Assembly: GCA_036172245.1 (NCBI GenBank)
Contig: JAYWIR010000078.1
Location: 1 to 64,000 of the forward strand
Length of the DNA: 64,000 nt
Reading direction: 5' to 3'
Source: Raillietiella orientalis
Lineage: Eukaryota
Part shown: one piece after another, positions 1 to 64,000 of the stretch
Layout of the letters: each line of letters opens with the position of its first letter
Position numbering within the stretch: position 1 is the stretch's first letter
Notes under the pieces: model-generated
What the model saw: the letters and a program-made list of their open reading frames with translations, nothing else
The model's database searches: none
What the model was told of the DNA's origin: nothing
Program-made: the position numbers and the translations under genes

Positions 1-3000
1 GAGCGTTCCAAATGAAGGCAACCGCCTACCTGGTCGACCGGGAAGCCTTCCTTTTCCTCTTAGCAGGGAGGGATGCACTCTGTCTGTGCTGCTTCCATTG
101 GAGGGTGGACGTTTTTTTTTTTTTGTCCTTTTTTTTTTTTTCCTCTTCCTTCTTGCTTGGCTTTTCCGCTACCTGGAAATTTTATGAGTAACGAAGTTGC
201 ATGGAAAACATGCCCGTTGCAGCCCTTAGCGCAAGGATACTACTTTTTGAGGATAGCGACCGTAAAAATATTGCGATCTGCAACGTGGATTCGGGGACAT
301 GGGAAGTACATGAGGGATGTTCTTTACCGAACGTTACTTGGGGGATGGATTGCTCCATGAGAGCGGCGTGTGCGGAAACCGGTGGTCGGGGTGGTTACAG
401 GAATGGTTGAGGAAGAGACTCGAGCGTTCCAAATGAGGCGAACCGCCTACCTGGTCGACCGGGAAGCTGTCCTTTCCCTCTCAGCAGGGAGGGGTTGCAC
501 TCTGTGTGTGCTGCTTCCATTGGAGGGTGGACGTTTTTTTTTTTTGTGTCCTTTTTTTTTTTCTCCTCTTCCTTTTTGGTTGCTTTGCACCGCTACCTGG
601 AAATTGCATGAGTAACGAAGTTGCATGGATAACATGCCCGTTGCAGCCCTTAGCGCAAGGATACTACTTTTTGAGGATAGCGACCGTAAAAATATTGCGA
701 TCTGCAACGTGGATTCGGGGACATGGGAAGTACATGAGGGATGTTCTTTACCGAACGTTACTTGGGGGATGGATTGCTCCCTGAGAGCCGCGTGTGCGGA
801 AACCGGTGGTCGAAGTGGTTACAGGGATGATTACAGCAGAGACTCGAGCGTTCCAAATGAGGGCAACCGCCTACCTGGTCGACCGGGAAGCCGTCCTTTT
901 CCTCTCAGCAGGGAGGGATGCACTCTGTGTGTGCTGCTTCCATTGGAGGGTGGACGTTTTTTTTTTTTGTGTCCTTTTTTTTTTTCTCCTCTTCCTTTTT
1001 GGTTGCTTTGCACCGCTACCTGGAAATTGCATGAGTAACGAAGTTGCATGGATAACATGCCCGTTGCAGCCCTTAGCGCAAGGATACTACTTTTTGAGGA
1101 TATCGACCGTAAAAATATTGCGATCTGCAACGTGGATTCGGGGACATGGGAAGTACATGAGGGATGTTCTTTACCGAACGTTACTTGGGGGATGGATTGC
1201 TCCATGAGAGCGGCGTGTGCGGAAACCGGTGGTCGGGGTGGTTACAGGAATGGTTGAGGAAGAGACTCGAGCGTTCCAAATGAGGCGAACCGCCTACCTG
1301 GTCGACCGGGAAGCTGTCCTTTCCCTCTCAGCAGGGAGGGGTTGCACTCTGTGTGTGCTGCTTCCATTGGAGGGTGGACGTTTTTTTTTTTTGTGTCCTT
1401 TTTTTTTTTCTCCTCTTCCTTTTTGGTTGCTTTGCACCGCTACCTGGAAATTGCATGAGTAACGAAGTTGCATGGATAACATGCCCGTTGCAGCCCTTAG
1501 CGCAAGGATACTACTTTTTGAGGATAGCGACCGTAAAAATATTGCGATCTGCAACGTGGATTCGGGGACATGGGAAGTACATGAGGGATGTTCTTTACCG
1601 AACGTTACTTGGGGGATGGATTGCTCCCTGAGAGCCGCGTGTGCGGAAACCGGTGGTCGAAGTGGTTACAGGGATGATTACAGCAGAGACTCGAGCGTTC
1701 CAAATGAGGGCAACCGCCTACCTGGTCGACCGGGAAGCCGTCCTTTTCCTCTCAGCAGGGAGGGATGCACTGTGTGTGTGCTGCTTCCATTGGAGGGTGG
1801 ACGTTTTTTTTTTTTGTGTCCTTTTTTTTTTTCTCCTCTTCCTTTTTGGTTGCTTTGCACCGCTACCTGGAAATTGCATGAGTAACGAAGTTGCATGGAT
1901 AACATGCCCGTTGCAGCCCTTAGCGCAAGGATACTACTTTTTGAGGATAGCGACCGTAAAAATATTGCGATCTGCAACGTGGATTCGGGGACATGGGAAG
2001 TACATGAGGGATGTTCTTTACCGAACGTTACTTGGGGGATGGATTGCTCCATGAGAGCGGCGTGTGCGGAAACCGGTGGTCGGGGTGGTTACAGGAATGG
2101 TTGAGGAAGAGACTCGAGCGTTCCAAATGAGGCGAACCGCCTACCTGGTCGACCGGGAAGCTGTCCTTTCCCTCTCAGCAGGGAGGGGTTGCACTCTGTG
2201 TGTGCTGCTTCCATTGGAGGGTGGACGTTTTTTTTTTTTGTGTCCTTTTTTTTTTTCTCCTCTTCCTTTTTGGTTGCTTTGCACCGCTACCTGGAAATTG
2301 CATGAGTAACGAAGTTGCATGGATAACATGCCCGTTGCAGCCCTTAGCGCAAGGATACTACTTTTTGAGGATATCGACCGTAAAAATATTGCGATCTGCA
2401 ACGTGGATTCGGGGACATGGGAAGTACATGAGGGATGTTCTTTACCGAACGTTACTTGGGGGATGGATTGCTCCATGAGAGCGGCGTGTGCGGAAACCGG
2501 TGGTCGGGGTGGTTACAGGGATGATTACGGCAGAGACTCGAGCGTTCCAAATGAGGGCAACCGCCTACCTGGTCGACCGGGAAGCTGTCGTTTTCCTCTC
2601 AGCAGGGAGGGGTTGCACTCTGTGTGTGCTGCTTCCATTGGAGGATGGACGTTTTTTTTTTTTGTGTCCTTTTTTTTTTTCTCCTCTTCCTTTTTGGTTT
2701 CTTTGCACCGCTACCTGGAAATTGCATGAGTAACGAAGTTGCATGGATAACATGCCCGTTGCAGCCCTTAGCGCAAGGATACTACTTTTTGAGGATAGCG
2801 ACCGTAAAAATATTGCGATCTGCAACGTGGATTCGGGGACATGGGAAGTACATGAGGGATGTTCTTTACCGAACGTTACTTGGGGGATGGATTGCTCCCT
2901 GAGAGCCGCGTGTGCGGAAACCGGTGGTCGAAGTGGTTACAGGGATGATTACAGCAGAGACTCGAGCGTTCCAAATGAGGGCAACCGCCTACCTGGTCGA

Positions 3001-6000
3001 CCGGGAAGCCGTCCTTTTCCTCTCAGCAGGGAGGGATGCACTGTGTGTGTGCTGCTTCCATTGGAGGGTGGACGTTTTTTTTTTTGTGTCCTTTTTTTTT
3101 TTCTCCTCTTCCTTTTTGGTTGCTTTGCACCGCTACCTGGAAATTGCATGAGTAACGAAGTTGCATGGATAACATGCCCGTTGCAGCCCTTAGCGCAAGG
3201 ATACTACTTTTTGAGGATATCGACCGTAAAAATATTGCGATCTGCAACGTGGATTCGGGGACATGGGAAGTACATGAGGGATGTTCTTTACCGAACGTTA
3301 CTTGGGGGATGGATTGCTCCATGAGAGCGGCGTGTGCGGAAACCGGTGGTCGGGGTGGTTACAGGAATGGTTGAGGAAGAGACTCGAGCGTTCCAAATGA
3401 GGCGAACCGCCTACCTGGTCGACCGGGAAGCTGTCCTTTCCCTCTCAGCAGGGAGGGGTTGCACTCTGTGTGTGCTGCTTCCATTGGAGGGTGGACGTTT
3501 TTTTTTTTTGTGTCCTTTTTTTTTTCTCCTCTTCCTTTTTGGTTGCTTTGCACCGCTACCTGGAAATTGCATGAGTAACGAAGTTGCATGGATAACATGC
3601 CCGTTGCAGCCCTTAGCGCAAGGATACTACTTTTTGAGGATAGCGACCGTAAAAATATTGCGATCTGCAACGTGGATTCGGGGACATGGGAAGTACATGA
3701 GGGATGTTCTTTACCGAACGTTACTTGGGGGATGGATTGCTCCCTGAGAGCCGCGTGTGCGGAAACCGGTGGTCGAAGTGGTTACAGGGATGATTACAGC
3801 AGAGACTCGAGCGTTCCAAATGAGGGCAACCGCCTACCTGGTCGACCGGGAAGCCGTCCTTTTCCTCTCAGCAGGGAGGGATGCACTGTGTGTGTGCTGC
3901 TTCCATTGGAGGGTGGACGTTTTTTTTTTTTGTGTCCTTTTTTTTTTTCTCCTCTTCCTTTTTGCTTGGTCTTTTCCGCTACCTGGAAATTGCATGAGTA
4001 ACGAAGTTGCATGGATAACATGCCCGTTGCAGCCCTTAGCGCAAGGATACTACTTTTTGAGGATAGCGACCGTAAAAATATTGCGATCTGCAACGTGGAT
4101 TCGGGGACATGGGAAGTACATGAGGGATGTTCTTTACCGAACGTTACTTGGGGGATGGATTGCTCCATGAGAGCGGCGTGTGCGGAAACCGGTGGTCGGG
4201 GTGGTTACAGGAATGGTTGAGGAAGAGACTCGAGCGTTCCAAATGAGGCGAACCGCCTACCTGGTCGACCGGGAAGCTGTCCTTTCCCTCTCAGCAGGGA
4301 GGGGTTGCACTCTGTGTGTGCTGCTTCCATTGGAGGGTGGACGTTTTTTTTTGTGTCCTTTTTTTTTTCTCCTCTTCCTTTTTGGTTGCTTTGCACCGCT
4401 ACCTGGAAATTGCATGAGTAACGAAGTTGCATGGATAACATGCCCGTTGCAGCCCTTAGCGCAAGGATACTACTTTTTGAGGATAGCGACCGTAAAAATA
4501 TTGCGATCTGCAACGTGGATTCGGGGACATGGGAAGTACATGAGGGATGTTCTTTACCGAACGTTACTTGGGGGATGGATTGCTCCCTGAGAGCGGCGTG
4601 TGCGGAAACCGGTGGTCGAAGTGGTTACAGGGATGTTGAGGAAGACCGAGCGTTCCAAATGAAGGCAACCGCCTACCTGGTCGACCGGGAAGCCTTCCTT
4701 TCTTAGCAGGGAGGGATGCACTCTGTCTGTGCTGCTTCCATTGGAGGATGGACCTTTTTTTTTTTTTTGTCCTTTTTTTTTTTTTCCTCTTCCTTCTTGC
4801 TTGGCTTTCTCCGCTACCTGGAAATTTTATGAGTAACGAAGTTGCACGGAAAACATGTCCGTTGCAGCCCTTAGCGCAAGGGTACCACTTTTTGAGGATA
4901 GCGATCGTTGAAATATTGCTTTCTTCAACGTGGATTCGGGGACATGGAGAGTACATGAGGGACGTTCTTTACCGAACGTTTCGTGGGGGGATGGATTGCT
5001 CCTTGAGAGCGGCGTGTGCGCAAACCGGTGGTCGGGGTGGTTACAGGGATGGTTGCAGGACAGACACGAGCGTTCCAAATGAAGGCAACCGCCTACCTGG
5101 TCGACCGGGAAGCCTTCCTTTTCCTCTTAGCAGGGAGGGATGCACTCTGTCTGTGCTGCTTCCATTGGAGGATGGACGTTTTTTTTTTTTTGTCCTTTTT
5201 TTTTTTTTTCCTCTTCCTTCTTGCTTGGCTTTCTCCGCTACCTGGAAATTTTATGAGTAACGAAGTTGCACGGAAAACATGTCCGTTGCAGCCCTTAGCG
5301 CAAGGGTACCACTTTTTGAGGATAGCGAACGTCGAAATATTGCTTTCTTCAACGTGGATTCGGGAACAGGGAGAGTACATGAGGGATGTTCTTTACCGAA
5401 CGTTTCGTGGGGAGATGGATTGCTCCTTGAGAGCGGCGTGTGCGTAAACCGGTGGTCGGGGTGGTTCCAGGGATGGTTACAGCAGAGACTCGAGCGTTCC
5501 AAATGAGGGCAACCGCCTACCTGGTCGACCGGGAAGCCGTCCTTTTCCTCTCAGCAGGGAGGGATGCACTGTGTGTGTGCTGCTTCCATTGGAGGGTGGA
5601 CGTTTTTTTTTTGTGTCCTTTTTTTTTTTCTCCTCTTCCTTTTTGGTTGCTTTGCACCGCTACCTGGAAATTGCATGAGTAACGAAGTTGCATGGATAAC
5701 ATGCCCGTTGCAGCCCTTAGCGCAAGGATACTACTTTTTGAGGATAGCGACCGTAAAAATATTGCGATCTGCAACGTGGATTCGGGGACATGGGAAGTAC
5801 ATGAGGGATGTTCTTTACCGAACGTTACTTGGGGGATGGATTGCTCCATGAGAGCGGCGTGAAACCGGTGGTCGGGTGGTTACAGGAATGGTTGAGGAAG
5901 AGACTCGAGCGTTCCAAATGAGGCGAACCGCCTACCTGGTCGACCGGGAAGCTGTCTTCCTCTCAGCAGGGAGGGTTGCACTGTGTGTGTGCTGCTTCCA

Positions 6001-6253
6001 TTGGAGGGTGGACGTTTTTTTTTTGTGTCCTTTTTTTTTTTCTCCTTGGTTGCTTTGCACCGCTACCTGGAAATTGCATGAGTAACGAAGTTGCATGGAT
6101 AACATGCCCGTTGCAGCCCTTAGCGCAAGGATACTACTTTTTGATGATATCGACCGTAAAAATATTGCGATGTGCAACGTGGATTCGGGGACATGGGGAG
6201 TACATGAGGGATGTTCTTTACCGAACGTTTCGTCGGGGGATGGATTGCTCCCA
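1..6253 (+). repeat. ~423-bp tandem satellite array (about 14.8 copies, truncated by window start); left arm of large inverted repeat
   Basis: Motif gagcgttccaaatga recurs at 1, 422, 846, 1269, 1693, 2116, 2540 and onward (period 422-424). Each unit carries two long T tracts separated by gtgtcc. Repeated ORF translations in the track recur with the same period. Confidence 0.97.
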
Positions 6254-7865
6254 TGGAGAACCACGGGTGGGGAAGCCGGTGGCCGGGTCGGTTCGGTAGG
6301 TGGATTTGCAGGATGGTCCGAGGAGTGAGTAGAGTGTTCCCACACATCGTAATGGTTTACCTTGTCGTGCGGCTGCTGTCCTCTGCATGTCACGTTGGAT
6401 GGGCATAGGGTTCAGCAGTTGCGTGCGGTGTTTGCAAAAATTCTGTTTTCCTGATCTCGAAGGCATTGTTCCTCCCTTTAAGGACTTGTGCCCTGTTTCT
6501 TCGCTGCAGTTGTTCCTCCTATTTGCAGCACACTTCCATTCCACGCTGTGAATTTTGTCTGTCGTTAATGAGAAATAATCTGATTGTGGGATATGTGGTT
6601 TCTATGGTTTTTCTTTTTATTTGAGTTTTCAATTGCGCATAATTCTCCGTTTGCTTTTTTAATTGTTGGATTTTAATTTAGTTTCCCTCAGAGAATGGTT
6701 GTTCTGGCAACGACTACTTTGATCATTCGGATTTGACGGAGCTGTTTTTACTGAAGCTGAAAAGGCAGAAAGATTTGACATTAAAGTTGTTATATGGTTT
6801 TCGTGATTTCACTCTTTGTGCTACCACTTTTCGGGATAACTTGCCATTGATCGTTGCAGAAACCGGCGAGGTTCTCTCCAATACCCATAATGGAGGGTAA
6901 AACGAAACAAATATTAACGTAAGAAATTCAAAATTGAGAAGAAGGTGCTGTTTATAGGGATAGGGATGGATCGGGATGAACCTCCGTTCGTCCTGTTCGT
7001 TCCCCTGCATCCTCTTGTGGATGTTGACAAGTGTTGCATTGGAATTTCTCCGGTGGAGTGGTTTTGATGTCCTGTCGAAAAAGATCGTTGTCCAGTGCAT
7101 GGCATCGCTGCTGTTTTTCTTTCTCCTTTTGGCGTTCTACCGTGTCACTTTAGCGCGAACACTGCAGAAAACTGCCAGAGACGCGGCGGGGTCAGTGGAT
7201 CACATCAGTAGAGGCGCCATCTATTGGTTTTATGGTCGCCTGCTCGAAGATTCAGAATGGGCAAGAGTCGATTCGAAAGATCACGGATGGCGACGCAGTG
7301 CAATACGAGATGCGGGAAGGTTTCCCTTTCACCGCTCTCTGCACAACTTGCAACCAAACTCCCTTCTGTCGTGTGGGGGAGGAGCGCTCTGCATAGCATT
7401 CCTCGATGCAGGGAGAAAAGAAACGCCGTCTGTTGCCACTGCATTGTAAGTGTCCCGCTGTTCCAATGTGCCGGGGTCACTCCACCTCCTCTGGTTGTGT
7501 TGCGAGCAGGTCGACCCTGGTGATGAGCTCTTTAGGCGCGACACTCGTGGTCGCAGCGTCCATTACCTGCCGAGCTTTCCACGCCTTCATTCGTTTTTTC
7601 CTGTCTCCAATGAGGCAGGACATTTTTCACGATGCTCGTTCGTTTCTGTCTGCAGCGTTTTGGAGGATCTTGGGGGATGAAGGAGGGCCAAGGCAATTTG
7701 CGTGGGTTGTTTACCATCCACTGCAGGGGCTATCGAGTGTGAGGTTCCTTGTCGGTTGCAGGCGGATTCCGCCTCGCTCGAGCCCTCGTGTTTTCCCCAT
7801 GCGCAACCTGACTCCTGAAGCCAGTTCGCGTGGAGGCAGTAGATTGACGTGTTGTTTTTCATGAG
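6254..7865 (+). repeat. Non-tandem 1.6-kb segment of the left inverted-repeat arm (reverse complement of 41562-43180)
   Basis: ORFs 6976..7449(+) vs 41987..42460(-) and 7450..7680(+) vs 41756..41986(-) are near-identical on opposite strands. Similarity ends at ...tttttcatgag (7865 / 41562). Confidence 0.95.
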
Positions 7866-9183
7866 GAAACCTCGTTTCTATTATGTTTCTTAATCTTTTT
7901 AGTTTTCGCATTCTTAACAATTATACTTAATTGAACTATAGTCTTATGTATAACTGTTGATTTTGTGGATCAAAAATCTAAATCCATAAAAGCAATTGGT
8001 TAAATCATCAAGAATAGATACTCCTTTCGAATCCGACATTAAGATTTTCATAACTTAATTGATGAATAAGATCTAACTATAAGTATGGTATCCCTACAAC
8101 TAGATGTAACTAACTACCGTATCCCGATACCTGATTACGAAGAACCGTGCAAAAAGAGCATAACGCTCTAGTGTATGCATAATAATACATCGTAAGGAAG
8201 TCAGGATAAGCCCTAATTACCTCATTTTACATTTACAGTAGACTTTCGTATAACGCAGATTCGTATAACAAGCGGGGGAAGAAGGCGATAACCCTCGTAG
8301 AACGCGTTAAAACAGTCCTGTGCGTCTCTGCAGGGAGGCGGTCCCCCCCCCCCCGCACTCATTCACTAATTGTCTAGAAGGTACCCTTGTATGTTTATTG
8401 CTTAAATAAACGGCCCGGCATCAACGGGTTCAAACCTGTACGTCTCTGTGGATAAATTTGAATTTTGCGGTGCACAGTTCATTTGTTTCTCAAGAGAGTA
8501 CGAACGCATGATTTAAGTTCGTTGAATGCCACATTATTCACATTTTCGTGGCTAACATAGGTGAAAAATATACATTCTTCAACAACGAGCACGATAAAGC
8601 TGAGGGTATCGAATCGTTTAAATGAATTAAACATTAAGGAGTTTTTTTTGTTTTTTTTAACTCTTTATTTTTTTTTTCCTTTTGCTTTAAAGTGAAATCA
8701 TAAATATGCGACTCTTGTGATGTTTAGGATACATTTTGTATCTTTTATATATACTATCAATTATCCATGTGTACCTTATGGGACTCGGACAACGCAGAAT
8801 TAATCCCCGCGTAATATGAGAGCCTGTGGTACGATGAATAGCAACTTAAGTCACTCTTATGAACAACCATGCTGAGTTAATCCCCAGTAAACAATACATG
8901 CATATTTCTACACTCCACATTATGTCCTGAGTCGGTCATCAAATAAAACTGCATAGCAATCCTTTTGCTTTGCAACTGGTTAGTAAAAATTGAGCAACTG
9001 CGATCATTTATAGTTGCACGAACCATCAGCAGAAATTTTGTGACAAGGAGGGTTGTGATTTTGGAATAGTGGCGTAAATCGTAAATACATTAGAACACAA
9101 GATTGAAAAAACAAACACGGTCCTCGAGAGCTACATTCATAACATCCTCAAAATTGAACTTATGTAGCACATATTTTCCATGA

Positions 9184-9924
9184 GAGTGCGTGGAGAATCG
9201 TGTTCACAAACTTATGCTGCACCAACTTGCAGAAGGATACAGGATTGCTACCAGGTACGTATATTTCGCCCCTTTCGTTTCGTTTCAAATTTCTGCCAGT
9301 CCTCATCATTAACGTTCACCCCTAATCCCAGGAGCGTTTTGTTTGCATATGCTGCCGGCAGTTTCGACATAGTGCACAAAAACAACGTAGCTCTCTTTGC
9401 ATTTACCTGTTGTCACTAAGGTTGACCAAATTGCAACGTAAGCAAAAACAAAAAGCGACCCAGAGGTTTTCTATAGGATCCAAACCAAACATGTTCCAAC
9501 TTACAAACTGCTAAGGAATGCAGTTTCAGAAATGACAACTCACAATATGGTGCTATGACTGGAGAGATCAACTGCTTGATGTTCATTTCCCCCTCAGTTT
9601 AAGACTTACCATCACTAACATTGCTCCACTTTATCTTCCCATCCACACAACCAACTAGTTGTTTAGGGTGAAAAGTACAAGAGATCATCTGTAAAGGAGG
9701 CTGTTACCGAGGTCACTTTCAAATTCTGCAAGTCTGTTGCAAAATAAATTGAGCAAACAAGGACCATGACTGCACTGTTTGAAAATGTACTTTTCTGGAC
9801 ACCAAAAAATTATTTAAAAGAGATGCATTCTTGCTTGCAGGATTATCCCATTCCTGATTCCGATTTCTTTGCAAGAAAACTATTTTCTCACAGAAGTCAA
9901 AACCATTCTGGTTTTGGATACTGA
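9184..9924 (+). CDS. Candidate unidentified multi-exon gene (5' end not resolved)
   Basis: Exons ..9254, 9332-9386, 9421-9437, 9477-9549, 9667-9711, 9754-9786 and 9841-9924 join through GT..AG introns in consistent phase into an open frame (..ECVENRVHKLMLHQLAEGYRIATRSVLFAYAAGSFDIVHK..DYPIPDSDFFARKLFSHRSQNHSGFGY*). No homology recognised; some splice sites are weak. Confidence 0.25.
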
Positions 9925-10150
9925 ATCTGTGTTTCAAAATAAATTTTCACATGAAATCATTCTGATTATAGAATTTATTGGAAAAACCGAACGTTTTGGA
10001 CTCGTTTCAGGTATTTACGCAAATCTAGAAATCATTATTGCAAGTAACATGCTGATAGCTGTCCGAAAATTGTTATAAGAATTGCACTATGCTGCATACC
10101 CTCATTAGCTCATGGGTTGTGAACTCAAATCACAGGTTCAAACAGTGAAT

Positions 10151-13100
10151 TCATGTTAAAGCACCATAATTTGTACAGGAGCAACCACAGCCAGCAGGAC
10201 AAACTGTCTGTTTTTCAAACCATTGCAATATATGCATTGCATGACCACCATGACCACAAATTAAACAGAAATTCGATGAGCCTGAAAAATATGTCTTTTT
10301 AGATGATTGATATTTACCATGGGGAAATAAATACTGTCTACTGGTTGCAAACCTTTAACAGGAAGATGACACAAAACGCACTTGAACGCATACAAGTTAC
10401 ATTCATGGCAAAGGAGGGTCTTCTCTTTGATGTCATGTTTACAGTGTGGGCAGACCACTACAAATGTGATGCTGTCGACATTGCAGGGTTCATGTGTTAA
10501 GTATTTCAACACCTAAAATGAAAGGCCTGATGCACCATGATTCTGAGTTGAACCAAACCGACAACTTTGAAATTACAATGATACATCATAGAGATGCTAT
10601 GATGTGATTGCCACATCAATAGATATTCTTTTAAATAATTTGTACATCAATTTACTTTTCAATACAAATAATGGACTTTTAAAATTATGTACTGAACAAT
10701 GAATTAAGGCAAAATAGTGGCACTCTTCACAAGAATCGGTAACCACACAATAAAAAAATTCCCAGTAGAATGACAAAAGGAAAAAACGTTGGTTTTTATC
10801 ATTTTTTTCATAAAATGACAAAATTCTTCATTGCAATGTTCTTAATACTTTTACCTTTAAAGAGCAAGAAACATGACAGACACCATTCTATCAAAGGCAC
10901 AGTAATATGAACACAAGTATATGAAATTAATCAGAAATAATGTATGAATATAAGGATGAAAATTCTCAATTTAACTGAAACTGAAGCAGTCACAAACAGT
11001 TAGGGTATACAAGACACTCCATAAATGAACAATGACCGAATTTATTAACTTGCCAGTTAAGCTAACACAATTCAAAAGTACAGGACGGTAGTGACAGAAA
11101 GAAATGGTTAAAAAATCTGTAAAGAAAACTAGCCTTGCTTGTAAAATAAATGATGGGTCTTTATGCATAGAAGCATGATGGGAATTCATTTAACACAAAC
11201 ATGTGCTTGACCTCATTTGTCAACACAGCATAGTACATAGCACAGCCATAATGGAAACCCAATGACAAATTTTTCACAGAGAACAAACCAAGCAATGCAT
11301 TACTGGGTACAAAAAATTACTGGCATGTTTCCACTTCTCACATATTCCTAGAAATAATTATCAAAAAGCGAGGTCAAGTTTATGGAAATCGTATGTAGAC
11401 GAATCCATACTTATAAAAACAAATGTAATTTTCGTAATTTTCGTTGTAGCATCTGATGTGCACATTTACGAACTGAAAAAAACCTACTTTACATACGACT
11501 AAAGACAAAGTTATTCATTGAGGTTTTTGTATGTACATTTCTCTACCTATATGTTTTCTTTTTTTTTCCTCTAGTCAAACCAATACCAGTAAATCAACTT
11601 TTATTTTTCATTTAAAAGTAAAAAGATAATCGCTTTATCCATCATGAAACCACCTGTATGGAAAGAATATTCACTGCCTTTTTCAAATTGTCAGTTGTGA
11701 ACGTGGAAGGACATAAGAGTGAGGAAACTGCACCAGTCAAGTTGGATGAGGTACTCGAAACACAAATTCACCTCCAAAGTGGTTTTAAAAAATTGGCACA
11801 TTACAAAAAAACCTGACAGCAAGAAGAGGGTTCACATGATAACCATGAAGGAACAAACTCTGAGAGACTAATCAAGGGGGGAGGGGGGGGGGAATAAACA
11901 TCAAAAGTTGAAACTTATACAAAAGTTGTAAGGCATACTAAAAGTCTAGGCAAACGGGAGCAAGGTGTTTGATTCACAAAGAATACCTCAACGTTGGTTC
12001 GAAGTACTCTGAATAGGGAATGTGTTTTCTGACAAAAAATCGGCAAAAGGATGTGAATTTTCATGTTACGGAATAACAAAAGTCGTTTTTTTTGTTATTC
12101 CGTAACGTGAAAATAGTCACCTTAGTCACCATAGTCACCTTAGCTTACGATAAAATACCTTAAGCTGCAAAAGGAAGCATATTAATTATGGAATACCCTG
12201 TATGCAAAAAAAGAATTCTGAAGCACAAGCCAAGAGTAAATTAAATCACAACCTAAAAAAGAAAAAATACTTTTTCAGTATGCCACACTATTTAGAATCC
12301 TTTACTAGTTTTTACAAATAATGTTTCAGAAAAAAAGCATGTATCGGATTTTTTCCACATTTGTCAACATCATGTCCTCACACATAGTCTGCTTTCAAAA
12401 GCTGGAATGCCTTTAAACATGATGCACTACACAAACTTTAAGACAAGATGAAACAATCAAAAACAGTTTGAATCTGAGAACGTACATCAGTAAACATACG
12501 CACTTGCCTTACATCTGTTCTTTTCTAATTTTAGATCAAAAACTTTTAAGTACTTTATATACTTCCACTTCAATCATTCAATATTTTCATTTCTGTTCAA
12601 TAATAATATCCTCATTATCAAAAGGAATACTTCCATCCTTCAATTTGGCAACAGTTCATACATAACAAGAATATTTTATAATTGGAATTATTTTCCTGTA
12701 AGCTGCATACCCATTGGAATCATAAAACAATATTCCCAAATAAATATGCCTAAGGTTCCAATATAAATCATCTAATAAGTAAAACACTAATGGTTTTTCT
12801 TCACATACATTTGGTTTTCGATTAAGTAAAAGATTTCTTGCCAAAGATTTCAAGATAATCACAGTTTTGCAAAAAAAAAAAAATTAGGACATCCAGGGAA
12901 TGAAGCATTTGCAAATACTTTAATCCATCAACATAAAAACGATAACACAAACACAATGACAGCATACATGGAGCACCATTTTTTAGAGTACACAATTACC
13001 TGTGCTCTGGACTCCAACAACTGCCAACGATACAGGATTTCTCCATATGCTTGCTTATAACAATCATAAACATGACTTTTATTTGACTTCAAAAATCTGC

Positions 13101-16100
13101 AAGAAATTACTCATTAAAGGCTTTTTTTTTACAGCTGGATTTAAATTTACTGAAAATCATATTTTGGAGATTGAGTACTCTCATTTTCAATCATTGCATT
13201 TTCCACTTTTAGTTCTTCAAGAGACCACGAATTTGAACGACTTTGTTTGGGAATTAACCAAGTATCTACTCCAATATCAGTTACATGATACGTGTGATAG
13301 GGACTCCCACCAAGCTAATAATAAAAAAATTTGAGGTCCAAAGAGCAAACAAATAGCAATGAACTGGCTATAAAAATTTGTTAGCTAATGGTCATGCAAA
13401 ACATTTATTACGAAAGCTGTTAACGTAGCAATACATTTATCACAAAAAGCTGGCTATAATCAGTTTAATTACGTTAGACTTGCACTGTACCTTGAGGACC
13501 CATTTGCCCCAAAAATGCCGCTATAAAAATGAAAAAATGGTATTAACTCAAATTGATATATTTAGTTAAGAGAACATAATTCACTGCATTTTACAGTTCT
13601 GTGATTGTTCACACTAAATTGAAAACTCTTACGGGATTTTCGAAAAAAGATTTCTTTTTATTCAAATTTAATTCCAAGAAATCCAGGCTGGCAACACAGC
13701 AAAGCATGGCCAATGTTTGAATATCTCTCAATTTCATGTAATGATCAATCCTATTGTAATGGAAAATGAAAAAAGTTTTCAAGATTTAAGACATACAAAT
13801 CCTGGAGCAGTTTCTGACCAAAGGGATGAAGAGGCCATGGCATACTATCATTTTCCTTCATAGGCATTTGAGCAGGAGTCAACACTAACTCCAATAATTT
13901 CCAGAAATGCACCAGATCCTTGCGTCCAATACTTTCAGCTGCATCAGCATTATGGTTACATGTATGACATAAATCTTTATCCAAACTGAAGAGGGTACTT
14001 TAAATTACATTTTAATGAATTACCACATTACATATACTGAACAGCTAAATCCTTGTTCAAGAGCATCAAATCACACATGTCATATATGAATACTTGGCCA
14101 ATTTTTCCTGAGCGTCCAAGACTGTCTACTTGGTTTCTACTTTTTGTTTTCAGCTTTGATTTCTGGGTAATCAATATATTAGTATAAAGTCTTTTCCTAA
14201 TAAATACTTACATCCTGATAATAATAAGAGACAGATACATTGGCTTCATTACTGGGGGACTGTGGCTGAGAACGGAATATATAATTTCCAGTTATTGTAC
14301 CAAGATTAGATATATATGCTGAAAGGGCAGACAAAGACCTAGGAAGATCAGCATTCCCTGCTTTTTTCATGAAGGATGGTCGAGCAAAGCACACCAATTG
14401 TCCTAAAACAAGCACGGTTCTGCAGACAAGGAACATCTTGATAAACTTCTTTTGCATGAAAATGGAATTTTATTGTAAATTTTATACACATGCACTGAAC
14501 ATGCACTTCACTAAAATGATAACAATGCCAATGAATCAAAACATGAGACATTCCATGAATCAAATGATCATAGTATTTTAATAAATAGTTAGTATTTCTC
14601 ATGTATTTATGCTGTACTATCATTCAAAGTTCGGCACTCAAATTAGTCTAAAGAAAAGCATTTTGCAGTCACATAGTTACTTAAAAATCACTATTACAAA
14701 TAATCTCTGATTTGGGCAGATCTTGAGACTGATTGCTTTCATTATACTACATGAATTTCACAATCTACTACATATTTTGCGAAGTATTTTCACACTAAGA
14801 GGATTATAAATGTCTGCTGACCAGCTATAAATTTGTTGATGGTAAAAGATATTAATAAAAAAACGCAATTTACACTAATCATATTAATCCTTACTTGCGA
14901 AATGAAATGGATGCTGACTAATAGTAATCAATTTACAAAAAAAAAAAAAAAATCACCATAAGCATAGCTGGCATGGAAAAAAAAAAGTCAGAAAAATCTC
15001 AGGGAAAAATAGATTTTACCAGCTCCACAGAAACGTGCTCCAGAAGTTTGTGGAAAAGGTACACTAGTATTTCTGAAACTTTTATATGAATCATCTTGAA
15101 AAGCTTTGCTTTTTTTGAATTTTTCAGTTGTGTTGTTAGAATTGACCTGAAAAACACTGATCGGACCAAATACATATTCAACTTACTGATTCAGATACAG
15201 ATTCAACTAACAAGTTCAGTTGTCTGATGCAAGGTTCTAAACAGTTTCTGTTTTTTTTTACACACTGCATTGCTGTATCTTGAAGTACCTTTAGAAAGAC
15301 AAGCAAATATGCATAAGTACTTTTGAAGATCTGATACAATGTGGAACAGAATGTGTGAGAACAAAATAATAAATCCATTATAGCAAATTCGAGCAAATTA
15401 AACAAAACGAATGAACTTCTGAAAAACCAAAAATTTAAATTTAGAAATTTATAAAATTGTACACAAAAGATGTTTATAGATAAGATAGTTTATGGGTCAA
15501 AGTTCATAAAGGATCCAGGAATAACATAAATACAAGCATTGGACATCAAGACATCATGAAAATTATGATTACAGAACAAATAAAGAGTGCACACATTGCC
15601 CACACCTGACATTCATAAAGTAAAGCACAAAACCAAATAAGTGATAAACCAAAAGGTTACTGAATGTTTTTAGAAACAGTAATGAAAACACATTTTAAAA
15701 GAAAGGCTAGAATAATAATATTTTAACATCTAATAAATTTTTAATCATTTGATGTAAAATGCCATTCTGTCATCATATGATTACTCAAAGATCTACATGG
15801 TACAATGTTTTCACAAAATATTTGAATGGAAGGGCATTAAGATGTTTCATGGTCTACTCAAAACTAAAAAAAAATTAGCTTTCTGGAAACATTCATGGGC
15901 ACTTGATACTACAACAAAGAACCATCAGAATTATAATTAAATATGCAGCTATTAAAATGTAAAAATAATTTTATATCGAAACTATAAACATGATCAAAAA
16001 CAGCACATTATTATCCACAATTGCGCAAATTTCTAAGAAACTTTCAAATTTTGAAAACTCTTTAACGAAAGTTGTGAAAATGAGAAAACACTGGATAGAA

Positions 16101-19100
16101 TCAAAGAAATGCCAATTCAACTTTAATCTTATTTACATGTACCCTTCCTCCCTGAAAACTAAATCCACAGTAGGAATGTTTTCTTTGTTCATTCTTTTTC
16201 TTTCAACTTCCTATTATCGTAAAAGATTTTCAAAGCTTTTTATCAGTTGCTTCTTTTATAGTCATGCCTGTTCTGCACATAAACTACCTTTCTATACTTA
16301 ATTTCTGATCATAGAAGCACTCCAGAAAGTTGAGTGTCATTAGTTTGCTAAGCTGATGCAGGTGATTATTATTGTTTCTATATCAAATTCATATAATAGC
16401 TTTACACTCGTGTCTTCCTGAATAAGAAACCATATATCAGAATTTGTACATAGACCCCAAACAGAACACTTTAAAAAGATACTTAGATTTATTTTTCTAT
16501 CTGTACTTGTAGTTTTGATCAATTATTTCGAAGTATAATTAATCCGAAAACCTTTGTCGTTAATTGAAAACTTAGGCGTTTATTTTGCTTATATATACCA
16601 TACACTATAGTACAATTAACTACTCTTTCACTTTTAAGGAGTTTCATTTGCTAAAACTGCTAAACTAGTGATCTTAATTTAATTTCAAAGTGTTTTCATC
16701 AGTGTTGGAAATCAAATACACCCAATATTTTTCAAAACCTTGTCTGTTTTGAATGAAGCTTGAATTCTTGCTCTACATTAATCTATGCATTTTTCATTCC
16801 TACTGACTTTTTTTTTCTTTTCCTCTCGCATTATCTCTGCAATGAAGGAATCTTTGCTGTCTACATTCCATGTGGTTTCCATGTAAATCAAATCATCAAA
16901 GCCAATTTATTAAAATTATTTAAAAATTTTTAAGATTATGTTTTTGTTTTAAGATACTGTAGTCACTTTCCCATTTTTATTTCCCATTTCTTTGATTACA
17001 TGAATAGCTGAGAATTTCTTGAGCTGCTGAATTTAATAATATTTCAAATACATGTTTCCTTTATTCATTTCTCTTTATCATTTTTCTTTTATTTAGTTTT
17101 CTAAATTATCTTAAAAGGATAGGATAAAAGTTATTAATACTTGCTTGTTTAAAAATAAATTAGGTATATTTTCTTTTTTCAAACTAATTCAAAACATCAC
17201 AAAGCTTCAAACCAATAGCAAAACATAACTAAGATTCTTGAAAAGTTGATGCTTACCTTAAGCACTTTACTTTTTTCAGCATCATTAAGAGTAGTTCCAC
17301 TCATAACATGAAAAGAGGGTGCAGAATTGCAAGGATAAGTTGGTGGAAACACAACCTTTAAGAATGCCTTATGATTCTTGTAATCACCAGAAATTCTGCA
17401 ACTTCCTTTTTGTAGATCAATCTAGTGGTTTTTAAGAACACAGTAAACTGTATGAACAAATTACTTACCTTTTCTACTTTAATATTACTCACTGCAGTGT
17501 TAATAAGGGCAAATTCCTGTTTTAAAGACTGGGGCTGTAGTACTGATTCATTGTTTGCCGATCCCTTTCCGGTATCTTGGGAAAATTGATCAGAAGTACG
17601 AGTTTCTGAATTGGGCGTCGTTTCATTTACAGATTTAGAATCCACTTTAGTTTCCTTGCAATCAAGACCTTCTAGAGAGAAAACTTTCATACAAATGCAG
17701 TAAACAAGCAATCTGAAAGCTGCAAGATCTTTGCAGGCAATGCTTTTTATCATTTCCGAAAACAGACTTTACATTCAGAAATAATAATCCTGGATGATAA
17801 TAATTACCTAGATCAGAAGCTGAAGCATCTTTGACTGACTGAAATTCTTTCATGGGTGCTTCAAATGCATCTTGTACCTGAGCACTTCTACACAGCTATA
17901 AATAGAAATATGAAAATTTATATCTGCCTGCCACCAATTTACTTTGAGGAGTTGCTGGTTCATCTTCCATATTCTAAGGTTAAAATCTTTAGACCACGTT
18001 ACTAAATGAAAATCATGGGAATCTGTGGAGATCATTTTTAGTGACAGGAGGAAACTTTTATGCATGACATACCATTGCACTTCCTCCACTCAAAATCTAA
18101 TACAGCACTAGGAAATTTTTCCAAAGTATGGAGCACAGATAAATTTGAGAGATGTTCACAATTCCATAACAACAAGCTGCTTTCACGGGTGAACTGTGGC
18201 ATCAACACAGTCATCAAACCACCAGGAAATGGCTTAAATTAGATTCTTTAACATTTCGAACCCACCAAAATCATTAAATAAAAACCAAATATTTTGAAAC
18301 ATGCCACATAATGTCATATAATGATGAAGAAAAATTTTTGAAGTATCTTTCAAAATTTCCGAAACTCACTGTGAAACGTGCTTTGTAGACCGGAAGGTCT
18401 GTTTTTTGTGTATGTTCAGGAATTCTAGGAGCATCAGTATTGAAAAATTTAAAATTAAAATCCTGTGAGGAAGTAACCATAATGTTTTTATGAAAAGGAC
18501 TCCAATCTAAGCTATGAATCTTGGAAATATGTGCAGTAATGTATAAAGTTGGTGAGTTTAAGTTCCTTAAATCCCATAGACGAACATCACCTTCATGACT
18601 AGTTGCAAAAACTTGTCCACAGATTTTATTCCATTTGACTTGATTAGCACTAGCTTTAAAAAACATAAAACAAAAATATTTGACAGCAATACACACATTT
18701 ACCTACAGCTGTTAAAGAATAAATTGGTCTGTCAGGAGTGCGAATATCCCAAACATATATATAAGAATCCATGGAACAAGTTGCAAGCAGATGTGCATCA
18801 AATTTGTGCCAATCTATGTCACAGATGGAGCGAGTATGTGCATAGAAATTACTTATTTTTGTGAGGGATCCTTCTCTGTGCTGATGTAGTTCACATATTT
18901 GATTACACTGTAAGATAATACAATTGGAATTCCCTTAACGGAACAAAATTCTACAAAGAAAAGTCAAAGTCCTAAAGACATCTCTTACCATTATGCTAAA
19001 TTTATTTGTCAATAACCTTAAGAAAAATTACAATAAAGTTCAGTGAGAACTAAGTTTGGTACTTCAAAACATTAAAGACACCATTTAATTTTAACCAATT

Positions 19101-19728
19101 AGCTTTAAAAAAAATAGTTTTTGGACATCACATATCTATTTGAACAATAACTAAATGCATCTGAGATACACAAATTTCCCTGCATTTTTTATATTTGACA
19201 TTTTACAGACTTTACAATTCCCAGAATGATATTTTGGAAAATTCATATAAAACTTGTTTACACTGAGCGTAATTTTGTCAGCACATTCAGGTAGGGGTCC
19301 CCAAACTGCAACTCCAATTTCCCATTTGTTCGACCTCGGAACTTTCATCATTAACTGATCAGGTCTGTCTAGATTAAGTAATGCTAGTATTCTCCTCCTG
19401 AAGGAAAATATTTGGATAATTAGTTTCACCCAACTCCTTCTTACACTGTATCAAAGTTAATAAAATGATGAATTAATACTTACCCAGCCAGCATCACCAG
19501 CTGTCCCTCTCTATCAATTCCCATGGCAGAAGCCTATGCAAAACATTAGTACTAGTGTGCTTCTACTTAAATAAGTATTCTTAAAACTATATGAACACAA
19601 ATTCATATATTTACTTAATGTTTATTTATAAACTATTGCATGAAAGGCTATTTATAATTTCTTTACATGTTTACCTGTAATTCATGGTACTCCACACAAA
19701 TTTTTCCATCTTTCCATAAAGTTTCCAT
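10151..19728 (-). CDS. WDR59: GATOR2 complex subunit WDR59 (WD40 repeats, RWD domain, C-terminal zinc-binding/RING region); multi-exon
   Basis: Exon translations match WDR59 as I recall it: METLWKDGKICVEYHELQ|ASAMGIDREGQLVMLAG; ASANQVKWNK..ATSHEGDVRLWDLR..AHISKIHSLDW..TSSQD; LVTWSKDFNLRIW; QPQSLKQEFALIN; FARPS..LPRSLSALSAY; PWPLHPFGQKLL; YGEILYRW; C-terminal CVLCHLPVKG|SSNFCLICGHGGHAMHILQWFEKQTVCPAGCGCSC. ATG at 19728, TGA at 10151-10153. Confidence 0.95.
12057..12114. other. Near-perfect 25-bp-arm hairpin in a WDR59 intron, followed by three 9-bp tandem copies (tagtcacc[t/a])
   Basis: attttcatgttacggaataacaaaa (12057-12081) and ttttgttattccgtaacgtgaaaat (12090-12114) are reverse complements with one mismatch; 8-nt loop. 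Confidence 0.85.
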
Positions 19729-22700
19729 GATGCTTTACATATTTCTTGGCCCTAAAAGTTCTTATCTAGTTTTAGAAAATTCATTCTCTTTCACTGCATC
19801 ACTATTTTTTGCAACTTTTCCTCAATATATACCTTAGCAATTGATAAAGCTAAATGGGGTACTTGAATCTGAAGAAATCCTATATCTGAACATTCCTGAA
19901 AATCAAATTCATTGAATAATCATTGCCATATTTTGAATGAAGTTTCAAATTTTTGCTTCAGAATCTTTTGTAGGAATAAATTTATTTAACAAATTAAGTC
20001 ACACAATGCTAGAAGTACATCACTGTGGCGTTTCATTGTAGGATCTTTCCTCTTAACAAACAATGATTGGCTCTACCACACTGAATTCATAGAAAAACAC
20101 TGATAACATTGTAATTTGTACTTTGCAACCCTTGGCTGACAGTTTTACTGTATGACCAAAATTCATCCAGTAAAACTTCAACCTCTTTTATTTCTAGAAC
20201 GCTTTTGGAACTAGCTTTCTTGGCTTACATTTCCAGAGAAAGACGAGAACACTGTCTAATACACTAGAGACATCAAAATTAAAGTAATATAATTACGTCA
20301 GAATGTGTAACACATGCTTAACTGCTTTGGATAACACATCCCGTTAAATCTTCCCGCGCACACCTTCCACAAGTTGAAACTGACATGTAAACAAATATTC
20401 AAATTTCATATGAAAAAAACTTACATTTTAATGTAAACTGCTTATTCACTTTGAAAAAGTAAATAATAAGCCTGCTTTGAAAAAGCTCTGCTTACCTAAC
20501 CGAAACAGTTTCGAAAACTGCCGCAAAAACACGGGGAACAGTAGAATCCAATTGCTACATACTCTGCCCTCATTGCAGGTTGCTATTGCAAAAAGAAAAA
20601 CCATATGCATACGTTTAATGCATATATTTTTGACTTATTGGTTTGTTTATATTTGCATGAGAGCGGTTTTTCTTGCTTAGGAGTGAGCACGCCCCCACAT
20701 GCACACACCTACTCCGGTCATCAGACGAATGACTCGACCAGGATTGCTTACACATGATTTGTGTAATGTTTTTGAACGCGTGATCCAGAAAAGTGTTCAA
20801 GCTTGAAATCATTACATGTATATCTCTTATCCTGAGGATATCGATGCCCTGAGTTGGTTATTGCGCAAGGGCAGCATCTTAATCGAGGACGGAAATTGCG
20901 ATGGGATTCTTATTGCTGGTTCAAAAACTTCCTTGATTTTGTCATTGTGGGTGCGATCATTGTCTGTTCTTAAAATCTGGATTGGTGTATTTTTAAGAAA
21001 TAAAGCATAGACGAGACTAAGAAATAAGACTCAGAAATACTCCTGAAATATTTCCCGGAAGCGTGGCGAGAAGAGGGGGTACTCCAAAACTTTGTTTCAT
21101 CTATTACGATAGGAAATGAACGAATCAAGTTTTCATGTTGTACCTATGTGTGCTATATCAACTTGGGGTAAATAGAATTATAGAACCAAGATGTGGCTAA
21201 ATTTTGATTCAAAACGAATTCCAAATCGACCGGTGGAGAAGCAGAAACTTTCAAAAATTTGATTTCACAAAGGCATCCGTGGTTGTCAAGAGATTTTCGC
21301 CAAAGAAATAATTGGAATTCACACACGCAAATACGAAAAAAGGTTTCGAAATTAAAAACGAGTCTCTGATCAGCCGCCTCAAAACGCATTTATTTATGAA
21401 AAATTTGGAGTATTGCTGGAAGAAAAATTTACAATATGGTAAGACCAGTGTACTCTTGACTAAGCGCATAAGGAAAACCCGTAAGGTCTCCAGACATTTT
21501 AAAACGAATAAACTTTCTGAAGTCAATACAAAATGAAGTTTGTAGTTAAATGCAAGAACTACTATTTGCAATGGATGGAGACAAATTTCTGGATGAATGA
21601 CATACGGGAGATACAAACACACTGAATAAATAGAAAAGAATGAAATTAAAGAGATCGAAATTTATATTGAAAACAATTACAAAGACCTACTAAGAATTGA
21701 ATGAAATTTATTTTAGCTAAAATCAGATGTGTCAAGTACCTGAATTATTATACAAATGACAACTCTCCATCATAACACAGTACAGTTGAAAAAGAAATTA
21801 TGAAGTCAGTAGTGTATTTGAGATGTATTATCCTGCATCATGTAGAAACCTCATCTAATTATTTCTGATTTGATTCATCTTTGGATGAAAGTAGTACTCA
21901 TAAAAACAAAGCTTAAGGAAATCGTTCCAAATATTTAGAGTGAAGAAAAATCATGATTTGTTTACAGAAGTAATCAAAAACTCGTTTCCAGCTTGTGAGT
22001 CCTCCACAGTAAACTCCTCCAAAGCCACAGTGAACCCTTGTGATTGATTTACTACTAGCACATCCATGCTTGGATTCCATAGAAATATTCGAAATAGAGA
22101 GATTAGTAAACATGAATCTTTTATTTTTCGTATCTCTTAAATATTTTGACAACTTCTGATTTTATATATTGCTGGAACCATGAAAAGTTGAAACATTAGC
22201 ATGTCTTTGTTATAGCATGCTGGTTCTTGGGTACGTAAAAGCTTTAGCTCAATAAATACTTTACATCATATATTGTTGATTTTGAAGGAAAATTTTTCCC
22301 CTGAATAAAATTTCATACTCAACAGAAAAGGAAACTAATCAGGTTGTTAAAAATTATATATTTTCCTCGACTACCTCCAGAAAAGAATTCTATAACCAGC
22401 TAAATAGATCAATAATCCAAACAGAAAAACCTATCACGAACTATTCATAAAATACTTAGAAATGATCAGAAGGGTGAGGTTTAAATTGAGATATTATTTT
22501 TCATTCTCTGAAGATTTCACAGTACATTAAATCGTCCGATCAGATCAGTCCCCACTGCTAAATGAAAATTCTCCACTGAAAGAAAATGAGCTCAGTTATA
22601 GGAAAGTGTGTGCATACTCTCAGTATGTACGTACTTGCAAAAGACACTAATAAAAATGAGGAAGCTGCATACAGGCATCTTGCCGATAATGTTCAACTCA

Positions 22701-24975
22701 CAAATTGGAAAATCATTCCCTTTTTTTCCTGAAATTCAGTTTCCTTTCATTTGTAATCATGTATTCTTCTTGAACTGTAACTGTGCTAGCCCTAATCAGA
22801 TAAAGGGATATGTTTAGGTCGTTTTCGTCACTTTACAGATTTCAGTAGTTGGCTTTGTATTTTGTAGCTAAAGGTCTTCATGTTTAGCAGGTATATGTGC
22901 CTCACTGACTCCCTTTGTTATTTCTATGTCTGAAGTATGTCCGACTTTTTGTAATGAGTTCTGTTTGCAATAGGCACAGGGGTAGAGCAAACTTTCCTTC
23001 CACATTCTGCGTCTTCAGTGATTTGGCTGCTTGCTGTGAAAATTATAAATGTTAAACCAAGTTGATGTGGCTGAAGAACCATGCGCTTGGTTTGATTAAG
23101 GCGGTTTGTCAGGATAAACGTAAAGTAAGCATTTTCTAAATTGAAATCACGCTTACACTTCGAACATGTGCCCTGCGTTAACCATTAAAATTCAGGAATA
23201 CAGGTTACGATTCTGGTTGTTATGTCGCTAGCAACGGTTGTCACTGTGTTTTTGTTGCAGGAAATATAAATCCTTTTTGTTCAAGTAGGCTTCCATCATC
23301 GCTGATGCTACCCTGCCACTTCAATTTGCGCTACCCTAACTCCGCGAGGACGAGGACAACACATGCACTGCCTTCGTCTGATGGTTTCCCACTCACCGAG
23401 TTTTCGACTCTTGATAAGGCGCTTCAATCGACAGAATTGTTTTCATTCCAGGCAAACAACGACTTTCCCAGCAATTATTTGTCTTGGCGCCCCCAACAGC
23501 AAGGAAATGATTCACATGCACCCTGAAAAAATACGAAAATTTTTTTGGCAACCAATTTAGGTTTGCCTTTTCGCGTTTGCATGACTTATGTGGAAAGGAA
23601 ACACGAAACAAAAAAAAACCAGAAGAAATATCATTCAGAATATTGCATTTAATTCAGAAAAATATGCCTTGATTCATCAGTTCCCTATAAAGTGTATCAA
23701 ATCAAATCTCAAAGTTATTCTTCTGCCAAATTCATTCGACTAATTTAAGAAAGTATGTTTTCATTTATTATATTGTACTTCACTGAGAAAAATGCAGATG
23801 AGTATTCTTTCCCTAAATGAAGCTAAAAAAATGACTATGAACATATACAAAGAAATGAACAAAAAAATGTGTGGATCATCGCTATGATAGATTCTTCTCA
23901 CTTATAGAATTGCAACTTAGAAGTCTTTCTTCCTTGAAAGCTATTAATATTAGAAAGTTGATAATGAAAACGAATCGATGACTCCCTGAGTAATATACTT
24001 GCTTAGAGAAGTTAATCATAGGTTGTCTTTGAATTACAAACCATCTCAAGTATTTCTGCGTTTTCTTAAGTTATAAATCTAGATAATCTTGCAGTCTCAT
24101 TATTATGTGCATATCTTGATATATTACCCTGATATTTACCTAAGCTTTTTTTTATAGTTTCTTATAGGGAAGACGTATGCTTAGTTCTGAATTTTAAACG
24201 GCTTCGAACATTTTAAACTACAAGAGCTTTTCGTATAACTGTGCCCTTTCATTACAACATTTTCCTTGTTGCAAGGAACTCTGGTAGTTTCTTAGAAAAT
24301 TGCTCATGAAACTTGAAGCAGTGTAGGAAATCATTGTTATGGAAATCAGCACACTTCGGCTGAAATGCATTGATTATTTGCTTGCCATTTGAATATTTAA
24401 GAAAGAAGAATCGTTCAAAAATTTATAATAAATGCACAATTGTGCAACTATTTGTAAGCCGATTTTAGAAAGGCATCTAATGGTAAACTATTCAGTGAGA
24501 GGATGCGAGCCGGAATTTTGAAAAAATCCCAAAAATATTCAGGAGTTTTTTCGTATTCATTCATTAAGAAAACCATGATATTTTTTTTAAATGAAATGTG
24601 TTGGCAATACTTGCTTCATCATAATATTGTGTGCATATCGAATATCGAAGATGGGATCCGAATTTTTGCTGAACTTGATGATTTAATCTTATGATATTAA
24701 AGTCTGTTATTAATTTTGATTGATGAAGCCAATCATTCATCTCCGGAACAAAGAAGCGATTATTATACCAAGACCTCTGGTAACAACTTTTATTTGTGTT
24801 GTATGTTGTAATTGAGTTCTTATGTTCATTTAATAGATAATCGAATCGGCGTGCTGACCTCATGCATAACGTAATTGGGTTTAAGCCAATATGGAAAACT
24901 GCGTTATGGATCCCATAATTTTGTAATAGTTACATTTTACAGAAATGGGGACGCAGTGTTTGTGATGCTGTTACT

Positions 24976-27042
24976 ATGGCAGCAAATTTGCGTTTGGCTG
25001 AAGAATATGTTAATGCACTCAAGTGTCACACATGCACCGAAACGGCGATGGATGCATGTGAAAGCATCAAGGAAGTTGAAAATAGTTTGACGTATATTTC
25101 ACCAGAATCGAGTTTTGATGCAGCCACAAATGATGAAACAAAAATACAGAATTGCAACTGTAAATCGTCACTATCAACGGAATGCTTAAAAAATAATTTT
25201 GTTGATAACGATCTGCATTCAGAGAACTTAGTGAATACTTGTGTACGACAACTAAATTGCAATGCGTCAGTTTCAAAAAAAGAGTTGCCAAGCTCTGCTG
25301 CACCAGAAGGAACTTCGCCAGTAGGGAAGATTTATCAGTTTTGTAAAAGGTGAACATTTCTAGTTTACTGTTTAATGAGTGCTACTGTAGTGATTTAAAA
25401 ATATTGCTGTATCACTCTTTAAGTTCATTCATTGATGATTCACCTGGCAGGTGAATGAAGTCATGTCATTCATAAATACTATATTACATTTCTATTTTAC
25501 AATAGTATGTGGGTAGCGTAAATACTCCAGAATAGTTGTCAAGCATTTGTATACTGTCCTTCATTAATATATAGAAAAAAACACACATTTTAATGTAGTT
25601 TTCAGGAAGACACATGGAATGAATGTACTTTTGTCATGCAACGATAAAGGAAAAAATGCAGTTGGAGATGGTCAAACCAATAAGGTATATACAGTTTAGA
25701 TCGATAATTTGTTTATCATCATTTTCAAGACCAATTTGAAGACCTCTAAATTAATTATCAGTACAATGGGATTGATTCCAGAACAGAGGTGGTTTCCTTT
25801 GCCACCAAAAAATGTAAAAGAACAACAAAAACATACTCAGGAATATGAGCATATTTTGCAGTTAGCTAAAAAAAAAGGTAAACACATATTTCAGTAATAT
25901 TAATACTGCTTTTAGCCATTTGTGATTTGAAAATGCAACATGAACTCATGCTGCAGCAGTATGCAGAAGAAGATAAATTGTCTTACCTTATCCAGGTTTG
26001 GCAGACAAAAATTTTGCCAAATTGGGAAACTGCGTAAGTTGTAACCTAACTTATTGCTTGAGAAATCTGGAAGTAATTTAGGAAAACTGATAAGAGTACT
26101 AGTAAGTTGTGGTGGCAAGGTATACCTCCATGTATTCGTTATAAATTGTGGCCTATACTTTTGCATAATTCATCAACAAATGGCAAAGTCTTTCGAGATG
26201 AATTAGAAAAGTAAGAACACAACGCAATTGAGTTAATTTTCTTATATCAGCAATTGAAGAATGAAGAAAGCAGAACATACATTAGATCAGCAAAGCCTAG
26301 ATTACCTGGAGCATATCAGTCTGGATATTTCTCGTACTTTTCCAGCATTAAGGATTTTCCAAAGAGATGGTCCTTATCATAGTGCTCTTCAGCAGCTGTT
26401 AGCTGTGTATGCATTTAGTAATCCAGAACTAGGTTATGTGCAAGGCATGTCTTATCTAGCTGCTATGCTCTTGTTAAATATGGATCTGGATGAAGCCTTT
26501 AGATGCTTCCACAACCTTTTGCAATTCCCAATGTTACACGCTTTTTTTCATTTGAATGAGCCTAAGGTAAGCAAATACATAAACTTTGTAAACTGATATG
26601 TTCATTTTCAGATGCAGGTTTATTTACATATATATGAACTAGGATTGCAGAATCTATTACCAGAATTGTACCAGCATCTTCAGCAATTACAGCTACAACC
26701 CAAACTGTACCTTTTAGATTGGGTGTATACCTTGTATGCACGTTCTCTTAATTTGGAAGCTGCCAGTCGAGTTTGGGATCTATTTCTGCGAGATGGAGAG
26801 TCATTCTTATTGAGAGTCGCAATTGGTGTGTTGCAGCTTCTTAGCAGCATCATAGTGTAGCACCTATAGCTATTATGCATGTGTTGCAGGATACCTTGCT
26901 CTCTTTGGATTTCAGTACAGGGGCTCAACTTCTGACACATCTTCCAGATAGACTCACTACAGAAGTTTTATTTCATTCTTTGGAGCTACTTCCAGATATA
27001 GTGGGAGATCTGATGTTCAGTCAACTGAACAATTCTTCATGA
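24976..27042 (+). CDS. TBC1D14: TBC1D14/TBC1D12-like Rab GTPase-activating protein; multi-exon (start codon tentative)
   Basis: STMGLIPEQRWFPLPPKNVKEQQKHTQEYEHILQLAKKK (TBC1D12/14-type pre-TBC segment), ISLDISRTFP (IxxDxxR finger), GYVQGMSYLAAMLLLN (YxQ finger), LDWVYTLYARSL..ASRVWDLFLRDGESFL. Last intron 26826-26869 gives AIAIMHVLQDTLLSLDF..LTHLP. TGA at 27040-27042, AATAAA at 27051. Confidence 0.9.
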
Positions 27043-28320
27043 GATTAATTAATAAAACTTTATTTTGTTAAGTGTGATGGTCACAGTTTTTTGAAGTGCT
27101 TTCCTGATGCCAAGTGTTCTTGACAACGTTCTTTGTGGCATTAACTTCTGTTTTCGAGACAGTAGAATTTTGCATTTTCATATTATTTTCAACCCTTATG
27201 ATGCACCAATAATAATAATAATAATAATATTTCTGGATATATGCATGCGTCTGGGCATCCTATTTTTTTTTTCATAATTTAAGTACGGTTCATAAGGTAG
27301 TGACCAGTGTTCTTGAGCTATGGCATGAATCGATTTATTACGCGCAATTTCGATCGGGTGGACACGAAATTCTTCGTCAGTAAAAACCAATCATGAATCA
27401 CGCCAGATTTTCGTTTTGTAAGTCTCCTCTTTGTAAAGTGCAATGTTTGCTAATGTAGGTATACGTATTACTACCTAGTTTAAATAATGTGACTTTTCCT
27501 TCTTATTAAAAGCGGAACACCACCGTTAACGTGCAAGAACTAGATGCTTTCACATATTGTACTTATGCACCAATTTGGATCACATCATCTTGAGGAGAGT
27601 TCCTTAAACCTGGATTTGTTTTGAGATATGCTATTCACATCTGAAATCACATCCCCACTGTAGCACATCCTGCGCATATTCCAGATGATTTAAAATTAAA
27701 AAAAATTATTTAAGAGATCCAAAAATTTCAGTATTTGAATTATCCTCACTGATTGGTGGAAAACTAAGAAAAATTATTTCTCTAAATTCAAATAAATATT
27801 GAACTGAAATTTCACGTATTTGTTTTTCAAACATCATCTTTTTGTTTTACATATCATCTAAAGGATTCTGTTTTGAATCTTTTGAATTGTGATTCTTCAT
27901 TCTTTGCAAGATTATTGTCTTTTCTTTCTAGAGCAATACCATTATTACGGGTTTTCGTAAACCTTATGCAAGCCTTCTTAAGATTGGTATTTCTAATCTT
28001 TGCAGCTCACATTACTTGCATCGACACATACAGTCTGAAATGTTCCATTTGTGATGATAGATGCTTTCATTTCTTTTGTTGCTCTTCTTTATGTAGGAAT
28101 TCCGTTATTAAATCTGATATCCACTTATTAATTGTTGTTGAACGTAAAATTTCATTGGCAAGACTGATAACAGTAAGAACTGATTCTCTCCTCATGTCGA
28201 AGCAGTTAAAATGCTGAAGCGTTTGTTGTTTTCAAAAGTTATTCGTTCAGGTAATTTCATGGATTAGAAATTTGGTAATTATCCATCAAGATACTATTTC
28301 TTTACATGCAAAATCTGAAG

Positions 28321-29641
28321 ATGGCATCTGGAAAATCTAAGGTTTGAAACAACTGCTTTTGAAAATATTATTAACAAGACCATTAGCCAGGAGTGTGTAA
28401 TAAATCGACGTACGGCTACTTTGAGAAGCATGTAACCAAGTCTGAAGAGCTTTCCGATTTTCTGAACAATTTCTCTCCTTTATTCGAGCAGGTTTGCTAA
28501 TTAAGGCTGCTATAATTGTGCATTAAGCAGAAGGTGTCCATTATTTTACCAGATACCTTGAACGGAATACCAGCAGAAGAATCATGGAAGAAAAGTTATA
28601 AATATGTGAAAGCATCAAACATGCCAATATCCAAACTAATTGAACATGATTTCCTGAGAACATTTGTTTGGCAAGGTATGTCTAAAAATTGAACCCCTTG
28701 TGATCATTGATTTCAGGAACTTTGTGTGCCCGTTCCCTGGTAACCTCTCATCTTGATGACTGCATATTCATCTATCCATCAGGGGTTATGCATCTTTCCC
28801 TTTGCAAAAATACTTTCCAACAGTTGGGATTAGACAGTAATAAAAAGCTGAACTCCAAGGATAAGTATGGTAAATTACATTTCATTCATTATGTAAGTAT
28901 GATTAATTAGTATCTAGTTGTAGCTATAGATTTAAAGCATCATACATTCGTCTCAGGGAAGAAGTACTATGAGAGAATAAAATGGTGTTTTGCAGACAGA
29001 GGCAATTTGTGTTTTGATATGTATCTGTATTGGACCTCTGGTGAATACTTTATTAGTTTAATTTTGTAGCATATTTTCAAAATACAAATAGATGTTGCTA
29101 ATGGTAGTGCACATTTGCATAGTTACATGGTTGCTCATGATGTTAAAGCATGCATAGTTGATCTCAACTATCGACGCCAGCTTCTTTATGGTTTGGAGAT
29201 TCCCAACAGTACTGCAACACTACAAGATGAAGAGTTTCTTGATTGGTTAGGAAGAGTATGTTTTGGTTTTACGAGGTTGGATTTATCAATTATAAGAATT
29301 ACAAATTTATGTTCTTCATTAATAGTTCATTTCCTTGTCCACAGCCATCAGTTTCTGTAGGCCAACTCCTGATTTTAACTCTCACAGGGTTTTTTGATTC
29401 ATCATCTGTGGTTTCCATACTAGATGATGTTAGGTAAGTTCGATTTTAAAAAAAAGTTTCATGTGTGTCCAGGAAGTACTGGAGCCAAGCAACACAGAAT
29501 TTTTGGATAGCAGTGGTGACTCATGCCACTTCAGATATCAGGACAACATCTACATTAACAGTAACAGATTCTCCATTTTGTTGTATTGTGCTGCTTCCAA
29601 AAAACAAGGAACAACTAGTCTGTTGCAGGTTAACTACCTGA
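28321..29641 (+). CDS. RPP40: Ribonuclease P/MRP protein subunit p40; multi-exon (start tentative)
   Basis: Spliced translation KVSIILPD..NMPISKLIEHDFLRTFVWQG|TLCARSL..DDCIFIYPSGVMHLSLCKNTFQQLGL..KY|VVAIDL..KKYYERIKWCF..EEFLDWLG..TLTGFF..FWIAVVTH follows RPP40 motif order (LxLxKxTYxxLGL, KYERIxW, EWLG). Stop TGA at 29639-29641. Confidence 0.85.
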
Positions 29642-30949
29642 TATTTGAATAGAAATTGGAAAAATTAAAATACACTCAACTAAATTGAAATAAGCTGTTT
29701 TCAAAATTTGGATTTAACAAACGAGTATGGTTTTTGATAGTTTTATCTTCATGATAATCATACTGCATCAAGTAGTTTTAATTTCAGCATTTCCTAGGTG
29801 TTCTGAGACTTAGTGTGTGTTCTTGGTTGTTATGTGGCACATTCACTGTGTATAAACACTTGTAGAACAGCTTTTGCTAAAAAAATCGGGCTTTAAATGG
29901 TAAAAAAGATGTGGACTTATCTGTCCTACAGAGGGATGATTGCAATTATGCAACAACAAATATACATTAGCATTGCTGCATTTATGCAGCTTGAGAATAT
30001 TATACTGATCATCGTCTTGTTAGTTGCAAGGAGGAACAGTGAAGGTTCAGAGTCGAGTGCTCTCACCAGGAGCAAGCAACACTGCAAATTTCAGGAGGAA
30101 GTAACACCTTAACTGGTTATCTGTAAGTGTAAACAACAGCAAGACTGATGGCATGGGACTGCATACTAGTGGACGTGGTTGTGAGGGTTTGGGGTAGAGT
30201 ATGAAGTCTTAAACAAGGATTTAATTCAGCTGGTCTGCTTTACTTGTACAGTTTCGACCTAAATTTGCTTGGGTTCAGTCTTACAGAGTAATTTCTAAGC
30301 TCAATCCACATTTAGATGCTTACCTACTGTTCTCATTCAGCTGATCAACATAAAATGTGATCCAGCCTTCCATTTTGATTAGCTGACGAATTTTTTCTGT
30401 GAGTGCAATTCTGCCCCTGTAGATCTTCACATATGCTGTCGACTCCAGCTACTTTTCCACTGACATCTTTGTGTTGGATTAAAGAAACAATATTGTTTAT
30501 TCTTCACATGTTGATCTTGAAGAAAAAGCTGTCTGAAAATCTCTGAATGCTTTGGTCTCCTGAACCCACCGAACTAGACTGACAACTTCGCAGTTGACAG
30601 CTGCTGACACTTCCACATCGAAAAGTCATGAATTTGTCTCGAAAGACCCTGCATGTAGTGATAAAGAAGAAAATAAGAACTTCACCAATGAATGGTGACT
30701 TCTCAAGGTCTTAGACATGCCTGGTACGATCAGTAGCAAATCTTTCCTTCCCAAAGGAGACATTAGAAGTCTTTGGACAGCAGGAGGGCAAGCCACTGGT
30801 AGACTGAGGCAACCTAGGATTAGAACGATGTAGAGCTTATGATTCGCATGGGACATCTAACCTTTGATTGTCACAAGGGAAGCTGGAAAATGCGTTTTCT
30901 CAAGCCGAGAAGCATGGAATTCAGTGGCAGAAAAGCATCCTGAACAGGG

Positions 30950-31500
30950 GTGGAGTCCTATCCTGCGTTGGTCAGCACTGTACTTTCAGTCACTTTCCTT
31001 TATAATAATAAAAACATGCGGTTTCGTGGATTTTCATTTCGTACATGCATTTCGGTTGAACTTTTTGCCTGGAAAGGCTACTCCATTTCGAAGAGACGCT
31101 TGCTGTACGTACAGAACATGTGCAATTAGGCCGGAGTCCCTCCAGCATGTTTTCAGGCGCTTCGCATTCATTTTTCGAGCAATAACTAATCGTCAAGATG
31201 AGCTGGTAAACAAACTAAGAAGAATCACACGGAGAACTGGATGCTGCTTGGCTGATAGAAATTCATCCTCGGTGCAATTACAGCCTCAAACCGGACTTAG
31301 TCCTCCAATTCAACGAAAGAGTCCTCTTTAATAGACGTTGCCTGTCTATTAAAGAGGTAGGCAACATCAAAATGACTTTGAGAGCAATTCTCTTCTTTGA
31401 AAGCCTCAAGGAAAAAAAAAGACAGTAGATATGGAAAGTTGGCTTAGATCCCCCGTATGAAGGGATATTCGCATCAGTAAGAGAAACTGTTGTAGAAGTC
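30950..31500 (+). mobile_element. Possible highly decayed Ty3/gypsy pol remnant
   Basis: PILRWSALYFQSLSFII (~30957) resembles the gypsy RNase H C-terminal RxxRWxLxLQxFxF motif. LDPPYEGIF (~31444) resembles the GPY/F integrase motif. The intervening sequence is not recognisable. Confidence 0.3.
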
Positions 31501-33784
31501 TAGGAGTCTAGGACCATGGATGCGACAAGGTCTTAGAAGAACTTAAAATCAAGCGGGAGTAGGCAGAAGACTAGACTTAAAAAAACTAATTGTGGTACCA
31601 TACAGTGCTCCCTTAAAATGCACTGGACCCACAAAGAGGGTTTCTGAATGCGAGCCACGTACGAAGAGGAAAATCATGGACTTCTTCAACTGCAAGATTG
31701 TAGATACTGTGGAAGATGTAGATAGTCACTACATGCATAGTATATACTTCTCCCAGTAACTTCTTATGTAATCGTTAATTGCAATCAAAAAAAAAAAAAA
31801 CTCTCTCCCTGCAGATCGACAGGTGTGGTTTTCTCCCCATAGGAAAGACAACGCTGCGACAAAGGATGTGTGGACTCATGGGTCCACTTCGTCGCTTCGT
31901 TAGCAATCCTCTGCATATGGAATATGGAACCACCACCAGCTCTTCCGGCTGCAAGCTGCTCGCTTCCCACGCTTAACCGACCATTTCGGAATTACTCGCT
32001 GCGCTTTGCAGCGAATTCCATCACTCATTTTCTCCGAGTTAACTAACGTCTTGGATCTATGTGTTGTATCTTTTCTCGTCAAACTGCTACTGTAGCTCTG
32101 CAACATGATCCTTTGAGCGGATGTTATGGTTCTCATCAAGAGTCGAGATTTCATTCAAATCTCCGTTAAACACAGCCTCGTTCGTGTGCCTTGGTCGTTT
32201 CTTAAATCCTCCATCACAGATCCACGAAAACCGGGAGTCTCCTCTACAATTAATTTGCTCGTCTCACGGGCTCCCGCTCCATCTGCTCTCCAAGAACAAA
32301 CAAACTTGACCCTCATTGGAAATGTAAGACTTCGAAATTGTTAAAAGTGTGCTCTTTCAGTCGGGCGCATTTGACGCATAGGATTTCGCGAAAACCGACT
32401 TCATTGGCGATATCATTCAGCAGCAATCTCCTTGGAATGCAATGCTTGCAGGGAGTTGCTGCACCAGACTTTCACCGAACAGTACAGCAGAAAAACAGAT
32501 AGAGGCAGCAGAATGGAAAAGCAACTCAGTAGACTGAGCCAGTATGTTGGCATGCTGGAATCGAATGCTTCGTAGCAGGTCGGAGAATCGAAAAAAAAAA
32601 AAACATGCGAAGAGGTGCATTGTTTGATAAGTATTGGTCAATCAGACCAGGAGATAACCGCGAACACCATCAGATTGAGCAGGATAAGTAGCATTGCTGG
32701 ACACGATTACTTAGTTCCTTCAAAACTAAAATGCTGGAGGTGGTAGCTTAGCATTGAAGCAAAAAGTTACATGAACACCACAGTTTGCGAGAAAAATATC
32801 TGTTATTCTCAGGACATCAAGAAAATAAGAACGAAGATGGAAATCACATCCGTTTCCTAACTTCACTCTTCTTGCCGACCTTTCATCCAAGAATGTTGAT
32901 TCTTTAATTGGTTTGGCCCCCTAGTGCGTTTCCTTTTTTTTTGCAGAGGAAAACACATCATTTTCTGGAAATTCAAATTTGGATTGCAAAGACATGTGTA
33001 AATTCCATTCTCTTAATGGAAACCTCGAAGTCTCAGGAGCTATACTTCATACTATTTTTTCTTTTCTAGAAGTTTTCTGCTCACTACTTTCAATTCCGTG
33101 AGGCATGTGCAAGTGCAATACCGAAATCCCCCAACATCCCAAATAAAACTATAGTTGAAATAACAACATAATTTTAAACTTTCATGCATAATAACAGAAT
33201 CTATCGCTGAGCATCTCATTTGATGAAAGACACCCGAAAGCCTCGATGCTCCAAACAGTGGCATAACCAATTCATTTTTCCTTCAAAGAATTAAAGTGTC
33301 ACTCTTCCCTTTGCTTATGGAATGTGAGACTGAAGTCTCCAAAATGCTTCCTGTGATTCATGCAAGCTTTTTTCACGACTGTCAGTTTTCAAATTCCGAT
33401 ATTGAACTAGCTGTCTGCAATCCTATCCCCATCTTCACACATTCTCCATACCTATTTTCTACTGGCTGAAATGCGAATCAGCCAACAGCTCAATTTCGTG
33501 GAAAACCTAGCGCCCAAAGTGAACAAAGTTTGCTTGGACCTATCTCTTGAATTTATGCCCAACAGTCACACAAACACTCAGGAAACAACAACAGAAGATT
33601 CAACTTTCAGGGTATAGATCTTCAAAAAATATGAACCACATTCCAAGTAAAGGTTTCATACTGACAGGACTCTGGAACCAAACTATATTGCCTCATATTC
33701 ATATGAATAAAGCATCAAATTTGAATGCTTCATCCTCCATCGATCCATTCATGCTCCCTTAACCTAACTAGAAAATCCAACAAC

Positions 33785-33972
33785 TTCGTCCGTTTTACCA
33801 CACCGGGGGCAGCGGGGCACACGAAAAGCAGTGGTCGGAGGACGGGGGCCACAAAAGTGTTCCAAATGACGGCTCGCTCTTGGAACGGGCCGAGCACCGA
33901 CTCTGCCTTCTGGAGGCACTCGGACAACGCTTCCGTAGGGGAAATGTCCCCCATAGGCACCCCTAGGTACCG
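33785..33972 (-). mobile_element. Short L1/Tx1-type ORF2 (post-RT) fragment, third subfamily
   Basis: YLGVPMGDISPTEALSECLQKAESVLGPF..AVIWNTFVAPVLRPLLFVCP..KRTK is homologous to the neighbouring RT fragments, with a ~7-codon internal deletion. Confidence 0.85.
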
Positions 33973-35170
33973 GGGGCCACTTCAGACGTTCAATGGGAAC
34001 GTCGAGCAGCGCGCCCCAGCTCAGAAGTCCATGGGGAGGCGTACTCGGGGTGGCAGCGTCAGTCAGCTGACCCGTCTTCCACTCTCCTATCTTCTTCTCC
34101 TTCCCGGAGATTGTAACTGTAACCTCCCACTTCGCCGCAACAGCGCTGTCCAGATTTCCATCAGGGAGGGCAGTGCAGCAGCGAGGGGGGTTCTTCCTGC
34201 CCACGCTCTCTTCTTTGGATCCTCCAGGATCTCACGGAGCGTGCAACTTCTGTAACCCCCAAACAGGAACCGTCGTTCCTGTTGGGAGCGTTGCATGCCG
34301 AACTGTTCCCACGTGCGAACGGTTTCCTGCAACCAGGCACTACCGTTCGCAGGGCGACAGGTGATCAATCCGTGGTTTTTCCGTGTCAGCGCAGCCACCC
34401 TCCGTAGCTGAAGTCCGCATCGGTTGACGCGGCGACGGAGTGCAAGAAAGGACGTGAGTCCCGTCTTGCCGGTGGCTTGCTGGAGAAGGAGACGTGCAGG
34501 GACGCACCAACAGGTGCGCCACAACTCTGGAACAAGTGCCGACATTCGGAACTGGAGCTGAAGCTCCAGCCGCTCCAATGTCAGGAGGCCGAGACCACCG
34601 TCCCGACGCGGAGCGCACAAGTCCTTTAAGAGGACTAGGGCTCTCCCGTTGCCCCAAAGGGCGATACGGAGGAGGTCCTTCGTCCGCTTTTTTATCCTCT
34701 CTGTGGGGGGGCAAACAAAAAGCAGGGGGCGGAGGAGAAGAGCCGCGAACGTGTTCCAAACCGCGGCCCGTCCAGGCAGGAAAAACCTGCCGCTTCGGAA
34801 CGGGCCGATCGCCGTCTCTACTTTCTGGAGGCAGCCGGACCACGCTTCCGCAGGGGAGTAGTCCCCCAACGGCACACCAAGGTACTTGAAGTACCTCACC
34901 GTGGGGATCCCCAAACGGACCCAGTCCTGCTGCCCTGCCCACGCCGCACCAACTGGCATCACGGACGACTTCGCCCTGTTCACCGTAAGTCCGGTTCCCC
35001 GATTCAGCAGGTCGAAGAACTCCTCGACCGCCGAAAATGGGGTGGACATAGGGAGCAGCAGCAGAAGGTCGTCCGCGTACGCTGAAACCGCAGGCGTACC
35101 GTCGCAGTCGTGCGGCAGAGTTTCCCTGTACGCTCTCAGTACCAACTCAAAGTAGGTGCTGAAGAGCAAG
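33973..35170 (-). mobile_element. L1/Tx1-type non-LTR retrotransposon ORF2 fragment (RT C-terminal half and downstream), truncated at both ends
   Basis: LLFSTYFELVLR..AYADDLLLLL..GLTVNRAKS..FKYLGVPL..RRDGGLGL. A frameshift near 34150 continues to KWEV..IGEWKTGQLTDAATP. Confidence 0.93.
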
Positions 35171-37256
35171 GCGCAAGGCGTTTGACTGCGTGAATCAGGA
35201 TCTCCTCCTGGAGCTCCTGGAACGCCTTGGTCTCCCTGTGCACCTCGTGGTCTATTTGCGCTCTTGCTGGCGCCACGCGCTCATTTCTATCTCTTTCAGC
35301 GGCTGCCACGTGTACGGCGTGCCGGTGCGGCGGGGCATCAGGCAGGGCGACAGCTTAAGCCCGTTGCTCTTCAGCATCTTCTTTGAGTTAGTGCTGAGGG
35401 CGTACAGGCTGACGCTGGCCAACCTGCCGAGCTCTTGTCCAGGAACGCCGTCTGTGGCGGCCTATGCCGACGACCTGCTTCTCCTTTTACCCATGACCAC
35501 CCCGGCGTCCAGTCTCGAGGATTTCTTGAAGCTGATTCACCGGGGAGCGGGCATGAGCGTAAACCGGTGCAAGAGCGTGGTCGTTCCTATTGGTGCGGCG
35601 TGGGAGGGACAGTCCGACTGGATCCGCCTGGGGATCCCGACCGCTTCCTCTATCCAGTATCTGGGCGTTCCGCTGGGGAACATCAGCCCAGTGGAAGTGT
35701 GGTCGGACTGCCTTCGGAAGGCTACGAGTGCTCTGAACCCGTTCCACGATGGCAGGTTCCTCCTGTCGGAGCGGGCCGCGATATGGAACACCTTCGTTGC
35801 CCCCCTCTTGCGCCCCCTGCTTTTTGTTTGCCCGCCCCCCTACTCGTTTAAGCTCCAGGCGCACAGCCTGTTGAGGAACGCTCTGTAGGGACCTGCGAGG
35901 TCCAGGATCCGCCTCAAAGACTTGGCGGCTCAGCGTCGGGATGCTGGCTTAGGCATCCTGACGCTGGAGAGAATCGAGCTGCAGGTGCAGCTTCGGATGT
36001 TGACCCTGTGCGCCAACCTTTGGTCCACTCCGTGGTGCGCTCCCGCGCGCCTGCTCCTGCGGCGCTGCACCGGCAGCGATGGACTTCTGTCGCTGCGGCC
36101 GCACACGGAGCGCGCCACGAGAAGCTTCGGTTTCCCGTTGAAACCCCTCTACCGGCTCCTGGTAGCCCACGCATGGATCTCCTGCCGCCCAACGAACTTT
36201 GAATCCTGGCGGCAGGAACCGTTGCATGGCTGGGCAAAGCACCAGGATGTTTCACTCCTGGAACTCCGTTGCGCTCACCTCTCCATGTACTGCACGGTGG
36301 ATGAGGTGTGCAACAGCCAGAAGAAGTGGACTCGCCTGGCCGTCACGCCCCTCGCCAACGCTCTGTCAGCCCTCAGGGCAAGAGATGACAGCTGCGAACC
36401 GGCGAGATGGGAGGTCGCCTGCACCATTGCAGAAACAACACGACCCATTGGCGGCTGGAGGACTTGCGAGCTGGCAGACGCCGCCACGCCTCGTCACATC
36501 CCGAAGGGACTCCTTCGGTGGAGTGAACACTTGAGTGTGCCCCTCGAAGAACTTGTGGTCCCTCCCTCCTGTTTGAACACTTCTGTGTTCCCTCTTTCGT
36601 GGAAGCAGGACGTCATCATGCTGGTGCATTGGGGTTTTCACTCCAACCAACTGACGAACCGTGTTACCGGGGGAGTTGTCTCCGCAAACTGTAAGCGGTG
36701 CGGGGAAGTGGAAACGCTCCCGCACCTGCTCCTGGACTGCGGTGCCCTCCTAGGACTTTGGCGGAGGCTGGCCTCAGCTCTCTTGCACCAAGGGGACAAA
36801 GCGAGACTTGATGCGCCGCTTCTTCACGCCAGGTTTGTCTTTAGGTGCTGTCGTTGCAACCGTGTGTTGCACCCGCGCCTTCGACAAGGCCCACCGAGAG
36901 TTGGAGAAGCTGGCCATTCTTCGTCAGCCTACCGGATTAGCCAGCGCAAGCATGTCGTCGGCTGCCGAGTGGGCCCATCTTCCAGAGAGCGTGAGGAGAG
37001 AGATCGCCGGCACCCATCGCCGGTTCTGAAAGGAAGGAACGGTCTTACCAAAGACCCCTGTCCCCTGCCCTCCATATTTTTATTTTTATTTTTTATAGGA
37101 GTGTATTTGTGGTCCCCTTCCTCCCGTTCCGGACTTTCGGCATACCGACCTGCGTGTCGGGAATCCCATCCCCTTCGTCTCTTGTTGTTCCCTTTGTCCA
37201 GGAACTCTGTTCCCGGATAGTTTTTAATAAACGCCCCGGCGCACCCGGGTGATAAA
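35171..37256 (+). mobile_element. 5'-truncated L1/Tx1-type non-LTR retrotransposon: RT, CCHC zinc knuckle, 3' UTR; inactivated
   Basis: KAFDCV..GIRQGDSLSPLLF..AYADD..YLGVPL; premature TAG at 35886 (W in the sister copy); CKRCGEVETLPHLLLDC; frameshift near 36810; stop at 37029; 3' UTR ending aataaacgccccggcgcacccgggtgataaa. Confidence 0.95.
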
Positions 37257-37309
37257 CAACCGACCTCCTGCGATCCTCTCGATCTCCTGGACGTCTCCTC
37301 GGAATCGGG

Positions 37310-38175
37310 CGAAGGGCCTGCTTCGGTGGAGTGAACATTTAAGTGTACCTTCCGAAGAGATAGTGGTTCCCCCCGTTTGTTTGGACAGCTCCGTGTTCCC
37401 CTTAAAGTGGAAACAAGATGTGCTGCTCTTTTTACACTGGGGATTCCACTGTAATCGGCAGCGAAGCATCGTTTCCGGGGGAGCTGCTCCGCCAAACTGT
37501 TTGAGGTGCGGAGAGATCGAGTCTTTTCCGCACCTCTTGCTGGACTGCGGTGACCTCTGTGAACTGTGGCAAAGGCTGATTTCAGCCATCCTGCCGCAGG
37601 GAGGCACTGCCATTGATGTGCTGCGGCGCTTCTTCAGCAGGAATGGATTTTCGGTTGGCGCGATTGTCGCAACCATGTGTTGCATTCGCGCCATCGTCAA
37701 GGCCCGCCGCTACGCTCTGGAGTTGTCAGCGCAGCGAAGGGAGGCACACCTGCTTGCAGCTGAATACATGGAGAAGGCTGCAAGGTGGCCTCATCTTCGT
37801 GACGAGGTGAAAGAGGACATCGCCTGCATCCATCGCCGGTTTACAAACTCTTGAGACCGTCGTAATCCGGTGACCCCTGTGACCTCTCGCCCACCTATAT
37901 CCCATCCCCGTTCGCTCTGTTGAACTCCCGGTGCTATTACTTATATCCCGGTGCCTTCCAGAGCAAGTCCAAAGACCCTTGTCCCGATCTCCCCCATTCA
38001 TTGTTTTTCTTTTTTCCCAAGACTGTTATTCTGGCATGCGTGCCAGCAATCTTCTCTTGATCCTTGTTCAGTCGTCGGTTGGGAGTTTGGTTCCCAACTG
38101 GTTTACTTTATATAATTGTGATTTTTCCTGTTTATATTATATGAAATAAACGCCCCGGCGTGACCAGGTGAGAAA
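37310..38175 (+). mobile_element. 3'-end fragment of a related L1/Tx1-type element (CCHC and 3' UTR)
   Basis: KGLLRWSEHLSVP..CLRCGEIESFPHLLLDC..IHRRFTNS* (37854); 3' UTR ends aataaacgccccggcgtgaccaggtgagaaa. Confidence 0.92.
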
Positions 38176-38177
38176 TC

Positions 38178-40200
38178 CGGACGTCTCTTGCGGTGATCAC
38201 ATGGATCTCCTGCAGGAGCGCCAGGTCGAATTCTCTCAGGGTGTCGGCTGTATCTCGCCTGTTGCCGTCGTCGCGCAGCCCGTTGACATTCCAACAGGCC
38301 ACGCGGATCCGACGCCGACAGGCTAGCCCAGGGGTTATTCCTGGGAAAGTGGCAGTGCGGCTCCCGCCATCTAATCGGGCGTGACGGAGGGGGGAGGGGG
38401 TGCATCGCGCACCGGTTCTCCCTCCTCCATGGGGACCAATTCCGCGGCAGGCCTCATCGGTGGGAGGGGGCGGGTATCACCTACCTACTCGTCCTCCTCC
38501 ATGGGGGCCGATTCGTCTGCTGGGCTGGTCGGTGGAAGGGGGCGGTTGTCACTTACCTGCTTCCCCTCCTCCATGAGGGTGGCCAGCTGCTCGGTCACGG
38601 GGAGTGGGCAATTCCCTTGCTCCGTTCCCACGCTGCCGGCTTCGCCCTCGGCTACCGGTGCGTCCCCCTCCTTCTTGGTAGGGATGCACCTCCTTGGATT
38701 CTTGGACTTCCGTCCTGTCTTCTTGGGAGGCGCCTCCGCGGAGGAGGACGCACTTCTGGCATCAGGATCGGGATCATCTGCCTCAGGTGCCTTCGACGCC
38801 GCCGGCCTTCTCAAGGCCTTCCGCGCCGAGTTCTCACGGTCGACGAGTTCGGCCGCGAGCTCTTCCGCCGCCTGTTCGAAGGCGGCGTCCTCGATCACGG
38901 CGAGAGCGTCGCGCGGATCCCCTTCTGTTTGCACAGAGGGTTCGCCTTCGGAAATCGCGGCTTCGTCACAAACGAGGCGGAGGATATCTCCCCCGGTGGC
39001 GGTCTCTGAGACTTTCACCCTCCAAGGCGACCAAACATTCGCGGAGCATTGCGCGGCGCTGTTTCCTATTTAAAGGATTCGCCGCTGTCTCCGCTTTCGG
39101 GCCTTCGGTTCTCTTGATTTTCTTTGGCTCGACCGTCCGCCAGCCCTCGTTCTCACCAGCGTCGTCGGGAGTTTTCTCGACCGGCGTTTGCTGGGAGGGT
39201 TCGGGCTCTAGCTTCTGGGTTCGCCTTGCTAGTGCCTCTTTAGGCTTCTTCGTTTGCTCCGCGAGTTTGCCCTTGGCTTTTTTCAAAAAAGAGGGAGCCA
39301 GAGTTTCTCTTTTTGGACACACTTTCCGGAGATGACCCTTTTTTCCGGAGTGGAAGCACTGGATGTGAGGGCATCGTTTTTTCAGGTGACCTGTGGCATC
39401 ACAGTGTCCACAGTACTTGGGTTTGCCCACGAACCAGACATCAACCGTCTCGTTGTTAATGTCCAGCTTGTGGGGTAACCGCAGTTTCCTTGCACAGTTA
39501 CACGCACTGCGGCCATGCCAATAAACAGCCCTCCATAGGTTTGGAAGATTGGGCTTGGTCCAGAGCGCGTGTACTGTGCCGTACTTATTGAGTTCCTCCT
39601 GCACGCCGGTTTTCGACATGCGGAGAGTAACTTAAGTGAGGTGCGCTACTACTGAGCGGTCCTCAGTCACTGGGAAGAGCTTTCTGCCCTCCAGTGTAAT
39701 GGGGGTGTTCAGCAGGCGCTGAACCAGCCTTGCATCCTTGCAAGTCAACTCCACCCGTTGACCTCCACTAAGCACGCAAAGATCTTCCAGCTCCTCCTCG
39801 TTAACGTTTAGCCGCTGCAACTTACTTTTGAAGTTGCGAGCGGTATTTCCTACAAATATATTGCCTACGTTATAAATCAGGGATGGCTTATAACCGTTTG
39901 CCCTGTAGGCGGTTTGTTCTGCAATGGCTTCAGCGGATGGTGCTGCAGCCACGGCGCTCTAGGTCCTCGTCGTGGGCGAAGACGGCTCCGAGGGGACGGT
40001 TGCCCTCGCTTCCGTGGGGGCAGTCGCCCCCACCTCCGTGGGTTGAGGAGAGGAACTAGCCTCTCCCCCCCAATTTCCATCGCGGTGTCCTCAGGCATTT
40101 CTTCCCTGGGACTTTCTGCACAGTTGCAGGTGTGGTGGATGTCGTTGGTTGCGGGTGACCGTCCGAAATCGCACCCGATGCAGAATCGGCTGCGAGCGCT
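38178..40200 (-). mobile_element. 5' part of an L1/Tx1-type element: disrupted ORF1 (two zinc knuckles) and start of APE endonuclease
   Basis: ORF1: ..KLFPVTED..VDVWFVGKPKYCGHCDATGHLKKRCPHIQCFHSGKKGHLRKVCP.., with a stop at 39632 and frameshifts. ORF2 start: RIRVACWNVNGLRDDGNRRDTADTLREFDLALLQEIH (38193-38310), with APE motifs WNVNG and LQE. Confidence 0.9.
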
Positions 40201-40239
40201 CGATTTTTCTTATATTTTTTTTCATTCTTTTTCTTTTTT

Positions 40240-40815
40240 TGTTTTTGCTCTTTTTTGTCTTTTTCTTCGTGACCGACGCATGTTTGATAGGATGGCGGCC
40301 GTAAAAGGGGCACACGAACTGGATGTGTCCCTTCGCGCCACAACGGTAGCACTCGATGTCGGGGCACCCCCTCTTCCGGTGCTGCGACTTGCCACAGTGA
40401 GCGCAAACGAGGGGCTTCCCTCGTACCAGACGTCGACGGGCAACCCGTCGGTCTGAGATCCAATCTGTGGGGTAGCGTTCCCCCTTCGCGGACGGTAATG
40501 CGCGCTGCTGCGAGGCCGCTCATCAGACCTATTGGTCCTTGGTATGCAGGGAAGACGCAGAGCTTCGCCCACAGTGCGTGCACTCCGCCAATATCCGGTG
40601 GACCGCCACCATGGTCGTCCTTACCGTGATGCCGGTGAAGTGCACGATCAGAAAACGGTCCTCCGTTACGGGGAAGAGCTGACGCCCTCCGATCACGATC
40701 GGGGTTCGCAATAGTCGCTGGACCATCGTCACAGCCGGAAATGTGCTGGAGACCACCAGGCGGCGAACGGATGTCACCGCGATGGCAGCCACGTACATCG
40801 GTGCAGCTGCAAGCT
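40240..40815 (-). mobile_element. Second, divergent ORF1 fragment of the same L1/Tx1-type family
   Basis: VQRLLRTPIVIGGRQLFPVTEDR (cf. VQRLLNTPITLEGRKLFPVTEDR) and frameshifted VDVWYEG..CAHCGKSQHRKRGCPDIECYRCGAKGHIQFVCP. Confidence 0.85.
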
Positions 40816-40819
40816 GGCA

Positions 40820-41227
40820 TCAGCTTGATGAGAAAACGAAGGAGATCGCCGGTATAGAGCGATGGGTTACAAATGAGTAGGAACGGTGAATCCCGGTGAC
40901 CCTAGTCCCCTGCCCTCCCTTATTTACTGAATTCTTGTTTTTTTCTTTATTCCCTGTGCCTGATCGCTTCGCAAATTTCCCGATGTTTTCCTTTTCTTCG
41001 ACTGGTTTCCGGTGCGTGCGGAACGTGTCCCAAGATCCCTGCCACAACCAACTCAATCTCATTTCTTTTTTTTTTTTGTCCCCTTGTCCCTCGCCCGTTC
41101 GGGACATCTAGTTTTCCCGGCCTGCGTCTCGGTGGACCTTCCCTTTTGAATATTGTATTCGGCGGTTGAGAACTTTTCCTCCCAACTGGTTATGGAAATG
41201 AACGCCTCGGCGTGACCGAGTGAAAAA
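40820..41227 (+). mobile_element. Short 3'-end fragment (ORF2 tail and 3' UTR) of the L1/Tx1-type family
   Basis: LDEKTKEIAGIERWVTNE* resembles REIAGTHRRF* and EDIACIHRRFTNS*. UTR shares cccaactggtt and ends aatgaacgcctcggcgtgaccgagtgaaaaa. Confidence 0.8.
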
Positions 41228-41234
41228 CCTTAAC

Positions 41235-42480
41235 GTCCGCCTGGTGGCAGGTGCGCGCGATATACGAGCTCACATTGTCAACGAGATGTGCGCAGCCATG
41301 CACACGCGCAACTTGGCTGGAGGTGCCGAGGGGTCGAACACCATTCGTCTCATGTCCCTCGACGACCACCTGTGCGCTCGGGTGGGAGATCGTGGAGCAC
41401 TCCCATCAGAGGGTGTCGGCTGTCGGTGGAGTTGCGGACTTCACGGTGCGAACCCGCAAGACCCCTGGCGAGCGAAAGGCAGCGAAGGATTGCCTTCGAT
41501 CGCCGGTGCATACGAAAGCAGCCTGGGCTATTGCGGCCATCAGCTGCACCACACGGCTGCTCTCATGAAAAACAACACGTCAATCCACTGCCCCCACGCG
41601 AAGTGTACTGTCTGGCTTTAGGAGCAAGGATGCGCATGGGGAAAAATCGAGGGCTCGAGCGAGGTGGAATGCGCCTGCACCCGACAAGGAACCTCACACT
41701 GGATAGCCCCTGCAGTGGATGGTAAACAACCCACGCAAATTGCCTTGGCCCTCCTTCATCCCCCAAGATCCTCCAAAACGCTGCAGACAGAAACGAACGA
41801 GCATCGTGAAAAATGTCCTGCCTCATTGGAGACAGGAAAAAACGAATGAAGGCGTGGAAAGCTCGGCAGGTAATGGACGCTGCGACCACGAGTGTCGCGC
41901 CTAAAGAGCTCATCACCAGGGTCGACCTGCTCGCAACACAACCAGAGGAGGTGGAGTGACCCCGGCACATTGGAACAGCGGGACACTTACAATGCAGTGG
42001 CAACAGACGGCGTTTCTATTCTCCCTGCATCGGGGAATGCTATGCAGAGCGCTCCTCCCCCACAGGACTGTGGGGAGTTTGCTTGCAAGTTGTGCAGAGA
42101 GCGGTGAAAGGGAAACCTTCCCGCATCTCGTATTGCACTGCGTCGCCATCCGTGATCTTTCGTATCGACTCTTGTCCATTCTGAATCTTCCAGCAGGCGA
42201 CCATAAAACCAATAGACGGCGCCTCTACTGATGTGATTCACTGACCCCGCCGCGTCTCTGGCAGTACTCTGCAGTGTTTGCGGAAAAGTGACACGGTAGA
42301 ACGCCAAAAGAAGAAAGAAAAACAGCAGGGATGCCATGCACTGAACAGCGATCTTTTTCGACAGGACATCAAAACCACTCCACCGGAGAAATTCCAATGC
42401 AACACTTGTCAACATCCACAAGAGGATGCAGGGGAACGAACAGGACGAACGGAGGTTCATCCCGATCCATCCCTATCCCT
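41235..42480 (+). pseudogene. Possible decayed multi-zinc-finger coding remnant (e.g. N-terminus of an RLE-type retroelement)
   Basis: Scattered CxxC-like motifs in broken frames: IHCPHAKC, FACKLCRER*KGNLPASRIALRRH, FQCNTCQH. GC-rich. No intact ORF. Confidence 0.25.
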
Positions 42481-43180
42481 ATAAACAGCACCTTCTTCTC
42501 AATTCTGAATTTCTTACGTTAATATTTGTTTCGTTTTACCCTCCATTATGGGTATTGGAGAGAACCTCGCCGGATTCTGCAACGATCAATGGCAAGTTAT
42601 CCCGAAAAGTGGTAGCACAAAGAGTGAAATCACGAAAACCATATAACAACTTTAATGTCAAATCTTTCTGCCTTTTCAGCTTCAGTAAAAACAGCTAAGT
42701 CAAATCCGAATGATCAAAGTAGTCGTTGCCAGAACAACCATTCTCTGAGGGAAACTAAATTAAAATCCAACAATTAAAAAAGCAAACGGAGAATTATGCG
42801 CAATTGAAAACTCAAATAAAAAGAAAAACCATAGAAACCACATATCCCACAATCAGATTATTTCTCATTAACGACAGACAAAATTCACAGCGTGGAATGG
42901 AAGTGTGCTACAAATAGGAGGAACAACTGCAGCGAAGAAACAGGGCACAAGTCCTTAAAGGGAGGAACAATGCCTTCGAGATCAGGAAAACAGAATTTTT
43001 GCAAACACCGCACGAAACTGCTGAAACCTATGCCCATCCCACGTGACATGCAGAGGACAGCAGCCGCACGACAAGGTAAACCATTACGATGTGTGGGAAC
43101 CCTCTACTCACTCCTCGGACCATCCTGCAAATCCACCTACCGAACCGACCCGGCCACCGGCTTCACCCACCCGTGGTTCT
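41562..43180 (-). repeat. Non-tandem segment of the right inverted-repeat arm
   Basis: Reverse complement of 6254-7865 with scattered substitutions and a 9-bp indel near 41603. Confidence 0.95.
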
Positions 43181-46100
43181 CCATGGGAGCAATCCATCCC
43201 CCCACGAAACGTTCGGTAAAGAACATCCCTCATGTACTCCCCATGTCCCCGAATCCACGTTGAAGATCGCAATATTTTAACGGTCGATATCCTCAAAAAG
43301 TAGTATCCTTGCGCTAAGGGCTGCAACGGGCATGTTATCCATGCAACTTCGTTACTCATGCAATTTCCAGGTAGCGGTGCAAAGCAACCAAAAAGGAAGA
43401 GGAGAAAAAAAAAAAGGACACAAAAAAAAAAAACGTCCACCCTCCAATGGAAGCAGCACACACACAGTGCATCCCTCCCTGCTGAGAGGAAAAGGACGGC
43501 TTCCCGGTCGACCAGGTAGGCGGTTGCCCTCATTTGGAACGCTCGAGTCTCTGCTGTAATCATCCCTGCAACCACTTCGACCACCGGTTTCCGCACACGC
43601 GGCTCTCAGGGAGCAATCCATCCCCCAAGTAACGTTCGGTAAAGAACATCCCTCATGTACTTCCCATGTCCCCGAATCCACGTTGCAGATCGCAATATTT
43701 TTACGGTCGCTATCCTCAAAAAGTAGTATCCTTGCGCTAAGGGCTGCAACGGGCATGTTATCCATGCAACTTCGTTACTCATGCAATTTTCAGGTAGCGG
43801 AGAAAACCAAGCAAAAAGGAAGAGGAGAAAAAAAAAAAGGACAACAAAAAAAAAACAAACGTCCATCCTCCAATGGAAGCAGCACACACAGAGTGCATCC
43901 CTCCCTGCTAAGAGGAAAACGACAGCTTCCCGGTCGACCAGGTAGGCGTTTGCCTTCATTTGGAACGCTCGTGTCTCTCCGTCACCCATCCCTGTAACCA
44001 GCCCGACCACCGGTTTCCGCACACGCGGCTCTCAGGGAGCAATCCATCCCCCAAGTAACGTTCGGTAAAGAACATCCCTCATGTACTTCCCATGTCCTCG
44101 AATCGACGTTGCAGATCGCAATATTTTTACGGTCGCTATCCTCAAAATGTAGTATCCTTGCGCTAAGGGCTGCAACGGGCATGTTATCCATGCAACTTCG
44201 TTACTCATGCAATTTCCAGGTAGCGGTGCAAAGAAACCAAAAAGGAAGAGGAGAAAAAAAAAAAGGACACGGAAAAAAAAAACGTCCATCCTCCAATGGA
44301 AGCAGCACAGACAGAGTGCATCCCTCCCTGCTGAGAGGAAAAGGACAGCTTCCCTGTCGACCAGGTAGGCGGTTGCCCTCATTTGGAACGCTCGAGTCTC
44401 TTCCTCAACCATCCCTGTAACCAGCCCGACCACCGGTTTCCGCACACGCGGCTCTCAGGGAGCAATCCATCCCCCAAGTAACGTTCGGTAAAGAACATCC
44501 CTCATGTACTTCCCATGTCCCCGAATCGACGTTGCAGATCGCAATATTTTAACAGTCGATATCCTCAAAAAGTAGTATCCTTGCGCTAAGGGCTGCAACG
44601 GGCATGTTATCCATGCAACTTCGTTACTCATGCAATTTCCAGGTAGCGGTGCAAAGAAACCAAAAAGGAAGAGGAGAAAAAAAAAAAGGACACAAAAAAA
44701 AAAAACGTCCATCCTCCAATGGAAGCAGCACACACAGAGTGCAACCCCTCCCTGCTGAGAGGAAAACGACAGCTTCCCGGTCGACCAGGTAGGCGGTTGC
44801 CCTCATTTGGAACGCTCGAGTCTCTGCTGTAATCATCCCTGTAACCACCCCGACCACCGGTTTCCGCACAGGCGGCTCTCAGGGAGCAATCCATCCCCCA
44901 AGTAACGTTCGGTAAAGAACATCCCTCATGTACTTCCCATGTCCCCGAATCGACGTTGCAGATCGCAATATTTTTACGGTCGCTATCCTGAAAAAGTAGT
45001 ATCCTTGCGCTAAGGGCTGCAACGGGCATGTTATCCATGCAACTTCGTTACTCATGCAATTTCCAGGTAGCGGTGCAAAGAAACCAAAAAGGAAAAGGAG
45101 AAAAAAAAAAGGACACAAAAAAAAAACGTCCATCCTCCAATGGAAGCAGCACACACAGAGTGCAACCCCTCCCTGCTGAGAGAACGACAGCTTCCCGGTC
45201 GACCAGGTAGGCGGTTGCCCTCATTTGGAACGCTCGAGTCTCTGCTGTAATCATCCCTGTAACCACTTCGACCACCGGTTTCCGCACACGCGGCTCTCAG
45301 GGAGCAATCCATCCCCCAAGTAACGTTCGGTAAAGAACATCCCTCATGTACTTCCCATGTCCCCGAATCGACGTTGCAGATCGCAATATTTTAACAGTCG
45401 ATATCCTCAAAAAGTAGTATCCTTGCGCTAAGGGCTGCAACGGGCATGTTATCCATGCAACTTCGTTACTCATGCAATTTCCAGGTAGCGGTGCAAAGAA
45501 ACCAAAAAGGAAGAGGAGAAAAAAAAAAAGGACACAAAAAAAAAAAACGTCCATCCTCCAATGGAAGCAGCACACACAGAGTGCAACCCCTCCCTGCTGA
45601 GAGGAAAACGACAGCTTCCCGGTCGACCAGGTAGGCGGTTGCCCTCATTTGGAACGCTCGAGTCTCTGCTGTAATCATCCCTGTAACCACTTCGACCACC
45701 GGTTTCCGCTCACGCCGCTCTCATGGAGCAATCCATCCCCCAAGTAACGTTCGGTAAAGAACATCCCTCATGTACTTCCCATGTCCCCGAATCGACGTTG
45801 CAGATCGCAATATTTTAACAGTCGATATCCTCAAAAAGTAGTATCCTTGCGCTAAGGGCTGCAACGGGCATGTTATCCATGCAACTTCGTTACTCATGCA
45901 ATTTCCAGGTAGCGGTGCAAAGAAACCAAAAAAGAAAAGGAGAAAAAAAAAAGGACACAAAAAAAAAAAACGTCCATCCTCCAATGGAAGCAGCACACAC
46001 AGAGTGCAACCCCTCCCTGCTGAGAGGAAAACGACAGCTTCCCGGTCGACCAGGTAGGCGGTTGCCCTCATTTGGAACGCTCGAGTCTCTGCTGTAATCA

Positions 46101-49100
46101 TCCCTGTAACCACCCCGACCACCGGTTTCCGCACACGCGGCTCTCAGGGAGCAATCCATCCCCCAAGTAACGTTCGGTAAAGAACATCCCTCATGTACTT
46201 CCCATGTCCCCGAATCGACGTTGCAGATCGCAATATTTTAACAGTCGCTATCCTGAAAAAGTAGTATCCTTGCGCTAAGGGCTGCAACGGGCATGTTATC
46301 CATGCAACTTCGTTACTCATGCAATTTCCAGGTAGCGGTGCAAAGAAACCAAAAAAGAAAAGGAGAAAAAAAAAAAGGACACAAAAAAAAAAACGTCCAT
46401 CCTCCAATGGAAGCAGCACACACAGAGTGCAACCCCTCCCTGCTGAGAGGAAAACGACAGCTTCCCGGTCGACCAGGTAGGCGGTTGCCCTCATTTGGAA
46501 CGCTCGAGTCTCTTCCTCAACCATCCCTGTAACCAGCCCGACCACCGGTTTCCGCACACGCGGCTCTCAGGGAGCAATCCATCCCCCAAGTAACGTTCGG
46601 TAAAGAACATCCCTCATGTACTTCCCATGTCCCCGAATCGACGTTGCAGATCGCAATATTTTAACAGTCGATATCCTCAAAAAGTAGTATCCTTGCGCTA
46701 AGGGCTGCAACGGGCATGTTATCCATGCAACTTCGTTACTCATGCAATTTCCAGGTAGCGGTGCAAAGAAACCAAAAAGGAAGAGGAGAAAAAAAAAAGG
46801 ACACAAAAAAAAAAACGTCCATCCTCCAATGGAAGCAGCACACACAGAGTGCAACCCCTCCCTGCTGAGAGGAAAACGACAGCTTCCCGGTCGACCAGGT
46901 AGGCGGTTGCCCTCATTTGGAACGCTCGAGTCTCTGCTGTAATCATCCCTGTAACCACCCCGACCACCGGTTTCCGCTCACGCCGCTCTCATGGAGCAAT
47001 CCATCCCCCAAGTAACGTTCGGTAAAGAACATCCCTCATGTACTTCCCATGTCCCCGAATCGACGTTGCAGATCGCAATATTTTAACAGTCGATATCCTC
47101 AAAAAGTAGTATCCTTGCGCTAAGGGCTGCAACGGGCATGTTATCCATGCAACTTCGTTACTCATGCAATTTCCAGGTAGCGGTGCAAAGAAACCAAAAA
47201 GGAAGAGGAGAAAAAAAAAAAAGACACAAAAAAAAAAAACGTCCATCCTCCAATGGAAGCAGCACACACAGAGTGCAACCCCTCCCTGCTGAGAGGAAAA
47301 CGACAGCTTCCCGGTCGACCAGGTAGGCGGTTGCCCTCATTTGGAACGCTCGAGTCTCTGCTGTAATCATCCCTGTAACCACCCCGACCACCGGTTTCCG
47401 CACAGGCGGCTCTCAGGGAGCAATCCATCCCCCAAGTAACGTTCGGTAAAGAACATCCCTCATGTACTTCCCATGTCCCCGAATCGACGTTGCAGATCGC
47501 AATATTTTTACGGTCGCTATCCTGAAAAAGTAGTATCCTTGCGCTAAGGGCTGCAACGGGCATGTTATCCATGCAACTTCGTTACTCATGCAATTTCCAG
47601 GTAGCGGTGCAAAGAAACCAAAAAGGAAGAGGAGAAAAAAAAAAAAGACACAAAAAAAAAACGTCATCCTCCAATGGAAGCAGCACACACAGAGTGCAAC
47701 CCCTCCCTGCTGAGAGGAAAACGACAGCTTCCCGGTCGACCAGGTAGGCGGTTGCCCTCATTTGGAACGCTCGAGTCTCTGCTGTAATCATCCCTGTAAC
47801 CACCCCGACCACCGGTTTCCGCACACGCGGCTCTCAGGGAGCAATCCATCCCCCAAGTAACGTTCGGTAAAGAACATCCCTCATGTACTTCCCATGTCCC
47901 CGAATCGACGTTGCAGATCGCAATATTTTTACGGTCGCTATCCTGAAAAAGTAGTATCCTTGCGCTAAGGGCTGCAACGGGCATGTTATCCATGCAACTT
48001 CGTTACTCATGCAATTTCCAGGTAGCGGTGCAAAGAAACCAAAAAGGAAGAGGAGAAAAAAAAAAAGACACAAAAAAAAAAAACGTCCATCCTCCAATGG
48101 AAGCAGCACACACAGAGTGCAACCCCTCCCTGCTGAGAGGAAAACGACAGCTTCCCGGTCGACCAGGTAGGCGGTTGCCCTCATTTGGAACGCTCGAGGC
48201 TCTGCTGTAATCATCCCTCTAACCACTTCGACCACCGGTCTCCGTTCACGCCGCTCTCATGGAGCAATCCATCCCCCAAGTAACGTTCTGTAAAGAACTT
48301 CCCTCATGTACTTCCCATGTCCCCGAATCGACGTTGCAGATCGCAATATTTTAACAGTCGATATCCTCAAAAAGTAGTATCCTTGCGCTAAGGGCTGCAA
48401 CGGGCATGTTATCCATGCAACTTCGTTACTCATGGAATTTCCAGGTAGCGGTGCAAAGAGACCAAAAAAGAAAAGGAGAAAAAAAAAAAGGACACAAAAA
48501 AAAAAAACGTCCATCCTCCAATGGAAGCAGCACACACAGAGTGCAACCCCTCCCTGCTGAGAGGAAAACGACAGCTTCCCGGTCGTCCAGGTAGGCGGTT
48601 GCCCTCATTTGGAACGCTCGAGTCTCTGCTGTAATCATCCCTGTAACCACTTCGACCACCGGTTTCCGCTCACGCCGCTCTCATGGAGCAATCCATCCCC
48701 CAAGTAACGTTCGGTAAAGAACATCCCTCATGTACTTCCCATGTCCCCGAATCGACGTTGCAGATCGCAATATTTTAACAGTCGATATCCTCAAAAAGTA
48801 GTATCCTTGCGCTAAGGGCTGCAAAGGGCATGTTATCCATGCAACTTCGTTATTCATGCAATTTCCAGGTAGCGGTGCAAAGCGACCAAAAAGGAAGAGG
48901 AGAAATAAAAAAAGGACACAGAAAAAAAAAACGTCCATCCTCCAATGGAAGCAGCACACACAGAGTGCATCCCTCCCTGCTGAGATGAGAAGGAAGGCTC
49001 CCCGGTCGACCAGGTAGGCGGTTGCCCTCATTTGGAACGCTCGAGTCTCTTCCTCAACCATCCCTGTAACCAGCCCGACCACCGGTTTCCGCACACGCGG

Positions 49101-51350
49101 CTCTCAGGGAGCAATCCATCCCCCAAGTAACGTTCGGTAAAGAACATCCCTCATGTACTTCCCATGTCCCCGAATCGACGTTGCAGATCGCAATATTTTT
49201 ACGGTCGCTATCCTGAAAAAGTAGTATCCTTGCGCTAAGGGCTGCAACGGGCATGTTATCCATGCAACTTCGTTACTCATGCAATTTCCAGGTAGCGGTG
49301 CAAAGAAACCAAAAAGGAAGAGGAGAAAAAAAAAAAGGACACAAAAAAAAAAAACGTCCATCCTCCAATGGAAGCAGCACACACAGAGTGCATCCCTCCC
49401 TGCTAAGAGCAAAACGACAGCTTCCCGGTCGACCAGGTAGGCGGTTGCCCTCATTTGGAACGCTCGAGTCTCTTCCTCAACCATCCCTGTAACCAGCCCG
49501 ACCACCGGTTTCCGCACACGCGGCTCTCAGGGAGCAATCCATCCCCCAAGTAACGTTCGGTAAAGAACATCCCTCATGTACTTCCCATGTCCCCGAATCG
49601 ACGTTGCAGATCGCAATATTTTAACAGTCGATATCCTCAAAAAGTAGTATCCTTGCGCTAAGGGCTGCAACGGGCATGTTATCCATGCAACTTCGTTACT
49701 CATGCAATTTCCAGGTAGCGGTGCAAAGAAACCAAAAAGGAAGAGGAGAAAAAAAAAAAGGACACGGAAAAAAAAAACGTCCATCCTCCAATGGAAGCAG
49801 CACACACAGAGTGCATCCCTTCCTGCTGAGATGAGAAGGAAGGCTCCCCGGTCGACCAGGTAGGCGGTTGCCCTCATTTGGAACGCTCGAGTCTCTTCCT
49901 CAACCATCCCTGTAACCACCCCGACCACCGGTTTCCGCACACGCCGCTCTCATGGAGCAATCCATCCCCCAAGTAACGTTCGGTAAAGAACATCCCTCAT
50001 GTACTTCCCATGTCCCCGAATCCACGTTGCAGATCGCAATATTTTTACGGTCGATATCCTCAAAAAGTAGTATCCTTGCGCTAAGGGCTGCAACGGGCAT
50101 GTTATCCATGCAACTTCGTTACTCATGCAATTTCCAGGTAGCGGTGCAAAGCAACCAAAAAGGAAGAGGAGAAAAAAAAAAGGACACAAAAAAAAAAAAC
50201 GTCCACCCTCCAATGGAAGCAGCACACACACAGTGCATCCCTCCCTGCTGAGAGGAAAAGGACGGCTTCCCGGTCGACCAGGTAGGCGGTTGCCCTCATT
50301 TGGAACGCTCGAGTCTCTTCCTCAACCATTCCTGTAACCACTTCGACCACCGGTTTCCGCTCACGCCGCTCTCATGGAGCAATCCATCCCCCAAGTAACG
50401 TTCGGTAAAGAACATCCCTCATGTACTTCCCATGTCCCCGAATCCACGTTGCAGATCGCAATATTTTTACGGTCGCTATCCTCAAAAAGTAGTATCCTTG
50501 CGCTAAGGGCTGCAACGGGCATGTTATCCATGCAACTTCGTTACTCATGCAATTTCCAGGTAGCGGTGCAAAGCAACCAAAAAGGAAGAGGAGAAAAAAA
50601 AAAAGGACACCAAAAAAAAAAACGTCCATCCTCCAATGGAAGCAGCACACATAGAGTGCATCCCTCCCTGCTGACAGGAAAAGGACAGCTTCCCTGTCGA
50701 CCAGGTAGGCGGTTGCCCTCATTTGGAACGCTCGAGTCTCTGCTGTAATCATTCATGTAACCACTTCGACCACCGGTTTCCGCTCACGCCGCTCTCATGG
50801 AGCAATCCATCCCCCAAGTAACGTTCGGTAAAGAACATCCCTCATGTACTCTCCATGTCCCCGAATCCACGTTGATGAAAGCAATGTTTTAACGCTCGCT
50901 ATCCTCAAAGAGTTGTATTCTTGCGCTAAGAGCTGCAACGGGCATGATTTCGAGGCAGCTTCGGTGCTCATAAAGTTTCCAGGTAGCCAAGTAAACCACG
51001 CAAAAAGGAAGAGGAGAAAAAAAAAGAGGACGCGGAAAAAAAAAACGTCCATCCTCCAATGGAAGCATCAGATGCAGAGTGTATCCATCGCTGCTGAGAG
51101 CAAAAATACAGCTTCCCGGTCTCCGAGGTAGGCTTCTGCCTTGAGTTGGAATTTACGTGTGATTGCCCGGTCCATCCAGTTAATCCATACTTCGAGCCAC
51201 CCTTCCCACGGCTTCCTATTCCCTTACTCTCTCCAGGAGGAATCCTTCTCCTGCAAATTGTTCGAAACTGAATATCCCCCATGTTTCCCCCATCTCCCCG
51301 TGTCCTCTTTGAAGTTGGGAATTTCTTTCCGGTCGATTTCCAAAGGAAAT
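43181..51350 (-). repeat. ~423-bp tandem satellite array in inverted orientation (about 19 copies including degenerate terminal units)
   Basis: ggagcaatccatccccc recurs every ~421-424 bp from 43186 to ~50800; degenerate copies continue to ~51350. Confidence 0.97.
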
Positions 51351-52139
51351 CTGTGTTTGTGTGGATTTGTGTTTGGTCATCGAGGCATGGCCGTCCCTGT
51401 TGGTTGCAAATCCCCATTTTTGTCTGTTTTTTTTTATAGGGGATCGAAAGTCCCGAAGGTTATTCCAACCTCAGGTCAGCGACGCTGTTTTTGGGTTTTG
51501 TGTAGGGTGTGAATGTTGGTTTGGAAGAATTGCATTTTGTTCAAAAGTTGTCTGCAACTCTGTCGTCCACAACTGACCGTCGTTGTAAGCGAAAGGAAAT
51601 GGAAAATGTGAAAGTGGTAATGGGAAATGTTTATGCAAAAAAATAATTTAAATGCAATCCCTCAATGTAAAAAAATCGAAAAGAAAAAACAGCGAAACCA
51701 AAAGAAAGAAATGCAAAAAAAAAGAAACCAAAAGAACAAGAAAAAAAACCCAAAAGAAAAAAAGGGAAAGATAAAACGTAAAATAGATTCGAAAATGAAA
51801 AGTAGGAGGTATAGATGCTCATATTTTTTTGAAAACTTTGTTTCCTGGGGAATGAACCCCGAATTTTGGACGACCATTTGCTCCCATTGGAGGGCGCAGT
51901 GCTTTCGCTTCCACGGCACTCGCAATTGGAGTGCTCAAAGACGAAACTGTCCTCTGTACATCTCAGCTCTTCCCGCTTTCTTCTAGTAGAAAATGGCTGC
52001 TCTCCTTCTGGTGGGCCGAACCCTTTTTTGCAAACTATCCGCTCTTCTTCTTGGCATCCCACAACGATCCATCCTCCCCGTTCACTGGCAACGATCTTTG
52101 GATTCAAATCTATAGGGTACCTGTACCATGAATTTTCCC

Positions 52140-55100
52140 ATGAAGAGTCGCCTCAGTTCACCAACTGACTTTCACAGGTACATCGCGACGATTCTCTTGC
52201 TCTTCGCACCACCATCAGCGCGGGAGTCACCCTACCCCCGAGGAAGCTCCTGGGCGTTGATCCGTCACGCTCATTTCGCCCCTCTCCCTCCCACCGAGTT
52301 GTACTTGGCTGTGTGCCAAGTGATCTGGTTACTAACGTTAGTAGGATCGAATACCCAGCAGTGAAATCGACAGTTTGTGAATGCGATGCGCGATCCCTGG
52401 TGTTCCATCGCCACATTTCATCTCCAGAATGTCTCTCCCCTTCGGAGTTGAGGCTGTGAAAGCAGCACAGCCCTCTTCCTGCGTCTCGTAGAGCTCAGAG
52501 CTCGTTACCGCCGAGCGGGCCTGTTGCTCTATGGAGAAATTTTGTTCCCTACTTCTTCCTCCCGAAAACGTGGAGAGTTCTTCACCTTGCATGGACCCAA
52601 TTTCCGTTTCCCCCATTCCACTGTTTGTTCCCTGAAGCGTGGATGTGCAAGCGATCTGCACCGTTTGGATGTAGTTCCTGTCGGCCGAGTTACCCCGGCG
52701 ATTCCGCCCGTCGTCAGTGGGCTGGCTTGACCTGCGGTCTCTCCGCGTGCGATGCTTCGCTTTGTGTTGTCACACGTTTCCCTTGAGGATTTGCTTCTGC
52801 AGGCCAACGAAATTTGATTGCAACATGGTTACGATTCTCTTCTCCAACGCACCACCATCAGCCCGGGAGTCACCCTACCCCCCGAGGATGCTCCTGGGCG
52901 TTGCACCGTCACGCTCATTTCGCCCCTCTCCCTCCCACCGAGTTGTACTTGGCTGTGTGCCAAGTGATCTGGTTACTAACGTTAGTAGGATCGAATACCC
53001 AGCAGTGAAATCGACAGTTTGTGAATGCGATGCGCGATCCCTGGTGTTCCATCGCCACATTTCATCTCCAGAATGTCTCTCCCCTTCGGAGTTGAGGCTG
53101 TGAAAGCAGCACAGCCCTCTTCCTGCGTCTCGTAGAGCTCAGAGCTCGTTACCGCCGAGCGGGCCTGTTGCTCTATGGAGGAATTTTTTTCCCTACTTCT
53201 TGCTCCCGAAAACGTGGAGAGTTCTTCACCTTGCATGGACCCAATTTCCGTTTCCCCCATTCCACTGTTTGTTCCCTGAAGCGTGGATGTGCAAGCGATC
53301 TGCACCGTTTGGATGTAGTTCCTGTCGGCCGAGTTACCCCGGCGATTCCGCCCGTCGTCAGTGGGCTGGCTTGACCTGCGGTCTCTCCCGTGCGATGCTT
53401 CGCTTTGTGTTGTCACACGTTTCCCTTGAGGATTTGCTTCTGCAGGCCAACGAAATTTGATTGCAACATGGTTACGATTCTCTTCTCCAACGCACCACCA
53501 TCAGCCCGGGAGTCACCCTACCCCCCGAGGATGCTCCTGGGCGTTGCACCGTCACGCTCATTTCGCCCCTTCCCTCCCACCGAGTTGTACTTGGCTGTGT
53601 GCCAAGTGATCTGGTTACTAACGTTAGGGATCGAATACCCAGCAGTGAAATCGACAGTTTGTGAATGCGATGCGCGTTCCCTGTGTTCCATCGCCACATT
53701 TCAGATCCAGAATGTCTCTCCCCTTCGGAGTTGAGGCTGTGAAAGCAGCACAGCCCTCTTCCTGCGTCTCGTAGAGCTCAGAGCTCGTTACCGCCGAGCG
53801 GGCCTGTTGCTCTATGGAGGAATTTTTTTCCCTACTTCTTGCTCCCGAAAACGTGGAGAGTTCTTCACCTTGCATGGACCCAATTTCCGTTTCCCCCATT
53901 CCACTGTTTGTTCCCTGAAGCGTGGATGTGCAAGCGATCTGCACCGTTTGGATGTAGTTCCTGTCGGCCGAGTTACCCCGGCGATTCCGCCCGTCGTCAG
54001 TGGGCTGGCTTGACCTGCGGTCTCTCCGCGTGCGATGCTTCGCTTTGTGTTGTCACACGTTTCCCTTGAGGATTTGCTTCTGCAGGCCAACGAAATTTGA
54101 TTGCAACATGGTTACGATTCTCTTCTCCAACGCACCACCATCAGCCCGGGAGTCACCCTACCCCCCGAGGATGCTCCTGGGCGTTGCACCGTCACGCTCA
54201 TTTCGCCCCTCTCCCTCCCACCGAGTTGTACTTGGCTGTGTGCCAAGTGATCTGGTTACTAACGTTAGTAGGATCGAATACCCAGCAGTGAAATCGACAG
54301 TTTGTGAATGCGATGCGCGATCCCTGGTGTTCCATCGCCACATTTCATCTCCAGAATGTCTCTCCCCTTCGGAGTTGAGGCTGTGAAAGCAGCACAGCCC
54401 TCTTCCTGCGTCTCGTAGAGCTCAGAGCTCGTTACCGCCGAGCGGGCCTGTTGCTCTATGGAGAAATTTTTTTCCCTACTTCTTGCTCCCGAAAACGTGG
54501 AGACTTCTTCACCTTGCATGGACTCACTATCCGATTCCTCCATTCCACTGTTTGTTCCCTGAAGCGTGGATGTGCAAGCGATCTGCAGCGTGTGGATGTA
54601 GTTCCTGTCGGTCAAATTGCGCCTGCGGGTCCTCCCGGCGCATGGGCCGGCTTGGTCATGGTCTCTCCGCGTGCGATGCTTCGTTTTGTGTTGTCACACG
54701 TTTCCCTTGAGGATTTGCTTCTGCAGGCCAACGAAATTTGAATGCAACATTGTTACGATTCTCTTCTCCAACGCACCACCATCATCCGGGAGCCACCCTA
54801 CCCCCCGAGGATGCTCCTGTGCCTTGCACCGTCACGCTCATTTCGTCCCTCTCCCTCCCACCGAGTTGCACCTGTGCGCCAAGTGATCTGGTTACTAACG
54901 TTAGTAGGTTCGAATACCGTGCAATGAAATCGACAGTTTGTGAATGCGCTGCGTGATCCCTGGTCTTCCATCGCCACATTTCAGCTGCAGAATGTCTCTC
55001 CCCTTCGGAGTTGAGGCTGTGAAAGCAGCACAGCCCTCTTCCTGCGTCTCGTAGAGCTCAGAGCTCGTTACCGCCGAGCGGGCCTGTTGCTCTATGGAGG

Positions 55101-58100
55101 AATTTTTTTCCCTACTTCTTGCTCCCGAAAACGTGGAGACTTCTTCACCTTGCATGGACTCACTCTCCGTTTCCCCCATTCCACTGTTTGTTCCCTGAAG
55201 CGTGGATGTTCAAGCGATCTGATGCTTGCGGCTGTAGTTCCGGACGGTCAAATTGCGCCTGCGGGTCCTCCCGGCGCATGTGGGCCGGCTTGGTCAGCGG
55301 TCTCTCCGCGTGCGATGCTTCGTTTTGTGTTGTCACACGTTTCCCTTGAGGATTTGCTTCTGCAGGCCAACGAAATTTGAATGCAACATTGTTACGATTC
55401 TCTTCTCCAACGCACCACCATCAGTCCGGGAGCCACCCTACCCCCCGAGGATGCTCCTGTGCCTTGCACCGTCACGCTCATTTCGTCCCTCTCCCTCCCA
55501 CCGAGTTGCACTTGGCGGCGTGCCAAGTGATCTGGTTACTAACGTTAGTACGTTCGACTACCGTCCAATGAAATCGACAGTTTGTGAATGCGCTGCGTCA
55601 TCCCTGGTCTTCCATCGCCACATTTCAGCTGCAGAATGTCTCTCCCCTTCGGAGTTGAGGCTGTGAAAGCAGCACAGCCCTCTTCCTGCGTCTCGTAGAG
55701 CTCAGAGCTCGTTACCGCCGAGCGGGCCTGTTGCTCTATGGAGAAATTTTTTTCCCTACTTCTTGCTCCCGAAAACGTGGAGAGTTCTTCACCTTGCATG
55801 GACTCACTCTCCGTTTCCCCCATTCCACTGTTTGTTCCCTGAAGCGTGGATGTGCAAGCGATCTGCACCGTTTGGATGTAGTTCCTGTCGGCCGAGTTAC
55901 CCCGGCGATTCCGCCCGTCGTCAGTGGGCTGGCTTGACCTGCGGTCTCTCCGCGTGCGATGCTTCGCTTTGTGTTGTCACACGTTTCCCTTGAGGATTTG
56001 CTTCTGCAGGCCAACGAAATTTGATTGCAACATGGTTACGATTCTCTTCTCCAACGCACCACCATCAGCCCGGGAGTCACCCTACCCCCCGAGGATGCTC
56101 CTGGGCGTTGCATCGTCACGCTCATTTCGCCCCTCTCCCTCCCACCGAGTTGTACTTGGCTGTGTGCCAAGTGATCTGGTTACTAACGTTAGTAGGATCG
56201 AATACCCAGCAGTGAAATCGACAGTTTGTGAATGCGATGCGCGATCCCTGGTGTTCCATCGCCACATTTCATCTCCAGAATGTCTCTCCCCTTCGGAGTT
56301 GAGGCTGTGAAAGCAGCACAGCCCTCTTCCTGCGTCTCGTAGAGCTCAGAGCTCGTTACCGCCGAGCGGGCCTGTTGCTCTATGGAGAAATTTTGTTCCC
56401 TACTTCTTCCTCCCGAAAACGTGGAGAGTTCTTCACCTTGCATGGACCCAATTTCCGTTTCCCCCATTCCACTGTTTGTTCCCTGAAGCGTGGATGTGCA
56501 AGCGATCTGCACCGTTTGGATGTAGTTCCTGTCGGCCGAGTTACCCCGGCGATTCCGCCCGTCGTCAGTGGGCTGGCTTGACCTGCGGTCTCTCCGCGTG
56601 CGATGCTTCGCTTTGTGTTGTCACACGTTTCCCTTGAGGATTTGCTTCTGCAGGCCAACGAAATTTGATTGCAACATGGTTACGATTCTCTTCTCCAACG
56701 CACCACCATCAGCCCGGGAGTCACCCTACCCCCCGAGGATGCTCCTGGGCGTTGCACCGTCACGCTCATTTCGCCCCTCTCCCTCCCACCGAGTTGTACT
56801 TGGCTGTGTGCCAAGTGATCTGGTTACTAACGTTAGTAGGATCGAATACCCAGCAGTGAAATCGACAGTTTGTGAATGCGATGCGCGTTCCCTGTGTTCC
56901 ATCGCCACATTTCAGATCCAGAATGTCTCTCCCCTTCGGAGTTGAGGCTGTGAAAGCAGCACAGCCCTCTTCCTGCGTCTCGTAGAGCTCAGAGCTCGTT
57001 ACCGCCGAGCGGGCCTGTTGCTCTATGGAGGAATTTTTTTCCCTACTTCTTGCTCCCGAAAACGTGGAGAGTTCTTCACCTTGCATGGACCCAATTTCCG
57101 TTTCCCCCATTCCACTGTTTGTTCCCTGAAGCGTGGATGTGCAAGCGATCTGCACCGTTTGGATGTAGTTCCTGTCGGCCGAGTTACCCCGGCGATTCCG
57201 CCCGTCGTCAGTGGGCTGGCTTGACCTGCGGTCTCTCCGCGTGCGATGCTTCGCTTTGTGTTGTCACACGTTTCCCTTGAGGATTTGCTTCTGCAGGCCA
57301 ACGAAATTTGATTGCAACATGGTTACGATTCTCTTCTCCAACGCACCACCATCAGCCCGGGAGTCACCCTACCCCCCGAGGATGCTCCTGGGCGTTGCAC
57401 CGTCACGATCATGTCGCCCCTCTCCCTCCCACCGAGTTGCACTTGGCTGTGTGCCAAGTGATCTGGTTACTAACGTTAGTAGGATCGAATACCCAGCAGT
57501 GAAATCGACAGTTTGTGAATGCGATGCGCGATCCCTGGTTCCATCGCCACATTTCAGATCCAGAATGTCTCTCCCCTTCGGAGTTGAGGCTGTGAAAGCA
57601 GCACAGCCCTCTTCCTGTGTCTCGTAGAGCTCAGAGCTCGTTACCGCCGAGCGGGCCTGTTCCTCTATGGAGAAATTTTGTTCCCTACTTCTTGCTCCCG
57701 AAAACGTGGAGACTTCTTCACCTTGCATGGACCCATTTTCCGTTTCCCCCATTCCACTGTTCGTTCCCTGAAGCGTGGATGTGCAAGCGATCTGGAGCGT
57801 GTGGATGTAGTTCCTGTCGGTCGAGTTACCCCGGCGATTCCGCCCGTCGTCAGTGGGCTGGCTTGACCTGCGGTCTCTCCGCGTGCGATGCTTCGCTTTG
57901 TGGTGTCACTCGTTTCCCTTGAGGATTTGGCTCTGCAGGCTAACGAAATTTGATTGCAATATTGTCACGATTCTATTCTCCAACGCACCACCATCAGCCC
58001 GGGAGCCACCCTACCCCCCGAGGATGCTCCTGGGCGTTGCACCGTCACACTCATTTCTCCCCTCACCCTCCCACCGAGTTGCACTTGGCGGTGTCCCAAG

Positions 58101-59450
58101 TGATCTGGTTACTAACGTTAGTACGATCGAATGCCCAGCAGTGAAATCGACAGTTTGTGAATACGATGCGCGATCCCTGGTGTTCCATCGACACATTTCA
58201 GATCCAGAATGTCTCTCCCCTTCGAGTTGGGGCTGTGAAAGCAGCACAGCCCTCTTCCTGCGTCTCGTAGAGCTCAGAGCTCGTTACCGCCGAGCGGGCC
58301 TGTTGCTCTATGGAGGAATTTTTTTCCCTACTTCTTGCTCCCGAAAACGTGGAGAGTTCTTCACCTTGCATGGACCCAATTTCCGTTTCCCCCATTCCAC
58401 TGTTTGTTCCCTGAAGCGTGGATGTGCAAGCGATCTGCACCGTGTGGATGTAGTTCCTGTCGGCCGAGTTACCCCGGCGATTCCGCCCGTCGTCAGTGGG
58501 CTGGCTTGACCTGCGGTCTCTCCGCGTGCGATGCTTCGCTTTGTGTTGTCACACATTTCCCTTGAGGATTTGCTTCTGCAGGCCAACGAAATTTGATTGC
58601 AACATGGTTACGATTCTCTTCTCCAACGCACCACCATCAGCCCGGGAGTCACCCTACCCCCCGAGGATGCTCCTGGGCGTTGCACCGTCACGCTCATTTC
58701 GCCCCTCTCCCTCCCACCGAGTTGCACTGGGCGGTGTCCCAAGTGATCTGGTTACTAACGTTAGTAAGATCGAATACCCAGCAGTGAAATCGACAGTTTG
58801 TGAATGCGATGCGCGTTCCCTGTGTTCCATCGCCACATTTCAGATCCAGAATGTCTCTCCCCTTCGGAGTTGAGGCTGTGAAAGCAGCACAGCCCTCTTC
58901 CTGCGTCTCGTAGAGCTCAGAGCTCGTTACCGCCGAGCGGGCCTGTTGCTCTATGGAGGAATTTTTTTCCCTACTTCTTGCTCCCGAAAACGTGGAGACT
59001 TCTTCACCTTGCATGGACCCACTTTCCGTTTCCCCCATTCCACTGTTCGTTCCCTGAAGCGTGGATGTGCAAGCGATCTGGAGCGTGTGGATGTAGTTCC
59101 TGTCGGTCGAGTTACCCCGGCGATTCCGCCCGTCGTCAGTGGGCTGGCTTGACCTGCGGTCTCTCCGCGTGCGATGCTTCGCTTTGTGGTGTCACTCGTT
59201 TCCCTTGAGGATTTGGCTCTGCAGGCCAACGAAATTTGATTGGAACACCGTTACGATTCTCTTCTCCAACGCACCACCATCAGCCCGGGAGCCATCCTAC
59301 CCCCCGAGGATGCTCCTGGGCATGGAAATGTGACGCTGATTCCTCCTCTTTTCCATCTCACGAGTTGCACTTGGGTTTGTGCCAAGTGGTTTGGTTTCTC
59401 GTGTCACTACACTCTACTTTGTGGAACTGAAATCCGTTCCTTCTGGATGC
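52140..59450 (+). repeat. ~644-bp tandem satellite array (about 11.5 copies)
   Basis: acgattct.tt recurs at ~52188, 52831, 53474, 54114, 54755, 55394, 56038, 56682, 57325, 57968, 58610 and 59253 (period 639-644). Confidence 0.97.
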
Positions 59451-60399
59451 GTGACTTTGAAATGGTTGTACCGCTACGGGCAATTGTTCTCTTTGGTGGA
59501 GGTCCTCCAAGGATGTTTCCCATTGGGTACGCAGGTCGACTGGAGTCCTCTCTGCAGAGGCCATCAGTCTTGTCGACCACCTTCTCTTTTAAGGAGTGGC
59601 GATCGTTGTGGGTGCCTGTCTTCCTGTTTTTATTCTTTGCAATGCTTTGCAGCTTTTTTTTTGTTCTCTTTTGAATTGAATTTTTTTTTTGACTGGTGGT
59701 TTTTTTGTTCTGAAGTGATGTCTGCTGTGTGCCTTTGTTCTCGGATTTTACCTGGGTTTGCCCCGGCCGATTGGGTTTTCGATGTTCTTTTGTGTGTCAA
59801 TGCACAGCTTGCATGGTGTTTTATTTTTTTTTTTGTTTTGATCACCTGAGTGGATTGCAGGTTCGGTGATATACCCATGGTGGGTGTGGATTTGGATTTG
59901 CTCTCTTTTGGTTCTCCTGTGTGGTGATTTTTACTTGCACTGTTTGCCAAATTATTTGTGATTTTTTGGTTTTCTCCCCTCAGCAGCCTGGTTGTTTTGC
60001 TGGCTGGCTGCGAGATTTTTGCAAGGAGTGTTTGTGATGTGATGGCCATGGCTTTTTTTTTTTTTTTCTTTGGTGCACGGTTGGCAGAGTGCCAACCGAT
60101 GTGACCTTTTGTTTGTGGTATTGTCGGTGTATCTTGTTGACACCTTGGTTGTTGGTTCTGCTCATTGTTTTTTGTTGTTGGTCATTCCTGGTCCCTCCCG
60201 GGATTTTCCTTTGGCCTTCACCCCCCTCCCCGTCCCACTTATTTTTTTTTTGATCTACCAACATTGGAAGTATTTTTTTCCTGTGGATCACTCCTGGAGA
60301 AGAGCTTTCGGACACATGGAGCATCGGATTGGAAGGACTTGAAGCAGAACTTTCCTGGAAGTTGGAGTGGTGAGTTGTTTCTCATGTTTGTCGCATTGG

Positions 60400-60845
60400 T
60401 GGGTTGTTGATGAGGGATAAGATTGTCACCAATTGCAATGATACAAATTTTGTAATCAAGTTTCGCTTGGTTATGAGGTACTTCTAGACGAATAGCCCCT
60501 GTAGATGTTTATTTTCTTGAGATGTTAGGTGAGTTGATTTTCTTGTGAGTATCTGTAAATATGGTTTTGTGATGGAAAACAAAAATGTGTGTTTTAGTGT
60601 AAATTGGCAGTATTTTGAAAGAATCGTAATCATCTGAAATGTACTTACGTCATTTTGTTGCATAACTTAGTTTTCTTGATAATTTTCTTTCTACGAACCG
60701 TGGGCAAAGGCTTGGTCAATGTTAATTTTAGTTTCTGTTGCTGTCAATAAAGCAGGAGTAGAGGTATTGAATTGATTTCTAGAAGAAGTGTGAATAGAGA
60801 TGATGCTGAGTTTGTATTGGGAATTGACTTTGTTTGCATTTTCTT
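60400..60845 (-). mobile_element. Decayed APE-endonuclease remnant of a non-LTR retrotransposon
   Basis: Minus-strand motifs in the expected order: NANKVNS..ALLTATETKI (60840-60725), NIYRG (~60500), CIIAIGDNL (~60425); interrupted by stops. Confidence 0.45.
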
Positions 60846-62979
60846 GAAAGGCAAACAGGAATCAACATTGAATGTACACTCACATAAGCACTGTTGGCAT
60901 AGCAAGCAACTGCTCCATCTGATGGGTTGACTTTATGATGCAGATCAAACATTTCTTTGCAATGTCAATTACCAATGAAATCTTGATTATCTTATTTAGT
61001 TGTATCTCAATTTCATTAGTGTTCCAATGGGTGTTCGCAATTGTTCACAAGTCCTAGTGTTTAAACCAATTGCTGTTTGAAGAAGAACTTTGGAAGCAGA
61101 GTTAGTAGGAGTTACTTTCTTGTATTTTAACTGGATAGATGCAAAATGATCTTTCATGAGATTCATTTGGTAATGAAGTGTATTCTCAGAACTCCCAGTT
61201 ATTAAACTGAAGCTGAGAAACTGTTACACAGTTTCATGGTGTTTTCTTTGAAATTCGCTTTCAATTTGTCTTCCACTGTAGGTGTTGCTGTGCATGTATG
61301 TTGAAAATCTGTTGTTATTTTCTGTTTGGTGTATGGTTATCTGTTATCTTCTTGTGTTGGAGTTGCAGAGAGAATGCGAAATTAACATGAAACTCCTAGC
61401 AAAGAAAGAGTGAAGAAATAAATGATAGTTTAAAATTGAATACAGTTGCTAAATTTTGTTGGTACTCTCAAGCTAATTTCGGTTGTTGAAGCCATATGTT
61501 TTTTGCATTGGTTTCAGTGGGTCAGGTCTGATAGGACATTCGAAATGATCAGTTAATGTAGCTTTCCCTTTAATTTTCCGTCGGTGAAACGACTATTGTA
61601 TTTATCATTGTGTATTCATTACTCTTGTTTGTGTATGTGTAATTTTTGTTTTGTTGGTTTCGGAATCAAGGAGTAATATTAAAGGGAAATAATAACGAAT
61701 TGGGTTGAGTCCATGCTCACAAGCATTGATTTGTCTCTGTTTCCTTTTTTCACAGTTCCAATAGCACAGAAAACCAAACACTCTTCTGAAAGGGCAACTA
61801 ACTGCCAGTCAGAGCTGACCCAGATTGCAGAGGTCACAGGAAATCATGCTAGACACAGTGCTCAGTTACGTGGAACAAGTCACTTAAGCAGATGCTACTG
61901 CAGATGGCTAAATGAATCCTGAAGAATTTGAGGAGATGTTCCAACACCAATGTCAAGGTGAGGAAACTAACTATCAATAGTCTTCATCTTATTTTGATCA
62001 GGATTTGCTGATGGTAATTTATGCAGCTCGGGTGTGTAGCACTCCAGTGTTGGTCAATGAAAAGCTGTGTTCACTGAATGCTGGAACATGAATAAATTCT
62101 TTCGAACAATCTTGGTGTACGAAGTTTTTTATTCATGAGTAAGATACAACTCAAATGGGTAGCATTTTCGTTTTTAATGTGCATAAAACGCTACGTATGC
62201 ATGATGAAACATACAAAGAAAAAGTGTTTTGGCAAGAATTGAAGTGTGTCAGCTTCTTAGGAAACTTTAGAAAACAGCATGGTGTCTTGTCACTGGGACT
62301 GGAAACATCAGCATGCTTGGTGCTCACAATCTCCTCGTCGAAAGGCTCCCTAATAGTTGACTGCATGGTGTTGCAGGAGTACTGCTGTTGAGATGAGAAA
62401 CTCACTTGCTGCAGTCCTATATTGATGACAACCTGCATTTTTTCCTGTTGCCTTGGGCATCCACGTGTCTTGTGAAGGCAGTTCAGGCGTGTGTATCCGA
62501 TGTGTGCTGTGCACGAGTGGAATGTGTCCTTTTTTCCGTGTTGCAAAAAGGAAGATGACAGGGACATGTTGAAACAGTTGTGCTACCTCAAAGTCAGAAG
62601 GTGCCACAGAACATTGCTTCATGAACAAGGAGCATCCTCACTGGCATCTTGTTTAGAAAGACGGAATGGACAATTGGTTTCTAGATTCTCATGGACAAGG
62701 AAGTGAAGAATTCGGCAGCGTGGTTTTGGTGGAACGCATAAATGCTTAGCGCTTTAGCGTGGGAAATGCCTTTGTTCGGTGGCATTGGTTCCAATAGGTG
62801 TTCAGTGGAATAAGGGATGATGCAGCGGTGGGTTGTGATTTTCTCGTAGTTGGGGTCCTTGTTGAGGAAGATGATGAAGCGAGGTGGATCGTATAATTTA
62901 AGGTGACGTTGACATTTTGATGGAGCCCAGCGTTCCGATTTTCCGGATTTGCATAATGCCGTAGTTGCTGTGGTCATGT

Positions 62980-64000
62980 GAGGTCCAGCACGATGATTTT
63001 GTCTCCTTTCCCCATGTGGTTGGCGCCGCTCTATTTGCGATTGGTTACGTGCAGTGCCTAGCATTTGATATGTTTAGCTTCTGTGGTTTTTCCCCAGTTA
63101 CCTTGGTAGTCGGTGTACCAAGGATTGTCCGAGTCTGTTGCTGTCGATGTTGAAGCCATTCTGTTTATCGAACGGTGGTGGTTCGTTTTCGCAAAACCCT
63201 TTTTCTGTTTTTTCCCTCTTTTCTGTATGCGAAGATCTGAAATGCATTGTGTTCCTTTGTGTTTGTAATCGATGTACTTGCTCTTGTATAGTGGGAGGAT
63301 TTTCGTAGGTCTGTGGGCTCCTTTCTCATGGTTGTTGGACTTTTTGCGTTGAGCATTTCGTTTGGAGGTTTGCACGGGAGCTCTTGACAAACGTTGGATT
63401 GGTTTTAGGAGACGTATCGTGGAGGGTATTGCTGTTTGGAGGCATCCCTGGAGGTGAGCGGTTGGTGTTCAGCTTGCCTCTTTACCGAGGATTGCGTGTT
63501 TTGCTTTTCGAAGTGACCTTTCCTGTGTTTCCTCCGCGGTTATCCATCTGTTTGAGGTGAAGCACCGCTGCGTGCTCTTTGCCTATGGCATGTTGCGACT
63601 CTTTGGTGTGTGTGTGTTTGGTTTTCTACGGTTTCGAAAGTGCCGAGGTCAGGGTTACCCTGCCCACTATCCAAGTGCTTTTGCTGTTCTCAGAAATGTT
63701 TCTTTACGTGAACTTCGCCGTAGACGTGGTGTATTGCATTGTCGTGATGATCATCGTATGGGAAATTCAATTGGTAATTTGGGACGTGCTTCCTCTTGGA
63801 TTGGTAAGGTGTTGTGTTGTGGTGCGCGTATTAGGTGTAGGGATTTGGCTTTTACGGAGGGTGCTGATACTGTTAGTCAAGAGTTGTGGCTTGTCAGCTG
63901 TGAAGTTTATTAGGTTGGTTGCTTTGTGTATGATACCGATTTGCATAAGCGCACGGTGAGTACGTTGCTTGGATTGCGGAAACCAACTGCAATTTCGAGT
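62980..64000 (-). mobile_element. Possible decayed C-terminus of an RLE-type (R2/NeSL/R4-like) non-LTR element
   Basis: Broken-frame motifs SENSKSTWIVG (~63670), TAHLQGC..LHD (~63440) and KIIVLDLT (~62990) occur in the order expected for pre-CCHC, CCHC/RHD and RLE. The minus strand is A/C-rich. Confidence 0.25.

Follow-up and report, generated by a model that had tools for sequence, protein, structure and literature searches.

The window analysed here, a stretch of 64,000 nucleotides from Raillietiella orientalis (contig JAYWIR010000078.1), contains three genes enclosed between two inverted arms. Each arm consists of a 423-bp tandem array and a 1.58-kb non-repetitive segment, termed U. The features are listed below with their window coordinates, and with the strand where one applies.

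1..6287, minus strand: left 423-bp array (TRF: period 424, 14.9 copies in view), extending upstream of the window
6288..7865, plus strand: left copy of U, the inner domain of the arm (1.58 kb, non-repetitive, non-coding)
7866..33780: host-type single-copy segment with three genes (25.9 kb, GC 34.9%, CpG observed/expected 0.55)
10157..19396, minus strand: WDR59, a GATOR2 subunit (tblastn; Pfam WD40, RWD and zinc-ribbon matches)
24919..27024, plus strand: TBC1D12/TBC1D14-like RabGAP (Pfam RabGAP-TBC, E 7e-26 and 1e-18)
28704..29434, plus strand: RPP40, the RNase P/MRP 40-kDa subunit (coordinates cover only the exons with Pfam matches)
33781..41561: GC-rich, CpG-rich repeat-type block forming the right inner junction (7.8 kb, GC 58%)
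33778..33972, minus strand: L1-like reverse-transcriptase fragment (Pfam; tblastn/blastx with LINE proteins)
34216..35229, minus strand: L1-like reverse-transcriptase fragment (Pfam; tblastn/blastx with LINE proteins)
35172..36248, plus strand: L1-like reverse-transcriptase fragment, head to head with the fragment at 34216-35229
38135..38476, minus strand: endonuclease match below the Pfam cut-off
40094..40519, minus strand: zinc knuckle (Pfam)
41562..43148, minus strand: right copy of U (1587 bp, including an additional 9 bp)
43149..51133, plus strand: right 423-bp array (TRF: period 423, 18.9 copies)
51134..52187: spacer past the right array (about 1.05 kb), including an A-rich stretch around 51640-51790
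52188..59396: outer satellite array of 643-bp repeats (11.2 copies), unrelated in sequence to U and to the 423-bp monomer

The host segment is AT-rich and CpG-depleted, shows no self-similarity elsewhere in the window, and carries three intron-bearing genes that, judged from their sequence, are apparently intact. WDR59 has many short introns, and its tblastn alignment with a bivalve WDR59 of 1000 residues covers residues 35-1000 of the latter; its best named relatives are bivalve WDR59 proteins at 44-54% identity. The tblastn exon map places the conserved part of the TBC gene at 25311-27024. The 5' limit of this gene is uncertain, as 24919 is the start of an ORF (24919-25350) with no Pfam match, and the best named match of its product is a jellyfish TBC1 domain family member 12-like sequence (58% identity). 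For RPP40, Pfam Ribonuc_P_40 was matched in three ORFs (E 1.4e-6, 1e-7 and 0.03). Pfam, tblastn and the best relatives thus bear out the initial annotation, which had placed WDR59, a TBC1D14-like gene and RPP40 in the 33.7 kb between the arms, with TBC1D12-like now the best named match for the second gene. The CpG observed/expected ratio of 0.55 in this core shows signs of germline gene-body methylation. The description of the entire 33.7-kb interior as an island of conserved genes holds for the 25.9-kb gene segment only, the remainder (33781-41561) being repeat-type DNA with LINE fragments.

This GC-rich block at the right inner junction had been overlooked at first. It holds at least three L1-like reverse-transcriptase fragments and abuts the right arm. 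Between 36.3 and 41.56 kb, the zinc knuckle and the sub-threshold endonuclease match are its only recognisable features, and a 281-aa ORF on the minus strand beside the right arm (40059-40901) gave 0 matches among 1.84 billion representatives. We considered whether the block is one full-length minus-strand LINE reaching up to the arm boundary and found this poorly supported: blastx gave reverse-transcriptase pieces only, the endonuclease match was sub-threshold and the 281-aa ORF had no matches.

Comparison of the two arms by blastn aligned positions 1-7865 with 49465-41562 as inverted copies at 94.6% identity over 7925 columns, a match far too large to have arisen by chance. Because the left arm is cut by the start of the window, its length is a lower bound. 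Within the non-repetitive portion, 6269-7824 is complementary to 41612-43167 at 97% over 1556 nt. This alignment supports the inverted arms originally proposed at 1-7865 and 41562 to about 51350, except that the right array stops at 51133-51151. The tandem repeat maps and the 97% identity of U likewise uphold the proposed composition of each arm, a 423-bp array plus the same 1.6-kb segment. Beyond the right array, the spacer and the outer array exist as described, with their sizes corrected from about 800 bp to about 1.05 kb and from a period of 644 to 643; the outer array gave a single weak Pfam match, below the cut-off.

The array/U junctions of both arms fall at an identical monomer phase, position 90 of the 423-bp reference monomer. 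Because both arms share the same junction, a single ancestral array/U junction lies behind both copies. Homology between the arms breaks off abruptly at the equivalent base in each, 7865 on the left and 41562 on the right. Past this point the inner flanks are unrelated, with AT-rich host DNA on the left and the GC-rich block on the right, and the interior is not palindromic. In orientation, length and identity, the arms accord with an inverted low-copy repeat pair, for which two inverted copies of 1 kb or more in the same molecule, with identity of at least about 90-95%, are expected.

The two arrays have no position-by-position correspondence, each having been remodelled separately after duplication. 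In-register monomer identity between the arrays was 94.25%, and offsets of -3 to +3 gave values just as high (94.2-95.0%). A higher-order repeat, an 846-bp a/b dimer, is confined to the left array, where the identity matrix showed monomers L7, L9, L12 and L14 to be mutually about 100% identical, as are L8, L11 and L13. The right array has no dimer repeat; it carries arm-private variants according to the variant table, and its last monomer is degenerate, matching the remaining monomers of this array at 85-88% identity. A coding or RNA role for the arrays was rejected, each monomer having about one stop per frame and no Rfam or tRNA match. An exact-match scan of metagenome contigs with a 31-mer found in 32 of the monomers gave 0 matches, and a literature search on the 423-bp satellite found nothing related.

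We next compared the two copies of U, which are separated by 42 substitutions plus a single 9-bp indel, in agreement with the initial observation that the arms differ by substitutions, an indel and array variants. These differences are clustered: their index of dispersion was 3.1, a value matched in 0 of 10,000 permutations, with 21 differences in 7088-7420 versus 9 in 6288-7087. The longest difference-free tract measures 317 bp (p = 0.002), and exact shared tracts extend to 316 bp. Such clustering fits patchy gene conversion between the arms, and consensus polishing of the repeat or uneven mutation could also be its source. As to function, U contains 15 ORFs of 70 aa or longer; the seven of these that were scanned gave no Pfam match, and the Rfam and tRNA searches returned 0 families and 0 hits. 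The longest ORF shared by the copies has 14 non-synonymous versus 5 synonymous differences. A coding or RNA function for U was therefore rejected: its ORFs show no purifying selection and the substitutions look neutral. No internal or terminal repeats were detected in U, no third copy lies within the 64-kb window, and a metagenome contig scan for exact matches to a 30-mer of U gave 0 matches.

The left copy of U has a GC content of 48.5% and a CpG observed/expected ratio of 0.91. With GC 48% and a ratio of about 0.9, U resembles the arrays and is unlike host DNA (0.55). Because its composition is of the repeat type, U may be part of a repeat unit rather than formerly unique host sequence, a reading that would fit a transposon-derived origin equally well.

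Support for the arms was sought in one low-coverage public contig run, which contained 7% of the sampled words and whose short contigs, none of them long enough to span an arm, were compared with positions 1-20000. One contig carried the right-arm letters at all six listed differences (7152, 7153, 7157, 7169, 7170 and 7219), and another was purely of the left-arm type. Because contigs of both types were found, both copies of U exist in the reads. An 11-bp insertion at 14487 sets the run apart from the window and marks it as a different haplotype. A 1256-bp skip in one run contig (12390 to 13647) was dismissed as a repeat artefact, the contig having only 20 letters on its shorter side and a depth of 19. 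The word depth of the two U contigs was 2.7 and 2.5, compared with 2.1-4 for four gene contigs; U is thus probably not a high-copy element, in so far as a few short contigs from one low-coverage run, whose depth is not copy number, can indicate.

These contigs bear on whether the arms arose during assembly, by a false inverted join within the satellite arrays or by inclusion of a reversed haplotig. Satellite arrays are classic misjoin sites, the left array contains 423-bp copies that are about 100% identical, and no contig among those listed from the run bridges the inner junction at 7865. However, the copies of U have diverged (42 substitutions, one 9-bp indel) and both versions are present in run contigs, which speaks against an artefact and agrees with the earlier statement that the arms are not a simple assembly mirror. 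Artefactual foldback chimeras take the form of nearly perfect palindromes and lack a unique spacer of 33.7 kb. Here the inner flanks are unrelated and the interior is not palindromic, so that the arms do not represent alleles of a single locus either. We consider an assembly artefact quite unlikely.

The position of the GC-rich block raises the possibility of a link to LINE activity. U and the 423-bp monomers could be the monomeric 5' region of a minus-strand LINE at 33.8-41.56 kb, or LINE-mediated breakage and repair could have made the right junction and the inverted duplication. The right arm adjoins the LINE fragments, and the minus-strand zinc knuckle, weak endonuclease and reverse transcriptase occur in the order expected of one element reading away from the arm. 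Inverted duplications beside L1 insertions offer a parallel, at least in the human cell systems covered by the relevant passages of one report (10.1101/2024.12.14.628481). On the left side, however, U passes directly into host DNA with no LINE body. Target-primed reverse transcription would not yield such a junction. In addition, strand composition flips at 41562 (the block has a negative AT skew, U and the array a positive one), the endonuclease match lies below the Pfam cut-off with none found by blastx, the ORF adjoining the arm lacks homologues, and no target-site duplication was found. Neither inner junction showed a target-site duplication, microhomology or a shared k-mer, and none was seen around the GC-rich block. 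A LINE-linked origin of the arms is, on balance, very unlikely.

The layout also resembles that of fission-yeast-type centromeres, in which inverted inner repeats and, outside them, tandem arrays surround a core, so that the structure could be functional chromosome architecture like the inverted-repeat-type regional centromeres of some fungi. The core of such a centromere is largely gene-free and occupied by the centromeric histone, whereas the core here carries three housekeeping genes with the CpG signature of gene-body methylation. We know of no inverted-repeat-type regional centromere in animals and regard this explanation as extremely improbable.

The arms might instead be transposon-derived, either as terminal inverted repeats of one very large foldback element or as two independent inverted insertions of a satellite-carrying element. 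FB and Galileo are foldback transposons whose modular terminal inverted repeats hold tandem repeats. Passages of the report on another such element, Tetris of Drosophila virilis, describe terminal repeats of up to 1.7 kb with repeats of about 220 bp, a short non-coding middle, 8-10-bp target-site duplications and multiple copies, and note that foldback tandem repeats can expand into satellite arrays (PMC4079207). The arms share the plan given there, running from tandem repeats through the non-repeated inner domain U and lying inverted around a middle segment; the tandem repeats and inner domain are present in both arms, and a candidate outer domain (the spacer at 51134-52187) is in view on the right only. 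The repeat-type composition shared by U and the arrays, distinct from that of host DNA, and the sharp end of homology at the same base in both arms also favour a transposon. Unlike Tetris as those passages portray it, the present arms are at least 7.9 kb long, enclose a 33.7-kb middle with host genes and are apparently of low copy number.

Foldback middles are short and non-coding or bear a transposase, whereas this one would comprise 33.7 kb with LINE debris and three intron-bearing genes of host-type composition, and a scan of 288 ORFs found no transposase. Apart from the two arm copies, the window contains no match to U, which also lacks internal and terminal repeats; its contig depth in the public run is like that of single-copy genes (contig depth not being copy number), and the inner ends share no target-site duplication or k-mer. 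Taken together, these observations make a transposon origin unlikely. A giant foldback unit that engulfed 26 kb of host DNA, or arms that toggle the orientation of the segment, we judge highly improbable; if either were true, an animal genome would carry three housekeeping genes within a cassette that is mobile or flips recurrently.

Overall, the structure is probably a locus-specific inverted low-copy duplication that arose as a by-product of rearrangement, with unique parts patch-converted and no dedicated function. Among the three readings offered initially, an inversion scar and a substrate for inversion and conversion stay the most plausible, as the clustered differences in U fit conversion. 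The foldback that captured genes is disfavoured because of the host-type gene segment, the single-copy-like depth of U, the lack of a further U elsewhere in the window and the lack of visible terminal or target-site features. A passive duplication, either a by-product of inversion or a substrate for recombination, is thus the best reading.

Under this passive-duplication reading, a block comprising the end of a 423-bp array and 1.58 kb of adjoining non-coding U would have come to be present twice in opposite orientation, the two copies bracketing 25.9 kb of host DNA and the 7.8-kb LINE-bearing GC-rich block. The second copy would stem from a rearrangement, such as a staggered-break inversion or a template switch during replication or repair, whose right junction was possibly LINE-associated. 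The left array would then have gained its dimer higher-order repeat and the right array its private variants, and the unique parts would later have swapped patches by gene conversion. The resulting structure presumably has no dedicated function. Were the arms to recombine, the 33.7-kb interior could be inverted with all three genes left unbroken. The structure is real but of an ordinary kind among inverted duplications, in which flipping of the genes could occur.

If the arms do recombine, the locus would be a compact, sequence-resolved invertebrate case of a gene-bearing segment inverting without gene damage. Otherwise, it would be a further inverted segmental duplication bordering a repeat-rich domain, useful mainly as a warning to those assembling this locus or studying its synteny. 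The arm copies, being of the same age, allow fast satellite turnover within arms to be compared side by side with patchy gene conversion of adjoining unique DNA between arms.

Inverted segmental duplications provide one set of known systems for comparison. In a human study (10.1101/2021.12.20.472354), recurrent inversions reportedly occur between inverted segmental duplications, and herring inversion breakpoints carry inverted duplications of 8-60 kb, according to passages of PMC11499932. As in herring and human, two kb-scale copies with 95-97% identity lie inverted around a single-copy gene-bearing segment; their patchy identity fits conversion between the copies, and the arms are a possible substrate for non-allelic homologous recombination. 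Unlike those duplications, most of each arm here is independently turned-over satellite, the stable unique part amounts to only 1.58 kb, and the interior is small (33.7 kb). The second set comprises the inverted duplications at Drosophila yakuba inversion breakpoints, for which passages of Ranz et al. 2007 give sizes up to 1.9 kb (PMC1885836). The arms would exceed these, at 7.9 kb or more, if the arrays were copied too, and the duplicated sequence is of the repeat type rather than a gene. Nevertheless, as in the staggered-break duplications portrayed in those passages, an inverted copy stands on either side of the segment, ends sharply and bears no transposon signature, and U alone (1.58 kb) lies inside the range reported there, up to about 1.9 kb.

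Aligning the window against itself with blastn returned an inverted match, 7925 columns long and 94.6% identical, between 1-7865 and 49465-41562. A repeat finder recovered the non-repetitive core (6269-7824 vs. 41612-43167; 97% complementary over 1556 nt, with arms 33,787 nt apart). These results confirm the large inverted repeat claimed by the initial annotation, whose arm coordinates also hold, with slight corrections to the outer end of the right arm (array to 51133) and to the spacer (~1.05 kb). Each arm consists of a 423-bp tandem array and an inner, non-repetitive segment of ~1.58 kb, here called U. Tandem Repeats Finder assigned both arrays to one satellite, and the base skews of the left array mirror those of the right.

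Features of the arms and the outer right flank
1-6287, left satellite array, period 424, 14.9 copies, truncated where the window begins (Tandem Repeats Finder)
43149-51133, right satellite array, period 423, 18.9 copies (Tandem Repeats Finder)
Between the 423-bp right array and the 643-bp array, spacer of ~1.05 kb
52188-59396, 643-bp satellite array, 11.2 copies, GC 55%, related neither to U nor to the 423-bp satellite

Within the spacer lies a degenerate, A-rich tract (51640-51790) that resembles poly(A) and includes short repeats of the AAAAG/AAACC type. Through the 643-bp satellite runs a long ORF (57811-58506) whose sole Pfam match is weak and does not reach the cut-off.

Mapping onto one reference monomer placed the array/U junction at monomer position 90 of 423 in both arms, which therefore descend from a single ancestral array/U junction. 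Pairwise alignment showed that arm homology stops at a matching base, 7865 on the left and 41562 on the right, beyond which lies AT-rich DNA on the left side and GC-rich DNA on the right. The arm structure is real, its anatomy is clear, and it belongs to a known kind.

The arrays have no position-by-position correspondence between arms: mean identity between left monomer i and right monomer i was 94.25%, and offsets of -3 to +3 gave 94.2-95.0%. The left array contains a higher-order repeat, an a/b dimer of 846 bp; among monomers L5-L15, mean identity is 97.9% at lag 2 versus 95.5% at lag 1. L7, L9, L12, and L14 are ~100% identical to each other, as are L8, L11, and L13 (423-bp copies); such near-identical dimer copies reflect either very recent local amplification or a polishing effect. 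The right array lacks a dimer period and carries variants rare or absent in the left. Together, the missing register, the left dimer, and the private right variants indicate either that the arrays were remodelled inside each arm after duplication or that only a short array piece was copied and then grew separately on each side.

The two copies of U (6288-7865 and 41562-43148) are separated by 42 substitutions and a single indel of 9 bp. Of 15 ORFs within 6221-7877 that reach 70 aa or more, the 7 U ORFs scanned gave no Pfam match; U also yielded no Rfam family, no tRNA, no internal direct or inverted repeat, and no similarity to the rest of the window. Both copies keep two ORFs of ~150-160 aa open; in the longest, 14 codon differences are non-synonymous and 5 synonymous, giving no sign of constraint. 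The composition of U (GC 48%, CpG observed/expected 0.85-0.91) resembles that of the arrays and the GC-rich block of the interior, unlike host DNA. Given the absence of Pfam, Rfam, and tRNA matches, the lack of constraint, and this composition, U is non-coding, repeat-type DNA.

The 43 differences are strongly clustered, with an index of dispersion of 3.1 in 100-bp bins, reached by none of 10,000 permutations. Twenty-one fall in 7088-7420, 12 substitutions and the indel in 7735-7841, and 9 in the first 800 bp; the longest difference-free tract measures 317 bp (p=0.002), and exact tracts common to both arms reach 316 bp. This is the pattern that would be expected if patchy gene conversion had acted between the arms, and uneven mutation or consensus polishing is a possible source of the same clustering.

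We compared the window over 1-20000 with contigs of X1, a low-coverage run and the one public run matching the window (7% of sampled words). A 151-base contig at 7110-7260 has six listed differences from the left arm (7152, 7153, 7157, 7169, 7170, and 7219) and carries the right-arm letter at 6/6, and the neighbouring contig at 7247-7397 is purely of left-arm type. Both arm versions are present in real reads; with the substitutions and indel in U, this upholds the earlier statement that the arms are not a simple assembly mirror. Two alleles of one locus joined back to back are argued against by the inner flanks, which are unrelated to each other, and by the interior, which is not palindromic. 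Word depth was 2.7 (7110-7260) and 2.5 (7247-7397) in the U contigs, 2.1-4 in four listed gene contigs, and 5 to 28 in array contigs, with one bin at 208; such depth, which is not copy number, weakly hints that U is not like a high-copy dispersed repeat. None of the X1 contigs listed for 1-20000 bridges 7865. Behind 14487, inside the span of WDR59, X1 carries an insertion of 11 bp, which indicates that its haplotype differs from the window. One contig apparently skips 1256 bp (12390 to 13647), with 20 letters on the shorter side and raised depth, probably a repeat artefact.

The interior comprises two compartments, 7866-33780 and 33781-41561. The first is AT-rich and CpG-depleted (GC 34.9%, CpG observed/expected 0.55) and carries three genes.

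Features of the interior
19396 down to 10157, minus strand, WDR59, exons aligning to bivalve WDR59 residues 35-1000, many short introns
25311-27024 (conserved part), plus strand, TBC1D12/TBC1D14-like Rab GTPase-activating protein gene
28704-29434, plus strand, RPP40, three ORFs between these positions, Pfam Ribonuc_P_40
33778-33972, minus strand, small L1-like reverse transcriptase fragment
34216-35229, minus strand, 5'-truncated L1-like reverse transcriptase fragment
35172-36248, plus strand, 5'-truncated L1-like reverse transcriptase fragment, head to head with the preceding one
40094-40519, minus strand, zinc-knuckle match (Pfam)

The TBC1D12/TBC1D14-like gene matches Pfam RabGAP-TBC (E 7e-26), and its best named match is a TBC1D12-like protein (58% identity). 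Between RPP40 and the GC-rich block, ~4 kb (29700-33780) have intermediate GC of up to ~45%, lower at both edges; an ORF there (30861-31328, 156 aa) has neither a Pfam match nor a convincing protein-atlas neighbour.

These genes bear on two other readings. Tetris, as excerpts of its description indicate (PMC4079207), has arms built alike, with an inner domain after the tandem repeats, and this layout would suit a foldback-type transposon. The proposal of a foldback-like unit that captured genes nevertheless fails on its middle domain, 33.7 kb with intron-bearing genes of host composition, and gains no copy-number support; because the left arm leaves the window, any foldback ends and target-site duplications would lie outside this view. 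The resemblance to a centromere-like architecture is only formal, because the core carries housekeeping genes.

The second compartment has a GC of 58% and is not CpG-depleted (CpG observed/expected 0.92), and contains at least three L1-like reverse transcriptase fragments. The two larger ones overlap at 35172-35229 and cover nearly equal residues (~230-615) of P0010, the LINE protein used as query, at a nucleotide identity of only ~74%. Within 36.3-41.56 kb, Pfam recognised nothing beyond the zinc knuckle and an endonuclease match below the cut-off, and a search of 1.84 billion representative proteins found no homologue of a 281-aa ORF adjoining the right arm. Retrotransposon-type debris, not gene DNA, adjoins the right arm; the "conserved-gene island" first described thus comprises 25.9 kb with genes and this 7.8 kb of debris. 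Two findings contradict the idea that U and the monomers form a LINE's 5' region: in the left arm, host DNA directly follows U, and strand composition flips at 41562.

Composition changes sharply between 7866-33780 and 1-7865, 33781-51133, and 52188-59396: the genes have a GC of 35% and CpG observed/expected of 0.55, and every repeat class (both satellites, U, and the LINE block) has a GC of 48-58% and CpG observed/expected of 0.85-0.92. Judged from base composition, these compartments would be consistent with gene bodies being methylated in the germline and these repeats not.

A passive inverted low-copy duplication is the best-supported reading. It may have arisen as a side product of a staggered-break inversion, or from a template switch during repair or replication; target-site duplication and microhomology were looked for at the junctions and not found. 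A LINE-associated break would be possible at the right junction, given the LINE-bearing block there, and excerpts of a study in human cell systems describe inverted duplications beside L1 insertions (10.1101/2024.12.14.628481). By analogy, the arms are candidate substrates for recombination inverting the interior, an exchange that would leave all three genes uncut. In the excerpts considered, the staggered-break model in Drosophila is accompanied by inverted duplications of up to ~1.9 kb at 17 of 29 inversions (PMC1885836), and in herring, inverted duplications of 8-60 kb at the breakpoints of inversions are proposed as substrates for inverting recombination (PMC11499932). Recombination between inverted arms is reportedly proposed for recurrent human inversions as well (10.1101/2021.12.20.472354).
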